Origin: a virus
IMG/VR virus record: IMGVR_UViG_3300041586_000098
Span: 1-64,000 of that record
Reading direction: 5' to 3' (one strand)
Length of the DNA stretch: 64,000 nt
Shown one piece after another: positions 1-64,000 of this stretch. Position 1 is the first letter of the stretch. The number at the start of each line of letters is the position of its first letter. The notes under the pieces are model-generated. The model was not told the origin of the DNA. It ran no database searches and saw nothing but the letters and a program-made list of their open reading frames with translations. The position numbers and the translations under genes are program-made.

Positions 1-49
1 CAGAATTTAACTGGGAAGATCTTGAACAAGAACTTGGATTAGAATAAAA

Positions 50-505
50 GTGAAAAAATTAAATGAAAATATAGAACTATCAAATATTGGAGGTATGGGA
101 CCTCTTCTACTTCCTACTGAAACATCTAATGGATCTGGCGATACTTTATCAGGAGAGGGTGATGCTGACGGAGAAAATAAAAAGAAACGTAAAGAGTTTT
201 TAAAGAAGTTTAAAACATTTGAACAATTCGTATATGAAAGCACCGAAAAATTCCCAGATGAATTAACAGGAAACGACAATATTATTTTTAAAAAACAAAG
301 AGAATCACCTAAAGGTGCGAAGTATTCTTTGTATTATAATGGGTATGATATCGAGTTCGGTGGAGTATTTTTTAATAGTGTTAACAGTTTAAAAAGATTC
401 ATGAACAATTATGTTCTTTCTAATAACATATATAATAAGTTAAGGTATAAAACAAAAGTAGAAATTGGTTCTAAAGAATCAAACTATTTATACGAAAGCA
501 ATTAG
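50..505 (+). CDS. Hypothetical protein; the frame stays open past the TAG to 736
   Basis: 151-aa ORF with an internal KKFKTFEQFVYE tag-like motif; codons after TAG 503-505 are open to TAA 734-736. Confidence 0.55.
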   Translation: MKKLNENIELSNIGGMGPLLLPTETSNGSGDTLSGEGDADGENKKKRKEFLKKFKTFEQFVYESTEKFPDELTGNDNIIFKKQRESPKGAKYSLYYNGYDIEFGGVFFNSVNSLKRFMNNYVLSNNIYNKLRYKTKVEIGSKESNYLYESN

Positions 506-757
506 AAGATAATTAATTATTCAAATACTAAAACTAAAATCTTAGTTGGATTAAAAACAAATCTATTAAGAGACATGAAAGACCGATATGATTTCCAAGA
601 AGATGGAGACAATATTTATTTTTTTAATGACAAAGGACATCATTTTGGAACCTTATTCGACATAGGAACTCGCTATCAAGAACTTAGAAATGATGGTTCT
701 ATCAATGGTTACGGTTGGATGAAAAAAGAAAAGTAAATTTAATCTCTAGAAAGGAAT

Positions 758-786
758 TGAAACTTTTTAAAAAGGCTCTGTATAAT
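758..786 (+). promoter_or_regulatory. Putative middle promoter TGAAAC-N17-TATAAT
   Basis: Same motif and spacing at 1051, 12263, 17378, 25302, 34221 and 52191, each just upstream of a gene. Confidence 0.7.
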
Positions 787-818
787 ATACAGAGCTTTAA
801 TATTTAACAAGTATAAGT

Positions 819-1067
819 ATGCAATATACGTTCCGCCGTAATAATTTTTTACAATGGTCAAAATTACACCTATTGAAAATAGAATCCAGTATTAACAATT
901 GCACCACCCTAGAACAACTGAATGAATCTAAGACGTTAATTGATTATTTTATTATAATAACAAGCCTAGAGGATAATGTAGAAGACAATGATCTAGAATC
1001 TATTGCCTCTTTATTTTGGTTTAAAATAAATTTAAAAAAAATAATTATTTTGAAACAAAATAACTAA
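819..1067 (+). CDS. Hypothetical protein
   Basis: 82-aa ORF downstream of a promoter motif. Confidence 0.55.
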   Translation: MQYTFRRNNFLQWSKLHLLKIESSINNCTTLEQLNESKTLIDYFIIITSLEDNVEDNDLESIASLFWFKINLKKIIILKQNN

Positions 1068-1079
1068 AGAGAGTATAAC
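1051..1079 (+). promoter_or_regulatory. Putative middle promoter TGAAAC-N17-TATAAC
   Basis: Repeated motif with exact 17-nt spacer. Confidence 0.7.
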
Positions 1080-1102
1080 ATAAGAATTTAAAAGTAAACA
1101 AA

Positions 1103-2527
1103 ATGAATTTCATAGACGCTTTAAGAACTAAAGATACTTTTACAGAAAACGGGATGCCAACTAATTCAACATCACTGAATGCGTGTGTAGACTTATTTTT
1201 TAATATAGGTGCAATGCGAGGTCAAGATAAATCCAGATTAATTTCTTTGTTTTTAAAGGCATATATCGAGGATCCAATGCGAGCTATGAAAATATTATTT
1301 TGGGCAAGAGATATCAGAGGAGGTGCAGGAGAACGTCAAATATTTAAGGACATATTAGTATACCTCGCAGCTGATCATGATCTTTCGCTTAAACCCAACT
1401 TAAAATTTATTCCAGAGTACGGTAGATGGGATGATTTATTACCATTGTTCGGAACTTATTTAGAGAAAGATGCGTTATTATTGATTAAAGATGCACTTGA
1501 TTCTAATAATTCACTATGTGCAAAATGGATGCCTAGGAAAGGAGTCAATGCAGCTAGGATTAAGTCATTTTTAAATTTAACGCCAAGACAATATCGAAAA
1601 CTACTAGTTAATTTAACAAATGTAGTTGAAACACAAATGTGTGCTAACGATTGGGATTCTATATGTTTTGGCAAATTACCTTCAGTTGCAAGCGCAAGAT
1701 ATCAAAAGGCATTTGGAAAAAATGCATATGAAACTTATTCAGCATATATTGAATCCTTAACAAAAGGAGAATCTAAAATTAATGCGGGAGCAGTATACCC
1801 TTATGACATAACAAAGACATTGCAACATGGTAATTCAATAGTAGCTAATGAACAATGGAAGGCGTTACCAAATTATATGGAAGGTACTACTGAAAATATA
1901 CTACCAATAGTAGACGTATCAGGTTCTATGAGTGTTCCTGCGGGAGGAAGCAAGAATGTATCATGTATGGATGTTGCAATATCATTAGGACTTTATATTT
2001 CAGAAAGAAATGAAGGTTCCTTTAAGGATGCATTTATTACATTTTCATCTAACCCTACGATTCAGGTGCTAAAAGGATCACTGTATGATAGATATTCTCA
2101 AATGAATTCATCAAAGTGGGGAATGTCAACTGATATTCAAGCGACATTTAAGATGATTTTAAAACATTCTGTTGAAAATAAATTAGAAAAAGAAGAAATG
2201 CCATCTAAGATATTAATATTATCTGATATGGAATTTGATCAAGCTGTAAATTCATGGAGGCAAAATGAAAAAGGATGGAATCCTAGTGTAAATGAACTGA
2301 TCAGTAAGACGTATAATGACGCTGGATATGATATGCCACAAATAGTATATTGGAATATTCAATCAAGGAATGGAGGAATTCCAGTTTCATTTAAAGAAGA
2401 TGGAACTGCACTTATATCTGGATTCTCTCCAGCTATAATGACAAGTATATTAGGCGGAAAAATTGAATCACCGTATCAAATAATGGACAAAACTATAATG
2501 AAAGAAAGATATAAACAAATAAAATAA
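1103..2527 (+). CDS. DUF2828-type TROVE/Ro60-like protein with C-terminal vWA domain
   Basis: RDIRGGAGER, YGRWDDL and AKWMPR motifs; MIDAS DVSGSM; ILSDMEFD; VYWN. Confidence 0.8.
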   Translation: MNFIDALRTKDTFTENGMPTNSTSLNACVDLFFNIGAMRGQDKSRLISLFLKAYIEDPMRAMKILFWARDIRGGAGERQIFKDILVYLAADHDLSLKPNLKFIPEYGRWDDLLPLFGTYLEKDALLLIKDALDSNNSLCAKWMPRKGVNAARIKSFLNLTPRQYRKLLVNLTNVVETQMCANDWDSICFGKLPSVASARYQKAFGKNAYETYSAYIESLTKGESKINAGAVYPYDITKTLQHGNSIVANEQWKALPNYMEGTTENILPIVDVSGSMSVPAGGSKNVSCMDVAISLGLYISERNEGSFKDAFITFSSNPTIQVLKGSLYDRYSQMNSSKWGMSTDIQATFKMILKHSVENKLEKEEMPSKILILSDMEFDQAVNSWRQNEKGWNPSVNELISKTYNDAGYDMPQIVYWNIQSRNGGIPVSFKEDGTALISGFSPAIMTSILGGKIESPYQIMDKTIMKERYKQIK

Positions 2528-2540
2528 ATAAAAAAAAATA

Positions 2541-2830
2541 AGATTCCATACAGCAAACAATAAAAAGCAAAACTATTAAGCAAATGGACAGGAATCTGGC
2601 GGATGGCTACAGCAACTAATAAACCAACAAATATGATAGTTAATTTTACATGTAAAATTAACACGTGGAAATCTTTAAAGGCCGACCACTATAAAAAATG
2701 GTACAAGGTCATACTTCTCTAATTAAGTATTCGAAAATATGTTGAATCTAGTAGACTTATATTTCGATTAACGAAGACTATAAAGAGGGATATTCTTGCC
2801 GAAGAAGAAAAAATACGAAAAGCCATCCCG
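2541..2830 (+). ncRNA. Candidate structured RNA(s): two stem-TACAGCAA-loop-stem units
   Basis: agattcc 2541/ggaatct 2591 and ggatggct 2601/agccatcc 2821; TACAGCAA follows each 5' strand; no ORF; terminator follows. Confidence 0.45.
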
Positions 2831-2841
2831 TACTATTAAAA

Positions 2842-2885
2842 TAAACCCTGAAAACTGTTAATAACTTTTTATTCAGGGTTTTTTT
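2842..2885 (+). terminator. Intrinsic terminator
   Basis: aaaccctgaa...ttcagggttt followed by a T-run. Confidence 0.55.
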
Positions 2886-2898
2886 ATGTCTATTTTTT

Positions 2899-2914
2899 TG
2901 ATTATATTTACATA
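2899..2914 (+). promoter_or_regulatory. Putative early promoter core TGATTATATTTACATA
   Basis: Near-identical copies at 35269, 52642, 53276, 54389, 58357 and 59905. Confidence 0.7.
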
Positions 2915-2941
2915 TAGAAATTAATACAAAACTTAAATATT

Positions 2942-3172
2942 ATGAATAGAGAAACAGCAATTCAAATTACTTTAAATGCGTTAAACAAGTTAACATGTAC
3001 TATCGCACATCAAATATTTGTTGAAGAATGTGAATGCCAAATCGATATGCTTAATACATATATTTGGAATAAATATGAAGTAGGAGGGTGGCAATACACC
3101 AATGGAATCAGCTGTTTCGATAATTTAAAAAATGCATACTTAGAAAAGGCATTAAATACTTATAGAATATAA
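2942..3172 (+). CDS. Hypothetical early protein
   Basis: ORF directly after the early promoter motif. Confidence 0.6.
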   Translation: MNRETAIQITLNALNKLTCTIAHQIFVEECECQIDMLNTYIWNKYEVGGWQYTNGISCFDNLKNAYLEKALNTYRI

Positions 3173-3222
3173 TATTAAACAAAAAACAAAATTAAAGTAT
3201 AACATTTAAACATAATAATTTT

Positions 3223-3492
3223 ATGAATATATTAGATGAAGCAAGCGGTATAGTAAATAATCGCTCAGAAGAAGCAGACAGAAACTACGGTCCATTTTCA
3301 GAAGGAATGGATAGGGCTGCCTTGATTTTTCAAGGCATGACAGGTATTGAAGTAACAGGTGAACATATGTTTAAGGCATTAGTCGCTCTGAAATTTTCAA
3401 GAGAATCATACAATCACAAGCGTGATAATTTATTAGATGCAGTTGCATACATTCAAGGATTAGATAATTATATTAATGAAAAAGAAGATTAA
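3223..3492 (+). CDS. DUF6378-like small helical protein (nucleotide diphosphohydrolase-associated)
   Basis: ILDEA..IV..R...YG..., LKFSRE..HKRDNLLDAVAY pattern. Confidence 0.65.
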   Translation: MNILDEASGIVNNRSEEADRNYGPFSEGMDRAALIFQGMTGIEVTGEHMFKALVALKFSRESYNHKRDNLLDAVAYIQGLDNYINEKED

Positions 3493-3493
3493 T

Positions 3494-4591
3494 ATGAAAA
3501 TACTATTCACAGGATGTACTGCAAAGCAAACCGACGATAATGCATGGAAAAGAGCAAGGGTAAAAAGAATTGATGACAGTTCTATTATATGTAACTCTCT
3601 AAGGAAACAAGGATATTTAGTAGATAGACGTAAGGTGAAATGGGGTGATGATCTTTCTGAATATGGCTTAGCTATTATTGGAATAGGTCAATTTGGCTCA
3701 AACAATTATTCAGGAGAAATCTTTAACGTGATGTATGCCCTTAAGACTGTAAAAAATGTCATAGTATTTCATGAGGATTGGAAAATAGACGGAACTATGA
3801 AATCTTGGGAAAAAATGCTAGATCAAGCAGTCTTTGATAAATCTATATCAAAGAAATGGAGTGATGGTAGATATTTTTATGGAGGAGTAGATAATCCATT
3901 GTTTAATCCAATCGAAGCAGTTGAAGTTATTAGAGATATTGTTGATGGTAAATTTGAAAATGCATTAATTCCAGCATTTGATTGGGGTGATAAAGAAAAG
4001 ATCAGAGATATTATTAAAGCAAAAAATATCTATAACTTAGATTTAACACCATATGTCCTTGATAATTGGAATATAAGTATTAACACGCCTCTTCAAGTAA
4101 AGGAAAGAAAGCATATGTTAGCTTCTATTGTCGATCATAGTCCATGGGTTCGCCGAAATAAATTAAAATGGCCAGTAGATTATTTTGGAGCAAAGAGTAT
4201 TAAAACAGCACATTTACTTGATACTGAAACTGACGTATTTGAAACTTGTGGAAAGTATTGGGGAATTCTTTGTCCTGAATATCCACATGCAGGTTCAGGA
4301 TGGTTTCGCATAAGATGGATTTATGCTGCAATTCAACAATCAATCTTACTGTCCTCACCGAAGGATTTAGAGGCACTTGGATTACCTCAGAAGAACATAG
4401 AAGAGTTGAGTGATATTCAATTAGAAGAATATGCACAAACCCAGTCAAGCACTATATTATCATACATGTGGAGCAAAGAAGACTTTGACAATAGGATACA
4501 TTTGGTTGTAAGCGAAGTTGGAAGTAATTGTCTAACACAAAATAAACAAAATTACGCTCCTCCTATTCTTAAGCAAAGCTTTTTATTTTAA
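3494..4591 (+). CDS. Putative GT-B glycosyltransferase, possibly DNA-modifying
   Basis: MKILFTG Rossmann-like start; PEYPHAGSGWFRIR C-terminal motif; lies between nucleotide hydrolase genes and DNA polymerase. Confidence 0.45.
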   Translation: MKILFTGCTAKQTDDNAWKRARVKRIDDSSIICNSLRKQGYLVDRRKVKWGDDLSEYGLAIIGIGQFGSNNYSGEIFNVMYALKTVKNVIVFHEDWKIDGTMKSWEKMLDQAVFDKSISKKWSDGRYFYGGVDNPLFNPIEAVEVIRDIVDGKFENALIPAFDWGDKEKIRDIIKAKNIYNLDLTPYVLDNWNISINTPLQVKERKHMLASIVDHSPWVRRNKLKWPVDYFGAKSIKTAHLLDTETDVFETCGKYWGILCPEYPHAGSGWFRIRWIYAAIQQSILLSSPKDLEALGLPQKNIEELSDIQLEEYAQTQSSTILSYMWSKEDFDNRIHLVVSEVGSNCLTQNKQNYAPPILKQSFLF

Positions 4592-4606
4592 AATTAAATT
4601 AAATTA

Positions 4607-4632
4607 AAAACCCTGTAATACTGGGTTTTTTT
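4607..4632 (+). terminator. Intrinsic terminator
   Basis: aaaccc..gggttt followed by a T-run. Confidence 0.5.
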
Positions 4633-4690
4633 ATGTGAAACAAACAGTCGTATTTTAATAAAACTACTATAAACATATAAAAAATTAATT

Positions 4691-5158
4691 ATGGCAAATA
4701 TTGACAATGAATGTAAAGATTTAGAAGTAAATGACTTCTACTCAAATTCAACAACGCACTTGGCTGACATTATGGAAAACCAAAAGAAAATGCAAGAGCA
4801 AACTTATGGTTTTAATTTTGAAGACATGTCTATTAGAGATGTAATGGATTTTTGGCACGTTAACACACATGCGCTTATTGACGAAGTTCATGAAATGACA
4901 GATGCACTCGGAGGTATTAAAGACGGTAGTGGTAATGCAGTATGGAAGTACTGGAAAAAAGATTTTGGTAAGTATGAAACTATGAAAGTTTCAGATTTAT
5001 CTGAAGGAGATAAAAAGGAATTGTACATGGAATTTGTAGATATAATTCACTTTATGTTTAACTATGCGTCCTCAATTGGATTAGATGCAAAGACCACTTT
5101 TAACTACTATTTTGCTAAAGCAGCAGAAAATGTACAACGACAAAAAGATGGCTATTAA
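4691..5158 (+). CDS. All-alpha dUTPase/dCTPase (MazG-like, T4 gp56-like)
   Basis: DEVHEM, WKYWK, EFVDIIHF and K..EN..RQ..GY motifs. Confidence 0.8.
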   Translation: MANIDNECKDLEVNDFYSNSTTHLADIMENQKKMQEQTYGFNFEDMSIRDVMDFWHVNTHALIDEVHEMTDALGGIKDGSGNAVWKYWKKDFGKYETMKVSDLSEGDKKELYMEFVDIIHFMFNYASSIGLDAKTTFNYYFAKAAENVQRQKDGY

Positions 5159-5224
5159 AGAACAAAATAGTCTAAATAAATAGATATATAAAATCCACAA
5201 TAATAACTTACTAAAATTAAATAG

Positions 5225-6622
5225 ATGATTCTTGACATTGAGCAAAGGGATAAAGACGTTATTATTTCGTATTATAATACAGAAGGAGAAGTAGCGTTTA
5301 AACAATATCCCGTAAGTAATTTTCAGAATTGGTATGTATGCGAGGACAAAGATAAAGCAGCCAGTACTCAATTTAAAAATTGGGATGGTAGATCTGTTAA
5401 ACTTGGAAATGGAAGACAATATAATAAGTTTTCCATTCTTTATTTTCTAGATAGTCTATCTGAAAAAGATAAGGCAGATCTTACTGCATATAATATGCCA
5501 AAAACATATTTTGTAGATATTGAAACTGAGATAGTTGATGGTTTTCCAAAGGCAGAAGAGGCTAAAAGTAGAATATTATCATTTTCAATAATCACACCTG
5601 ACCGCAAGGCAATAGTTCTTGGATTAGAAGACATGGCATCTGATAAAATTCAAAAGATTCAAGATGATACTAATGAGTATTTTAAGGATTTTGACATGGA
5701 TTGGGAATTTAAATATCATAAGTTTAATTCTGAATATGATATGGTATATACATTCCTGTTTAAGTTTTTACCTAAATTTCCGATGATGACGGGTTGGAAT
5801 TTTATTAATTATGACTGGCAATATATTACAAACAGATGTAAAAGATTACAGATAGATATTAAAGATATTGGAAGGACAAAATCAGTAGATAACAGAGATT
5901 CAAGACCTTTACACCTTGGAATTTTAGATTATATGCAATTATATGACAAGTATGATAGAAGTGTAAAAGTAAAGGAATCCAACTCCCTTGATTATGTTTC
6001 TAGTCAAGTCCTTAATGTTAATAAAATCAAGTTCACAGGATCATTGCAAGACCTGTACCGTGACAACTTTGTTAAATACATATATTATAATGTAGTCGAT
6101 TCAGTTTTAGTGTACTATATCGATCAAAAACTAAAGTCAATGGAAGTTCTTTTAACTCTTGCAAATATTACAAATATGCCATTGTATAAGGCAAGTTCTC
6201 CAGTGGCAGTTACTGAAGCAATTATGGCTAGAAAACTAGCAGAACAAGGAATGCGAATTGGTAGTGAAGAAAAAACAGATAGCAGTAAAGATACTCAGTA
6301 TGCAGGAGCTTATGTTAAGGAACCTACACTAGGATATTATGAAGGAGTAAGTGCATTCGATTTTGCTTCGCTATATCCTTCAATAATGCGTCAGTTTAAT
6401 ATTTCACCGGATGCGTATATTGAAAAAATTTACAAGAGTGAAATAGAAGAAAGAAGAAAGGATAGAAGTGTTATTGTATGCGACAATGGAGTTGTTTATA
6501 AAACAGAAGACTCTATTCTTAGAAAAATATTAAGTGATCTATATAATCAACGCAAGGATTACAAAAAAACATCATATACATATTTTACACTCGCAGATAA
6601 ATTAAAGAAAAGACTTAAATAA
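5225..6622 (+). CDS. 43A: Family B DNA polymerase, N-terminal subunit (3'-5' exonuclease, motif A, first fingers helix)
   Basis: DIETE, GWNFINYD, YNVVD, YAGAYV and DFASLYPS present; motifs B and C absent. Confidence 0.9.
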   Translation: MILDIEQRDKDVIISYYNTEGEVAFKQYPVSNFQNWYVCEDKDKAASTQFKNWDGRSVKLGNGRQYNKFSILYFLDSLSEKDKADLTAYNMPKTYFVDIETEIVDGFPKAEEAKSRILSFSIITPDRKAIVLGLEDMASDKIQKIQDDTNEYFKDFDMDWEFKYHKFNSEYDMVYTFLFKFLPKFPMMTGWNFINYDWQYITNRCKRLQIDIKDIGRTKSVDNRDSRPLHLGILDYMQLYDKYDRSVKVKESNSLDYVSSQVLNVNKIKFTGSLQDLYRDNFVKYIYYNVVDSVLVYYIDQKLKSMEVLLTLANITNMPLYKASSPVAVTEAIMARKLAEQGMRIGSEEKTDSSKDTQYAGAYVKEPTLGYYEGVSAFDFASLYPSIMRQFNISPDAYIEKIYKSEIEERRKDRSVIVCDNGVVYKTEDSILRKILSDLYNQRKDYKKTSYTYFTLADKLKKRLK

Positions 6623-6685
6623 CTAAACATTAAAAACTAAACATTAAAAACTAAACATTAAAAACTAAACATTAAAAACTAAACA
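6621..6685 (+). repeat. Tandem repeat, 14-bp unit aactaaacattaaa x about 4.6
   Basis: Read directly; fills the polA-nrdB spacer. Confidence 0.9.
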
Positions 6686-6700
6686 AAATAAAAAATTAAT

Positions 6701-7681
6701 ATGAACAATAATATCTTTGAAAAAAGAGTAAATATTTTACCTTACGAATATCCAATGTTACTTGCATATAAAGATGCAATTAGACACTCATACTGGATTC
6801 ACACTGAATTTAATTTCACAACAGACATTGATGATTTTAAGAGTAAAATAACAGAAGAGGAAAGAGAAGTTATAAAAAGGTCAATGTTGGCAATAGCGCA
6901 AATTGAAGTAAATGTAAAAACATTTTGGGCTGACCTTTACAAAAGAATGCCAATTACCGAAATCGGAGATGTAGGAATGACGTTTGCGGAATCAGAAGTA
7001 AGGCATAAAGATGCATATGCACAATTACTTAGAATTTTAGGATTAGAAGAGGAATTTAAAAATGTAGTTGAAATTCCAGCAATTAAAGATAGAATCGCAT
7101 ATCTATCAAAATACCTAGATGGTACCAGAAGTAAAGATAATAAAATGTATACTAAATCTGTACTTTTATTTTCACTATTCATTGAGCATGTTAGTTTATT
7201 TAGTCAATTTTTAATCATGATGTCGTTTAACAAAGAAAAAAACCTTTTTAAAGGTATTTCAAATGTAGTTGAAGCGACAAGTAAGGAAGAAGAAATTCAT
7301 GGAAATTTCGGCTCAGAACTAATTAACATTATTAAAAAAGAAAATCCAGAATGGTTTGACGCAGAATTCGAAGAACTAATAGATTCAGCATGTAAAAAGG
7401 CTTATGCATCTGAGGTTAAAATACTTGATTGGATTTTTGAAAAAGGAGAATTAGATTTTTTATCTAAAGATACAATTAAGCAATTTATTCAAAACAGATT
7501 TAACAATTCATTAGGTAGAATCGGAATGAAGCCTGTATTTGATGTAGATTTTAATGAAATAGAAAAAACATTATGGTTTGACATTGAAATTCTATCAACA
7601 AAGGAGGGAGACTTCTTTTACAAAAAAAGTATCGATTATTTTAAGAAATCAAAGTCAATTACTGAAGATGATTTGTTCTAA
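6701..7681 (+). CDS. nrdB: Class I ribonucleotide reductase beta subunit
   Basis: YWIHTE, SEVRHKDAY, EEEIH di-metal ligands; DFF..K..DY tail. Confidence 0.95.
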   Translation: MNNNIFEKRVNILPYEYPMLLAYKDAIRHSYWIHTEFNFTTDIDDFKSKITEEEREVIKRSMLAIAQIEVNVKTFWADLYKRMPITEIGDVGMTFAESEVRHKDAYAQLLRILGLEEEFKNVVEIPAIKDRIAYLSKYLDGTRSKDNKMYTKSVLLFSLFIEHVSLFSQFLIMMSFNKEKNLFKGISNVVEATSKEEEIHGNFGSELINIIKKENPEWFDAEFEELIDSACKKAYASEVKILDWIFEKGELDFLSKDTIKQFIQNRFNNSLGRIGMKPVFDVDFNEIEKTLWFDIEILSTKEGDFFYKKSIDYFKKSKSITEDDLF

Positions 7682-7708
7682 TTAATGTTCTTTTTTGATA
7701 AAAAAAGT

Positions 7709-7753
7709 CATGTGATTGAGATATATAAACTATAAAAATATAGCAATCACATG
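7709..7753 (+). promoter_or_regulatory. Late promoter (GATATATAA, 7720) inside a hairpin that sequesters the ATG
   Basis: catgtgattg 7709-7718 is the exact reverse complement of caatcacATG 7744-7753. Confidence 0.75.
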
Positions 7754-8605
7754 AATTGGAAAGTCATTTATAAGAACTTAATAGATAAAGCAATACTAGA
7801 AAATAGAATTAGAAGTACTGAAATATACTATGAAAATCATCATATTATTCCAAAACACATGGGTGGTGATAATTTAGAAGATAATTTAGTACTTTTAACC
7901 TTCAGGGAACACATACTCGCCCATTATTTATTATGGAGAATTTACGGATGTGAAGGAGATAAATTAATGTATTCTCTTAGAAATCTTCAAACAGAAGAAG
8001 CCCAAAGACTAAGAGTTAAATTAGCAGTCGAGGCTAACCGAAACGGTGGTAAAGGATTTAGACTATGGGACGGTGATAAAAATCCAATGAAAAACCCCGA
8101 GAAAGTTAAACAAATGATTAAAACAAAAAAGGAAAAATACAATGGCCATGTAATTTCTGATGCAGCAATGGAAAAATGGAAAAATGGAGTTACTAATCAT
8201 CTACGGGAAATGGCAAAAGATCCAGGAATCCAAGCAAAACGTTCTAAAACTATAAAGGAAATTAATGCAACATTAACTCATGTTGAATTCGCGTTAAAAT
8301 ATAATAATGCAGGAGAGAACAATGGGAATTATGGATGGATTAAAGGATTTTATGAAGTAATTAGTCCAGATGGAAATATTACAAAATATGAAAGTCAAGA
8401 GTCTATTATAGAGGAGTTAAATATATCTCAATCGTTTTTAGTTAGAAATAGAAATAAAGAAGTATGTTACACAAAACCAAAAAAAAATGCAGGTAAATGG
8501 AATGGTTGGACATTTAATTATTTTAAATTACCATGTCCAACTACTGGTAAAATACAAAAAGAACACAAATCACATAAAATTCTAGAAAAAAACAAAACAA
8601 CATGA
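7751..8605 (+). mobile_element. Free-standing HNH homing endonuclease between nrdB and nrdA
   Basis: ENHHIIPKHMGG..NLVLLT.REH..AH.LL; NPM and GENNGNYG NUMOD-like repeats. Confidence 0.85.
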
Positions 8606-9666
8606 ATTACGAGAAAAATTACTGGCTTAATAATGACAGTAGAACATTCCTCTCTCGCGGCTATATTAAGGAAACACCTGAGCAACGAATTAAGGATATA
8701 TCTAACAATGCAGAAAAGATACTAAAAATTGATGGATTTGCAAAGAAGTTTGAGGAGTATATGAACTTAGGTTTTTATAGTTTATCAACACCTGTTTGGA
8801 TTAATTTCGGAAAAGACAAAGGTCTTCCTGTTAGCTGCTATGGAAGTAATGTAGATGATAACTTAGATAGTATATTAAATGCAAGTAGAGAAATAGGAAT
8901 GATGTCAAAATACGGAGGAGGAACTTCAGCTTTTTTAGGAAACATCAGAGAAAGAGGAGCTACTATTTCCACAGGAGGAACAGCAGACGGACCTGTTCAT
9001 TATGCCAGAATGTATGATACAACTGTTGATGTATGTAAACAATCAGAGGCAAGAAGAGGTGCGTGTGCAGTATGGTTGCCAGTAGAACATAAAGATATCT
9101 TAGAATTTTTAGACATTGGAACTGATGGAAATCCTATTCAAAATTTACAATACGGAGTCACTGTAACTGATAATTGGATATCAGAAATGAAAGAAGGAGA
9201 TACTCAAAAACGTAAAATATGGGCAAAGATTATTCAACGACGTAATGAGTTTGGTTTTCCTTACATTATGTTTAAGGATAATAGTAATAACAATTCCCCT
9301 TATAAGGAATTAGGCCTTGACATTACTGCCTCAAACTTATGCGTAGCACCTTGGACTGAAGTTAGTGTAAAAGTAAATGGCGTTGAAAAAACGATGCCAA
9401 TTATAATGTTAGATTGTTTATTTCAATATAATCTATATACAACACTAGAAGTTAAATCATTTAACATAGAAACTTCTGAGATTGAATATAAAAAAGTGAT
9501 AGATAGTGCAATGACTTCTAAAAAAGCAAAAGTTATGAAAATAACAGATGAAGCTACTGGAAAATCAATAACATGTACACTGGATCATAAAGTATATACT
9601 TCGAATAGAGGATATATTATGGCAAAAAATCTAAGAGAAGATGACGTATTAGTTATTAATTCTTAA
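8602..9666 (+). CDS. nrdA: RNR alpha subunit N-part plus split intein IntN (108 aa, from 9340)
   Basis: STPVW, SCY, GGG, RRGA motifs; ASNL|CVAP junction; block B TCTLDH. Confidence 0.92.
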   Translation: MNYEKNYWLNNDSRTFLSRGYIKETPEQRIKDISNNAEKILKIDGFAKKFEEYMNLGFYSLSTPVWINFGKDKGLPVSCYGSNVDDNLDSILNASREIGMMSKYGGGTSAFLGNIRERGATISTGGTADGPVHYARMYDTTVDVCKQSEARRGACAVWLPVEHKDILEFLDIGTDGNPIQNLQYGVTVTDNWISEMKEGDTQKRKIWAKIIQRRNEFGFPYIMFKDNSNNNSPYKELGLDITASNLCVAPWTEVSVKVNGVEKTMPIIMLDCLFQYNLYTTLEVKSFNIETSEIEYKKVIDSAMTSKKAKVMKITDEATGKSITCTLDHKVYTSNRGYIMAKNLREDDVLVINS

Positions 9667-9680
9667 AGTTTTATGTTCTG

Positions 9681-9738
9681 AGATAAAGTTGCAAAATTAT
9701 TTAAATATATATTAAAATAAAAGTAACTTTATCTTATG
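9681..9738 (+). promoter_or_regulatory. Hairpin abutting the endonuclease start, with a late promoter-like AATATATAT in the loop
   Basis: agataaagtt 9681-9690 pairs with aactttatct 9725-9734; ATG at 9736. Confidence 0.65.
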
Positions 9739-10680
9739 AACTATGAACGAATATACAATAACTTATGTGAATTATGTAAAACAACTGATGTTAAAGATCG
9801 ATTAAGTAATAGGAATGCCAATGATGAAAGGCTTAGTGCAGACTATATTTATACTGAAAAACATCATATAGTACCTAAGCATATTGGAGGTGATGACTTA
9901 GAATCTAATCTAGTTGTTATGTTACCTGAAGAACACTATATGGCACATTTATTAAGATTTAAAGCTTATAATAATAGAAAAGATTTTCTAGCAATTAGAT
10001 TCATGGTTAACGGATATGTTTATAAGAAAAAAGTATCTAGTGCATTAAGTTCCAAATTAAAGAATAAGTTGGTTGCATCATTCAAACAGAATATATCAAT
10101 GTTTAGAAAGCAAAATACATGGCATAGTATTAAAGGTGTAAACAACATATCAGAAGCAAGAAAGGGTACAATGCCTGTTGTAGATTCTGAAACGCTTAAA
10201 ATGATAGGTTCTGTTGATGTAAATCATCCAAATGTTTTATCTGGAAAATGGAGACACCATTCAACTGGTAAGATATCAGTAATATGTAAAACATCAGGTG
10301 TTAAGAAATACATAACAGTGAATGAATATAGGGATAATTATGACGAATATCATGCAAACATCGGCGACGCTAAAGGTGAAAAGAATTCAAGATTTAGTGG
10401 ATTTACTGACGAAGAGCTTGTTAATATTGTATCTGAATTTTCAGTTGAAATGAACTTAGGATTTTTATTACCATATAGAATGGTGTCGACTTACTATAGA
10501 AAAATTAAAAAGTATGAAAAATTACCAAAATCATTTAGCTCGTTTAGATTTAATGGATTAGGTAGTAAAGAATTACATAGATTAGCATCTGAAAAAACAG
10601 GATTAGTTCTTAATGTATATTACAATAATAGTCCAAAAATAAGAAAAGAAATTAAAAACAAAAATATAACAATATGTTAA
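9736..10680 (+). mobile_element. HNH homing endonuclease between the nrdA halves
   Basis: EKHHIVPKHIGG..NLVVM.PEEHYMAH.L. Confidence 0.85.
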
Positions 10681-11660
10681 AAATACAATATTTAGAAGAA
10701 GAAATACCAGTCTTCGATATTACAGTAGAAGATAACCACAACTTCTACGGGGACGATATATTAGTCCACAATTGCAGTGAAATTCAGCTTCCAACTGATT
10801 CTTTTAATTCGTTTGTATGTTGTTTAGGTTCTATTAATCTTTTACATTGGGATGATATTAAAAAAACAGATGCTATCGAAACATATGTATTGTTCTTAAA
10901 TGCAGTTATGGATGAATTTATTAAGAAGTCATTTAAAATGCCAGGTATGTCAAGGGCACATCGATTTGCCGAACAACATAGAGCATTAGGTCTAGGGGTT
11001 CTTGGCTATCATTCACTATTCCAGTCAAAATTAATAACATTTGACTCTTTACAATCAAAGGCATTAAACCATGATATATTTTCAACTTTAAAGGAAAGAA
11101 GTGATGCGGCATCCCGATGGTTACATGATGAAAAAGGTTATCGATCACTAAGAGATGGATATGCAAATACAACATTAGTTGCGATTGCACCAACAAAGAG
11201 TAGTTCATTTATTTTAGGTCAAGTTTCAATGGGAATAGAACCTATTAAATCTAATTATTTTATTAAAGATTTAGCAAAGTCAAAAACAATATACAAAAAT
11301 CCATTTCTTATTGATGAATTAACTAAGTATAACTTAAATACTCCTGAAGTATGGGAAGGAATTCTCAAAAGAGATGGAAGTGTTCAGCACTTAGATTTTC
11401 CAACAAAAGAAGTTTTTAAATCTTTTGTTGAAATTACACCAAAGGAAATAGTTTTACAAGCAGCTCAGAGACAAAAATTTATAGATCAGTCACAATCATT
11501 AAATTTAATGATTCATCCTAGCGTTCCAGCAAAGGACATTAATAAATTGTATTTATATGCGCATGAAGAGGGAATCAAAACACTTTACTACCAATTTAGT
11601 CAAGGTTCAGCTCAATCATTTGCTAGAGATATTTTAGACTGTGCGAGTTGTGAAGCGTAA
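10674..11660 (+). CDS. nrdA: Split intein IntC (33 aa) plus RNR alpha subunit C-part
   Basis: VFDITVEDNHNF..ILVHN|CSEI; CCLGSIN, APTKSSS, DQSQS, KTLYY and C-terminal CASCE. Confidence 0.92.
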   Translation: MLKIQYLEEEIPVFDITVEDNHNFYGDDILVHNCSEIQLPTDSFNSFVCCLGSINLLHWDDIKKTDAIETYVLFLNAVMDEFIKKSFKMPGMSRAHRFAEQHRALGLGVLGYHSLFQSKLITFDSLQSKALNHDIFSTLKERSDAASRWLHDEKGYRSLRDGYANTTLVAIAPTKSSSFILGQVSMGIEPIKSNYFIKDLAKSKTIYKNPFLIDELTKYNLNTPEVWEGILKRDGSVQHLDFPTKEVFKSFVEITPKEIVLQAAQRQKFIDQSQSLNLMIHPSVPAKDINKLYLYAHEEGIKTLYYQFSQGSAQSFARDILDCASCEA

Positions 11661-11716
11661 AGAAACGGCAGCTTGAAATATAGTTGCATTTTAGGACCGG
11701 GTTAGTTCACGGAAAG

Positions 11717-11749
11717 TAAAGCAGGGAATTCGCTACTCCCTGCTTTTTT
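11717..11749 (+). terminator. Intrinsic terminator
   Basis: aaagcaggga...tccctgcttt followed by a T-run. Confidence 0.75.
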
Positions 11750-11790
11750 ACATATATACATATGATATATAAAGAAAACAGAAAACAATT

Positions 11791-12147
11791 ATGAAATACA
11801 TTAAATTATTTGAACAATTCACATCAACTACTAAAATAAATGAGGCTGGCGATGTTTCTGTGGATAAAATCACTTCACCGGCTGAAAAAAAAGCATTAAA
11901 GTCTGCTTTTGAAGAAGTTGTAACAGGAATCGACAAACTAACATTTAAAAAGAACGGTACAATCGAAGGTCGTCGAGGGTATTTCTATCGACATGGAAGT
12001 TCGCCAGAATCTGTCGCAAAAATATTACAAAGTAGTCTGCGATCTAAAAATATTGAAATTGAAATTGTAAACTCATATGATGATTACAGGTCATGGCCTA
12101 AAGATAGTAATTTTGTAGTAGTATTTAAAATAATTTCAGTATCATAG
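11791..12147 (+). CDS. Putative internal head protein (MKYIKLFEQF tag)
   Basis: N-terminal tag, KINE| cleavage-like site, late promoter at 11764. Confidence 0.55.
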   Translation: MKYIKLFEQFTSTTKINEAGDVSVDKITSPAEKKALKSAFEEVVTGIDKLTFKKNGTIEGRRGYFYRHGSSPESVAKILQSSLRSKNIEIEIVNSYDDYRSWPKDSNFVVVFKIISVS

Positions 12148-12232
12148 TGAAACTAATTTAGTTGATAAAGATTTTACTAAAAATAATTCCTTTCCCTGTG
12201 ATAGTATCAAGGGACCGACTCGAAAGAGTTTT

Positions 12233-12259
12233 AACCTGCTAGAAATAGCAGGTTTTTTT
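12233..12259 (+). terminator. Intrinsic terminator
   Basis: aacctgcta gaaa tagcaggtt followed by a T-run. Confidence 0.75.
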
Positions 12260-12262
12260 ATG

Positions 12263-12291
12263 TGAAACAAAACGCTAATTATGTTTATAAT
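12263..12291 (+). promoter_or_regulatory. Putative middle promoter TGAAAC-N17-TATAAT
   Basis: Repeated motif. Confidence 0.7.
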
Positions 12292-12322
12292 ACTTAAATA
12301 ATATTATTTATAAATAGACAAC

Positions 12323-13087
12323 ATGAAAATTAGCATTGAAAAAGTAGATCAAAACAATTTTATTGGTTTTGTTAATAGGTTAAAGGTTATTGATACCTTT
12401 ATTTATTTTAAAATTAAAGACGGAGTAATTCAGGCTTCGGCTTATTTACCACAAAGAGATGCGGTAAAGCATCATAGGTTACCTATCGGTCAAGTCTTTC
12501 AATTAGAAGAAGATGCAATTGACAAGGTTAACAATAATAAGGAACTAAAAATTGCATTTTTTGATGCAAATAGATTAACTGATGCATTTAAGCAATTTGA
12601 ATTCGGCAACATACAGGCAGAAATAGAATTTGTTGAAAATGAAGAAGATTTTGTAGCAACTGAATTTCGTATTTTTAATAATGAATTAGAAATAACATTA
12701 TCATGTTCAGAACCATCCCTTGGATATAAAGATCTAACTGATTCACAGATTGCATCAATCTTTAACGTAGATGATGCTAAATATATATTCGACATGGATT
12801 ACACGGCAACATCAAAGGTTCGTTCACTGTTTGGATTAGACAAAGAAGAAACCTTTACAATTACCACAAGTAAGGCAGGTGTTAGAATGAAAGGTAAGAA
12901 TTATAATTATTTAGTAACAGAGGAATTTAAAGGATCTCCACAAAAGGATGTTACCCTATTTAAAAAATATTTAAATCTATTAGATAAAGAAGATTATACT
13001 GCAAATGTATTAGAAAACCGCGTTGTTTTAAGATCAAAGGATTCAGAAACTCTTTTAACAATTGCAACCTGCCAAACAGCTGAATAG
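12323..13087 (+). CDS. Probable sliding clamp (gp45-like)
   Basis: 254 aa, acidic, beta-rich pattern, adjacent to the PolB subunit; no diagnostic motif. Confidence 0.5.
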   Translation: MKISIEKVDQNNFIGFVNRLKVIDTFIYFKIKDGVIQASAYLPQRDAVKHHRLPIGQVFQLEEDAIDKVNNNKELKIAFFDANRLTDAFKQFEFGNIQAEIEFVENEEDFVATEFRIFNNELEITLSCSEPSLGYKDLTDSQIASIFNVDDAKYIFDMDYTATSKVRSLFGLDKEETFTITTSKAGVRMKGKNYNYLVTEEFKGSPQKDVTLFKKYLNLLDKEDYTANVLENRVVLRSKDSETLLTIATCQTAE

Positions 13088-13089
13088 AT

Positions 13090-14286
13090 ATGACAATAGA
13101 TGAATTAATACTAAAACCGGAAGAAGATCTGACACAGAGTGAGATCAAAATATTGGTTGAACATTATTCAATGATGTCAGCTAAATATACAGCATACGAA
13201 CAGGCAGTTAAGGTAATGCTTAACTCAATATATGGTGCATTTGGAAATAAATGGTTTCACTTTTTTAACATAGACATTGCTGAATCTATTACACTACAGG
13301 GTCAATCCGCCATTTTATACTCAGAAAAAATTCTTAATAAGTATTTTCATGAATTTTGGCTTAAAGATAAGCAAGTGCATTCTCATTTTAATATTTCTAT
13401 TAAGAATAAACTAGTAAGACCATCTGTTGTTTATATTGACACCGATTCGGCTTATGTTCAATTCGAAGAAATGTATGAATCTATTGAGTGGAATGATGAT
13501 TATATGTCAATAGATAAGTTTATTATGGAATTATATAACTTTAGACTTAAGGATTACATTTTTAAGTGTATGGAAAAGTATTCAGAAGCAACAAATACCG
13601 AAAATTTTCTTGTATTTGAATTAGAAACAATAGCATATTCAGGAATATGGTTAGCTAAGAAAAAATATCTTCAAAATATAGCATGGGAAGACAGGCTTGA
13701 CATTAATGATAGATATCCTTCACTTAAAAAAATAAAAACAATAGGATTCGATACTATTCAAAGTTCAACACCTGCAATTGCAAGGAAGCATTTAACTGAA
13801 GCTCTTAAATTGATTCTTTCAGAAAAGCCAACTGCATCTTTACTAAAAAGATTAGTAGATTATTTAAAACAATGTAAAAAAGAATTTCAGCTTGCAGATA
13901 TAGATGAAATTTGCTTCAACAAAAGAACAAATAACATCGATAAGTATATTCTAGATGATACGACTGAATTCCAGTATGGCTTAAAATGCCCATCTAATGT
14001 CAAGGCGGCAGGTTTTTATAATTTTCTAATGAATAACAATCCAAAATATAAAAATAAATATAAGATGATTGGCAATGGAGAAAAGCTTAGACTATACCAT
14101 TGTAAACACTCTATTTGTGAAATATTTGCATATCAACCAAGTGCACATCCGTATGAAATTGCACCACCAGTGGATTATGAACTACAGTTTGAAAAAAGTG
14201 TAATTGATCCATTAAACAGAGTTCTTTCAGCGGTAGGATTACATACACTAAACAGAAATTTAATTTATTCAACATCATTATTTTAA
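13090..14286 (+). CDS. 43B: Family B DNA polymerase, C-terminal subunit
   Basis: KVMLNSIYG (motif B), YIDTDS (motif C), AKKKY, C-terminal SLF clamp-binding-like tail. Confidence 0.9.
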   Translation: MTIDELILKPEEDLTQSEIKILVEHYSMMSAKYTAYEQAVKVMLNSIYGAFGNKWFHFFNIDIAESITLQGQSAILYSEKILNKYFHEFWLKDKQVHSHFNISIKNKLVRPSVVYIDTDSAYVQFEEMYESIEWNDDYMSIDKFIMELYNFRLKDYIFKCMEKYSEATNTENFLVFELETIAYSGIWLAKKKYLQNIAWEDRLDINDRYPSLKKIKTIGFDTIQSSTPAIARKHLTEALKLILSEKPTASLLKRLVDYLKQCKKEFQLADIDEICFNKRTNNIDKYILDDTTEFQYGLKCPSNVKAAGFYNFLMNNNPKYKNKYKMIGNGEKLRLYHCKHSICEIFAYQPSAHPYEIAPPVDYELQFEKSVIDPLNRVLSAVGLHTLNRNLIYSTSLF

Positions 14287-14288
14287 AC

Positions 14289-14453
14289 ATGGAAATAGAC
14301 AGCAAAAATTTAACAGAAGAACAATACGAGATAGTAAAAAAATATCAAAGTATTACTAAAAAACTTGAAAGTCTTCAAACTAAAATGCAGGCGATACAAG
14401 ATGAGGCACAATCACTCATGACAGAGCTTGAAGAATTAAGAATAAAATATTAG
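14289..14453 (+). CDS. Small coiled-coil protein (54 aa)
   Basis: ATG 2 nt after the polB stop; MEIDSKNLTEEQYEIVKKYQ... Confidence 0.45.
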   Translation: MEIDSKNLTEEQYEIVKKYQSITKKLESLQTKMQAIQDEAQSLMTELEELRIKY

Positions 14454-14469
14454 AAAATAAAGAAAATAT

Positions 14470-15426
14470 ATGGCAAAAAATAAATTTACATTCGATGACT
14501 TAAACGCAGAATTAGCAGGATTAAACCCCTTAGGTTCTGTTATGGACCAATCAAATTTTTCTGAAGTAACAGAATGGATTCACACTGGAAATTATCATTT
14601 AAACGCATGTCTTTCTGGTTCGGTATGGGGAGGATGGCCTAATAACCGTTCTTGTTCAATAGCAGGACCATCTGGTACTGGAAAAACCTTTCTTACATTA
14701 AATTCAGTTCGAGAAGCAATTAACATGGGATATTATGTTATTTATTATGATTCAGAAGCTGCAGTAGATAAAGACCAAATGAAAAAGTTTGGTATTGATA
14801 TTAGTAAAGTAAATTATCAGCCTGTAAATACTGTACAGGCGTTTAGGACTTCAATCACTACTATTACTCAAAAAATGCAAGAGGTAAAAAGAAAAGGTGG
14901 AGAAGTACAAAAAATCATGATTATTCTTGATTCAGCAGGTAACCTTGCGACTGCAAAGGAAATTGATGATGCAACTAGTGGAAGTGAAAAGGCAGATATG
15001 ACTAGATCTAAGATTTTAAAATCTATTTTTAGAATCATAATGACTCCGCTTGCTGATTTAAAAATTCCATTTTTGTTTACTAATCATACTTATCAAACAC
15101 AAGACTTTATTTCAAGACAAGTTGCAGGTGGAGGTTGTTTAGTTCCAGGATCTAAAGTGAGAATGTTCGATAACACGCTAAAGAACATAGAAGATATAGT
15201 AGAAGGTGATTCAGTTCTTACATTAAATGGAGGTATGGAAATAGAAAACACATGGACGTTTGAAAAGAAAACATACCGAATAGAATTTGAAGATAATACG
15301 ATCATAGAATGTTCTGAAGATCATAGATTTTTTACAGGTAATGTTGAAGACGATCCATTAGATGACAATAATTGGATATTAGCAAGAGATTTAGTAAAAA
15401 ACAATGAAGTGTCTAGATATATATAA
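14470..15426 (+). CDS. uvsX: RecA-like recombinase N-part plus split intein IntN (96 aa, from 15136)
   Basis: GPSGTGKT, YYDSE, ILDS, FTNHTY; AGGG|CLVPG junction; block B CSEDH. Confidence 0.92.
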   Translation: MAKNKFTFDDLNAELAGLNPLGSVMDQSNFSEVTEWIHTGNYHLNACLSGSVWGGWPNNRSCSIAGPSGTGKTFLTLNSVREAINMGYYVIYYDSEAAVDKDQMKKFGIDISKVNYQPVNTVQAFRTSITTITQKMQEVKRKGGEVQKIMIILDSAGNLATAKEIDDATSGSEKADMTRSKILKSIFRIIMTPLADLKIPFLFTNHTYQTQDFISRQVAGGGCLVPGSKVRMFDNTLKNIEDIVEGDSVLTLNGGMEIENTWTFEKKTYRIEFEDNTIIECSEDHRFFTGNVEDDPLDDNNWILARDLVKNNEVSRYI

Positions 15427-15480
15427 CAGGCGGTGGTTAACAGCCACCTATTATCTAACAAAAAATTGAAACTACTAAAA

Positions 15481-16473
15481 ATGCCAGTACTTAAGAAATA
15501 TATTAATCCAACATATGATGAATTTAAGAAACTTTTAAATACTCATTATAATGACATGAATATCAATAACGAAGAACATTTTTTAGAGATGTTTAGTTTC
15601 GTTTATTCTAATGAAATAAAAGGAGTATGTGGATTTAAATTAGAATGTCAAAAATTTTTTAAACAGAAAAGGAATGGTAAAGCAGTTTCTAAATTAAGCA
15701 CATCATATTGGAATTCCAGGGGATATGATAATGAATACGCTACCTTAAAAATAAGTGAATTACAAAGAAAAAACAGTAATGTATGTAATTCACATTGGAC
15801 AGATAAAGGGTATAATCAGATTGAAGCAACTTTAATGGTAGCTAATGAACAATCTAGAAGATCCAACTTGCGATATACTAAATATGATAAACATGAAATT
15901 AGTAGACAGTCAGTATGGTCTATCGAATATTGGAAAAACATAGGTTTTTCTGAAGAAGAAGCAAAATACGAGGCACATAAAAGGAATTATGGTTGCAGAG
16001 AATTCTGGTCTAGTGAAAGTGAATACGATACTATTAAAGCAATAATATCTAAAAAACAAAGTAACTTTATAAAAAATAATCCAGAAAAATTTGCATCTTT
16101 TTTCGGAAGCGTGTCTAAGGAGGAAGTTGTATTTTTCAATAATATCGTAAAATCTATTGATAATATAAAACATACTGAATTTATAGTTAACATACAGAAA
16201 TCTGAAGAGTTGAATCAAGGTATAATAAAATATGATGGCTATTTTAAAGACGAGGATTCATTAATTCTTATAGAATATGATGGGTTATATTGGCACAATC
16301 AAATATACGATGAAATAAAGGACAGAATATGTCTAGAATTTAGAAATGATATTACTGGAATTATTAGAGTAAGTGACAATTCATACAAGAATAATACAAA
16401 AACAATAAAATTAATAAAAGATGCAATTAAACAAATTAAAAATAAAGAGTGTAACCGAGTTAAAATCTACTAA
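15481..16473 (+). mobile_element. Vsr-like (EDxHD-type) endonuclease between the uvsX halves; alternative GTG start at 15433
   Basis: YW...GY/GF repeats; YDG...IEYDGLYWH. Confidence 0.75.
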
Positions 16474-16993
16474 AGTACATGATTTAACAGTAAGAGATGT
16501 TCAACATTATATTACTGAAAATGGAGTAATACATCACAATACAGGTCCGGAGTATGCTGCTTCTATTGTTCTTATGTTAACTAAAGCACAATTAAAGGAT
16601 GGTACCGAAAAAGTTGGTATTATTGTAACGGCAAAACCTGATAAAAATAGATTTGCTAAGCCACATCCTATTAAGTTTCATTTAGATTTTACCAAAGGTA
16701 TGAATCCGTATGTTGGCCTAGAGCAATACGCAACATGGGATATCTGTGGAATCACAAGAGGTTCTATAGAAAAAGGAGTTAAAACACCAAAGGCAACAGC
16801 ACGCGGATGGATCTGCCAGCACCTAGATGAAGTAGTTACAAACTCTGAATTTTTTAGTGAAAAGGTATTTACAAAGGAGATATTAGAAAAAATAAATATT
16901 CATATTAAGCCCCTTTTTAACTATAATACCGAAAGCGATAATATAGATAACGAAATCGGAGCTTTACTTGATGAAAATTTAACAAACGAATAA
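16421..16993 (+). CDS. uvsX: Split intein IntC (40 aa) plus UvsX C-part
   Basis: VHDLTV..QHYITENGVIHHN|TGPEYAAS; KNRF; GMNPYVGL. Confidence 0.9.
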   Translation: MQLNKLKIKSVTELKSTKVHDLTVRDVQHYITENGVIHHNTGPEYAASIVLMLTKAQLKDGTEKVGIIVTAKPDKNRFAKPHPIKFHLDFTKGMNPYVGLEQYATWDICGITRGSIEKGVKTPKATARGWICQHLDEVVTNSEFFSEKVFTKEILEKINIHIKPLFNYNTESDNIDNEIGALLDENLTNE

Positions 16994-16994
16994 A

Positions 16995-17306
16995 ATGGAA
17001 GTTAGTCTTATGTCATATAATGAAGATAAACTACCTATAAAATATATACTAGGCATACAAGGGGAACTTGAAAACTTCCCTGATGCCTTTGATATAATTT
17101 ACATTTATTTATCTGAAACAATAAACCGTCCAAGTAGACCGATGCATAATTTTACAAAACCATCATTGATTAAATATCATGCTAAAGGAAATATATTTAA
17201 TGTCGAAAAGGGACTGACTCAAGCAATATCTCTTGGACTAATAGAGCAAACTAAATTTGAAGAAGGAAAGGAATCGTATACAATAATAATAAATCCATTT
17301 CAATAA
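16995..17306 (+). CDS. Hypothetical protein
   Basis: Operonic 103-aa ORF. Confidence 0.6.
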   Translation: MEVSLMSYNEDKLPIKYILGIQGELENFPDAFDIIYIYLSETINRPSRPMHNFTKPSLIKYHAKGNIFNVEKGLTQAISLGLIEQTKFEEGKESYTIIINPFQ

Positions 17307-17341
17307 GATACATTGTTCAACATTTACATCTGTTCAACCAC

Positions 17342-17383
17342 AATGAACATTCAAATATAATGAACATTCAGATATAATGAAAC
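17342..17383 (+). repeat. 17-bp tandem repeat aatgaacattcaRatat x2, running into the promoter -35 TGAAAC
   Basis: Read directly. Confidence 0.7.
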
Positions 17384-17406
17384 TTAGTCCTATAATACAT
17401 TATAAT
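17378..17406 (+). promoter_or_regulatory. Putative middle promoter TGAAAC-N17-TATAAT
   Basis: Repeated motif. Confidence 0.7.
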
Positions 17407-17422
17407 TAAAAACAAATAACAA

Positions 17423-18736
17423 ATGAAATTCGGACAAGATTTTGAAAAAATATTCTTTCAGTTAGCTTTAGCAAAACCAAAATACCTAGAAAAAATACAT
17501 AAAGGGTTCTATACATCAGATGAAATAGACACCATGCATTTTTTAGCAACTAAATTCTACGAAAAATTCCATGAATCACCAAAGGCAGAACAAATGAAAA
17601 TTTTAGTTCAAAGTCCTAAATTCAAAGGTAAGGTAGAAGAATCAATAATTGAATTAGTATATAAGACAGATCTAACTCAATATGATGAAGAGTGGTTAGT
17701 ATCAACGGCTGAAGCATGGATTAAATGGAGAACATTCGATACAACTTTAATCGATACCATTGAATATATTAAGACAACTGAAGTTACTCCTGAAAATGCA
17801 GATCAAATTATATCTAAAGTAAAAAGCTTAATTAATGACAGGAACTCTATTGTATTTAATTCAGATATTGGATTAGATTTCTTTAATGTTGACGATCACT
17901 ATCAAGAAGGAAGAGTAAAGGTTTCAACTGGATATAATTTCTTAGATAGACTGCTTACTGGTGGATATGATAAAGATGGATCTTTAGTAGTTTATGTCGG
18001 TGAGCAAAATATTGGAAAATCGATTTATCTAGCAAATGACGCTGCAAACTTTGTTAAAATGGGAGTTAACACTGCATTTGTTTCAGCAGAGATGGCAGCA
18101 CATAAGGTTCTTAAAAGAATAGGAGCAAACTTGTTAACCATTCCAATGAGTGAATATGATATTAAAGCACAAAATAAAGATTTAATCAAAAGAAAGTTAG
18201 AAAACGTAGGAAATGGATTAACACCACCAGGTCAATTATTTGTTAAACAATTTCCAACATCACAAGCAACTGTACCTGATATTGAAGCATACTTAAAGCA
18301 AATTGAAGAAGAAAGAAAAATAAAATTAAGCTGTGTAGTCATTGACTATATTAATATTTTAGCGAATTATAGAAATCCAAATTCTGAAAATATGTACTTA
18401 AAAATTAAGCAAATTGCAGAAGATTTAAGAGCTATGGGAGTTAGAAACGGCTGGCTAATAGTAACTGCAACCCAGATCAACAGAAACAATTATAATTCTA
18501 GTGATATTGGAATGGGTGATGTTGCAGAATCCGCAGGACTTTCTCATACAGCAGATTTAATGCTTGGAATTATTCAAGACGATATGATGCGTGCAAGTAG
18601 CGAATATTGGCTTAAGGTTTTAAAGATTAGAGATGGTGAAGGTAAAGGAGTAAAATGTAGATTAAATATAAACTATCAATATATGCGTCTTACTGAAACC
18701 GAAGATGTTACAAATTCAAATATACATAATTTATAA
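17423..18736 (+). CDS. 41: DnaB-like replicative helicase
   Basis: GEQNIGKS, SAEM, IDYINI, TATQINR, AESAGL. Confidence 0.92.
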   Translation: MKFGQDFEKIFFQLALAKPKYLEKIHKGFYTSDEIDTMHFLATKFYEKFHESPKAEQMKILVQSPKFKGKVEESIIELVYKTDLTQYDEEWLVSTAEAWIKWRTFDTTLIDTIEYIKTTEVTPENADQIISKVKSLINDRNSIVFNSDIGLDFFNVDDHYQEGRVKVSTGYNFLDRLLTGGYDKDGSLVVYVGEQNIGKSIYLANDAANFVKMGVNTAFVSAEMAAHKVLKRIGANLLTIPMSEYDIKAQNKDLIKRKLENVGNGLTPPGQLFVKQFPTSQATVPDIEAYLKQIEEERKIKLSCVVIDYINILANYRNPNSENMYLKIKQIAEDLRAMGVRNGWLIVTATQINRNNYNSSDIGMGDVAESAGLSHTADLMLGIIQDDMMRASSEYWLKVLKIRDGEGKGVKCRLNINYQYMRLTETEDVTNSNIHNL

Positions 18737-18738
18737 AT

Positions 18739-19179
18739 ATGAAAGAGAGAGATAAAATATTCGATAATACATTTGAAGAAAGCAGTTTTGAAATAGATCC
18801 TACATTTTCATTTAATATAGCCCCTAGTCATACCGATAATCGAGACGAGGAAGACAAAATAGAAAATAAAATAATTATTGCTAAAATTCACGAACTAATA
18901 GAATCTTCTAGGTTTAAGCATTTTAATAATATTAATGAATTTAATCAAACGATTAAATTAAAAAAAATAGAAATAAATGAAATTTATGAGTATATTTCAG
19001 ATGAGCTTAGACCTAATCATTCAATAATTGAAATATATTCAGAAACATGTGATTATTTTAATGTAAATCCAACAAAATTCTATCAGTCACTTGGCAATAA
19101 ATTTAAAGAAGAATTAATAGAGGTACTAGATAGAAAAACAAATGTACTAAAGAAAAAGAATATAAATAGATTATTCTAA
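18739..19179 (+). CDS. Hypothetical protein, possibly a gp33-like late coactivator
   Basis: Helical C-terminal half loosely resembles gp33; weak evidence. Confidence 0.35.
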   Translation: MKERDKIFDNTFEESSFEIDPTFSFNIAPSHTDNRDEEDKIENKIIIAKIHELIESSRFKHFNNINEFNQTIKLKKIEINEIYEYISDELRPNHSIIEIYSETCDYFNVNPTKFYQSLGNKFKEELIEVLDRKTNVLKKKNINRLF

Positions 19180-19182
19180 ACA

Positions 19183-20295
19183 ATGATAGAGCAAGCAATA
19201 TTAGACAAACCTGTAAAAAGAATTTGGATTTTAGGAGATATGCATTTAGGTGTTCGTTCAAGCTCATTAGAATGGCTAGAAATGCAAAGGGACTTTTATG
19301 ATAATCAATTCATTCCTACTCTTCTAGAAAATTTTAAAGATGGAGATATTCTAGTTCAAGTAGGTGATATATTCGACAACAGACAAAGTGTAAATATTAA
19401 AGTTTTACATTATGTAATAGACCTATTTGAAAGATTAGGTAAAATAATGCCAACATATGCTATTGCAGGTAATCATGATATATGGGCAAAGAAAAGCAAT
19501 GAAGTAAGTTCTATTGATATCTTAAAGTGGATTCCTAACGTTTCTATTTATAAAGAACCAAAAACATTTAATTGGGGTGGTAGAGAAGTTCTTTTAATGC
19601 CATGGAGAAGAGACACTCAACATGAAGTGGAAACTCTTAAGGAATATCCAACCGCTGAAATACTATTTTGTCATTCTGAGGTTAGAGGTATTAAACTAAA
19701 CAGAAAGGTAGATAATCAACATGGAGTTGACTCTGAATCATATGATAGATTTACTGCAGTTTTTTCAGGACACATCCATTATAGACAAAGAAGAGGCAAA
19801 CTTAGAATGGTTGGCACTCCATACGAACTAACTAGATCGGATATGGATAATACTAAAGGCTTTGATTTGGTTAATTTAGAGGACATGCAAGAAACGTTTT
19901 TTGAAAATACTATATCACCAAAGTTTGTTAAATTTTATTTAACACAAGTGTATAATATGCCTCTAGGAACCTTTAAAGATGCCATCAGAAACAACTATGT
20001 AGATCTATATGTTCCTTCTAATGTTGCAACAACATCTGCACTTTCAAGACTTATTAATAAAGTACAAAAAATTAGCAGAAAAATAGATCCAAACATATAT
20101 GAACAAGATACTTTTATTGATGAAGATCTTTTAGATATGGAGCAAATCGAAGATCTTTATAAAAATTATAATATTCTTCATTTATGTAATATGTATGTTG
20201 ATAATTTACAACATAATGATGCAGTCAAATTACAAATAAAGGATAGATTAAAGAAACTTCATGACTTTCATGCATATAATAATCAAACAGATTAA
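19183..20295 (+). CDS. 47: Mre11/SbcD-like recombination nuclease
   Basis: GDMHLG, GDIFDNR, GNHD, SGHIH. Confidence 0.92.
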   Translation: MIEQAILDKPVKRIWILGDMHLGVRSSSLEWLEMQRDFYDNQFIPTLLENFKDGDILVQVGDIFDNRQSVNIKVLHYVIDLFERLGKIMPTYAIAGNHDIWAKKSNEVSSIDILKWIPNVSIYKEPKTFNWGGREVLLMPWRRDTQHEVETLKEYPTAEILFCHSEVRGIKLNRKVDNQHGVDSESYDRFTAVFSGHIHYRQRRGKLRMVGTPYELTRSDMDNTKGFDLVNLEDMQETFFENTISPKFVKFYLTQVYNMPLGTFKDAIRNNYVDLYVPSNVATTSALSRLINKVQKISRKIDPNIYEQDTFIDEDLLDMEQIEDLYKNYNILHLCNMYVDNLQHNDAVKLQIKDRLKKLHDFHAYNNQTD

Positions 20296-20298
20296 ATT

Positions 20299-20508
20299 AT
20301 GAAAATACAAAGCATTGAACTAAAAAACTTTGCATCATATGGAAATAAGATTCAAAGAATAGAATTTGATGAAGACAATGCTCAATTGTTCTTAACTATA
20401 GGCAAAAATGGAGAAGGTAAGTGTCTTTCAAAGAAGACGTTAATCGATATTCATATAGAAGATGTAAATATTAGAAAAGATTTTTTAAAATTTCTAGAAA
20501 ATAAGTGA
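20299..20508 (+). CDS. 46: Rad50/SbcC-like ATPase N-part (41 aa) plus atypically short IntN (28 aa)
   Basis: KNFASYGN; GKNGEGK|CLSKKTLIDI. Confidence 0.88.
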   Translation: MKIQSIELKNFASYGNKIQRIEFDEDNAQLFLTIGKNGEGKCLSKKTLIDIHIEDVNIRKDFLKFLENK

Positions 20509-20514
20509 TTTTAC

Positions 20515-20557
20515 CCATTGTTACCTAGATATATATAATAAACAAAGGTAACAATGG
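20515..20557 (+). promoter_or_regulatory. Late promoter (GATATATA, 20528) inside a hairpin that sequesters the ATG
   Basis: ccattgttacct 20515-20526 pairs perfectly (12 bp) with aggtaacaATGg 20546-20557. Confidence 0.78.
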
Positions 20558-21684
20558 ATAAATTAACACTAGAATACTTGCTATTAAAATCTAATAAAAT
20601 TAAACTTAATAATTTTAAGGAACATGTAATATTAGAAGTGTTTAACCAATATATTGATTCCGATATATTAAATTTACCTAATTGTAAAATTAAAAAAATT
20701 GTTTCTGATTTTTTAAGTGAATCTCATCAATATAATACTAGTAATAAAAATCCACTACAGATAAATTATTATTTAGTAAGAGGATGGACTGAAATAGATG
20801 CTAAACTTGCAATATCGAATATACAAAAATCTAATAATGCTAAAATCCAAAGAAAAAGAAAAGAAAATCCCGAAAATTATAAAAAAATATTAAGTCCGTA
20901 TACTGTGGATTTTTGGATTAAAAAGGGATTTTCAGAAGAAGAATCTATTGATAAAATAAAGGAGTGTAGGCCGAATAATCATAATTACTGGATTAAAAAA
21001 GGATATTCAATATCGGAGGCTGACGCTAAAGTTTCTCTATTTCAGAAGGAAATGTCAGCTAAATTATCAACTAAGAGATTAGAATCTCCAATGAACTATG
21101 ATGGAATATTAACTACACAAACTGAATATTGGAAAAAACGTGGATATTCAATAGAAGAATCTTTTGCCATAGTTAAGGAAAGACAAACTACATTTACTTT
21201 AGATAAATGCATTTTAAAACATGGTATCACAAAAGGTACTATCGTTTTTAATGACAGGCAAAGGAAATGGTTAAAGTCTCTGTATGCTAACTTTGAAAAA
21301 TATGGAGATGGAAGATCTCCTCAAAGTAAATGGGTTAATGATATTAAAATTATCCTAACTAATAGTGGAATTTTAATTCCCGACAAAGAAAAATGGATAA
21401 GAGAAAAGGAAACTAATGGTAAAGGGTACTCATATGATTTAACCGTTAATAAAAAAATCATTGAGTTTAATGGCGATTATTGGCATGCAAATCCTTTAAT
21501 ATATGGCGAAGATTGGATTAATAAAACTAAAAAAATGACAGCATCTGAAATATGGCAATATGATGTAGACAAAATAAAGTTAGCAGAATTACACGGATAT
21601 AAAGTTTTAACAGTATGGGAGTCTCAATATAATAAAGATCCTAACGACGTAATACAACGGATTCTTGAATTTTTAATAAATTAA
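20554..21684 (+). mobile_element. Vsr-like (EDxHD-type) endonuclease between the gp46 halves
   Basis: Four YW.K.G(Y/F)S-like repeats; YDL..KIIEFNGDYWHANP; GYKVLTVWE. Confidence 0.82.
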
Positions 21685-21686
21685 AT

Positions 21687-23606
21687 ATGATTAAATGTAC
21701 ATTAGAGGATTTATACGAATTTAATAAAATAAATGGAGTAGTAAATTCAGGTAATTTTAAGGTAAAAACTAGATGTGGATTAAAACAAATAAATGCAATT
21801 GCGATTACAGCAACTGACAGCATACAGCACCATATCATTACAAATAACAGGTCTGTCATATCATCACCCGATCATTTATTTTTCAGCAATGGATGGAAAA
21901 AGGCTTCTTTATTTAAGGTAGGAGATTCCATTGAAACAATAGACGGTATTGAATATGTTAAGCACAACATTATATTAGAAGACACTGATGATTTACTAGA
22001 TATTGAAGTTGCAGAAATCAAAGAGTTTTATGCTAATGGATTTGTATCTCATAATAGTACTATTGCTAATGCAATAGTTTTTGCTTTATATGGTAAAGTA
22101 GAAGGAGTAAAATTATCTGATCTTCCAAACCGAATTAATAAGGAGTTATGGGTAAGAATTAAACTTCAATGTAAATCAACTAACGTTGTAATTGAAAGAG
22201 GACTAGCACCTGGTATTTTTAAAGTTGAATTAAATGGAATTGAATTCGATAAGGCAGGTAAAAAATCAGTTCAAGATTATCTTGAAGAAGAAATATTTGG
22301 GATTCCATATCATGTATTTAAAAACATCATTATTCTTTCAGTTAATGATTTTAAATCATTTTTAACAATGAATAATAATGATAAAAGACAGATCATTGAC
22401 AAGATGTTTGGTTTTTCTATTCTTAATGAAATGCAAAATGCAATTAGAGAAGAAAGAAAATTACTCAAAGGCGATATAGATTCATTTAGTAGGGAATTAA
22501 TTCAAATAAGTAATAACATACTTTCGGTAAAGGAAAAGCTTGAAATTTTAATGGTAGAAAGTCAAGCAAAAGACAAACAAAAAATACAAGAACTTAAAGA
22601 TACTTTAGTAAAATACAATGATAATAAAAATAAACTAGAAGATGCACAATTAAAAATATCTGAAAGCATAGGAACGTTGTCAATGGATCTAAGGGTTAAA
22701 CAATCAGATGAATCTGATTTTAAATACAAGCTTGCCGAAATTAAGAAAAAGCTTGTATTATATGAAAATAATACATGTCCAACATGTGCAAGTGCATTAA
22801 GTAATGAATTCCATATTGACAGAAAAAAAGAACTTATTAATGAATTAGAATTAATTCCAAGCAAATTAACAGATGCTACTGCTTTGGTATGTAATGTATC
22901 ACGTGATATTAATGAACTAAGACAAAAGGATAGAGCAGTACAGGACAAGGTTTCTACTTTAAATACTAATATTCGAATGTTTAAAAATGAACTTATTAAA
23001 ATAAGAGATTCAATTAAAGGAACAGCCGACTTTTCACATTTAGAACAGATTATAAGCGACTTTGAAAAACAAGAATTAGAAAAAGGTTCATTTAGAGATA
23101 TTAAATCAATTGACTTTGGATTCTTAGAACTGATAGAAGATGTATTAGGTGAAGATGGAGTTAAAAATCTAGCAATTAAAACTATTTTACCGGGATTAAA
23201 TGCAAACATATCATCGATGGTGCAAATTATGCACTTACATTTTCACATAAGATTTGATGAAAAGTTTAATTGTATAATCAACCATTTAGGAGAAGAAATT
23301 AATCCATTAACATTATCAACTGGTGAACGTAAAAAGGCAGATTTTATCATAATTATAGCAATTATTAAGATTTTAAAATTAAGATTTCCACAATTAAATT
23401 TACTATTCTTAGATGAATTATTGAGTTCAGTAGATGCAGATGGAATACATAACATATTAAAGATCTTAAGTCAAGTAATTAAAGAAAGTAAAATAAATAC
23501 ATTTGTAATTAATCACACCCCATTGCCTAGAGAAATTTTTGATGCAGAGGTTCAAATTTACAGAGAAAATGGTTTTTCAAAGTTTGATGTTATTAAAATT
23601 GATTAA
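21687..23606 (+). CDS. 46: Split intein IntC (123 aa) plus gp46 ATPase C-part
   Basis: SPDH block B; DIEV..FYANGFVSHN|STIANAI; CPTC zinc hook; LSTGE; LDE. Confidence 0.92.
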   Translation: MIKCTLEDLYEFNKINGVVNSGNFKVKTRCGLKQINAIAITATDSIQHHIITNNRSVISSPDHLFFSNGWKKASLFKVGDSIETIDGIEYVKHNIILEDTDDLLDIEVAEIKEFYANGFVSHNSTIANAIVFALYGKVEGVKLSDLPNRINKELWVRIKLQCKSTNVVIERGLAPGIFKVELNGIEFDKAGKKSVQDYLEEEIFGIPYHVFKNIIILSVNDFKSFLTMNNNDKRQIIDKMFGFSILNEMQNAIREERKLLKGDIDSFSRELIQISNNILSVKEKLEILMVESQAKDKQKIQELKDTLVKYNDNKNKLEDAQLKISESIGTLSMDLRVKQSDESDFKYKLAEIKKKLVLYENNTCPTCASALSNEFHIDRKKELINELELIPSKLTDATALVCNVSRDINELRQKDRAVQDKVSTLNTNIRMFKNELIKIRDSIKGTADFSHLEQIISDFEKQELEKGSFRDIKSIDFGFLELIEDVLGEDGVKNLAIKTILPGLNANISSMVQIMHLHFHIRFDEKFNCIINHLGEEINPLTLSTGERKKADFIIIIAIIKILKLRFPQLNLLFLDELLSSVDADGIHNILKILSQVIKESKINTFVINHTPLPREIFDAEVQIYRENGFSKFDVIKID

Positions 23607-23636
23607 AGAGATATATAACTAAAAATAGAGATTTAA

Positions 23637-24419
23637 ATGTCAGTATATAATCAAAAATATAATTCCGATGATAGTATTGTAAGACATCTTATTATCGGAT
23701 TTCTTGCAGATTTAAATAACAAGGTATATTTTCATAGACAGATTTCAGCAAAGGAAAGAGTTATAATTGATGTTCCTTTTTATTATTCTATATCAGGTGA
23801 TGATCAATTCCTAAGAGATCAATTTTTATTTTCAACAGCTTCCGGACCATATTGCACACCAGACAAGGAGTATGCCGATGCCAACTATGATATCGTTCCA
23901 AGGGGCGTAGCTAATTTAACTTCTGTTAATATAGATGCATCTAAATTAGTTAACAAAAGAACAGTAGGTAGTTACACTAAATTAAACAGTGAAGGTGCTA
24001 TGGAAGGTTATACTGCTGAATTTGATATGATTCCAATAACATTAGGGTTTGATGTTGAAATATTAGTTTCTTCTTCGATCGATTCATTAAAAATAACTGA
24101 ATCTATTATTAAAAAACTATACAAATCAAATTATTATGATGTAGAGGTAGGACACCTAGATGAAGGCACATATAGAATTTCATCATACTATGCATTTCCA
24201 GATGATTACACGCAAGAAAGACCACTTAATTTTACATTCGAAGATAAGGAGATGTATAAGGTTACATTTGCTATTGAAATTAATTCATTCATTCCTTCAT
24301 TTAGTTGGGGCAATGAACAAGGATCAGATAGTACTGAAAGACATATTAGTAATCGAATGTATAATATTGAATCTAATATTATAACAGGTGGCACATCAGA
24401 CACTTCAATTATAGATTAA
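23637..24419 (+). CDS. 15: Tail terminator/sheath stabiliser (gp15-like)
   Basis: SIVR..IGFL.DLNN..VPFYY pattern; late promoter at 23610. Confidence 0.6.
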   Translation: MSVYNQKYNSDDSIVRHLIIGFLADLNNKVYFHRQISAKERVIIDVPFYYSISGDDQFLRDQFLFSTASGPYCTPDKEYADANYDIVPRGVANLTSVNIDASKLVNKRTVGSYTKLNSEGAMEGYTAEFDMIPITLGFDVEILVSSSIDSLKITESIIKKLYKSNYYDVEVGHLDEGTYRISSYYAFPDDYTQERPLNFTFEDKEMYKVTFAIEINSFIPSFSWGNEQGSDSTERHISNRMYNIESNIITGGTSDTSIID

Positions 24420-24468
24420 ACAATCTAAATTAAAAAGATATATATATAAATAAATAAATTAAAATAAT

Positions 24469-25230
24469 ATGACAACTAATATTCTAGCACCATATATTAA
24501 AGTAGATGAATCTTTTCATTTTTACGTAAATGGAAGACTCTTTGAAATGAATGACATTGAGATTAAGGAACTTGAAGGAACTAACAATTTAACTTTAAGA
24601 AACGCAATTATGGCGTTTGAATCATTCGAATTTTCAAATGATTCAGTAAAATGGTTTCATGGACCAAGTAAATTCGTATATGATTTAACTGAAGGTAAAT
24701 TTCAACATAATACTTCATTAATTGAAGGAAATACATTTTCTATACATGTCCTTTCGGCAGGTATGGTTAGATATAATGAAAAGGCAACAGCCGAGTTATT
24801 TGAATCTCTACCAGTTCTTTTACAAAATTACGTAACTCTTGATTTTGCAGCTACATTTGAGGGAAACAATAATATTGTAAATTTATTTAAATTAAATGAA
24901 GATGTATATGTTGCTCGTTTTAATAAATCAAACAGAATTGCAAAATTCTTTAAAGCAAACAATGCAATGGAAGCCGTTGATTATGTTACTAATGAGACAG
25001 GAGAATCAGCACTTTTCTTTTTAAAGGAAATGGCCGAAGGTCAATCGGATAGGCTAAAGGAAATAGCAGAACAAGTCATATTAAATGAGTCTATGATATC
25101 TTTTTTAAAGGATCAAAAGGGATTACTTGCGACTGCAGACAGAAACGACGAAAATATAAGAGAAGCGGATGCTTTACTTAATAAAGAAATAAAAACATTC
25201 GAAGATAAGATTACAGCATTATACATGTAA
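24469..25230 (+). CDS. Hypothetical late (probably virion) protein
   Basis: Late promoter at 24437. Confidence 0.55.
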   Translation: MTTNILAPYIKVDESFHFYVNGRLFEMNDIEIKELEGTNNLTLRNAIMAFESFEFSNDSVKWFHGPSKFVYDLTEGKFQHNTSLIEGNTFSIHVLSAGMVRYNEKATAELFESLPVLLQNYVTLDFAATFEGNNNIVNLFKLNEDVYVARFNKSNRIAKFFKANNAMEAVDYVTNETGESALFFLKEMAEGQSDRLKEIAEQVILNESMISFLKDQKGLLATADRNDENIREADALLNKEIKTFEDKITALYM

Positions 25231-25259
25231 CGCAACCTATAGTATTCTATTACCATAGT

Positions 25260-25287
25260 AAAGCCTCTAGCAATAGAGGCTTTTTTT
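25260..25287 (+). terminator. Intrinsic terminator
   Basis: aaagcctcta gcaa tagaggcttt followed by a T-run. Confidence 0.8.
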
Positions 25288-25301
25288 GTTTAAATAGTAT
25301 G

Positions 25302-25330
25302 TGAAACAAAATAATAAAAACCCATACAAT
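25302..25330 (+). promoter_or_regulatory. Putative middle promoter TGAAAC-N17-TACAAT upstream of gp55
   Basis: Repeated motif. Confidence 0.65.
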
Positions 25331-25358
25331 AAATATAACTTAATTTAAAATAATAAAA

Positions 25359-25730
25359 ATGGCTAAAAGTAAAAATTACTTAAATAATAAAGACTTACAT
25401 GCTGCAATGAGCGAGTCTAAATTGCTTGGAAAATTAACACCAACTTCAGAAAAAATGTTAATTTTGCTAGCAGAAAGAGCACAGAGAACAATGTCATATG
25501 TTAGTGATGATGACAGAAATGATTGTTTGCAGGCTGCACTATTAGATCTTTTAAAATATTGGAAAAATTTCAATCCTGAATATCCTAATGCTTTCGCATA
25601 TTTTACAGAAATATCAAAGAGAGGTTATGCTAAAGGATGGAATGTAATCCATCCAAAAAAATACAAAGGAACATTATCTATGGATAAGGCTTCTGGCAAT
25701 GATGAAACCGGAGGAATGTATTCATTTTAA
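25359..25730 (+). CDS. 55: Late sigma factor, gp55-like
   Basis: NYLNNKDL, NFNPE..NAFAYFTEI. Confidence 0.8.
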   Translation: MAKSKNYLNNKDLHAAMSESKLLGKLTPTSEKMLILLAERAQRTMSYVSDDDRNDCLQAALLDLLKYWKNFNPEYPNAFAYFTEISKRGYAKGWNVIHPKKYKGTLSMDKASGNDETGGMYSF

Positions 25731-26218
25731 TGTCAATAAAAAATCTTAAACCCACAAAGAATTCAGCATTTCATCAAGGTTATTATAATCCAACTAATCC
25801 TGAAAAGGTAATAGGGCCTCTTCCTATAATATATAGGAGTTCATGGGAATATAAGTTTATGATATGGTGTGATATTAATGATAAGGTATTAATGTGGTCT
25901 AGTGAACCTGTTGAAATCAAATATTGGTCTAGACAGGGAAACAAGGAAAGAAAATACTATCCTGATTTTTACTTTAAAATATTAAAACCAGATGGAACTA
26001 GTGATGAATTTTTAGCAGAAATTAAACCTAAGTCACAAATTCAAAAACCAAAAATTCCAACTAAAATGTCTAAGAAGGCGTTGGAATCCTATAAATTCCT
26101 TGCAGAGCAATATGTCAAGAACATGGACAAGTATAATGCTGCAAAAGAGTATGCGATTAATAGAAGTTGGAAATTCATAGTTTTGACTGAAGATACTATA
26201 AAAAACGGGCTACGTTAA
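25730..26218 (+). CDS. 4: Head completion nuclease (TnsA-like)
   Basis: YRSSWE, WSSE, YYPDF, EIKP. Confidence 0.85.
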   Translation: MSIKNLKPTKNSAFHQGYYNPTNPEKVIGPLPIIYRSSWEYKFMIWCDINDKVLMWSSEPVEIKYWSRQGNKERKYYPDFYFKILKPDGTSDEFLAEIKPKSQIQKPKIPTKMSKKALESYKFLAEQYVKNMDKYNAAKEYAINRSWKFIVLTEDTIKNGLR

Positions 26219-26259
26219 AATAGAAATATATATTACAATATGAAAAACCACTATAAAAA

Positions 26260-26859
26260 ATGGGCTATGTTAAAAAAAGAATAAGTGAATTATCAAGAGA
26301 ACATGGAAGTAAGACTAGAGCAGTTAGATTCTCAGAATCATGGTTTAATGATAGTCTTACGTCCAGAAGCTTAACAGAAGCTCAATATACTAGAAATAGA
26401 TTTAAACCAGGGCAGATCTATGTTTTTCAATATTCTCCAAAATATAAAGATGAATTGCCATGGTTTGACGAAAATCCAATAGTCCTCGCTATTGAAGGAA
26501 ACGGCAACAATGATTGCGGGGTTAATTTAAATCTACTACCAACTCCTGTCAAAGAAAAGCTACTTGATGATTTATATTCAAAAATGAATGCATTTATTAA
26601 TAGCACTATTTCCGAAAAAAAAAATCCAATAAATGAAAAACCATTAAGAATAACATATGATGGTATGAAATCATATTTAGAAAAATATGGATGTGATTTT
26701 GCATTAAGACAATATATACCATCAAGGAAAAAAAAACAGGCAGTTGTCAGTTATTCAAGATGGCCTGAAATTGCTCTATGTAATTTTATAGAACTAAACG
26801 GTACAACATTGATGGCAATAAAAATACAATTTAAAGACTATTTAAAAAGGAATATATAA
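26260..26859 (+). CDS. 2: DNA end protector-like protein
   Basis: PGQIYVFQY.PK..LPWFD..P, GVNLNLLP, RQY. Confidence 0.7.
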   Translation: MGYVKKRISELSREHGSKTRAVRFSESWFNDSLTSRSLTEAQYTRNRFKPGQIYVFQYSPKYKDELPWFDENPIVLAIEGNGNNDCGVNLNLLPTPVKEKLLDDLYSKMNAFINSTISEKKNPINEKPLRITYDGMKSYLEKYGCDFALRQYIPSRKKKQAVVSYSRWPEIALCNFIELNGTTLMAIKIQFKDYLKRNI

Positions 26860-26880
26860 ATAAAACTAATATTAAACAAT

Positions 26881-28473
26881 ATGGCAGGATTCGTCGAAAG
26901 AAATGGACCACTAAGCACAGGAAAAAGACCCTTTGTATTAAGTGATACGCTAAAGAAATTATCTTCTTTTGGTATGTATTATGACGACTTAGTACTTAGA
27001 CAATCACAGGCAATTGGCCCACTTGAAGATGCATATGGATATGGAGCAATGAATCCATTAGGTATGGATAGTGATGATATGTACGGCGCTTTTGCTGCAC
27101 TTTCAATGGCAGACACTACCATGCGAAAAAACGTTCCGTTTTTTGATCAACAATATCGTGGTAAACGAGAAGAACTTAGAAAATTTGCACAGCATGATGA
27201 AATAGAAGACATCTTAGATATCTTATGTGATGAATCAATAGTATATGACAATAAAAATTTCATGGCTAACCCTGAGATTATAGGTATGGAAGTTTCTGAA
27301 GAAGTTCAGAAATATTTAAATAAATCATACCGTGACATTTATCAGTATTTTGGGTTTAACATGGACCAATCCGCGTGGTTCTTTTACAGAAAATGGTTAA
27401 TTGATGGATATCTTTCTTTTGAAATTATTTATAATCCAGAAATGACACAAATTATTGGATTTAAGGAAATTGATCCAATAACATTAGTTCCCGGATATAA
27501 CCACGAGGATGGTAAAAAAATATGGATTCAATTTAAAGACGATCCAATTAAAGAAAGAAAGTTATATGATTCTCAAATTGTATACATATCATATTCTTCT
27601 ATTACAACAGCATCTAGAGTTTCTTACGTTGAAAGATTAGTAAGGTCATTTAACTTAATGAGAATAATGGAACATACTAGAGTTATTTGGGCTGTTACAA
27701 ACTCATCATACCGAATGAAGTTTATTATTCCAGTTGGAGGTAAATCAAAGACTAGAGCAAAACAATCTCTTTCTCAATTAATGGGTAACTATAAAGAAGT
27801 TGTAGATTTTGATTGGGACAGTGCATCTCTGACAACAAACGGTAAACCAATGTTACAATTCAATAAAGAATATTGGTTGCCTAGTAAGGACGGTGAGCAA
27901 CCTGAAATTGAAACTTTAGGAGGCGAAGGCCCTGAGTTATCCGATACTGAATCTCTAAAATACTTCTCAGATAAATTAAAATCAGTTTCTAAAATTCCAT
28001 ACTCTAGATTTATGTATGAAGATGGTGGTGGAGATTTTGCAATGGAAGCTGATGGAATGATTAGAGATGAAATTAAATTTGCTAAATTTATAACTAGACT
28101 TAGAAGTTCTTTTCAAGAAATATTAGTTAAACCTCTTTGGCTTCAAATGTGTCTTAAATATCCTGAATTCAAAGAAGATGCTGGATTTAGAACTCAAATC
28201 GCTCTTCAATTTAATGAAGAAAATATGTTTGCTGAATTAAAGCAAATGGAAATAATGGTAAAAAGACTTGATTTCATAGGTACTATGAAAGATTCATTAG
28301 TTAAAATAGATCCATTAACAATGGAAGAAACTCCATATTTTGACATGGACTTCTTAGTTGATAGATATATGAAACTTTCGCCTGATGATAAAGCAGCAAA
28401 CGAAGCCTACAAGTCAAGAGCCAAGGCAAGGGAAGCAGCTGAACCTGCAGAAGAAGATCCTTTAGCAATTTAA
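26881..28473 (+). CDS. 20: Portal vertex protein
   Basis: RKWLIDG, EYWLP, EIETLGG, KIPYSR, RDEIKFAKFI.RLR. Confidence 0.92.
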   Translation: MAGFVERNGPLSTGKRPFVLSDTLKKLSSFGMYYDDLVLRQSQAIGPLEDAYGYGAMNPLGMDSDDMYGAFAALSMADTTMRKNVPFFDQQYRGKREELRKFAQHDEIEDILDILCDESIVYDNKNFMANPEIIGMEVSEEVQKYLNKSYRDIYQYFGFNMDQSAWFFYRKWLIDGYLSFEIIYNPEMTQIIGFKEIDPITLVPGYNHEDGKKIWIQFKDDPIKERKLYDSQIVYISYSSITTASRVSYVERLVRSFNLMRIMEHTRVIWAVTNSSYRMKFIIPVGGKSKTRAKQSLSQLMGNYKEVVDFDWDSASLTTNGKPMLQFNKEYWLPSKDGEQPEIETLGGEGPELSDTESLKYFSDKLKSVSKIPYSRFMYEDGGGDFAMEADGMIRDEIKFAKFITRLRSSFQEILVKPLWLQMCLKYPEFKEDAGFRTQIALQFNEENMFAELKQMEIMVKRLDFIGTMKDSLVKIDPLTMEETPYFDMDFLVDRYMKLSPDDKAANEAYKSRAKAREAAEPAEEDPLAI

Positions 28474-28489
28474 AAAGACAAAAAAAACA

Positions 28490-28852
28490 ATGAAAACAAT
28501 TAAGACATTTGAACAATTTATAAATTCATCTTATATTAAAATAGACGAGGCAGCTATTGATGCCGGTGGTGATTCACGTGTTGTAGTAGACGATGTTTCT
28601 TTAGATTCAGGTGAAGAAATTAAATCCACTGAAATTCTAGGTGTAATTCTTTCATCTAAAACAGAAAAAGAATTTAAGGAATACTTTTATAAGGAGTATG
28701 GTAACACTGCATTTACTGAAGAAGATATTTTTGCTTTAGTTAAATTTTATAACGATTATACAGCTGAAGTTAATCAAGCAGAAACTGACGCTGAAGAAAA
28801 GAAGAAAGAAGAAGAGGAAGGTGGCACTGAAGACCCACTAGCAGGCATCTAA
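28490..28852 (+). CDS. Acidic prohead core/internal protein (MKTIKTFEQF tag)
   Basis: Between portal and protease (gp67/68 position); tag; C-terminal EDPLAGI resembles the portal's EDPLAI. Confidence 0.55.
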   Translation: MKTIKTFEQFINSSYIKIDEAAIDAGGDSRVVVDDVSLDSGEEIKSTEILGVILSSKTEKEFKEYFYKEYGNTAFTEEDIFALVKFYNDYTAEVNQAETDAEEKKKEEEEGGTEDPLAGI

Positions 28853-28922
28853 TTTTAATTTTTTTTAAATATTATAAAAATTAGTATGATATATAATAGA
28901 AATATAATAAAATAATAAAATT

Positions 28923-30839
28923 ATGACTAACAACTTACTGATCCTAGAAAGATCATCTACAGAATTAGCGTTTAAACAGGAAGGTGGAACCTACGTTCTA
29001 GAAGGTATCTTTGGAGAAATCGATAAGAAAAATCGTAATAACCGAATTTATACTGAATCTGAATATTTACCACAAATTCAGGCATTACAAGATAAAATTA
29101 AATCATCTAAACTACTAGGTGAATTAGATCACCCTCAGACATTTGACGTATCTTTAAAGAATGTATCACATATTATTGAAGAATTAATATATGATTCAAC
29201 TACAAAACAAGTCAAGGGTAGAATCAGATTATTAGATACCGACGCAGGTCGACAAGCAAAGGCATTAGTGGATGCTGGAGTACCTCTACAAATATCAAGC
29301 AGAGCTGCCGGAGCTGTTGAATCAAATGGACAAGTAAAAATCAAACAATTATTTACATACGATTTAGTAGCTGATCCAGGATTTGAAAACGCTGAACTAA
29401 AAAGAGTTAATGAATCTTATGGATTTGTTAATGAAGGAAACGACCTATTTATTTACGAGATAAATAATAAAGATAATAACAAACAAACAATCGAAAACAT
29501 AAACGAAACAAAAATGGCAGAGTCTAAATTTATTACGGTTGAGGATTTCAACAACTACTCTAAATATCTTTCTGATGAAATGAAAACTATCAAAGAAAGT
29601 ATGAATTTATTAACATCAACTGATGAAAACACTTCTCAATTAGAAAAGATTAAAGAATATACTAATTATTTAGCTGAAAAACTAGAGAATTCAATAGCAT
29701 ACTCTGAGTATTCGGCTAAAAAAACAGATGAAAGTATTCAATATACTGAGCATCTTGCAGAAAAACTAGATAAGGGTATTCAATATTCTGAACATATTGC
29801 AGAAAGTGTTGATTCTATTAGAAATTACACTAATTATTTAGCAGAATCATACAATGAAGGAACTACTTCACATGATAACTTAATTAAGTATACTGAGTAT
29901 TTAAGAGAAAATCTAGAAAAAGTAACAGAATACGCTGAATATGTTGCAGAAACAGTAAACACTAACTTATTATTAGAAGACGGAGCTGGAATTCCAGCAG
30001 AAGACTTAAAAGACGAAACTAAAGACGTTACTGTAAAAACAGTTGATGCTGATGGCAATGTAATTGACAGTAAAGTTAAAGATGTTGAAGCTGATTTAGA
30101 TCTTAAAGGAACTGGAGACGCTGCCGGGATTGAAATAGTAGAAGGTGCAGCTGGAATACCAGCAGAGGACTTAAAGGACGAAACTAAAGATGTAACAGTA
30201 AAAACAGTTGATGCTGATGGCAATGTAATTGACAGTACAGTTGAAGATGTTGAAGATGATTTAGATCTTAAAGGAACTGGAGACGCTTCCGGAAAAACAG
30301 TAGACGCAATGGAAGCTTACAAAAATTCAATTACTTCTAAATTAGAAGCTTTAGTTGAAAAGGTTAACGCTAAAAAAACAGATAATCCTTCTTTCTTTAA
30401 ATTTATTAATGAAGAAAAAATAAATGAATTTAATGCTTTATCAAATGAAGATAAAACTAAAGTTACATCTGCAGTTGAAGGTAAGGGTTATCTAACAGAA
30501 GGTCAAATTTTATCATTATGGTCAAATTCATTAATGGGAGCTGTAATTACAGAAAATACACCAAATGTAATTGCAATGATGCCAACTGAATATCATGATA
30601 CATGGACTAGATTATCTGAAAGTAAGAAAAGTCAAATCATGGCTCAATCAAGAATGGCTAAATTAGAAACATCATATCAGGTTGCAAACTTCTGGCAAAC
30701 AAGAGATCTTAGAGAAACTTCACCAATCATGGAAAAAATAACAATGATTAATGAATCTACAAAGATCGAAGAAGTAAAGACAATAGGTTACGATTTGTCA
30801 GATATTACTGCTCAAATAGCAAAAAAATTCAAAAAATAA
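28923..30839 (+). CDS. 21: Prohead protease fused to scaffold (gp21+gp22-like)
   Basis: NRNNRIY, GELDHP, ISSRAAG, DLVADPG; followed by Y.EY.AE helical repeats. Confidence 0.85.
   Translation: MTNNLLILERSSTELAFKQEGGTYVLEGIFGEIDKKNRNNRIYTESEYLPQIQALQDKIKSSKLLGELDHPQTFDVSLKNVSHIIEELIYDSTTKQVKGRIRLLDTDAGRQAKALVDAGVPLQISSRAAGAVESNGQVKIKQLFTYDLVADPGFENAELKRVNESYGFVNEGNDLFIYEINNKDNNKQTIENINETKMAESKFITVEDFNNYSKYLSDEMKTIKESMNLLTSTDENTSQLEKIKEYTNYLAEKLENSIAYSEYSAKKTDESIQYTEHLAEKLDKGIQYSEHIAESVDSIRNYTNYLAESYNEGTTSHDNLIKYTEYLRENLEKVTEYAEYVAETVNTNLLLEDGAGIPAEDLKDETKDVTVKTVDADGNVIDSKVKDVEADLDLKGTGDAAGIEIVEGAAGIPAEDLKDETKDVTVKTVDADGNVIDSTVEDVEDDLDLKGTGDASGKTVDAMEAYKNSITSKLEALVEKVNAKKTDNPSFFKFINEEKINEFNALSNEDKTKVTSAVEGKGYLTEGQILSLWSNSLMGAVITENTPNVIAMMPTEYHDTWTRLSESKKSQIMAQSRMAKLETSYQVANFWQTRDLRETSPIMEKITMINESTKIEEVKTIGYDLSDITAQIAKKFKK
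29981..30290 (+). repeat. Internal duplication of about 162 bp in the scaffold (AGIPAEDLKDETKDVTVKTVDADGNVIDS...DLDLKGTGDA x2)
   Basis: Two near-identical peptide copies. Confidence 0.85.
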
Positions 30840-30985
30840 AAATATATCACAATATTATCAAATAATTAAAGATATATAATAAAACAAAACATATTCGATG
30901 CACAGTTAAGAAGCAAAAAACTGAAATTATATCGAAAACTCGTAAACACGAAACTTAAACCATTAAAAAATAAATTAAAACAAAA

Positions 30986-32443
30986 ATGGCAAATTTAATT
31001 AATGAATCAGAAATCAGAGCAACATGGTCTCCGATTATTGAATCAGCAACAGGAATCAATGACGCTAGCAAATTAGCTTGGATGTCAGAGTACTGTCATA
31101 ATCACAAATTATATGAGGATGCTTCTACTATGTCTTTAGGGACAGCAGGAAATATCTTCGGTATGGGTGCAACTGTTTTACCTTCTGGAATCACTAACGG
31201 TGTTTCTACTGTAAACGGTTCTGGAGACAAGTCTCCTTCCCTATTACCTTTAGCAATGCAAGTTGCTGCACAAACTATCGGTCTTGATTTAGTACCTGTA
31301 GTTCCTATGGCTGGACCAATGGGGTTACTATCTTACTTAGACTTCGTATATGAAGGTGGTAAGGTTCTAGGATCAACTACTCCAACTTACATTAAAGGTT
31401 CTGAGGCACTTTTAGGTACTGACGATATTGATGCTGTATCTGGAACTAACGGTGATTATGTATTTATCGGATCATCTAGAATTGATGGTAAATCAATTTT
31501 TAAAGTTGGAACTATTGATGCAACAAACACAAATATAGCAGGTGACTTAGAAGACTATGCAACAGGTGCTGGTGTAACTGTTGAATTAGTAAAGGCTTTA
31601 GAAGATCACGTTAAAGGATTCGTTGCAGCTGATGAGAATGGAAATCCTTTCTCTAGAGAAGCTGGAGAACAAACTCCTGACAAAATCATGGGTCTTTCAT
31701 TACACTCTAAGACTGTTTCAGCTGAAACGTTTCAAGTTGCTGCTGCAGTTACAAGAGAGCAAGTTCAAGATCTTAAGCAATTCGGAGTTGACGCCGTTGC
31801 TCAAGTAGAAGCTGTTTTAACTAACGAATTAACACAAGGTATTAACCAATACATCTTAGGTAGAATTAGAAAATTAGGTACTGATAACGTAACCGCTGCA
31901 TTTACAGTAAATGGTTTCGATTTAACATTGCCTGCTGCTAGTGCTTTAGGTGGTGGTGGTGAAACTTTACCATCAATCCACAGAAGAATCTTATCACAAA
32001 TTCTTGCAGCTGCTAACTTAATTGCTAACAGAGGTAGAAGAGGTGCTGGTAACTTCGCAGTATGTGGACCACAAACTGCAACTGTTTTACAATCAATCTC
32101 TGGATTTGTTGCAAACCCTATGGCTAATACTTTCGCACAAGCTGCTGGAGCAATTTACCCTTTAGGATCTGTTGCTGGAATCAATGTGTATACTGACCCA
32201 ACTATGGAATGGGGAGATTATTCTATCGCAGTTGGTAGAAAAGGTGATGGTAACGGACCAGGTATTGTTTTTATGCCATACTTAATGGCTGAATCAGTGC
32301 AAACTATAGCTGAAGGAACTATGGCTCCTAAAGTTGCTATCAAATCTAGATTCGCTCTAGTTGATGCAGGTTTTCACCCAGAAACACAATATGTTAAATT
32401 TAACGTTAAAGGTTCATTCACTAACCTATTAACACTTTCATAA
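30986..32443 (+). CDS. 23: Major capsid protein
   Basis: DLVPVVPM.GP.G, EQVQDLK, RRGAGNF, PY..., SRF. Confidence 0.92.
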   Translation: MANLINESEIRATWSPIIESATGINDASKLAWMSEYCHNHKLYEDASTMSLGTAGNIFGMGATVLPSGITNGVSTVNGSGDKSPSLLPLAMQVAAQTIGLDLVPVVPMAGPMGLLSYLDFVYEGGKVLGSTTPTYIKGSEALLGTDDIDAVSGTNGDYVFIGSSRIDGKSIFKVGTIDATNTNIAGDLEDYATGAGVTVELVKALEDHVKGFVAADENGNPFSREAGEQTPDKIMGLSLHSKTVSAETFQVAAAVTREQVQDLKQFGVDAVAQVEAVLTNELTQGINQYILGRIRKLGTDNVTAAFTVNGFDLTLPAASALGGGGETLPSIHRRILSQILAAANLIANRGRRGAGNFAVCGPQTATVLQSISGFVANPMANTFAQAAGAIYPLGSVAGINVYTDPTMEWGDYSIAVGRKGDGNGPGIVFMPYLMAESVQTIAEGTMAPKVAIKSRFALVDAGFHPETQYVKFNVKGSFTNLLTLS

Positions 32444-32468
32444 TACTTAAAATTAACATTTTAATATT

Positions 32469-32498
32469 AAAAGGAACTGAGAAATCAGTTCCTTTTTT
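32469..32498 (+). terminator. Intrinsic terminator after gp23
   Basis: aaaaggaactga gaaa tcagttcctttt. Confidence 0.85.
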
Positions 32499-32534
32499 CG
32501 TTGATATATATGTTATATAAAAAATATCTACTTT

Positions 32535-33713
32535 ATGAAAAATCATCAAACATTTGATAATTGGTATAACAAAACAATTAATGAAAATGAGGTTGTAATT
32601 GAAAATCCAATAAAACCAACTCAAACAACAAAAATAGATACAGACATGTCCATGGATGTAGACGCTATTATAAATTCACTAGAGACACTAGCAAATGAAT
32701 TAACTGAAGAAATAGAGTCAATTGATTTTAATTCTATTTTTGAAGAAACTAATAGTGTTGTAGATTTTGTGTTTAGGGCACCTAAGGCCAGAGCAGCACA
32801 AAAGAAAGTTAATACTCTTTTATTAAAGGTTGCTAATTTAGATGCTGCAGCATCTGCTGCTACCGATTCCGAAATGAAGAAAAAAATAGCAACTAAAGTT
32901 ACTACACTTAAAGCACAGGCAGACGACGTCCAAACCGCAGTTACCGATAAATTTAAGTCATATTCTGATATTGTACAAAAGGCACTAAACTCAGAAAAAA
33001 TAAAAGGAAAACTTGCTGTTATAAAAACTGCGATGGGGGATAGCAGTAATGATAAAGGAGACCTTAAGTCACAGGCTTCTAAATTAGTAGTTAGATTAAA
33101 AAAAGAAGAGGCAGCCCTTTCGGATGCTGCGCCTTCAGATGAAGACAAGCAAAAATTAAAAGATGATGCGGAAGCTAAAGCCGCCGAAAAAGCAGCAGAT
33201 GCTGAAAGGGCCAAAGATGATGCGGAAGCCGCTGCTGCCGAAAAGGATAAAAAAGATGCAGAAGCCGAAGCAGAACCTAACGCAGATGCAGAAGCAGAAC
33301 CTAAAGCAGAAGCCGAAGCAGAACCTAAAGCAGATGCAGAAGCAGAACCTAAAGCAGATGCAGAAGCAGAACCTAAAGCAGACGCAGAAGCAGAACCTAA
33401 AGCAGATGCAGAACCTAAAGCTGCCGATAAGTCAGTAGATGGTAAGGATAAAATCAAAGGAAATAAGGAAGAAATGTTATCTAAGTTACAATCACAACTT
33501 AAAAATGCACAGGATTCTGGAAACGAAGAAAAGATTAAAAAAGTACAAAGTCTTATAGATAGAGTTTCTGCAAAGGAATCTTGGCAAATTGATGGTACAT
33601 ATCTAGGAATAATGTTTGAATCAGAATTAAGAAAAATAGAAAATGATACTATATTAGAAAAATTATCCTATTTAAATTACAGTTTAAAGGATAGATTTGC
33701 TAACTTATTATAA
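32535..33713 (+). CDS. Hypothetical late protein with Ala/Glu/Lys low-complexity linker; possible internal head protein
   Basis: MKNHQTFDNW...TINE| tag-like start; late promoter at 32503. Confidence 0.6.
   Translation: MKNHQTFDNWYNKTINENEVVIENPIKPTQTTKIDTDMSMDVDAIINSLETLANELTEEIESIDFNSIFEETNSVVDFVFRAPKARAAQKKVNTLLLKVANLDAAASAATDSEMKKKIATKVTTLKAQADDVQTAVTDKFKSYSDIVQKALNSEKIKGKLAVIKTAMGDSSNDKGDLKSQASKLVVRLKKEEAALSDAAPSDEDKQKLKDDAEAKAAEKAADAERAKDDAEAAAAEKDKKDAEAEAEPNADAEAEPKAEAEAEPKADAEAEPKADAEAEPKADAEAEPKADAEPKAADKSVDGKDKIKGNKEEMLSKLQSQLKNAQDSGNEEKIKKVQSLIDRVSAKESWQIDGTYLGIMFESELRKIENDTILEKLSYLNYSLKDRFANLL
33255..33425 (+). repeat. 24-bp coding tandem repeat (ADAEAEPK)n, about 7 copies
   Basis: gcagaacctaaagcagatgcagaa units. 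Confidence 0.85.
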
Positions 33714-34208
33714 TTTAGCATTCTTCTTAGCTAATATTAAAAACTCCTGTTGTTGATTCAATAGGAGTTTTTTTACGTGTTGTTGAAAGGCAACCGATGA
33801 CTTGATTATTCGTTCATCTACATTACCTTCCATGAGTATATCATGATGATCAGGGTGTACGAAGTTCTCTTGCGCAAAGTTATTTATATTAGATCTAATA
33901 GGTTGATTAGAGATTGCACACGTCCAATCTATGGTATCATAGCTTTCGTTTAATTCTTCTAATTTCATAAACTCACTAGTAGAATAATCATAATAATACT
34001 TTTCACGATGTGATTGATTTGTATGTTTACATACTTCAAATATAATATGTAAGAACTGATCTTCTTTAGCTCTTTCTTTCATTAAGGGATTTTCTAAAAG
34101 TAATCTACGTTGTTGTCTAGACAAACCAACATAACATACTCCATATCTGTTTCTTGGGTTCGGACCGCCGGTTCGTTTAATTGTAGGGTATTTGTTGTTA
34201 TATGCCAT
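33708..34208 (-). CDS. Hypothetical protein (the only convincing minus-strand gene)
   Basis: 166 aa in a region free of + strand ORFs; GATAAATAA late-like motif upstream on the minus strand. Confidence 0.65.
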   Translation of the reverse strand: MAYNNKYPTIKRTGGPNPRNRYGVCYVGLSRQQRRLLLENPLMKERAKEDQFLHIIFEVCKHTNQSHREKYYYDYSTSEFMKLEELNESYDTIDWTCAISNQPIRSNINNFAQENFVHPDHHDILMEGNVDERIIKSSVAFQQHVKKLLLNQQQEFLILAKKNAKL

Positions 34209-34220
34209 GTATTATTTATC

Positions 34221-34249
34221 TGAAACATATTCTTATAAATTCATATAAT
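34221..34249 (+). promoter_or_regulatory. Putative middle promoter TGAAAC-N17-TATAAT
   Basis: Repeated motif. Confidence 0.7.
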
Positions 34250-34275
34250 ACACATAACCAAGTACACTAACACAT

Positions 34276-35226
34276 ATGATTCACTCACTATTCACAGAAA
34301 AGTATCGACCTAAAAATCTACAAGATTTAATTTTACCAGAAAGAGTAATGTCTAAAATTAAAGACGGATTATCACAAAACATGCTTTTAGCCGGAAGTCC
34401 AGGTACAGGAAAGACATCAACAGCAAAGGCAATAGTAAATCAATTCAATCTTCCATATTTATACATTAATGCATCAACAGATACATCAGTCGATGTTATT
34501 AGAACTAGAATTACTGATTTTTGCTCAACAATGTCAGTACTTGACGATCAAGGAAAATTCAAAGTAGTTATATTAGATGAGGTAGATGGAGTTTCAGATC
34601 AGTTTTTTAAGGCTTTACGTGCAACTATGGAAACATTTGCAAGCAACTCTCGGTTTATCGCAACATGTAATTATGTTAATAAAATACCAGACCCTATTCT
34701 AAGCAGATTTGAAGTTGTTAATTTTGATTTTGATAAATCAGAAGAAATCGAACTAACAAAGAAATATATTAAAAGAGTATACGAGATTTGTGGAAAAGAA
34801 GAAATGACTATTGAAAAACCAGCATTATTGGAATTTGTCAAAAGAAACTTTCCAGATCTAAGAAGCACTTTAAATAAATTACAAGGTTATAAAACACAAG
34901 GAACAACAAATATTACAACAGCAGATGTAAAGAAATTTAATTCAGTATATAAGGATGTGTTTGTATTGATTTTTAATGAAATGAATCCTATTGTAAATTA
35001 CAAACAAATAGTAGGAGAATATTCAAACAGAGTTGATGATGTGTTGCAAACATTAGGCGAAGAGTTTATAGAATACATTCAAACCGAAAGGCCACAGAAT
35101 GCTAAACATATTCCTCAGATTGCAATTACAGTTGCTCATCACCAGGCACAACGATCTTTAGTAATAGATCCTGTAATTAGTTTACTATCATGCATCTATA
35201 CTATACAAGGAATAGTTAGAGAATAA
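34276..35226 (+). CDS. 44: Clamp loader AAA+ subunit
   Basis: EKYRP, GSPGTGKT, ILDEVD, SRF, FPDLR. Confidence 0.92.
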   Translation: MIHSLFTEKYRPKNLQDLILPERVMSKIKDGLSQNMLLAGSPGTGKTSTAKAIVNQFNLPYLYINASTDTSVDVIRTRITDFCSTMSVLDDQGKFKVVILDEVDGVSDQFFKALRATMETFASNSRFIATCNYVNKIPDPILSRFEVVNFDFDKSEEIELTKKYIKRVYEICGKEEMTIEKPALLEFVKRNFPDLRSTLNKLQGYKTQGTTNITTADVKKFNSVYKDVFVLIFNEMNPIVNYKQIVGEYSNRVDDVLQTLGEEFIEYIQTERPQNAKHIPQIAITVAHHQAQRSLVIDPVISLLSCIYTIQGIVRE

Positions 35227-35302
35227 ATTAAAAATAAAGCTATAAATATTTTTTTATATCACCGAGATTGATTATATTTATATATAAATTAAAAGATACA
35301 TT

Positions 35303-36538
35303 ATGAAATTAGGAAAACATACATTAATCATTGACGGTAATTACTTTGTACATAGTAGATTATTCGTATTACCAAGAGTAAAAGGCAAGCAGTTGTTAGG
35401 TGATATTGAAGGTCAAGAACAATTAATGCGTAAATTATGTATTGATCTTGCATCAGAGGTCCGCAAGATGACACCATTTGTAGATCAAGTAGTAGTTGCA
35501 GTAGATTCAAAATCATGGAGAAAGGATTTATTTCCAGCAGCGGCATACAAAGGAACAAGAGTGCTTGATGATTCTGTTAATTGGAGTAATGTATTTGACG
35601 TATATGAACAATGGCAAGGTATTCTTGCAACTAAAGGTGTAATTGTACATAAGGTTCCAGGTGCAGAGGCAGATGATATTTTATTCGGATGGGCTAATGC
35701 ATTAAATAACGAAGGTAAGAATTGTATCGTATGGACAGGTGATAGAGATCTAATTCAATTAGTTAATTATAATAAAGCAACAGATGCATATACATTATGG
35801 TATTATAATTCACAAAGAAAGTTATTAGCATTCGAAGGATTTGAAAGCTTATTAGAATCTAATGCCGCTACTGATTTAAGTAATGATGATATGTTATTCA
35901 ATATGTCTTCTGCTGCTGTAATGAATAATAGTATTAAAGAAGAATTTCAAAAATGGATTGTTAAAAACACAGTACAAATTCAAGAAATTAATTGTGATGC
36001 CTTTATTTTCTCTAAAATATTACAAGGAGATAAGAGTGATAATATTAAGTCAGTAGTCACATGGACTAAGCAAACAAAGGAAGGTTCTATTAGAAATTAC
36101 TCTATAACTGAAAAGCATGCAACAAAAATATTATCAAAGTATAGAGAAGTTGAAGGTGATTTTTTAATAGATCATTTCTTTTCAGCAAATCAAGTAAATG
36201 TCATGATTAATCTAATATTAGAGGTAGTAGAAAGATCAAATATCAATGAAATCAAAGTTAATTTTAATCAAAATTTAGATTTAATGTTACTGCATTACAA
36301 TACAATCCCTATGGGAATACAAAAGGCAATGTATATTGAAATTGATAAAGATTTTAATGTTGAAACACAGATGCTTGAATTAACTCAAATGGAAAAAATA
36401 TTAGATGGAACAACATGGAACTCTAAGAAATCTGTAGGAAATGGAGCTCCAAAATCATTCGATCCTTTTGCAAAATTAAACATACAAGAAAATATTAATA
36501 AATCTGAACAAAATAACAAAATCAACACTCTATTCTAA
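35303..36538 (+). CDS. rnh: 5'-3' exonuclease / RNase H (FEN-like)
   Basis: IDGN, SWRK, YKGTR, EADD, DRDLIQL, GDKSDNI. Confidence 0.88.
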   Translation: MKLGKHTLIIDGNYFVHSRLFVLPRVKGKQLLGDIEGQEQLMRKLCIDLASEVRKMTPFVDQVVVAVDSKSWRKDLFPAAAYKGTRVLDDSVNWSNVFDVYEQWQGILATKGVIVHKVPGAEADDILFGWANALNNEGKNCIVWTGDRDLIQLVNYNKATDAYTLWYYNSQRKLLAFEGFESLLESNAATDLSNDDMLFNMSSAAVMNNSIKEEFQKWIVKNTVQIQEINCDAFIFSKILQGDKSDNIKSVVTWTKQTKEGSIRNYSITEKHATKILSKYREVEGDFLIDHFFSANQVNVMINLILEVVERSNINEIKVNFNQNLDLMLLHYNTIPMGIQKAMYIEIDKDFNVETQMLELTQMEKILDGTTWNSKKSVGNGAPKSFDPFAKLNIQENINKSEQNNKINTLF

Positions 36539-36684
36539 TATGTCAAATGAGGAAATTTTAGATGAATTATTACATGAGGTTCATGCAGAATTCATATTTA
36601 AAGAAGTTATCTTAGAAGTAAACAAACTAATGATTGATGATATAAATAGTAGCAGACTTGAAATATTTGAAAAAGCAGTAAGAA

Positions 36685-37113
36685 ATGTTAGACGAAACAA
36701 AGTTATTTGATTTTATAAAAATCATGTTCACAAAACCAAATGAATATAAAAAGATAAGTAATCATAATAAGAAGAGACATCACTTCATGATAAACAGATT
36801 CTTTTCAATTCAATATCCAGCAAACGCTCAAATGTTTAATAAAAATGGAATTAACCCACTTGCAGTATTAGATAGTTGGGCTTTAGTTGCAGCGAGATTT
36901 AAGAATGTTCCTGGTTGGATTTATACAAAGACAAAAAAGGTAGAAAAAGTATCTGTGACAAAAAGCAAATATATACCTTCTGATGCTTCAATTACCTTCT
37001 TTATGCAAAGAAATGAAATTGGAAAAAGAGAATTTAAAGAACTTGAAACCTTTGCAAAAGAAGAACTATATTCTAACTTAAAAAGAATAGAAGATTCAAT
37101 GCAGGTTTACTAA
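36685..37113 (+). CDS. Possible clamp loader small subunit (gp62-like)
   Basis: LFDFI...FMINRFFS...W pattern; near gp44. Confidence 0.45.
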   Translation: MLDETKLFDFIKIMFTKPNEYKKISNHNKKRHHFMINRFFSIQYPANAQMFNKNGINPLAVLDSWALVAARFKNVPGWIYTKTKKVEKVSVTKSKYIPSDASITFFMQRNEIGKREFKELETFAKEELYSNLKRIEDSMQVY

Positions 37114-37126
37114 TTAAACACTATAA

Positions 37127-37774
37127 ATGGAATTATTCGACGTAAGTAAATTACCAACAGCAATCGATGTTACTCTATATAAATATAACTACATCGATAA
37201 CAGAATCTGGACACATATTCAAAATGAAACTGATTACGTTTTTTCTCCTATTGAAAATTCTGTAATAATTACAGTAAATCAACTTAAATTTATATTAAAC
37301 AAACACTATACTGAATTACTTAATAAGATTAAAACAGTAGGTTCTGACGTTTTTCATAAAGAAGTTAACTCTGTCTATTTTTTGCATCAAATTACCACAG
37401 AAATGAAAAATCTGCAATACATTAAATTTAATTTAAATAATGACAAGAGTTATAACAGAATAATTGATGTTGAAGGCAGTAAAGTTTTACAATTTAGTTT
37501 TAAAATTCTTACAGCTACTCTTAAATTATTTGAATTATATAATACAAAGGAGCTTAATGATGTAAACAAAATTCTTTTTGAAATTGGAATCTTTACAAAA
37601 GGCAAGCCTTATGCTAGAATTAATGCTAAAGAACTATCTGATAAAATCGACGAGTATTTAGGCGAAGATGATGAAGAAGATATTGAATCAGGTATACTTT
37701 TAGATATTTTAGATATTTTAGAACCTAAGATAGAGAGAGAAGATGCACTAATATTATTAATTACAGACTACTAA
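37127..37774 (+). CDS. Hypothetical protein
   Basis: 215-aa ORF. Confidence 0.6.
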   Translation: MELFDVSKLPTAIDVTLYKYNYIDNRIWTHIQNETDYVFSPIENSVIITVNQLKFILNKHYTELLNKIKTVGSDVFHKEVNSVYFLHQITTEMKNLQYIKFNLNNDKSYNRIIDVEGSKVLQFSFKILTATLKLFELYNTKELNDVNKILFEIGIFTKGKPYARINAKELSDKIDEYLGEDDEEDIESGILLDILDILEPKIEREDALILLITDY

Positions 37775-37819
37775 CAAATTTTTTAGAATATATAGTATAA
37801 GAAAAAAATACTAGTATTA

Positions 37820-38227
37820 ATGAAATTTTTTAGCAATTTTGGAAAAAGAGAAGCACTTGTGTATATCATAGTTTCTTTATGGATAATTATGGGACTATTA
37901 GGTGCTTATAAAAATGCAAGCTTTGCCGATCTTGCAGTATATTTTGGATCTTTAACAGCATATGCTGCAACATATATATGGGCTGAAGCCAAAAGACCAA
38001 GTGAAAAAACCACAATTTTTGCAAAAGGACCCGGTTCTAGAAGAGAATTAATGATTTATGTTGTTGTATTCTTATGGGCAATTGCAGGTAGTGGTGCTAT
38101 ATGGTTCTCAGCTGATATTAGTGAGCTTTCTCTTTATTTTGTTTCTCTTACTGGGTTTGTTGCATCATGGATTGCTGGAGAAGTTTATACTCCACAGGAT
38201 AATGTAAATAAAAATATAAAAGAGTAA
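37820..38227 (+). CDS. Four-TM membrane protein made of a duplicated two-TM unit (holin candidate)
   Basis: (K/R)RE..(V/I)Y..V.LW...L..YF.SLT..A..I..E occurs twice; late-like promoter at 37786. Confidence 0.5.
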   Translation: MKFFSNFGKREALVYIIVSLWIIMGLLGAYKNASFADLAVYFGSLTAYAATYIWAEAKRPSEKTTIFAKGPGSRRELMIYVVVFLWAIAGSGAIWFSADISELSLYFVSLTGFVASWIAGEVYTPQDNVNKNIKE

Positions 38228-38228
38228 G

Positions 38229-40190
38229 ATGGTAAAGGGATTTATTGCAAATGAGTATGGAGATACTATAATTGCTTCACTACAAACACCATATAATAAC
38301 ACACTTAGGATTATAGATTGGGATATATTAGCAGGTATAAGAACTCGATATATGACAGGGAGCGTTACTTTAGTATCAGGTCAATTTGATATAGTAGGTA
38401 ATGGTACTCAATTTATGAATTCATTTCAACCCGGTGATGTCATTATCATAGGAAATATTACATACACAATAGATACAATAGTTTCACCAATAGAAATGAC
38501 AGTTAACGAACCTATTCAACTCTCATCTACTGGATCATTATACTATAAATCAACAGATGCCAATAACTTTTTTGAATATGAATACAGATGGTCACATACT
38601 AATGATTTATTTTCTGAATTTCAAACATTAAATTCCGGAAATCAATATGGAGATCTTTTCCATATAATATTTGACACATCTAAACCAATGTGGATTGAAG
38701 TTAAAAACGAGGTAGCTGGAATTATACCAGGAAACACAATAACATTATTATCAATAACATATACTATTGAAACAGTAGATGGTACTATTGAATCTTGTCC
38801 TAATTTTTGCACAGAATGTACCGATCCCTTTTCAATGACAGGATGTGCGAACATTGAAGTAGCATGTACCACATCTGTTTTTAATCCATATGCACTCACT
38901 AAATCAGTAGGAATATATAAACAACTTACTAATATTGTTAATGACATATTTGGGCATAGCGTTAACTATTTTAGAATTGAACCTAACCTAAGAACGACTG
39001 ATGTTATATTAATGGAATATTCATTACATAATGTTGTAGATAATAAGACATTAAAAATATTAGTCCCTGATAATGAGTTTCCATCTGAGGCTAATTCTTA
39101 TGATATATTTGGAATTGATCTAGCTGATTTCGAAGTACATATTACAGCCGATGAATTTGAAAATAAATTTGGTGCAGGAAAATCTCCAAGAAATAAGGAT
39201 TATATGTTTATTCCTATTATTAATAAGATGTATGAAATAAGCTCGGTTTCATTGGCCGATGAATTTAATAAAACAAATTCATATTGGAGAGTCAAGTTAG
39301 TAAAATATCAAGACAGATCCGATGTCATTAAAGGTCAATTTAATGAAGCAACTGACATATTAACAACCGGAATCGAAGAAATCTTCGGGGAAAGAATAGA
39401 AGAAGAATACGTGAAACATATTAAAAAAGAACAATTTCAAACAGTAACTACAACATATCAGGACGGTATTAGAGAGTTTGTTAATAAAAAAATAAGAATA
39501 GTCGACTATAATTTAAAGAATAGATGGACTATTGTTAGTAAGAACTATTACGATTTTACTGCAATGAGATTAGATGAAATTGCAATAGTATATACTGCGC
39601 CATCTACTGTAAATCTTAATGAAAATATGGCCTTTACTGGTTGGTTTTCACCACAATTTAAGGCAGCATCGACTACTGATTATTATTTATTTGGTGATAA
39701 TGACGCAATCCAAGGTCTTAGATTAACCATAAGCAACACTGAATTTAAACTAAGCGTAAACGGTATAACTGAATCATTTACACATGGAATATCATTTAAT
39801 AAAAACAACTGGTATACATATGTAATAAATGTTAACAACAGTTTTTTACAACTAGGAGTTTCTTTCTATAGTTTAAATCCAGATAGTAATGTTATATCTA
39901 ATATAGGAGGAGAGCGAATTATGCCAGCATCTAGATCTAATAATTTAGTACTTGAATTCAACGAGAACAGATTATTAAGTAATCGTATATTATGGAATTC
40001 AGTAACATCATTTTCTCTTAGATCAAATGAAATGTTTATGACAAATATTAGAGTTTTTAATACTCCAATAGAGGAAGAAGAGCATTCTAACGTCTTAAAT
40101 CAATATTTAGTAAGAGATAACCAATATGCGATCGTAATAGATAACGCAATTCCATCTCTTGGTTTTCAAAAATTCGCTAATGCACGTTAA
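38229..40190 (+). CDS. Neck protein (gp14-like core) with extra N- and C-terminal beta domains
   Basis: FGHSVNYFR, FGIDL, P..KDYMFIP..KMYEI; LamG-like C-terminus. Confidence 0.55.
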   Translation: MVKGFIANEYGDTIIASLQTPYNNTLRIIDWDILAGIRTRYMTGSVTLVSGQFDIVGNGTQFMNSFQPGDVIIIGNITYTIDTIVSPIEMTVNEPIQLSSTGSLYYKSTDANNFFEYEYRWSHTNDLFSEFQTLNSGNQYGDLFHIIFDTSKPMWIEVKNEVAGIIPGNTITLLSITYTIETVDGTIESCPNFCTECTDPFSMTGCANIEVACTTSVFNPYALTKSVGIYKQLTNIVNDIFGHSVNYFRIEPNLRTTDVILMEYSLHNVVDNKTLKILVPDNEFPSEANSYDIFGIDLADFEVHITADEFENKFGAGKSPRNKDYMFIPIINKMYEISSVSLADEFNKTNSYWRVKLVKYQDRSDVIKGQFNEATDILTTGIEEIFGERIEEEYVKHIKKEQFQTVTTTYQDGIREFVNKKIRIVDYNLKNRWTIVSKNYYDFTAMRLDEIAIVYTAPSTVNLNENMAFTGWFSPQFKAASTTDYYLFGDNDAIQGLRLTISNTEFKLSVNGITESFTHGISFNKNNWYTYVINVNNSFLQLGVSFYSLNPDSNVISNIGGERIMPASRSNNLVLEFNENRLLSNRILWNSVTSFSLRSNEMFMTNIRVFNTPIEEEEHSNVLNQYLVRDNQYAIVIDNAIPSLGFQKFANAR

Positions 40191-40233
40191 CTAATAAATT
40201 AAGATAAATATAATATCTAATAATATAGTAAAT

Positions 40234-40875
40234 ATGTCAGAAAACAGAAGTATAAAAGACCAAGCCGAAGATATCAGAAAAGACCTTAATGAATTAATAG
40301 GTGCTAGTAACATGAACATCGAGGATGTAATAGAAAGAGACCCACAATTACCGGCTCGCAGACCTCCTCCTAAAAAAACATATACTGAACTTAAAGAAAA
40401 CTCTACTAAAAAGGCAAAGAAGACAATTTCAGCCCTAATGAAATTTTATTTAGATGAGGACATAATAGAAAAGGACGAGTATATTCAAGCTAAAAAGAAG
40501 ATGGATGAGATGACAATGAGTTCATTAGTCTATCAATTACAAGCAGGTGAAAGAGCGTTAACTATCCTATTAGAATCGATTGAAGATGGTGAAGTTACTC
40601 CTCGAATGTTCGAAGTACTTGCCACATTACAGAAATCAATGCTAGACATTATTAAATCACAAACAATGTATTTAATGGCAACTGAAGAGAGTGCTAAGAG
40701 GATTGCAAGAGACATTGAAATCTATAGAAAAAGAGATGATATTCGAGAAATAGAATCTTCAGGCGGAGATACTACATTAGGAAATACCCAACGAGGAACT
40801 AAAGATATAATGCGATTAATTAGGGATGGAATTGATTCTGCAAATATCGAAGACGTCGAAATAACAGAAGACTAG
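40234..40875 (+). CDS. 16: Terminase small subunit-like protein
   Basis: PRMFEVLA motif; upstream of the large subunit. Confidence 0.6.
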   Translation: MSENRSIKDQAEDIRKDLNELIGASNMNIEDVIERDPQLPARRPPPKKTYTELKENSTKKAKKTISALMKFYLDEDIIEKDEYIQAKKKMDEMTMSSLVYQLQAGERALTILLESIEDGEVTPRMFEVLATLQKSMLDIIKSQTMYLMATEESAKRIARDIEIYRKRDDIREIESSGGDTTLGNTQRGTKDIMRLIRDGIDSANIEDVEITED

Positions 40876-40879
40876 TATT

Positions 40880-41347
40880 ATGAAGCATTTTAAAGTATAT
40901 GAAGAATTTATTTTTGAAATAGGAGATTCCTCTTCTAAGAAATACAAGTATAAGATCAATGGTAAGTTTAGTGAAATGTCAGAATTTGACAAAAGGGTTT
41001 ATGTTAAGTTTAAAACAGAATCAAAACTAGAATACACATTGACTGTAATTAATATTAATTCATTCTTAGACATTGATTTTACAGCAGATGGAGAATATAA
41101 TGAAACTAATCGAGGTGAAATGTTTAGTATAATGGCAACCATAGTGGATGTAATAGAACGCATATTAGGTGAAAATACTGGAATTATACGAGGATTCAGA
41201 TATGAACCTAAAGGAAAGGCAAATGATGAAGGGTTAGGAAGAGACCGATTATATCGAATTTTCATTGAGAAATCAATGAAAAGGCAAGGAAAATCAATTA
41301 GTTTTACGCAACAAGGCGGAACTGTATTTGGAATAATAAAGGATTAA
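40880..41347 (+). CDS. Putative internal head protein (MKHFKVYEEFIFE tag)
   Basis: N-terminal tag; R.RLY motif. Confidence 0.55.
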   Translation: MKHFKVYEEFIFEIGDSSSKKYKYKINGKFSEMSEFDKRVYVKFKTESKLEYTLTVININSFLDIDFTADGEYNETNRGEMFSIMATIVDVIERILGENTGIIRGFRYEPKGKANDEGLGRDRLYRIFIEKSMKRQGKSISFTQQGGTVFGIIKD

Positions 41348-41349
41348 TT

Positions 41350-41904
41350 ATGGCAATTGAAGATACAAGTTATGATAATAAATGGATTCCTAATGCAGAA
41401 TCAGAAAAAGATGCTCAAAAATTAGTTTGGTCAACTAAAATAATTAATGATCTATTAGTTGCACTTGACAAGGGATATCGACCTCAAGTCAGTATGCCAT
41501 TTTACGAAGGAAAACAATTTTTAAGAAAAGGAAACATAGTATTTGAATACACAGATGAAGAAATAGAAGAACTTGCAAAATGTGCAAAAGATATTGTCTA
41601 TTTTGCAGAGAGGTATGCGGTTGTTATGACCGACAATGGAATTCAACAGGTTACACTTAGAAAATATCAAAAAGAATTACTAAGAGATTTTCAGCATAAT
41701 AGATTTAATATCGTGTTAGCCGCACGTCAAATGGGAAAGTGTCTTGTACATAGCACCAGAATCGATGTTAAGGATCCTCATGGTATTTCTAAGACGATAA
41801 CTATAGGAGAACTGTTTTATACTATACTTCAAAAACAAAGGCCCTTAAAGGTAACTGAATGGATTAAGTGGAAGCTGTGGACTTTATATACATGGATTGA
41901 CTAA
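41350..41904 (+). CDS. 17: Terminase large subunit N-part plus atypical IntN (54 aa)
   Basis: KCAKDIVYFAE, LRKYQ, ARQMGK|CLVHST. Confidence 0.9.
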   Translation: MAIEDTSYDNKWIPNAESEKDAQKLVWSTKIINDLLVALDKGYRPQVSMPFYEGKQFLRKGNIVFEYTDEEIEELAKCAKDIVYFAERYAVVMTDNGIQQVTLRKYQKELLRDFQHNRFNIVLAARQMGKCLVHSTRIDVKDPHGISKTITIGELFYTILQKQRPLKVTEWIKWKLWTLYTWID

Positions 41905-41983
41905 TATTCATTCTTTACGATATCTGTCAACTTACAAGAAACATTTAGATATATAATTATATAATATATAAATAGATATAGTT

Positions 41984-43045
41984 ATGAAAGATAAAGAATG
42001 TAAGGAATGTAATAATGTTTATCAATCAATGAGTAATAATTCTAAATTTTGTTCATTTGATTGTAGGGATTTGTTTAAATTTAAAGTAGAACAAATTGCC
42101 ATGTTCAATGGTAATGAAGGATATGATTATGTAGTAGACCAATGGAATGGATATGCTACTACTAGAATTTACGGCCATTGGTTTACACAACATCATCCAG
42201 ACAGAACAACCGAAGAATATAGAATTGAGTTTCCAAATGCAAAACTACAATGTGATAAGATAAGTGCAAAGAATGGTCAATTCATGAAAGAAGAGAAGCA
42301 TAGAGAAGCACAGCGACAAAGAATGATAGGATCAAATAATCCAAATCATACATCAAAAACTACAGTTGAACAAAGAAAGTCAAAGAGTCCATTTTCAAAA
42401 GATTTTGTTAATTATAAATCAGAAGAAGATAGAAAGAAATTTATTGACTCTATTGACTATGGTTCTATAAAAAAGAGTTCAGATATTGAGTGGTGGCTAA
42501 AAAAATGCAATGGAAATATAGAAGAAGCGGAGCGACTTTATGTTGAAAGACAAACTACATTTACTTTGAATAAATGTATTTTAAAACATGGAAAATCAAA
42601 GGGAACTGAAGTGTATAACAATAGACAAGAAAAATGGTTGAAGTCTCTATATGCCAACTTTGAAAAATATGGAGATGGAAGATCTCCTCAGAGTAAATGG
42701 GTTAATAATATTAAAATCATTTTAAAAGATAATGGAATTGTAATTCCCGATAAAGAAAAATGGATAAGAGAAATTAATAGCGTTAAATCATATTCATATG
42801 ATTTAACTGTTAACAAAAAAATAATAGAGTTTAACGGAGATTATTGGCATGCCAATCCTGCTATATATGAAATGGACTGGTTTAACAAAACAAAAAAGAT
42901 GAAAGCCCATGTGTTATGGGAATATGACGCAAATAAAAGAAAGTTAGCCGAATCCCATGGATATGAAGTTTTAACAATATGGGAGTCTGATTATAATAAA
43001 GATCCAAATGGAACAATTCAGTTGTGTCTAGAATTTCTAAGATAA
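41984..43045 (+). mobile_element. Vsr-like (EDxHD-type) endonuclease with N-terminal Zn ribbon between the terminase halves
   Basis: CKEC..FCSFDC; IEFNGDYWHANP; GYEVLTIWE; late promoter at 41948. Confidence 0.82.
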
Positions 43046-43055
43046 ATATTACAAT

Positions 43056-44939
43056 ATGAAATCAATCTTAAAATCAATAATAATACGTTCAATTCAATTT
43101 ATAGAAAAAATTGAAACGAAAAATGAATATCTGCCAGAAGATGATTTCACCGACAAGATACAGGAAACAATTAACCTTAAAGGATATAAAGTCCTAACTG
43201 ATTCTGGATATCAACCAATGCCGAATATTCATCTTACAAAACCATATACTATATGGGAAATTAAGACACATTCGGATCGAAAAATGCAAGGCGCGGATAC
43301 CCATATTCTATTTGACGAAAACCTAAATGAGGTTTTTATTAAGGATTTAAAAATAGGAGACCTACTAATGACAGTAAGCGGGCCCGAAATGGTAACCGAA
43401 ATTACTACATTTAAATCAAAGGTTCAAATGTATGATGCAACAGTAGATCACATTGACCATCGATATTATACAAATGGATTCCTTTCACATAATACAGTTA
43501 CAGCTTCGATTTTTAATGCATGGTACTTAGTTTTTAATTATGACAAAACTACATTACTTCTTGCAAACAAATCAGAATCAACAAAGGAAATTATAGATAA
43601 GGCTAAGGTTGTTCTTGAAAATCTTCCATTCTACATGAAGCCAGGTATCATCAAGTATGATGTAATGAATGTCCGTGCGGATAATGGATGCCGTCTCGTA
43701 GGACAATCAACTACTGCAAAATCAGGTATTGGATTCACTATACATAATTTATATCTTGATGAGTTTGCTCACGTCCATCCTACTATTGTTGACGCCTTTT
43801 ATGAAAACGTATATCCTACTCTTTCTGCATCTAAAATTTCTAGAATTAATATAACATCCACACCTAATGGATTTAATAAGTTTTATGAGATATTTGCGGA
43901 TGCCGAACAGGGTAACAATGAATATAAAGCAACTCGAATTGATTGGTGGCAACATCCTGACCGGGACGATGAATGGTATAAGAGAGAACTTGGAAACCTA
44001 GGTTCTGAGGACGCGTTTAATAGACAGTATGGTAACGAATTTACAAGTTCATCGAGTTTATTACTAAGTCCTGGTACAATGAAAAGTATTAGAAAAAATG
44101 CAAAGAAATTTGTATATCATGACTTAGAGGATTTTGAAAACATACATATAGATGTTGAAGGTTTTCTTGGATTTGATCCTAGATTTGACATAGAGGCCGC
44201 CGCCGAATCAGATAGATATTATTTATTTTCAGTAGATATTGCCGAAGGAAACGGAGGAGACTATTCTGTTGTTAATATTTTTGAAGTTGAACCGATGTCA
44301 AACAAAGATATTGAAAACTATATAAGCCCAGGCGCAATGTATGATTTTTTTAAGATAAACCAAATTGCTGTTTTTAGAAGTAATGAACATCCTATTGAAG
44401 ATTTCGCGAAAATTTTATATACACTAGCAATTGATGTGTTTAATCCTGAGAACGTTAAGATGATTATAGAGTACAATACATATGGAAGTATACTACTACA
44501 ATACTTATCGACAGTGTTTCCTGGAAGGAATGATTTTGAAGATGAAATGGTTCTTAGATTTAAACATAGACATGATTCAAAGGTTCCGAAGGCCGGATTA
44601 AAGCTTAAATCAGATAATAAATCAGTGTTTTGTCAAAATTTTAAAAAGCTTATAGAAATTAATAGAATTAAAATAAATGAAATAACAACAGTACAGGAGG
44701 CAAGTTTATTTGGAACGGTAAAGAATGGTAGTTATGCGGCACAAATGGGAAAGGACGATACTATAATGACATGTATTACTGCAACTGAATTTTTCGGAAC
44801 AACTGATTATGCCGATTATGTTGAGGAATTATTAGATGTAATAGATCCTGAAATACATGACTTAATGGAAGAAGTATTATATAAAGATAATGGAGGTGGA
44901 GATTCTTCACTTCAATTCGACATTTATGATTTGCTTTAA
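43056..44939 (+). CDS. 17: Split intein IntC (146 aa) plus terminase large subunit C-part
   Basis: ADTH block B; MYDATV..YYTNGFLSHN|TVTAS; LANK, YLDEFAH, TSTPNG, VDIAEG.GGDYS, DD. Confidence 0.92.
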   Translation: MKSILKSIIIRSIQFIEKIETKNEYLPEDDFTDKIQETINLKGYKVLTDSGYQPMPNIHLTKPYTIWEIKTHSDRKMQGADTHILFDENLNEVFIKDLKIGDLLMTVSGPEMVTEITTFKSKVQMYDATVDHIDHRYYTNGFLSHNTVTASIFNAWYLVFNYDKTTLLLANKSESTKEIIDKAKVVLENLPFYMKPGIIKYDVMNVRADNGCRLVGQSTTAKSGIGFTIHNLYLDEFAHVHPTIVDAFYENVYPTLSASKISRINITSTPNGFNKFYEIFADAEQGNNEYKATRIDWWQHPDRDDEWYKRELGNLGSEDAFNRQYGNEFTSSSSLLLSPGTMKSIRKNAKKFVYHDLEDFENIHIDVEGFLGFDPRFDIEAAAESDRYYLFSVDIAEGNGGDYSVVNIFEVEPMSNKDIENYISPGAMYDFFKINQIAVFRSNEHPIEDFAKILYTLAIDVFNPENVKMIIEYNTYGSILLQYLSTVFPGRNDFEDEMVLRFKHRHDSKVPKAGLKLKSDNKSVFCQNFKKLIEINRIKINEITTVQEASLFGTVKNGSYAAQMGKDDTIMTCITATEFFGTTDYADYVEELLDVIDPEIHDLMEEVLYKDNGGGDSSLQFDIYDLL

Positions 44940-45007
44940 ATTCATTTAAAGCAAGATTTCAAAATAAACATAGATATATAATAAAAGAAAAAAAAACACT
45001 TAAAATT

Positions 45008-47287
45008 ATGGCAATTAGCCCACAATTATTAAATTTTAAGAGCTCAGGTGTTTATAGACTTGAGTTTGATAAATCTCAAACGTCAAGTATAAACGTAGAG
45101 ACTCTAAGACTTGTAGTAGGTCACTCTAGAAAAGGACCATACAATACTCCTGTTTTAATTGATTCAAGAGAAACATTGGAAAACGTGTTTGGAGGTATCG
45201 ATAGAACATTAGAAAAAAATGGAATGTTTTTCCATAGATCATGTCTTGATGCATTGTCAAGAGGTCCTATCTTAGCGTTAAATCTAGGTAAATTTACAGC
45301 AGAAGAAGATATTACTAACTTTCAAAGTTTATCAACAAATGGATCAATACCTGATATGGAAAACGTAGAAGGTAGTGATGACTATACTAAATTCTTTGAT
45401 AATGATAAGTTTATGGTTCCATCTGACACTGAAACTTTAAAGACTATCTCAAATGATCAAAATCATATTTTAAACTTTGTTAACATTAAACAAGATTCAA
45501 TTACAATTATAGTAAGACAAGCAGCAAATGTTAATGAGTTTGATTTAACAGCAAGAGAATGGTATGGAGAAGGTTTAGTTCCTGAATATTTAAATGATTT
45601 TGACAGAGTATCCGATTTTATGGTAGATGTCTTTGTTTTTAGAGGAGAATTCGATGCAGTTAAGATGTCAAATGATCCAATATATTCAAAGTACTTTACA
45701 GTAGATGGTATTGACAAAACTAAATTAAATGAGTTTATAAACCTAAGACAAGTTAGTTTAATAGCACAGTACACTGGTTCTATTTTACCTGGATTTAAAA
45801 ATATCGAAGGAAGAAATCTTTATATAGAATCAATTATTAACGCGGAAGCAAGAAGAACAGGTTTATTTTGTGCAGTAGACGAAGACATGGTAATGAATGA
45901 CAACGGAACTGCGGTTGATTTTGTAGGACATGTATGTGAAGCTGGTAATGTATACTCATCATTATCACATAATATTAAAATAGATGATAGAATAAGAACA
46001 TTTGAGTTTGGAACAGATGATGCAGGTGTATATACTCATACCACAGGTAACACTAATTTTGTTGTAAAATATCTAAGTGCCGATGCACCATCTGTATTTG
46101 AAATTTCAAATGGAGAATTAGTACAATCATCAACAGTTGGAAGACTAGCTAGAGTTAGTAGAGTGTCTAAAGCAGTAGATAACACACATGTAACATATAC
46201 TGTGTTAACTGATGTTGAGCCACTATATGATAACAAAATTATAAAAACTTTTGAAAACGCTTCTGCCACTTATTCTACTTTTGTTTTATCAAAGGCAGGA
46301 ATTACAGTTAAAAACTTAAGTGATTATTTAAATGTTTTATCAAAGGGAGTTGGATTATATGATGCACTAGTAGACAAAGACACTATTGATTTCAGATATG
46401 TAGTTGACACATTTAAATCATTTGATATAAATGGATTAAATAACAAATCAAATCTTTCTCAATTAGCAAAGGACAGACAAAACGCTTCTGCTATCTTAAA
46501 TGCACCAACAGTTGAAGACTTTAAAAAATCTTCAAATCCATCATTTAGCGATGAAAACGGAGTATTTCAAACTAGATTTATTCCAACAGGAGGAAATTTA
46601 GATAAAAACCCAACAAAGATCTATACACTACCCGGTATATTGGAAGGTGCAAATTATGCATTTTACTATGGTCCAGGATTAATTGTTAGCGATAACGGAA
46701 AGGATATTGTTATTCCGGCAGCAGCCGCTGTTTCAAATAATTTTATTGATAAGTATACAAGTTCTCTTCCTTGGTCAATTGTTGCAGGTCCAAGACGAGG
46801 TGTTGTTTCTGGAAATAATGTTAAAGGAGTTGAATATGCATTTGACAAAAGTGATAGAGATATCATAGAGCCATTTGGTATTAACCCTATTGTTTTTCAA
46901 AGAGGAACAGGATTAACTATTTTAGGTAATAAAACAGCACAACAAACGATTAAGTCAGCACTTTCTTCAGCACATGTTAGAGAAGTACTTATTTATATTC
47001 AAGATGGAATGGCAAACATACTTAAGGATTATGTTTTTGAATTTAACAACGTTCAAACTCGTTTAGAAATTAAAACTCTAGCAGATTCATTTATGGAGTC
47101 AGTTAAACAAGATGGTGGAGTTTATGAGTTTAGCAACATAATGGATCAAACTAATAATACTAACGAAGTAATTGATAACAATATTGGTATTATAGATACA
47201 TTTGTAGAACCAGTTAAAGGATTAGAGATCGTAGTACATAGAACTACAATTTTAAATACAGGGGAAATTCAATCAGGTAACCTATAA
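45008..47287 (+). CDS. 18: Tail sheath protein
   Basis: SGVY..E.DKS, KGP, PW..VAG.RRG, INPI, GNKT, FEFN. Confidence 0.9.
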   Translation: MAISPQLLNFKSSGVYRLEFDKSQTSSINVETLRLVVGHSRKGPYNTPVLIDSRETLENVFGGIDRTLEKNGMFFHRSCLDALSRGPILALNLGKFTAEEDITNFQSLSTNGSIPDMENVEGSDDYTKFFDNDKFMVPSDTETLKTISNDQNHILNFVNIKQDSITIIVRQAANVNEFDLTAREWYGEGLVPEYLNDFDRVSDFMVDVFVFRGEFDAVKMSNDPIYSKYFTVDGIDKTKLNEFINLRQVSLIAQYTGSILPGFKNIEGRNLYIESIINAEARRTGLFCAVDEDMVMNDNGTAVDFVGHVCEAGNVYSSLSHNIKIDDRIRTFEFGTDDAGVYTHTTGNTNFVVKYLSADAPSVFEISNGELVQSSTVGRLARVSRVSKAVDNTHVTYTVLTDVEPLYDNKIIKTFENASATYSTFVLSKAGITVKNLSDYLNVLSKGVGLYDALVDKDTIDFRYVVDTFKSFDINGLNNKSNLSQLAKDRQNASAILNAPTVEDFKKSSNPSFSDENGVFQTRFIPTGGNLDKNPTKIYTLPGILEGANYAFYYGPGLIVSDNGKDIVIPAAAAVSNNFIDKYTSSLPWSIVAGPRRGVVSGNNVKGVEYAFDKSDRDIIEPFGINPIVFQRGTGLTILGNKTAQQTIKSALSSAHVREVLIYIQDGMANILKDYVFEFNNVQTRLEIKTLADSFMESVKQDGGVYEFSNIMDQTNNTNEVIDNNIGIIDTFVEPVKGLEIVVHRTTILNTGEIQSGNL

Positions 47288-47378
47288 TATACAAGAAACG
47301 CATACTATTGTTTGAAGAATTACTAGATAAATTCAATTCAATTAATAAGATATATAAAAAAACAAAAACTATTAAATA

Positions 47379-47933
47379 ATGAGTTTACCACACTATTCAC
47401 AAGATCAAACATCTAGAAAAGGTAGAAACTTCGAACCAGTTCAAGCTAACTTATTCGAAGTAACTGTCCTTCCTCCTAATGGAGTTGCAGATGCACCTCT
47501 TATGTTACAACATGTTAATTCTATCGGAGGATTAGAACTATATAAAGAAATTGGAGCAGTAGAGCAAAAATATAAACATTCAACTAGATCCTTTGCTGGA
47601 ATTCCAGATGGAACTGCAGTTGATATTACTATTAACTTTTCTTTAAACCTAAACGAAGCCAATCAAGCATATCTTTACAAATCACTAAGACAATGGTACA
47701 ATCTACGATATGATCCACAAACAGGAGCGATGGGTCTTAAAAAGGACTATGTAGGAACAATTGTCATAGTTCAATTTAATAGAGCTGGAGACATATATAG
47801 AACAGTAACATTAGAAGATTGTCAAATTACATCTGGATTACCATTTACTGTTGAATTAAACTATAATGAATCAGAGCCAGTTCCTATTGATGTTACATTT
47901 AGATGTGATGTTTGGAAAGAAGTTTTAGCATAA
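47379..47933 (+). CDS. 19: Tail tube protein
   Basis: NLFEV, W....YDP.TG, KKDY, VTF..D.W. Confidence 0.85.
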   Translation: MSLPHYSQDQTSRKGRNFEPVQANLFEVTVLPPNGVADAPLMLQHVNSIGGLELYKEIGAVEQKYKHSTRSFAGIPDGTAVDITINFSLNLNEANQAYLYKSLRQWYNLRYDPQTGAMGLKKDYVGTIVIVQFNRAGDIYRTVTLEDCQITSGLPFTVELNYNESEPVPIDVTFRCDVWKEVLA

Positions 47934-48019
47934 CATTTAACAATATTGAGGGGTATTTAAAAAGTATCCCTCATGTTATTTGAAACAAAAACATAATATA
48001 ATGATAATATAATATATAC

Positions 48020-48235
48020 ATGGATAAATTAACTAAAAAATTACAAGTTTTATTATCTGATGAAGAAGTAACATTAATTAATAGAATTATTCTTAATGAA
48101 GCAATAGAAACAGGACAAAGACCAATTTCTATTTCGGCTTTTATAAGAGACATAATTAGAGAAGAAATAGAAATAAAATCAAATGGAATAAAGCCATTTA
48201 AAAAATTAGACATTAAAAAACTTAAAGACAAATAA
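48020..48235 (+). CDS. Small ribbon-helix-helix-like DNA-binding protein
   Basis: KLQVLLS..E...SISAFIRDII; TGAAAC-type promoter at 47981. Confidence 0.5.
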   Translation: MDKLTKKLQVLLSDEEVTLINRIILNEAIETGQRPISISAFIRDIIREEIEIKSNGIKPFKKLDIKKLKDK

Positions 48236-48238
48236 AAT

Positions 48239-49192
48239 ATGAATCCAGAAGAAGAAAACTTACAAGAACAATATAAGAACATAGTTCAATCTGCTGAAAA
48301 TAAATCAGAAAAATACGACGATGTGCCTGTTAATTTAGGTAAAGTTAATATGGATAAGTATTCTGGTGAAAAGGCAGAAACATCTGATTTTCATTTAGGA
48401 TATCACTCTATTCCATTACTTTCATTACCATCGGGTGGTATGTTTTATCCAGTAGGAACTGACCTTTCGATCAGATCAGCAAAGGTAGCTGAAATAAGAC
48501 ACTTTTCAACAATAGACGAGACCAACGTACTAGACATTGATGAAAAACTAAATCAAATTCTAGAATCATGTATTAGAATAAATTCTGCATCTACTAGATT
48601 ATCCTACAAAGATATTTTAGAAGAGGATAGATTTTATATTATTCTTTCAATTAGAGATTTAACATTTCCAGAGCCTGAATCTAATTTAAAAATAGATCAT
48701 ACATCAAAGAAAGGAGGAAGACATGATATTGAAATTAAAAAGGAATACTTCCAATATTTTAAAATACCAGTAGAACTTGATAAATATTACGATAATATAG
48801 TAAGGTCATTTCTAATAGAAACACGATCATTTGGAACTATTGAAATGAAACCTCCAACAATTGGTGTTATGCAAAAAATTACAGCATACATCAAAGATAA
48901 ACAACAAAAAGGACAGAAAATAGATCAGTCAGTATTACAAATAATTCCATATTTACATAAAGATTGGAGAGGATTTAATGATAAAACTATTTTTGATTTT
49001 GAAATAGATTTATCAGGATGGTCAAGTAGCAAATATAATCTAATATACACATTAGCTGAAAAAATGAAAATAGGTGTTCAGCCTAATATGCTAGTTACTA
49101 TAGGGGACGATGAGGAGGAGGTTCCTATTAGTTTTCGTGACGGAATCAAATCTCTTTTCATTGTTCAAAATATCGCTGGAGAACTTCTTTAA
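48239..49192 (+). CDS. Baseplate hub/tail assembly protein (gp26-like)
   Basis: LPSGGMFYP, DRFYIILSIR, MKPPT, C-terminal LF. Confidence 0.6.
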   Translation: MNPEEENLQEQYKNIVQSAENKSEKYDDVPVNLGKVNMDKYSGEKAETSDFHLGYHSIPLLSLPSGGMFYPVGTDLSIRSAKVAEIRHFSTIDETNVLDIDEKLNQILESCIRINSASTRLSYKDILEEDRFYIILSIRDLTFPEPESNLKIDHTSKKGGRHDIEIKKEYFQYFKIPVELDKYYDNIVRSFLIETRSFGTIEMKPPTIGVMQKITAYIKDKQQKGQKIDQSVLQIIPYLHKDWRGFNDKTIFDFEIDLSGWSSSKYNLIYTLAEKMKIGVQPNMLVTIGDDEEEVPISFRDGIKSLFIVQNIAGELL

Positions 49193-49409
49193 GACAAAAT
49201 TTCATATTTATCTTAAATTACATATGCAACCCAGTGAACTTGAAAATTTAGAATATTACGAATTCCATTATTTAGTAAAGGACCTAGTAGATTATCTAAA
49301 GGAGGAGAATAAACAGAATCAAGGCCAAAACGATGCCTCATCCGGTATGATGAATAACATGAAAGTACCGAACATGAAGGTACCTAATATGAAAATGCCA
49401 AAGATGTAA
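49161..49409 (+). CDS. gp51-like baseplate hub assembly protein (start uncertain: TTG 49161 or ATG 49110)
   Basis: SLENFFKTKF..PSELENLEYYE pattern. Confidence 0.5.
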   Translation: MFKISLENFFKTKFHIYLKLHMQPSELENLEYYEFHYLVKDLVDYLKEENKQNQGQNDASSGMMNNMKVPNMKVPNMKMPKM

Positions 49410-49412
49410 AAT

Positions 49413-49440
49413 AAAAGGATCCTTTAAAGGATCCTTTTTT
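49413..49440 (+). terminator. Intrinsic terminator
   Basis: aaaaggatcct ttaa aggatcctttt. Confidence 0.75.
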
Positions 49441-49495
49441 ATTTAGATATATAATCGTATAAGATTTTATTATCCTAAAAAATACAATAAGTCGA

Positions 49496-52180
49496 GTGAC
49501 TAATAATTCAAAACAACTCTCAATACTATTAAACCCGCTATTAAAAATACAGGCTGCTAGTGAGGCAACATCTGAGGCTCTTACACATATAAGTGAAGTA
49601 GTTCTTAGTATTAACAAAAGCGGTATCGATACCGTTACTGAACTTAAAAAACAAACCACACTATTAATCGATATTAAAGAAATGTTAAAGGAGCAAATAA
49701 AAGGCTCTTCTAATAATTCATCAACAAAAAGCAATATGAAATTACCTGGATTAATAGGGGGAATTTCAGCTGGTTTTGCTATTGTTGCAATGGCAGGTGC
49801 CCTTGTTGCTGCTTCTGGTTTATTAAATATGATGAGTCCTGTTAGTATACCTCAATTACTGACTGCTTTGGCGATTGCAGGTATATTTATTATAATAGCT
49901 CCAATATTCGCAGATATAGCAGAATCACTTAGAGGAGGAGGATTAATTGCAAGATTAGTTTCGAAAAGGGCCGGCCTAGGTAATCAAGATCCAATGAAAG
50001 TTGCAGGTGAAGTATCATTATCTATGGTTGCAATGGCAGCCGGAATAACAGTATCATCTTATATCTTTTCTTTAATTAAAACAATAACTCTTCCTCAATT
50101 TGCAACGGCAGTACTTGTTGGTTTTTCATTTATTCCAGTATCTTTTGCTTTTTCTCAAATAGCAGCTGCATTAGAAAAAGGTAAAATAACAATGGATGCA
50201 AAGGGACTTGGTAGAATAGCAATGATATCATTATCAATGGCGTCAATTGCATTAGGAATAGTGGCTGCGGCTTATGCATTCTCATTATTACCATCAAACC
50301 CGATTGCACCTGACCCTATGTTTGTCCTAAAATCTGCATTTGCGATTGGACTTTTTGCGATTGGATTTAGTTTTATCATGAGAGCAATCAAGGGTGCAAG
50401 TCTAAAGGATATTATATTTGGTTCTTTGGCTATTCCGGGAATCGCAGTAGCAATCGCAGGAGTAGCATATGCATTTGAATTATTACCAAATGATCCAGCT
50501 TCACCTGATCCGATGTTTGTCTTAAAATCTGCATTTGCGATTGGATTATTTGCGATTGGTTTTTTCTTTATTATGAAGGCAATAAGGGGAGCTAGTTTAC
50601 GAGATATTATATTTGGATCTATTGCAATACCATTAATGGCGGTTGCTATTACTGGAGTAGCGTTTATTTTTCAAGGGTTAGGTGGAATAGAATACATCTC
50701 ACCTGAACCTGAATGGGTTCTTAGAACAGGATTTGCTCTATTAGTATTCTCAATTCCATTCTATATAATATCTAAAGCGATTAAAGGATTAAGTATTAAG
50801 GAATTATTATTTATGACAGTTGCAATTCCAGTAATTGCATTTGGTATTCTTGCTTCCGCTTGGATTTTTCAAGGATTAACTGGAATGCAATATTTTGCGC
50901 CAGAATATGATTGGACACTAAAGGCAGGAGCGGCACTAATATTATTCGGAGCTGTGTTATTTCTTTCAAGTAAAGTGTTAAGTAATATATCAGTAGCATC
51001 ACTAGGGACAGCACTTATTGGAATTGTAGTAACTGCGTTTGCAATTATTGCGACAGCATGGATATTATCGTACGCTCCTTCTAAATTTATAACACCACCA
51101 CTTGAATGGACACTAGGTACTGCTGTCGCATTAGGTGCAATGGCAGTTGCGATTGTTTTACTTGCTCCAGCTGTTACTGTATTAACGCCTATTGGATTTT
51201 TAGCAGGCGCGCTTGGTATAATTGTATCTGCAATTACATTAGTGGCGGTTGGATATATTTTAGCACAATTAGCACCTGTAATGCCAGCATTAAATTCAGT
51301 TGCAAAGGGATTTACATCTATATTATTAGCACCTGTTAATGGTATTGTAGATGTGTTTGCTCGTTTTAAAAATGAGATTGGTATAGAAAATATGCTAGGA
51401 CTTGCTGTTGGTGTTGCAGCATTAGGCGGCGCATGGCTAGTATTTACAGCAGCATTAAGCGGTTCAAGTATTATTAGTGGAATAGGCAGCGCTATTGGAG
51501 GTATTGCTAGTGGAATAGGAGAATTTTTTGGTAAAGATAAAATAAATCCAATAGATTTATTAGCAAAACTCGCAGTTATTGCCCCTGACGTTCAAAAACT
51601 ATCAATACCATTAATGAATGTTGGAAAAGGATTCGCATTAATTAATAACTCAGCAGATCATGTTATATCTGTTCTTTCTTCACTTGATAAATTGCACAAC
51701 AATATTAATGTTAGTGATTTTAAAAGTCAAGCAACGTCATTTAGAAGTATTGCAGGTTCGTATACTGGAATTGCAAACGCAAGTAAAATAATGAATATTA
51801 AAGCGATTGATGCAACCACTAATATGTTTAAAGCATTAGATGATTTAGCTAAAAATGGAGGAGAATCTGCTATGGCGGTTCTTGCAGAAAAATTAATGGT
51901 AGCTGTTAAGGAATTAGCCGGAACTGTCTCGAATCTAGAAAAATCAGTTGATAAACAAGGAACTACTGTTGCAGATACGACTGATGTGTTTGGAAAAACA
52001 TTAAGTACAATTAAAGATAATTTATCGATAGCAAACAAAAAACCATCAAGTAATTCTCAATCTAATTCTACTGTCAACAAAGAACCATTAATGGACATGC
52101 AGTCAGTTGTTCAGGCTATTATGGACTTGGAAGCAAGATTCGATAGTCCATTGAAAATAATAGATATTACAGAACAATAA
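49496..52180 (+). CDS. Tape measure-like protein with hydrophobic repeats of about 65 aa
   Basis: Follows tail chaperone-like genes; repeated P(D/E)P.(F/W)VL(K/R) units; Ala/Gly/Ile-rich. Confidence 0.7.
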   Translation: MTNNSKQLSILLNPLLKIQAASEATSEALTHISEVVLSINKSGIDTVTELKKQTTLLIDIKEMLKEQIKGSSNNSSTKSNMKLPGLIGGISAGFAIVAMAGALVAASGLLNMMSPVSIPQLLTALAIAGIFIIIAPIFADIAESLRGGGLIARLVSKRAGLGNQDPMKVAGEVSLSMVAMAAGITVSSYIFSLIKTITLPQFATAVLVGFSFIPVSFAFSQIAAALEKGKITMDAKGLGRIAMISLSMASIALGIVAAAYAFSLLPSNPIAPDPMFVLKSAFAIGLFAIGFSFIMRAIKGASLKDIIFGSLAIPGIAVAIAGVAYAFELLPNDPASPDPMFVLKSAFAIGLFAIGFFFIMKAIRGASLRDIIFGSIAIPLMAVAITGVAFIFQGLGGIEYISPEPEWVLRTGFALLVFSIPFYIISKAIKGLSIKELLFMTVAIPVIAFGILASAWIFQGLTGMQYFAPEYDWTLKAGAALILFGAVLFLSSKVLSNISVASLGTALIGIVVTAFAIIATAWILSYAPSKFITPPLEWTLGTAVALGAMAVAIVLLAPAVTVLTPIGFLAGALGIIVSAITLVAVGYILAQLAPVMPALNSVAKGFTSILLAPVNGIVDVFARFKNEIGIENMLGLAVGVAALGGAWLVFTAALSGSSIISGIGSAIGGIASGIGEFFGKDKINPIDLLAKLAVIAPDVQKLSIPLMNVGKGFALINNSADHVISVLSSLDKLHNNINVSDFKSQATSFRSIAGSYTGIANASKIMNIKAIDATTNMFKALDDLAKNGGESAMAVLAEKLMVAVKELAGTVSNLEKSVDKQGTTVADTTDVFGKTLSTIKDNLSIANKKPSSNSQSNSTVNKEPLMDMQSVVQAIMDLEARFDSPLKIIDITEQ

Positions 52181-52190
52181 AATTAAGTAG

Positions 52191-52219
52191 TGAAACATAT
52201 TTATAACATGTTATATAAT
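52191..52219 (+). promoter_or_regulatory. Putative middle promoter TGAAAC-N17-TATAAT
   Basis: Repeated motif. Confidence 0.7.
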
Positions 52220-52238
52220 ATTCAAAATAATATATCAT

Positions 52239-52511
52239 ATGCAAACTAAAGAATCTATAATCGAAACTCTTCTAGAAAATAAACACATAACAGTGGAGCA
52301 GGCTGTTATTCTTTTAAAAGATAGCCATATATCATATGGACAAATAAGATATGTAACTCCTCCAGCAACTCAAATATTGCCATGGATACAGCCAAATAAT
52401 CCTTTTAATCCTAATATGCCATATACCACTCCAATATGTAATGAATATTTTACATCAGGTAGCACGACTACGGGTAGTACTGCTCCTGTTAATTCTGAAT
52501 TTCACAGGTAA
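52239..52511 (+). CDS. Hypothetical Pro-rich protein
   Basis: ORF after a promoter motif. Confidence 0.55.
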   Translation: MQTKESIIETLLENKHITVEQAVILLKDSHISYGQIRYVTPPATQILPWIQPNNPFNPNMPYTTPICNEYFTSGSTTTGSTAPVNSEFHR

Positions 52512-52597
52512 CACGTAACACATCTAAACACAAAGGATGTAGTTTTACGTAGTATATCCTTTGTGTACCTTATATCACTCTAATTTGATCTGATAAT

Positions 52598-52657
52598 TTA
52601 ACAAAGATTTAACACTTTAAATTTTCATGATGTCTATATATTGATTATATTTACATA
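52598..52657 (+). promoter_or_regulatory. Early promoter with TTAACA-N5-TTAACA box
   Basis: Box starts exactly 44 nt before TGATTATATTTA. Confidence 0.75.
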
Positions 52658-52678
52658 TAACAATTAAACACCACTATC

Positions 52679-52882
52679 ATGAAAAGAAGAAGCGTCCTAT
52701 TATCACTTTCAATATTTTTTATTGTTCTGTTAGCACCTATTGTTATTAACTACATTATAAAAGGTGCATGTTTTATCTTACTACAGATATTTCAATCCCC
52801 TGGATTTACAATAGCAATATTATCAATAATTGCAAGTATTTGTCTGATTATTATTACTGTTATTAACTTTCTAAAAAAATAA
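52679..52882 (+). CDS. Small membrane protein
   Basis: Two hydrophobic segments. Confidence 0.55.
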   Translation: MKRRSVLLSLSIFFIVLLAPIVINYIIKGACFILLQIFQSPGFTIAILSIIASICLIIITVINFLKK

Positions 52883-52884
52883 TT

Positions 52885-53217
52885 ATGTCAATATCTTACG
52901 AAAAGAACATACGATTTGAAAATTCAAATAAAATGAAATATGAAAGATTCGAAATATACACGTGGATTAACAGGTCAATTGAATCTTGTATACATCTAAA
53001 TCAATTAGTGGCATGCCGTACTTTAATATCTAGATTTAATATAATGTATAATGATACTGATTTAACTGAGAATTTACGATGGTATGCTAATCGTAAAATA
53101 TACTCTTTTTCAAATAAAAATAAATTAAATGGTAAGAGATTGTGTGATTGTCACGAGGAAGAATTAATACAAAATCATAATGTAAATACCAAAGAACATC
53201 CAGGTGATTATGATTAA
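52885..53217 (+). CDS. Hypothetical protein
   Basis: 110-aa ORF. Confidence 0.55.
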   Translation: MSISYEKNIRFENSNKMKYERFEIYTWINRSIESCIHLNQLVACRTLISRFNIMYNDTDLTENLRWYANRKIYSFSNKNKLNGKRLCDCHEEELIQNHNVNTKEHPGDYD

Positions 53218-53231
53218 TTTAAAACAAAAAT

Positions 53232-53291
53232 TTAACAAAAATTTAACACTAATTATTTCTTTCTTAATCCAAAAATGATTAGATTTATATA
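53232..53291 (+). promoter_or_regulatory. Early promoter upstream of the non-coding region
   Basis: TTAACA at 53232 and 53243; TGATTAGATTTA at 53276. Confidence 0.7.
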
Positions 53292-53573
53292 TAATAATTG
53301 ATCAAGTAATACAAATTCATAAACGCATCTAAACGGGCAGTAGGAGATGATGAATTAAAATAAATTGTATAATAAGCAAGAAATAGTCAACTTAAGATAA
53401 GGCTAAAGTACTGTATGAAAAAATATCCGAAAAGGGTTTAAGGCACACAAGTCAATTCCTAATGGAGAATAACGAAGCCCATGGTATCAATCAAACGCCT
53501 CCACGTGGCGATACTGGAAATTAGACATCTTAATTACGTCATATAGTAGTCTAAGCTAAGTTTTGAAAAATAG

Positions 53574-53650
53574 ATAACTAAAGAATGTTGGTTCGAGACT
53601 CACACATCCTAGCCTATGGATGTAGCATATGTGGTTAATGCATTAGTTAT
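53574..53650 (+). ncRNA. Circularly permuted tRNA-like domain (YrlA/Y RNA-like)
   Basis: Closing stem ataactaa/ttagttat; T-loop GTTCGAGAC; acceptor-like catcc/ggatg closed by a loop; TA then D-arm gcat-atgtGGtta-atgc. Confidence 0.55.
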
Positions 53651-53666
53651 AACAGGTCTGCAGACC

Positions 53667-53729
53667 TGTGTACGTCCGGTTAAAGTTGTAGCACTACAGA
53701 CAAGAGGTTCGAATCCTCTGTACCCACTA
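53667..53729 (+). ncRNA. Minimal tRNA-like element (perfect T-arm, no D-stem, stunted anticodon arm)
   Basis: agagg-TTCGAAT-cctct; tgtgtac/gtaccca pair at 6 of 7 positions. Confidence 0.45.
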
Positions 53730-53809
53730 ATAGATTACATGAGTTTGAGCCTCATTTGGCCTTTAAGAAATAAGGGTCGATAGTTTAATAAAGAATAAAA
53801 CAATCTAAC

Positions 53810-53926
53810 AAAATGTATTAGTCGAAGTTAAAAGCTCGAAAGCTGCGCCTTAACTGGTAAGCTACAGTCAATCCCTGACTGACGTATAATAATATGCTAG
53901 TGAAGCCTAGAAGATTAATACATTTT
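53810..53926 (+). ncRNA. Candidate multibranch structured RNA
   Basis: aaaatgtattagtc/gattaatacatttt closing stem; inner agttaa/ttaact, cagtca/tgactg, ctag/ctag. Confidence 0.45.
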
Positions 53927-53951
53927 TATTTTAAAGCAAAAATCAATTTAA

Positions 53952-54341
53952 ATGATAAATAAAGAACAGTTAATCAGAGATCAGTTTTTAAACGAAAGAG
54001 GTATTGCCAACGAAAAAATCAATAAATTAAATATAGATGCGTTTCCTAGCTTTTTGTCATATCAAATTGAAATTACAAAAATAAATGAAAAAAGTAACAT
54101 GCTTGATATATTATACAGGCAAATTAAAACACCAAAAATGTATCCTATGTCAAAAAATGGCAATTTAATGACACTTAGTGATTTTACATCAAACATAAGA
54201 TCAGGCGGATTTATTGACTATGATGGATTTGGAAAGTACGCAACATTAACTGAAGAATCTGATATTTTAATAAATCCCAGTGATATTAAAAGTAATTTAT
54301 ACCGAAATGATTTTACACATGTTAATTGGTATAATAGATAA
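53952..54341 (+). CDS. Hypothetical protein (GGFIDYDGFG motif)
   Basis: 129-aa ORF. Confidence 0.6.
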   Translation: MINKEQLIRDQFLNERGIANEKINKLNIDAFPSFLSYQIEITKINEKSNMLDILYRQIKTPKMYPMSKNGNLMTLSDFTSNIRSGGFIDYDGFGKYATLTEESDILINPSDIKSNLYRNDFTHVNWYNR

Positions 54342-54344
54342 AAA

Positions 54345-54404
54345 TTAACAAAGTTTTAACACTTTAAATTTTTAATAGTTCAATATATTGATTATATTTA
54401 CATA
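54345..54404 (+). promoter_or_regulatory. Early promoter with TTAACA-N5-TTAACA box
   Basis: Same 44-nt spacing. Confidence 0.75.
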
Positions 54405-54584
54405 TACAAACTAAAACAATCAAGCTGTGAAATTAATCTACATGGAACAAACATTAAATCTAATTGCTCAAACTCAGTTAGAGTTTATACGCGAATTAGT
54501 AAAAACAGGTAAAATTATTCAATTAGAAAAAATTGCATACTTGTTAATTGAAGATAATATTAATATCGAAAATAAAACATAATT

Positions 54585-54800
54585 ATGGAAAAATTAGGAG
54601 CAGGTTTAGTTGTAATTTTCACAGGTTTAGCACTTATTTTATTTGCATGTGTTATATGTGCATGGCCAGTACAATTATTATGGAATGGATGTTTATTAAC
54701 AGCAGTGGATGGAGTACATGAAATATCATTCTGGCAGGCATTAGGATTAAACTTCCTATTTTCAATATTATTTAAAGCAAACGTAAAAACAGCAAAATAA
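54585..54800 (+). CDS. Small membrane protein
   Basis: Hydrophobic; LWN...ISFWQALGL. Confidence 0.6.
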   Translation: MEKLGAGLVVIFTGLALILFACVICAWPVQLLWNGCLLTAVDGVHEISFWQALGLNFLFSILFKANVKTAK

Positions 54801-55249
54801 TGGAAACAATCATATTCGATCTAGATGGAACTCTAGCACATATAGATGAACGTAAGGCAAAAGCAACAAAACCAGATGGGAAAATAAATTGGCAGGTTTT
54901 CTTTGCACCTGAGAACATCCAGATGGATAAGCCAAATGCAGCTGTGATTCTTATGTTTATGGCACTTAAGAATGTAGGATATAATATGGTTATTTTTAGC
55001 GGTAGAGATGCAGTTAGTAGAAATGAAACGGTAGTTTGGTTAAATCAGCATGGAATTTTTCCGGATGAATTAAAGATGAGAAAAACAGGAACATTTACAC
55101 CTGATAATATACTAAAGAAACTCTGGCTAGAAGATCTTCGCAAAGAAGGACACTACGTTATATGTTCATATGATGATAGGGACAAGGTTGTTAAAATGTG
55201 GAGAGATAATGGAGTACCTTGTATGCAGGTTGCAGAAGGAAACTTTTAA
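54800..55249 (+). CDS. HAD phosphatase resembling the PNKP 3'-phosphatase domain
   Basis: FDLDGTLA, FSGR, D..LK, YDDR..VV.MWR..G..C.QV..G.F. Confidence 0.85.
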   Translation: METIIFDLDGTLAHIDERKAKATKPDGKINWQVFFAPENIQMDKPNAAVILMFMALKNVGYNMVIFSGRDAVSRNETVVWLNQHGIFPDELKMRKTGTFTPDNILKKLWLEDLRKEGHYVICSYDDRDKVVKMWRDNGVPCMQVAEGNF

Positions 55250-55260
55250 TAAAAAGTAAG

Positions 55261-55446
55261 ATGATATTAACATATTTTATAATAGGATTTGTATTTTCAG
55301 TTTTAATGAAAATAACAAGAGACGAAATCTTAAAATCACAACCTGATTATCCAACGTATAGTAATACTAATATAATAGTAATGATAATATTGTGGCCTAT
55401 ATTCCTATATGTGTTTGTAGCCGCATTATATAAAGCATCCAAATAA
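55261..55446 (+). CDS. Small two-TM membrane protein
   Basis: Two hydrophobic segments, LWP motif. Confidence 0.5.
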   Translation: MILTYFIIGFVFSVLMKITRDEILKSQPDYPTYSNTNIIVMIILWPIFLYVFVAALYKASK

Positions 55447-55448
55447 AT

Positions 55449-56225
55449 ATGCCAGAATTAGCAGAATTACGCCTAACTGCGTCGTACATTAACAAAGTAT
55501 CAAAGGGACTAACATTTAATAAAATAGCAAAAAATCCAATTCACAAGGGAATTGAAGTTGTTTCTCCATTTGAAACATTTAAAATCAGTGCAGAGAGCAG
55601 AGGAAAGGAATTGTTACTTTATTTAAATGATAGTAAAGTAACATTTCCTATTAGAATGAATATGGGAATGGCAGGTCATTTTCAAATAACAGAAACCGGT
55701 AAAGAATCAACGCATGCTCATCTTAAGTTTTACTCAGATAATGGAAAGACTTTAAGTTTTGTAGATGTTAGAAGATTTGGAAAGTGGAAACCAGATAATG
55801 AATGGTCAGACAACAGAGGACCCGATCCTACTCTAGAATTCAATAAATTCGTACTGAATATAACCGATAATTTGAATAAAAGTGAATTTAGTAAACCAAT
55901 TCATTTAGTGTTAATGAACCAAAAATACTTTAATGGTATTGGCAACTATTTGAGGGCAGAAGTGCTTTACAGAATACCTTTAGCAAATCCGTTTCTTTCT
56001 GCTAGAGAAATAATTACACAATATCCTGTTATATTAAATTTATGTAAAGACATTCCAACATTAGCATATATCAGAGGCGGTGGAAGTATTAGAGATTGGA
56101 AGAATCCATTTGGAGAAGACTCGTTACACACATCATTTTTTAAGTGTTATTCAAACAATTTAATGTCAAATATAATTGATAAAAACAATCGAAGATTTTG
56201 GTACGATCCAAAATGGGATAAATAA
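55449..56225 (+). CDS. Fpg/Nei-family DNA glycosylase
   Basis: N-terminal MPELAE, RGKEL, GMAG, DVRRFG, GPDP, GIGNYLRAE. Confidence 0.9.
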   Translation: MPELAELRLTASYINKVSKGLTFNKIAKNPIHKGIEVVSPFETFKISAESRGKELLLYLNDSKVTFPIRMNMGMAGHFQITETGKESTHAHLKFYSDNGKTLSFVDVRRFGKWKPDNEWSDNRGPDPTLEFNKFVLNITDNLNKSEFSKPIHLVLMNQKYFNGIGNYLRAEVLYRIPLANPFLSAREIITQYPVILNLCKDIPTLAYIRGGGSIRDWKNPFGEDSLHTSFFKCYSNNLMSNIIDKNNRRFWYDPKWDK

Positions 56226-56234
56226 ACAAAGAAC

Positions 56235-56714
56235 ATGATAGGAAAAATTGCAATAGTAGGTGCTGCAGCCAGTGGTAAGGATTACTTACGAAAAAGAATG
56301 GAAATGAAAAATCTCACATTCGGCGTTTCATGCACTACACGACCTTCTAGACCAGGAGAAAATGAAGGAACCGATTATTATTTTACCACGGATACTGCAT
56401 TCGATATCCTAATATCAAACGATCAATTAGTAGAATTTCAGGATTTCAATGGTTGGAGGTATGGTATTACCAAGGATGAATTTGAAAAATGTGATGTTTT
56501 AATCTTAAATGCAGATGCAGTTACACTACTTACTCCTTATTATAGGAATAGAATTTTTGTAGTATATTTAGAAATAGCAGAGAGTATTAGACGAGAAAGA
56601 CTAGAGTTGCGAGGTGATATAGATGATCTCATTGAACGACGAATAGCTGCAGATAGAGAACAATTCGGAAACTTTTTAAACTTTGACTGTAAAATAACTA
56701 ACGAAGATTTTTAA
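56235..56714 (+). CDS. Guanylate kinase-like protein
   Basis: GAAASGKD, TTRPSRPGE.EG.DYYF, YG. Confidence 0.85.
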   Translation: MIGKIAIVGAAASGKDYLRKRMEMKNLTFGVSCTTRPSRPGENEGTDYYFTTDTAFDILISNDQLVEFQDFNGWRYGITKDEFEKCDVLILNADAVTLLTPYYRNRIFVVYLEIAESIRRERLELRGDIDDLIERRIAADREQFGNFLNFDCKITNEDF

Positions 56715-56741
56715 TAATATATAATACCTAAAACAAAGAAC

Positions 56742-57257
56742 ATGGCGAAAGCAAAAACTATTACGGAACTAAAGGATTTAAGAACTCAATTAGAAACTGA
56801 AGTTAATCAGGTACAGACTGATATGGCTGCTAAATTATATTTAGTGGATTTAGAAAGCACACAAAACGTCAATGCTATTCTTAAGCAAATTGACAAGAGT
56901 TACACGTGGAATATTAAAAATGCAGCTTTCTTAGTTAATTTATATGACAGTATTTCTGATCAAAAGAAATTAAAGGCTAATGTCGACATGTCAAGATTAA
57001 CAATGATTTCTCTGAATAGCATACAAATTAATACACTATATACTGTGTTAACTAATGTTACCGGAAATGGGATTGAAGCTGCTAGAACTTTTACTAGACT
57101 TTTAACAAATGTAGGTTCTCAGATATCAGAGGCTCTCAGGGAAATGGCAGAGGATAACCGGGTTATTCAGGAAAAACACGTTACCTTGGCGGAATTAGAT
57201 GTTAAAATCGAAAATATGGCTGAGCCTATTCTTGATACAGTAGACGTAACTAACTAA
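56742..57257 (+). CDS. Hypothetical coiled-coil protein
   Basis: 171-aa ORF. Confidence 0.6.
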   Translation: MAKAKTITELKDLRTQLETEVNQVQTDMAAKLYLVDLESTQNVNAILKQIDKSYTWNIKNAAFLVNLYDSISDQKKLKANVDMSRLTMISLNSIQINTLYTVLTNVTGNGIEAARTFTRLLTNVGSQISEALREMAEDNRVIQEKHVTLAELDVKIENMAEPILDTVDVTN

Positions 57258-57261
57258 TATT

Positions 57262-57792
57262 ATGAAATTAGCAAGTAAATCTAAAAAAAGATTAGATCTG
57301 CTTAATGCTATTCACGAAGGAATACTAAATTTTAATATTCCTAAGCCAATCAATGCAATGGAACATGAGAGTAAAAAAAATGACATTTACTCTCATGTTA
57401 TTTTAGTCTTAACTGAGTTTGTTATGATAAAACATAAGTTTTGTAGAGGTCTTGCCAGAGAAAAATCAAGAACTATGATTAAATGGGAAGGAAATTCCAA
57501 TACTAATGTAAAGGATATTCGATTCATGGGAATCACTAATAGACCTAAAATGACAATTGAAAGTGATGGCGTAATTATTGCAATCGAGTCAATAAAAGGA
57601 AGCAATCTTTCAGTACTTAAAGAAGCTATAGCTCAGTCCATGATATATTCAACCGCATACGATTTTGTAATCTATACCTTTGTTGATAATTCCAAAGAAC
57701 ATAAGATACTAAACGGATCTTCCTTAGAAAATGAGAAAAAATTCCTGCAAAATATGTGGGATAATTTTAACGTAAAATTTACTATAATATAA
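57262..57792 (+). CDS. Hypothetical protein, possibly a degenerate PD-(D/E)xK fold
   Basis: RPKMTI..IIAIESIKG...AIAQSMIY...YDFV. Confidence 0.4.
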   Translation: MKLASKSKKRLDLLNAIHEGILNFNIPKPINAMEHESKKNDIYSHVILVLTEFVMIKHKFCRGLAREKSRTMIKWEGNSNTNVKDIRFMGITNRPKMTIESDGVIIAIESIKGSNLSVLKEAIAQSMIYSTAYDFVIYTFVDNSKEHKILNGSSLENEKKFLQNMWDNFNVKFTII

Positions 57793-58311
57793 ATGAAAGT
57801 ATTTGTAACATCAAATCAACAATTCGGTCGACCAGCTGTCATTAAGACATATAAAAGACCATTTGATTCTGTCGAAGAAATGAATATGCAAATGATAGAG
57901 GCTTGGAATTCTGTCGTTGACAAAGAAGACATAGTATATGTTTTAGGTAATTTTGCATGGGACCCTGAAACCGCAGATTTAACTATGTCGCAACTAAATG
58001 GAGATATCATGGTACTAAGAGGCGAACATGATAATGCAGTTTCAGAAATTAATATGGCAACATCTAGCCGATTCCATATGTTAGATAATGGAATTCAAGA
58101 ACACTCTGATCAAAATATAGTGATGTCATATTGGCCCTTGGCTGATTGGCCAGGAAAATCAAAAGGATCATATTCAATCATAGGTATACCTGTCAAAAAA
58201 TACAAAACAAATCACAAAACTAAAATAATTAATTGCTCATGTGACTTATGGGAATTTAAGCCAATTGAAGTTATTAAAATAATAGAATTGTTCAATGATA
58301 TAACTATTTAA
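57793..58311 (+). CDS. Calcineurin-like phosphoesterase homolog with substituted metal ligands
   Basis: TSNQQFG, RPF..VEEMN, WNSVV..D.VYVLGNF, GEHD, SYWP. Confidence 0.7.
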   Translation: MKVFVTSNQQFGRPAVIKTYKRPFDSVEEMNMQMIEAWNSVVDKEDIVYVLGNFAWDPETADLTMSQLNGDIMVLRGEHDNAVSEINMATSSRFHMLDNGIQEHSDQNIVMSYWPLADWPGKSKGSYSIIGIPVKKYKTNHKTKIINCSCDLWEFKPIEVIKIIELFNDITI

Positions 58312-58312
58312 T

Positions 58313-58372
58313 TTAACATAAATTTAACAATTAATATTTTTTATAACATTATAAAATGATTATATTTACATA
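58313..58372 (+). promoter_or_regulatory. Early promoter upstream of the ECF sigma gene
   Basis: TTAACA at 58313 and 58324; TGATTATATTTACATA at 58357. Confidence 0.75.
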
Positions 58373-58390
58373 TATAAACAAATCAAATAT

Positions 58391-58987
58391 ATGGCAACTT
58401 ACAGAGAATTAACAGAGAATTTTTTACTAACGAGATCAGATGCAGATTTTACTGCTTTATTTTATAAAATTAAACCCGGGTTAACATCATATGTAAATAA
58501 GATAGTTAAAGATCGAGAGCTAGCAGAAGATATTTCTATAAATACTTTAACTAAAATGTGGACTAAAATTGATCAATACGATCCTCAGTACCAAATTACC
58601 ACATGGTTATATCGCATTGGATTCAATGATGCCTTAGGCCATATTAAAAATAGAAATAAGCAATCATCACTTGATGTTCTTTCTGAGTTTGGTGTTGAAA
58701 TTAATGAGTCAGGCGAATTTACAACAGGATTGCAAGGTGCATTTGATGATTATGAAATGAAAACCGAACAAGATTATCTAGATGAGGATAACGAACTAAT
58801 GGAAAATTATGGTAAAGTTTTAAATGCAATTGATTCATTGAAGGTATTATACAAAGGTATTGTTATTGATAGATTAATTAACGAAATGAAGTATGAGGAT
58901 ATTGCCGAAAAGCACAACCTTCCGTTACAAACAATTAAAAATAGAATCCACAGAGGAAAATCGATTATTGAAAAAATGGCAATATAA
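58391..58987 (+). CDS. ECF-type sigma-70 factor
   Basis: AEDI, TWLYRI..N (region 2); Y.DIAE...P.QTIKNRIHRG (region 4). Confidence 0.9.
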   Translation: MATYRELTENFLLTRSDADFTALFYKIKPGLTSYVNKIVKDRELAEDISINTLTKMWTKIDQYDPQYQITTWLYRIGFNDALGHIKNRNKQSSLDVLSEFGVEINESGEFTTGLQGAFDDYEMKTEQDYLDEDNELMENYGKVLNAIDSLKVLYKGIVIDRLINEMKYEDIAEKHNLPLQTIKNRIHRGKSIIEKMAI

Positions 58988-59202
58988 TGATTGTAGTAGT
59001 TTATCGAAAATCAGATAAATCAAAGACAAGATATATGACAGTTTTTGCAAATGAAAAAACACCTGACAATATCTTAAGGATAGGAATGAGAAAACCATTA
59101 TTGTCAGATCAATTCATTCTAGATGAAATAGGAATTGGTGAAAAATTCATTGAAGACTATAAAAAGCAATACAAAATTACAAAGCATGCAATTCACGAAT
59201 GA
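58987..59202 (+). CDS. Hypothetical protein
   Basis: Translationally coupled ORF. Confidence 0.55.
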   Translation: MIVVVYRKSDKSKTRYMTVFANEKTPDNILRIGMRKPLLSDQFILDEIGIGEKFIEDYKKQYKITKHAIHE

Positions 59203-59425
59203 GCAAATAGATAGAATAATTGAAATGGCATGGGAGGATAGAACTCCATTTGATGCCATTTATTTTCAATTCAGCCTCAAAGAAAATGATGTTAGGAAGA
59301 TAATGAGAACCAATTTAAAGGAGAGCTCATTTAAATTATGGAGAGAAAGAGTAAAAGGCAGATCGACTAAACATTCTCAAATGTCAGAAACTAGAAGATT
59401 TAAATCTAAAAATCAGAAAAATTAA
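59186..59425 (+). CDS. TIGR03643/DUF2805-like protein
   Basis: IDRIIEMAWEDRTPFDAI..QF...SSFKLWRERV.GR.TKH. Confidence 0.8.
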   Translation: MQFTNEQIDRIIEMAWEDRTPFDAIYFQFSLKENDVRKIMRTNLKESSFKLWRERVKGRSTKHSQMSETRRFKSKNQKN

Positions 59426-59435
59426 CATAAATATA

Positions 59436-59857
59436 ATGAACAACACAAAAACAAATAAAGCCCTCGTTAAGGAACTCTTCCTTTTAAGAGGGCTGCCGTG
59501 ACAGGATCTGGAAAAACAACACTAGCAAAATCAATTGGAGGTTATCATTATGAGGCAGATCAATACTTCACTGACGAAAATGGAGTATACTCTTTCGATT
59601 TTTCCAAAATAAAATTAGCACATGAATCATGTGAACTAAATACAGTGGCGGCGATGCAATCAAAGGCTTCTAGAATTGTAGTTTCAAACACATTTACACA
59701 GGAATGGGAAATGCAATCATATCATGATATGGCAAAGGATTTTGGATATGTAGTATATTCATTAATTGTTGAAAATAGACATGGTGGAAAAAACTCACAT
59801 AATGTTCCTCAGGAATCATTAGATAAAATGAAACAAAGATTTGAAGTTAAGCTATAA
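59436..59857 (+). pseudogene. P-loop (AAA_33/PNK-like) kinase interrupted inside Walker A
   Basis: LFLLRGLP then TGA; GSGKTTLA continues in another frame; EADQYF, VVSNTF, HNVP motifs. Confidence 0.65.
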
Positions 59858-59860
59858 AAA

Positions 59861-59920
59861 TTAACAAAGTATTAACACTCTAAATTTTTAATAGGTCAAT
59901 ATATTGATTATATTTACATT
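59861..59920 (+). promoter_or_regulatory. Early promoter with TTAACA-N5-TTAACA box
   Basis: Same 44-nt spacing. Confidence 0.75.
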
Positions 59921-60118
59921 ATATCTAATTAAAACAAACATAAAATGTACAGTTTAAACTCTCCGGATTACATTAAAGAATTTAGATCAATTGAAGAATT
60001 AATTAGAGATATTGTAATCTCAGGTATAAGTAAACTTTTTGAAATTACAAAGGATGGAGTAGGACAACGAACTATTGCAATGGAATTAATAATAAGATAA
60101 AATAGTAAAAAAATAAAT

Positions 60119-61255
60119 ATGGAAAATTTAAATTCAGTATGTTACGTTGGTTTAGTTACGGAAATTAAGGAAATTAAAGGGGCTGATTTTCTTGAATTAG
60201 CATTAATCGGAGGTTGGAATTGTGTAACTAAGAAAAACGAATTTCAAACAGGTGATAAGATAGTGGTTGCAACAACAGACGCGGTCATTCCTGCAACACT
60301 TTCAGATTTAATGAGTGTTACTACATATCTTAGAAAAGGTAACCGCGTGCGCACTGTAAAGTTACGAGGAGTATACTCTGAGTGTCTTCTTATTCCATTT
60401 AAGTATTTAGCACCGCAATCCTTAGAAAAAAATTGTCCAGTTGGAACTGATATGATGCCAATATTAGGTGTTACTAAATATGAGCCTCCTGTTAGACAAA
60501 TTCAACTTGCAGGTGGTAGAAAAACTAAATATCAAGACAATCAAAACTTTCATGTTTATTACAAATTTCCAAATTTAAAAAATGTGGATGGAATGTTCAA
60601 TGAGACAGACGAAGTTCAAATTACAAGAAAAATTCACGGAACAAACGCGAGATTTGGTATTGTTAGAAAAAACAAATTATCTATATGGGATAGGATTAAA
60701 AAATATTTAAAACTTCCGGGACATAGATTTGTTGAATATGAGTATGTATATGGTTCGCATAATGTTGAAAAAGGAAGTGACTCACAGGGTTTCTATTCTA
60801 CTGATGTTTGGTCTAATGCTGCAAATAAATATAAAATTAAAGAAAGTCTTTGGGAATATGCAAAAAACATGTATGTGTCTATTGGTGAAGGGATCGTAAT
60901 CTATGGTGAAATTTATGGAGCAGGCATTCAAAAAAACTATGAATATGGTTTAACAGAAACTAGATTTGTTGCATTCGATATTAAACGTAATGGAGAATAT
61001 TTATCACCATTAACCACTGAATTTTTAATAAATAAAGAATTTGGTATTCCACATGTTGAAGTATTATATACTGGTCTTTGGTCTCAATCAGTACAAGATA
61101 AATTTACATTTAAAAACTTTATTAAAGAGACAAAGGTTCCGCATGAAGGTATTGTAATTAAGTATCATACAGGTGAAAGAAATAAAATAGCAAAGGTTAT
61201 TAATCCAGACTACTTATGCTATAGTGAAGCAAATGATGTAGAAGATTCACATTAA
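60119..61255 (+). CDS. RNA ligase, DRB0094/Rnl5-like (N-terminal OB domain plus nucleotidyltransferase)
   Basis: AD.LE, KLRGVYSE, KIHGTN, YGEIYG.GIQ, AFDI, EGIVIK. Confidence 0.85.
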   Translation: MENLNSVCYVGLVTEIKEIKGADFLELALIGGWNCVTKKNEFQTGDKIVVATTDAVIPATLSDLMSVTTYLRKGNRVRTVKLRGVYSECLLIPFKYLAPQSLEKNCPVGTDMMPILGVTKYEPPVRQIQLAGGRKTKYQDNQNFHVYYKFPNLKNVDGMFNETDEVQITRKIHGTNARFGIVRKNKLSIWDRIKKYLKLPGHRFVEYEYVYGSHNVEKGSDSQGFYSTDVWSNAANKYKIKESLWEYAKNMYVSIGEGIVIYGEIYGAGIQKNYEYGLTETRFVAFDIKRNGEYLSPLTTEFLINKEFGIPHVEVLYTGLWSQSVQDKFTFKNFIKETKVPHEGIVIKYHTGERNKIAKVINPDYLCYSEANDVEDSH

Positions 61256-61281
61256 TATAATAATATAGTCTAATATGAATA

Positions 61282-61305
61282 AAAATGGTAGCTTGCTACC
61301 ATTTT
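61282..61305 (+). terminator. Intrinsic terminator
   Basis: aaaatggtag cttg ctaccatttt. Confidence 0.65.
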
Positions 61306-61423
61306 CTGTTTTAATCAATTAAAAACATTAATAAACCTAAAGAATCCATAATCACTTTGCAATTCATCATAGAAATAATAAAGGTAAGACGATTTAAAAT
61401 AAATTAGGAAACAAAATATAAAA

Positions 61424-61879
61424 ATGGATGTAAATTATAAAAAAATACTATTAGGAATGTTAGGCGAAAAGATAATTGCTAAACATTTAAGGGATATTGG
61501 ATGTGTTGTCGATGAATCATTAGATGTATTTGACAGTACAAAGGATATGGTAGTAGATGGCATGTGTGTTGAAGTAAAGACAAACGCTCCATTATTTTAT
61601 TATGATTCTTTTAGTATACCACAAAATCAATATAATAAGATTATAAAGTCGCATCGAGTTTATTGGTTATCTGTTCCATTACAGACTAAAGAAGACCAAT
61701 TTTCTGGCTGTATTTTTGAAATGGATCCTAATATTGCAAAGGTACATCAAATTAAGTTCGGTGATGGTAGATCTGTTATAGGTGTTAAACGACAACAAGA
61801 AGGAATGAAGATTATTTATAAAATAACAGACATAAAATTATTAAATCATCTAAGGGAACTTTCGTCATCTTATATATAA
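61424..61879 (+). CDS. PD-(D/E)xK nuclease-like protein
   Basis: G.LGE.I...D....EVKT. Confidence 0.55.
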   Translation: MDVNYKKILLGMLGEKIIAKHLRDIGCVVDESLDVFDSTKDMVVDGMCVEVKTNAPLFYYDSFSIPQNQYNKIIKSHRVYWLSVPLQTKEDQFSGCIFEMDPNIAKVHQIKFGDGRSVIGVKRQQEGMKIIYKITDIKLLNHLRELSSSYI

Positions 61880-61891
61880 GATATATAATCT

Positions 61892-62836
61892 ATGAAAAGA
61901 ATTAAATTATTTGAACAATTTATTGCGGAGCAAGACAATTTTCCAAGTCTACATAAAATATATTTAGCAATTAATCCATCAAGTGGTCATCGTTGGTGGT
62001 CATATAAGGATTTTGCAGGAGATAACTTTTTTATTCAAGTAACTCTTGAAAATTATAAGAATTTAAATATTAATCCTGAATTTCCATTATTAACATATAA
62101 TGCAGAAATCACACAGAAACTAATAGACGAAGGACTTATTAAAAAAGAAAATATATATAATCTACCTGAATTTATTAAACAATCTGGTTCTAAATCAGAA
62201 TTCCACAAAATGGTTAAAGGTGATGACAATATTCCAAAAACCGCACATGATGTAAAAGAAGCCCTGAAAATAGGATTTCCACTAATAGGCAAACCATCAA
62301 AGGGACATTCCGGCATTGGTATTCAAATATTTAAAGATCAATCTGAATGGGATGCAGCAGATCACACTAAACTAGATATTTATTCAGAGTATATTGATAA
62401 GGCAACTGAACATCGATTATTCGTGTTTAAGGGAAAGCCTTTCTTTTGGATGGAAAGAGAACCAATGAATGATAAGGCAAAATCAGGAAAAGGAAAGAAA
62501 GATGAGCAGATGGATTTTAAGTATATTAAAATGGACATAAATAAAATTCCTGAAAAATTTAATATACTAGTGTCTAGATTCGGTAAAATATTTTCCGATC
62601 TTCCTTATATATGTTTTGATATAATGGAAGACAAGACTGGAAAGCTATATATAATTGAAAGTAATTCTCAGCCTGGAGTTCCATATGATTCAACAATACA
62701 AATATACAGAACATTATATAGTGATTTTTATGGCACTGATATTGACAAAAAATCCGATATTGAATTATTACGATTAAGTTATTATATGAATAATAAGACA
62801 CTTGATTTAGATAAAGATAGATTTGAAATAAAATAA
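61892..62836 (+). CDS. ATP-grasp (RimK/amidoligase-like) protein with MKRIKLFEQF tag
   Basis: FPLIGKP..GHSGIGI, EYID, EHR, FDIM, IESNSQPG; late promoter at 61880. Confidence 0.75.
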   Translation: MKRIKLFEQFIAEQDNFPSLHKIYLAINPSSGHRWWSYKDFAGDNFFIQVTLENYKNLNINPEFPLLTYNAEITQKLIDEGLIKKENIYNLPEFIKQSGSKSEFHKMVKGDDNIPKTAHDVKEALKIGFPLIGKPSKGHSGIGIQIFKDQSEWDAADHTKLDIYSEYIDKATEHRLFVFKGKPFFWMEREPMNDKAKSGKGKKDEQMDFKYIKMDINKIPEKFNILVSRFGKIFSDLPYICFDIMEDKTGKLYIIESNSQPGVPYDSTIQIYRTLYSDFYGTDIDKKSDIELLRLSYYMNNKTLDLDKDRFEIK

Positions 62837-62853
62837 AATAAAATAAAATAAGA

Positions 62854-63309
62854 ATGAAAATAATTAAAACTTTCGAACAATTTTCAGCGAATCAGGTAGT
62901 ATGTGATTCATGTGATTGGAAATGGAGACTTGAAGAAGGAGGAAATGATCCATTCATGTGCCATAATTGTGGACATAACAATTATCCTGTATTTATCAGT
63001 GAAAAGGAGGATAAGGCAACATCTCGCGAAAAACTAGCAAATGCTGCAGTTAATACTGGATTAGACAATAAAGCAAAGGCTTCTGGTGTTCCTATTGGAA
63101 TTATTAGAGCTGTAATGCGAAGAGGAATGGGAGCATGGAATTCAAGTCATTACGAAGGAATGACGCAAGAAGGATGGGGATATGCAAGAGTAAATGCATT
63201 CTTAGAAAAAGGAAAAGGAACATGGGGAAATGCAGATAAAGATTTAGCTAAAGAAGTTAGAGATGGAGGTCATGACAAAAAACTTCCATGGAAGCCCGAA
63301 AAAGAGTAA
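62854..63309 (+). CDS. Putative internal head protein (MKIIKTFEQF tag, CxxC..CxxC, conserved C-terminal domain)
   Basis: RRGMGAW..SH..G..Q..WG.ARVNAFL. Confidence 0.6.
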   Translation: MKIIKTFEQFSANQVVCDSCDWKWRLEEGGNDPFMCHNCGHNNYPVFISEKEDKATSREKLANAAVNTGLDNKAKASGVPIGIIRAVMRRGMGAWNSSHYEGMTQEGWGYARVNAFLEKGKGTWGNADKDLAKEVRDGGHDKKLPWKPEKE

Positions 63310-63316
63310 TAATTTA

Positions 63317-63694
63317 ATGAAAAGGATAAAATTATTTGAAGAGTTTTTAAACGAATCAGAGGAAACATATAATGATTATCCAGCTGCCGCATCTCAAAAT
63401 GCAAAAATGGCAATTGATTGGCGCGATGAATATGGTAGAGATGAAATAAAGGCTGGTACTGCAGTTGGATGGCAACGAGCAAATCAATTAGCAAATAAAG
63501 AAAAGATATCTGCTGATGTTGTATCTCGAATGGCATCTTTTAATAGACATAGAAAGAACTCAACAATTGCACCTGAATTTAAAAGTACGCCCTGGCTCGA
63601 TAAAGGATATGTTAGTTGGCTGTTATGGGGAGGAGATGAAGGAGTTGATTGGGCTATTGAAAAGGGAAAGGAAATTAAAAAAGAAGAAGAATGA
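63317..63694 (+). CDS. Putative internal head protein (MKRIKLFEEFLNE tag)
   Basis: GT.VGWQRANQLA..RMASF.RH..WLLWGG; tag places the start at 63317. Confidence 0.6.
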   Translation: MKRIKLFEEFLNESEETYNDYPAAASQNAKMAIDWRDEYGRDEIKAGTAVGWQRANQLANKEKISADVVSRMASFNRHRKNSTIAPEFKSTPWLDKGYVSWLLWGGDEGVDWAIEKGKEIKKEEE

Positions 63695-64000
63695 AAAAAA
63701 TAAAATTATTTGAGGAATTTATGAACGAGGCTAAAAAACAAACGTATGGTGCTAATTGTGCAATGTTATATTTTGACTTTCCAGAAATGGCGCAAATTCA
63801 TAAAGAAATAATATCATCTGATCTATTTGAATCAGAAGAAGGAGGAGGGCATGGTTTAGAAACTGAATCACATTGTACACTACTATATGGACTTAATGCC
63901 GATGTATCATTAAATGCAGTTAAGGTAAAATTACAAGGGTTGGGCTTTGATAAATGTCTCGCACATAACATTTCATTATTTGAAAACAAAGAGTTTGATG
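63691..64000 (+). CDS. 2H phosphoesterase-like (Acb1/gp57B-like) protein with tag; truncated by the window end
   Basis: My translation: MKKIKLFEEFMNE...GLETESHCTLLYG..., containing the first HxT motif. Confidence 0.6.
   Translation, partial: MKKIKLFEEFMNEAKKQTYGANCAMLYFDFPEMAQIHKEIISSDLFESEEGGGHGLETESHCTLLYGLNADVSLNAVKVKLQGLGFDKCLAHNISLFENKEFD

Follow-up and report, generated by a model that had tools for sequence, protein, structure and literature searches.

How are four phage genes, nrdA, uvsX, a gp46-like gene, and terL, expressed when each is divided into two reading frames with a third lying between them? The window, the whole 64,000-nt stretch analysed (positions 1 to 64,000 of IMG/VR record IMGVR_UViG_3300041586_000098), is a piece of the genome, probably a large one, of an uncultured, T4-like phage. 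In each gene, an N-extein fused to the N-terminal half of an intein (IntN) runs to a stop codon, an endonuclease ORF follows, and the C-terminal intein half (IntC) then leads into the C-extein (Table 1). The preliminary description, which reported this fractured layout with a split intein and a free-standing endonuclease in every gene, was upheld by the ORFs (all 12 found on the + strand at the coordinates it gave), by Hint motifs, and by uninterrupted alleles. Its junction strings were also found (ITASNL/CSEIQL, QVAGGG/TGPEYA, GKNGEGK/STIANA, and ARQMGK/TVTASI), and the exteins meet precisely at catalytic motifs, just before the thiyl-radical Cys in NrdA and within the Walker A GK/S or GK/T in gp46 and TerL; the +1 residues that it listed as Cys, Ser, and Thr were seen as Cys (nrdA), Thr (uvsX), Ser (gp46), and Thr (terL).

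Table 1. Positions of the pieces of the four fractured genes and of associated features in the window
Feature	Position	Strand	Description
nrdA pieces (N; endonuclease; C)	8602-9666; 9736-10680; 10674-11660	+	
nrdA N-extein	8602-9339	+	246 aa; Ribonuc_red_lgC 130.5 bits; ends ITASNL
nrdA IntN	9340-9666	+	108 aa + stop; canonical split; block B TLDH
nrdA-cassette endonuclease	9736-10680	+	HNH-like homing endonuclease; 314 aa; phrog_655 "homing endonuclease" E 1.2e-26
nrdA IntC	10674-10772	+	33 aa; ends ILVHN; 7-nt overlap with endonuclease stop
nrdA C-extein	10773-11660	+	295 aa; first residue is the thiyl-radical Cys
uvsX pieces (N; endonuclease; C)	14470-15426; 15433-16473; 16421-16993	+	
uvsX N-extein	14470-15135	+	222 aa; RecA PF00154 46.3 bits; ends QVAGGG
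uvsX IntN	15136-15426	+	96 aa + stop; canonical split
uvsX-cassette endonuclease	15433-16473	+	Vsr-like (I-Bth0305I-like); start probably ATG 15481
uvsX IntC	16421-16540	+	40 aa; ends VIHHN; 53-nt overlap with endonuclease 3' end
uvsX C-extein	16541-16993	+	150 aa; begins TGPEYAAS
gp46-like pieces (N; endonuclease; C)	20299-20508; 20554-21684; 21687-23606	+	
gp46-like (Rad50/SbcC-like) N-extein	20299-20421	+	41 aa; ends in Walker A GKNGEGK
Co-conversion-like tract by gp46 insertion site	20371-20421	+	11 mismatches/51 nt to empty allele
gp46 IntN	20422-20508	+	28 aa + stop; atypical split; no block B
gp46-cassette endonuclease	20554-21684	+	Vsr-like; 376 aa; phrog_22677 E 3.8e-17; PF18741 E 1.5e-3, sub-threshold
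Catalytic module common to gp46- and terL-cassette endonucleases	21178-21690	+	79% nt identity over 518 nt to 42545-43059
gp46 IntC	21687-22055	+	123 aa; block B SPDH; terminal SHN
gp46-like C-extein	22056-23606	+	516 aa; +1 Ser first; SbcC_Walker_B match sub-threshold
terL pieces (N; endonuclease; C)	41350-41904; 41984-43045; 43056-44939	+	
terL N-extein	41350-41739	+	130 aa; Walker A ARQMGK at end; phrog_5989 terminase large subunit E 6.3e-24
terL IntN	41740-41904	+	54 aa + stop; ~33-aa core, 21-aa Trp-rich tail; atypical split
terL-cassette endonuclease	41984-43045	+	Vsr-like; 353 aa; phrog_22677 E 2.6e-14; PF18741 E 1.2e-3, sub-threshold
terL IntC	43056-43493	+	146 aa; hydrophobic helix-like head; block B ADTH; terminal SHN
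terL C-extein	43494-44939	+	481 aa; +1 Thr first; Terminase_6N 49.4 bits

For nrdA, Ribonuc_red_lgC also matched the C piece (176.6 bits), the N-extein covers positions 12–261 of the NrdE-prime profile TIGR02510, and the C-extein aligned with PDB 6dqx_A (E 1.7e-103) in an alignment opening with nCSEI versus lCTEI. The uvsX C-extein matched phage UvsX structures from residue 40 onward (9gbg_A, E 5.3e-8; 7z3m; 3io5). In the gp46-like gene, SMC/SbcC matches were only sub-threshold (N-extein: AAA_15, AAA_23, and SMC_N, all sub-threshold; sbcc TIGR00618, E 4.7e-5), and the gene lies immediately 3' of an Mre11-like Metallophos gene (19183-20295). The DNA polymerase in the window is also split, but without an intein; the preliminary description mentioned neither this nor the atypical split of two inteins nor the two families of endonucleases (see below).

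Among the best 80 IMG/VR loci for each gene, which are the most similar matches and not a random sample, the exteins were joined in frame with zero extra bases in 58 of 80 for nrdA, 72 of 80 for uvsX, 77 of 80 for gp46, and 73 of 80 for terL. In these alleles, the first C-extein codon directly follows the last one of the N-extein, and the boundaries are thus exact. The large majority of relatives being uninterrupted, together with degradation of the endonuclease in some carriers (terL in L002, L004, and L005; gp46 in L126), might suggest that a defective or declining phage lineage has been left with inactivated pseudogenes, or that the fractured layout is a mis-assembly. However, the arrangement, which is far beyond chance, recurs in independent IMG/VR contigs (L001, L161-L163, and L241-L243) and in two Logan runs, X2 and X5, on contigs with word depth ~50 and ~6, respectively, and is not an assembly artefact; the exteins of carriers are intact and 99–100% identical to those of non-carriers, and purifying selection acts on the intein halves also in carriers whose endonuclease has decayed. 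We thus consider inactivation or mis-assembly very unlikely.

In profile searches, the intein assignment stood above the curated cut-offs for both halves of nrdA (IntN from Cys247, TIGR01445 intein_Nterm 26.8 bits vs 24.5; IntC, TIGR01443 intein_Cterm 35.5 bits vs 15.6) and fell 0.1–1.5 bits short for uvsX (IntN from Cys223, TIGR01445 23.8 bits vs 24.5; IntC, TIGR01443 14.1 bits vs 15.6) and terL (IntC, TIGR01443 15.5 bits vs 15.6), and no curated intein cut-off was reached by gp46 IntC or by the IntN of gp46 and terL. The Intein_splicing profile gave matches at E 8.7e-6 to 8.1e-4 (uvsX IntC, 5.3e-4; gp46 IntC, 8.1e-4, sub-threshold), and gp46 IntC matched terL IntC by blastp (E 3.9e-11). The split falls at the canonical endonuclease position in the nrdA and uvsX inteins and is atypical in those of gp46 and terL, which have an IntN of 28 and 54 aa, respectively. 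All four keep Cys1, the block-B His, the terminal His-Asn, and the +1 residue, and the catalytic residues were invariant in the alleles compared (five for uvsX, three for terL, three for gp46, and two for nrdA), block B of uvsX IntN being SEDH in all five. Among nine allele pairs, dN/dS of the intein halves was 0.06–0.24, values that are rough because dS (0.7–2.2) is near saturation in most pairs. 

Such conservation bears on the possibility that one or more pairs have lost splicing and that their intein halves only dock the enzyme fragments non-covalently. A precedent is set by the available text of PMC3045599, which proposes fragment assembly without splicing for an Aeromonas phage NrdA split by an endonuclease. 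At its split site, terL has extra segments that look like a module added for interaction and are conserved (alleles L002 and L005 keep the IntN tail RPLKxTEWxKWKLWxLYxWxD), along with Ala where Thr is expected in block B. However, mere docking has no need for Cys1, Asn, or the +1 residue, and no nucleophile or terminal His-Asn has been lost from any of the four inteins or any compared allele despite the divergence at synonymous sites; moreover, gp46 and terL are split within the Walker A loop, which would be unlikely to function without covalent joining and with a 150–200-aa Hint domain wedged into it. Docking alone is thus improbable, and the four pairs are predicted to trans-splice.

In T4-like phages, nrd genes can be interrupted by group I introns that encode homing endonucleases, and the interruptions seen here could likewise be self-splicing introns with endonuclease ORFs, joining the exteins at the RNA level. 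Vsr-like endonucleases occur in group I introns too, according to the available text of Dassa 2009 and the I-Bth0305I paper. However, no Rfam family matched at its gathering score in the whole window, and at E<=1 the two regions 8602-23606 and 41350-44939 gave one chance-level match only (rox2, E 0.29); the endonuclease flanks are in frame with the exteins, encode Hint motifs, and are under purifying selection. RNA-level joining is therefore the least probable of the explanations considered, to the point of being scarcely credible.

The gp46 locus was polymorphic at the exact cassette boundaries. Contig G001 lacks exactly 20422-22055 (IntN, endonuclease, and IntC); its identity is 99.7% upstream of this gap and 98.5% downstream of it, its uninterrupted gene being 99% identical over the C-extein. 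The claim in the preliminary description that all four genes are essential and depend on trans-splicing was thus overstated; this near-identical phage contig comes from the same metagenome type, and the dependence is therefore recent and confined to particular alleles. "Essential" is also too strong a word for the whole set: in T4, neither nrdA nor uvsX is known to be strictly essential. In public metagenome contigs, the empty site was bridged in X7 and X10 and the filled site was found in X2 and X5. The mismatches to the empty allele cluster next to the insertion (Table 1), with none in the preceding 249 nt; four were confirmed in X7 contigs, three of these also in X10 (20371 in X7 only), and two of the four recur in the filled allele of X5. 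G001 has ACA (Thr) as its +1 codon versus AGT (Ser) in the window, and the +1 residue is Thr in 77/77 empty alleles and Ser in 3/3 filled loci and the window. The mismatch tract could in part reflect selection for cleavage resistance instead of co-conversion. Mobility of the cassettes is further supported at nrdA, where the cassette in L241 is 88–93% identical within flanks that are ~100% identical, and by distant carriers, in which the intein halves are better conserved than the exteins (gp46 IntC, 61–66% vs C-extein, 45–46%; uvsX IntC, 82–85% vs C-extein, 42–44%).

The free-standing endonucleases belong to two families, that of nrdA being HNH-like and those of uvsX, gp46, and terL Vsr-like/I-Bth0305I-like. 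The nrdA-cassette enzyme is 41% identical over 85 aa to an HNH-like ORF (7751-8605) and had no Pfam match at E 0.01. Homologues of the uvsX-cassette enzyme begin at the residue equivalent to M17; its AF2 model (29 homologues; pLDDT 89) places residues 210–324 in the catalytic-domain fold of I-Bth0305I (3r3p_A; Z 9.8, rmsd 2.9, 92/97 aligned). The gp46- and terL-cassette enzymes gave tblastn matches to phage genes annotated "VSR endonuclease", and their catalytic modules are 71% identical over 189 aa. A promoter-like octamer, TATAAATA, lies at 41967 by the terL-cassette endonuclease.

We propose that the four genes have very probably been invaded by cassettes of a split intein and a free-standing homing endonuclease. 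Each gene would be translated as two precursors whose intein halves associate, by charge-driven capture in the canonical pairs and, in the atypical pairs, by insertion of the short IntN strand and helix into a near-complete IntC. When the gp46 N piece was modelled in complex with residues 1–173 of the C piece, IntN was predicted to pair with IntC residues 1–12 and 21–27 (at least 82% of contacts common to runs; partner pLDDT at least 65); the ipSAE was 0.79 versus 0.00 for the best control, the mark of the tool being reached by 51/78 solved complexes and 2/108 mismatched pairs, though split-intein complexes have already been solved and the pass may thus reflect likeness, not binding. The rebuilt Hint domain would excise itself and ligate the exteins, restoring the catalytic motifs in NrdA (541 aa), UvsX (372 aa), the gp46-like ATPase (557 aa), and TerL (611 aa). 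Judging from its position and fold, the endonuclease would cut uninterrupted alleles in co-infecting relatives, and repair would copy the entire cassette and a short flanking extein stretch into the cut allele.

The four inteins are mutually only 18–26% identical and the canonical pairs have opposite charge polarity, which argues for orthogonality, as the preliminary description supposed. The two atypically split inteins (three in the lineage) are related, with the common start CLxxxTxID, and the three relatives could cross-react; the available text of Pinto 2020 (PMC7090010) places cross-reaction mostly among atypically split inteins. The fractured-gene layout itself is already known, being described in the available text of Dassa 2009; new here are four fractured genes on one contig, gp46 as a host gene, and the population snapshot, and a sister contig carries a fifth fractured gene. 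Of solved structures, terL IntC resembles CatC, an atypical consensus intein (6dsl_B, "consensus engineered intein CatC", E 1.7e-4), and also matched VidaL (6vgv_A, E 0.02).

The twelve ORFs of the preliminary description were all present in the window, and each of the four genes, nrdA, uvsX, the gp46-like gene for a Rad50/SbcC-like ATPase, and terL, consisted of three co-oriented ORFs encoding the N-extein with the N-terminal intein half (IntN), a free-standing endonuclease, and the C-terminal intein half (IntC) with the C-extein. The splice points were set from sequence, and every piece was placed by tblastn on the 80 best IMG/VR relatives per gene, which are the most similar hits and not a random sample. 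A junction was scored as exact when the first C-extein codon directly followed the last N-extein codon in frame. The earlier claim that joining the exteins restores catalytic motifs exactly was borne out by the relatives' intact alleles, which make up between 58 (nrdA) and 77 (gp46) of the 80 loci and provide the strongest test of the predicted cassette boundaries. In the 16 nrdA loci classed as other, this position is occupied by a contiguous intein of the LAGLIDADG type, unrelated to that of the window. Furthermore, the nrdA C piece from the Cys at +1, the first C-extein residue, onward aligned to RNR alpha-chain structures (6dqx_A, E = 1.7e-103), and the uvsX C-extein aligned with phage UvsX structures. 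Joining of the exteins by RNA splicing, with introns in place of inteins, is very unlikely, as no intron family was matched at the gathering score of Rfam nor, within the two fractured-gene regions, at E ≤ 1.

Table. Fractured genes of the window, lengths of their parts, and state of the site in the 80 best IMG/VR loci per gene
Gene	Position (+ strand)	N-extein (aa)	IntN (aa)	IntC (aa)	C-extein (aa)	Uninterrupted, exact	Same fractured layout	Other	Cut off or unclear
nrdA	8602-11660	246	108	33	295	58	3	16	3
uvsX	14470-16993	222	96	40	150	72	7	0	1
gp46-like	20299-23606	41	28	123	516	77	3	0	0
terL	41350-44939	130	54	146	481	73	4	0	3

All four inteins begin with Cys, which is unchanged across the compared alleles, and contain the block-B His (TLDH, SEDH, SPDH and ADTH, the Thr position being Ser in two and Ala in terL). 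Their C-termini and +1 residues, with a slash marking the splice point, are VHN/C (nrdA), HHN/T (uvsX), SHN/S (gp46) and SHN/T (terL). The catalytic residues were invariant across every compared allele, and dN/dS of the intein halves was 0.06–0.24 in nine allele pairs, a rough estimate because dS was near saturation in most. Docking of the fragments without splicing may apply to individual pairs, though docking alone leaves the invariant nucleophiles unexplained. An origin of the layout as pseudogenes or by mis-assembly is contradicted by its occurrence in independent contigs and by the purifying selection on the halves.

Protein splicing is the preferred reading. The halves were compared with known inteins. 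The nrdA halves scored above the NCBIfam cut-offs (TIGR01445, 26.8 vs 24.5 bits; TIGR01443, 35.5 vs 15.6 bits), and the uvsX halves (23.8 vs 24.5 and 14.1 vs 15.6 bits, respectively) and the terL IntC (15.5 bits vs the TIGR01443 cut-off of 15.6) fell short by 0.1 to 1.5 bits, while the NCBIfam intein N- and C-terminal models did not match the gp46 halves or the terL IntN. Pfam Intein_splicing gave sub-threshold matches to four of the eight separate pieces. The terL IntC matched the solved atypical consensus intein CatC (6dsl_B) with E = 1.7e-4 and VidaL more weakly, and the gp46 IntC was related to the terL IntC (blastp E = 3.9e-11).

Two architectures were distinguished. The nrdA and uvsX inteins have the canonical split, with a long IntN containing block B and a short IntC, whereas in those of gp46 and terL the break follows the first helix, block B is missing from IntN, and blocks B, F and G all lie in IntC. 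The terL IntN comprises a core of ~33 aa followed by a conserved 21-aa Trp-rich tail, and the terL IntC has an additional hydrophobic head of ~30 aa; both are conserved in the related alleles L002 and L005, and such a head was seen in ~8 of 97 representative proteins starting with the atypical IntC type. We infer that these two extensions together make up an extra module for interaction. The sole pair for which a complex was modelled, the N piece of gp46 and residues 1–173 of its C piece, gave an ipSAE of 0.79, compared with 0.00 for the best control, with a partner pLDDT of at least 65 and at least 82% of contacts common to the runs. Of 78 solved complexes, 51 reach the mark applied to such models, as do 2 of 108 mismatched pairs; because structures of split-intein complexes already exist, however, the score may reflect likeness to these and not binding.

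Searching with an atypical-IntC profile yielded 3541 representative clusters with E ≤ 0.001, falling to 978 at 1e-10 and to 61 at 1e-30. By motif search, the IntC was N-terminal in 97 of the best 150 matches and internal in 29, with no motif found in 24, and Pfam was run on the 85 of these 150 with an N-terminal IntC and an extein of at least 100 aa. Terminase_6N was found in the exteins of 45 of the 85, DnaB_C in 10, ClpB-type AAA_2 in 3 and other AAA domains in a few; a gp46-like extein start occurred in 2 of the 150 best matches. Judged from their domain assignments, the Pfam-matched hosts are all P-loop NTPases, in agreement with the clustering of inteins in P-loops described in the available part of Novikova 2016.

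The endonucleases between the halves are of two kinds. The nrdA endonuclease (9736-10680) is HNH-like, matching phrog_655 'homing endonuclease' (E = 1.2e-26) with no Pfam match. Its paralogue, the free-standing ORF 7751-8605, scored 19.0 bits against PF01844, under the cut-off of 21.4. The uvsX, gp46 and terL endonucleases are Vsr-like; those of gp46 and terL match phage genes annotated 'VSR endonuclease', including that of the Aes123-type fractured polB, and the Pfam search of the Vsr-like endonucleases returned PF18741 alone, below threshold. Neither a phmmer search of the gp46 endonuclease against the PDB (0 matches at E ≤ 1) nor a search with the profile from homologue alignment A2, whose only match there was a chance one to ribosomal protein L9, identified a solved relative. 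The uvsX endonuclease had no family match, and none of its 29 homologues had any Pfam domain. Its AF2 model reached a pLDDT of 37.4 from the single sequence and 89 with the 29-homologue alignment, and the C-terminal domain of the model aligned with the catalytic domain of I-Bth0305I (3r3p_A; Z 9.8, rmsd 2.9, 92 of 97 residues aligned), and 3hrl gave an equal Z (9.8; rmsd 2.4, 91 aligned). These clear nuclease-fold matches came solely from the VIA re-alignment, and Foldseek of the model against the PDB returned nothing at E ≤ 0.001 (best E above 0.03). The uvsX endonuclease is thus predicted from the model to have a Vsr-like PD-(D/E)xK catalytic fold.

All three Vsr-like endonucleases contain the motif E..D(G)..WH...D, which occurs as IEYDGLYWH..YDE and IEFNGDYWH..YD and is invariant across homologue alignments A1, A2 and A3; we take this acidic/His motif to be the one named EDxHD. 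In their N-terminal regions, all three also have three or four tandem, helix-rich repeats of ~35 aa with the signature W-x2-(K/R)G-x-S-x-E-E-A, located at 15679-15963, at 20884-21162 and in the N-terminal half of the terL endonuclease. No Pfam family matches the repeats, which possibly constitute a modular DNA-binding array. In hhalign comparisons of the uvsX-type with the gp46/terL-type profiles, the repeat region aligned with 97.3–97.5% probability and the catalytic domains did not align. The last 189 aa of the gp46 and terL endonucleases are 71% identical, while their N-terminal halves differ, and at the DNA level identity is 79% over 518 nt, reaching the IntC start codon. The inteins around them are only 26% identical, so the nuclease module and the inteins have different histories.

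A hairpin (GGTGGTTAACAGCCACC) lies at 15432-15448, directly after the uvsX IntN stop, and a T4-late-promoter-like element (TATAAATA) at 41967-41974, 17 nt ahead of the terL endonuclease start. Both resemble the promoter- and hairpin-like control elements reported upstream of the endonucleases of fractured loci from the GOS set in the available text of Dassa 2009 (PMC2677866). A sigma-70 promoter scan was not above shuffles (110 found vs 96.8 ± 10.6). Beyond the window, two paralogous GIY-YIG-like ORFs at 66853-67536 and 68839-69492 of the same contig share the motif YIYKTTCIIT..FYIGMHS, so the contig is rich in free-standing endonucleases.

Near-identical contigs provided a view of the cassettes at the population level. 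The sister contig G001 is 99.7% identical to the window over 14422-20420 and 98.5% over 22059-29608, and exactly 20422-22055, comprising the gp46 IntN, spacer, endonuclease and IntC, is missing from it. Between the filled and empty alleles, the 249 nt before 20371 are identical, the last 51 nt before the insertion differ at 11 positions, the +1 codon is AGT (Ser) in the filled and ACA (Thr) in the empty allele, and the following 297 nt are identical. Thr is the +1 residue in 77 of 77 empty gp46 alleles, and Ser in the window and in three filled loci. In public sequencing runs labelled salt lake metagenome, the empty gp46 site is spanned by a 31.8-kb contig of run X7 and an 11.9-kb contig of run X10, and the filled allele is present in X2 and X5; two 'empty-type' bases inside the flanking tract of the X5 allele point to a different conversion end point. 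The nrdA cassette of the related locus L241 is 88–93% identical to that of the window between flanks of ~100% identity, a swap of cassette alleles. In distant carriers the intein halves are more conserved than the exteins, and in four loci (L002, L004, L005 and L126) the endonuclease has decayed while the intein halves are intact. Together, these observations fit the homing cycle proposed for fractured genes, and the presence/absence polymorphism, the flanking tract and the nrdA swap fit mobilization of the cassette by its endonuclease, which would act as a homing enzyme. A second presence/absence polymorphism was seen at 7681-8578, which is missing in G001; the free-standing HNH-like endonuclease 7751-8605, between nrdB and nrdA, is present in the window and L241 and not in G001 or the near-identical contig G002. 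Region 11751-12251, containing ORF 11791-12147 (118 aa, without a family match), is likewise missing from G001, with clean flanks.

Sister contig G001 carries a fifth cassette (L321, G001:C1:64270-67644), in which a ClpB-like AAA+ ATPase is fractured in Walker A (GPTGVGK/T) by an IntN of 32 aa and an IntC of 114 aa, with a 96-aa remnant ORF alone at the endonuclease position. Pairwise identity among the four inteins of the window is 18–26%, and the nrdA pair (C-terminal half of IntN +3, IntC −7) and the uvsX pair (−8 and +4, respectively) have opposite charge polarity. On the other hand, the gp46 and terL inteins are related, atypically split and alike in their first strand, and the same holds for the ClpB-like pair, whose IntC is 38% identical to that of terL; cross-reaction is found mostly among atypically split inteins according to the available part of Pinto 2020 (PMC7090010). 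The four pairs may thus plausibly be orthogonal. A broader scenario, which we consider possible yet rather doubtful, is that one atypical-intein clade colonized the Walker-A loops (GK/S or GK/T) of unrelated P-loop NTPase genes in one phage lineage (Rad50-like gp46 and TerL, and the ClpB-like AAA+ gene in the sister contig), that the Vsr-like endonucleases retarget by keeping the catalytic module and swapping the repeat-built N-terminal DNA-binding region, and that cohabiting pairs keep their specificity by means of extra segments, for example the Trp-rich tail and hydrophobic head of the terL pair.

The window covers the initial 64 kb of a virus contig of 73,391 bases, with a GC content of ~30% and nearly every gene on the + strand. 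Its T4-type core comprises NrdB, NrdA, a two-piece family-B DNA polymerase, UvsX, a DnaB-like helicase, Mre11-like and Rad50-like proteins, portal, capsid, clamp loader, TerL and tail sheath. In a capsid protein comparison, the nearest named records were LR756500.1, a 462-kb unannotated uncultured phage (51%), and Lak megaphages (38%), and megablast of 8602-23606 against 50,697 phage records gave zero matches. A near-identical IMG/VR contig of 170 kb has a CheckV completeness of 61%, so the phage genome is probably well over 200 kb. The two pieces of the polymerase, at 5225-6622 and 13090-14286, are 6.5 kb apart and lack intein motifs; the N part runs through the exonuclease and the palm as far as phrog_2062, the C part begins ahead of the KxxxNSxYG motif, and the order polN, nrdB, (nrdA), gp45-like, polC is retained in 37 of 80 nrdA loci, to ~40% identity. 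ORF 28923-30839 (638 aa) contains a duplicated segment of ~45 aa (GAAGIPAEDLKDETKDVTVKTVDADGNVIDS...), and ORF 32535-33713 (392 aa) a periodic tract rich in Ala, Glu, Pro and Lys (AEAEPKAD...); these protein repeats coincide with a local rise in GC to 0.34–0.35 at 30–34 kb.

The window and its sister contig provide four natural split inteins from one genome and a fifth beside them, with two architectures and, in the window, +1 Cys, Thr, Ser and Thr. Since the four presumably work side by side in one infected cell, they form a ready test set for the determinants of split-intein orthogonality, above all among atypical splits, which are prized for semisynthesis and reported to cross-react. Direct population evidence on the proposed joint movement of endonuclease and split intein comes from the nearly isogenic gp46 alleles with and without the cassette, the variable tract beside it and the nrdA swap, and carriers with a decayed endonuclease and intact intein halves represent a later stage of the homing cycle. 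For the phage, dNTP synthesis, recombination and packaging are predicted to depend on a post-translational ligation step. The additions to what was known are the four cassettes on one contig, the Rad50-like host, the HNH-bearing cassette, the extended terL variant and the natural filled/empty allele pair. UvsX may not be a new host, because the VidaL study of Burton et al. from 2020 reportedly lists UvsX-hosted atypical inteins. A search of one literature library for UvsX- or gp46-hosted split inteins or multi-fractured phage genomes found none relevant; the supplementary tables of Dassa 2009 and Novikova 2016 may name further hosts.

The contiguous LAGLIDADG inteins of the 16 nrdA loci (L290, L296, L306 and 13 more) share the insertion point SNL/C with the window, which is the commonest RNR intein site according to the available text of Dassa 2009 (PMC2677866). 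They are in frame and 375–376 aa long with LAGLIDADG-like motifs, or occur as a 239-aa deletion form; unlike the window intein they are cis-splicing, with a nested endonuclease, and end in FN instead of HN, and they have no detectable similarity to the window nrdA IntN. The cultured T4-like phages of the Aes123 type (JN377899 etc.) have a polB gene that is fractured by a split intein and holds a Vsr-like endonuclease between the halves. The catalytic region of this 'VSR endonuclease' is 41% identical to the gp46 endonuclease over ~80 aa. Phage Aes123 is the source of the PolB1 split intein (PMC11923092, available part). Its host protein is a DNA polymerase and its intein is cysteine-less, whereas all four inteins of the window begin with Cys and the polymerase of the window is split without an intein. 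The Vsr-like endonucleases of the window resemble I-Bth0305I in having the catalytic domain at the C-terminus, behind a separate putative DNA-binding region, but I-Bth0305I is intron-encoded in the available description (PMC3239194), whereas these three are free-standing between intein halves and carry three or four N-terminal repeats.

The gp46 and terL inteins share Cys1, the short IntN without block B and the long IntC with blocks B, F and G with AceL-TerL/GOS-TerL, the Cat consensus intein (6dsl) and VidaL (6vgv), and terL also has the SHN/T terminus of the AceL-TerL/GOS-TerL type. Their split after the first helix corresponds to the S2 site in the available text of PMC13014065. The gp46 IntN (28 aa) lies within the 15–30 aa reported for atypical IntN in the accessible parts of PMC11923092 and PMC13014065, whereas the terL IntN (54 aa) is longer. 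The gp46 member differs from the AceL/GOS-TerL type in its Rad50/SbcC-like ATPase host and its +1 Ser. LR756500.1 (189362-199987) also carries a fractured terL, broken where the gene of the window is and accompanied by a Vsr-like endonuclease; in it the IntC ends in SSQ/T and not SHN/T and an uninterrupted second terL-like ORF (270 aa) lies just downstream.

The fractured genes are real and well delimited and, as the preliminary description had stated, belong to a known kind, that described in Dassa 2009 (PMC2677866), of which the following holds for the available text. The GOS loci have the same layout on one strand (extein-IntN, short spacer, free-standing endonuclease, IntC-extein) and phage-like hosts, with NrdA broken directly ahead of the thiyl-radical Cys and a gp17-like terminase with an unusually long IntC (122 aa), as in terL of the window. 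Vsr-like endonucleases occur in about half of these loci, and the endonucleases are GIY-YIG or Vsr-like, in contrast to the HNH-like one in nrdA of the window. Spacers are 27–51 nt in the GOS loci and 69, 6 (54 if the start is 15481), 45 and 79 nt here. UvsX is merely a neighbouring gene in that set, and gp46/Rad50-like proteins are outside its eight host types. Furthermore, the 27 GOS loci, from short read assemblies, have one fractured gene each and are mostly without one or both ends, whereas four fractured genes are found here on one 73-kb contig and a fifth in the sister contig.
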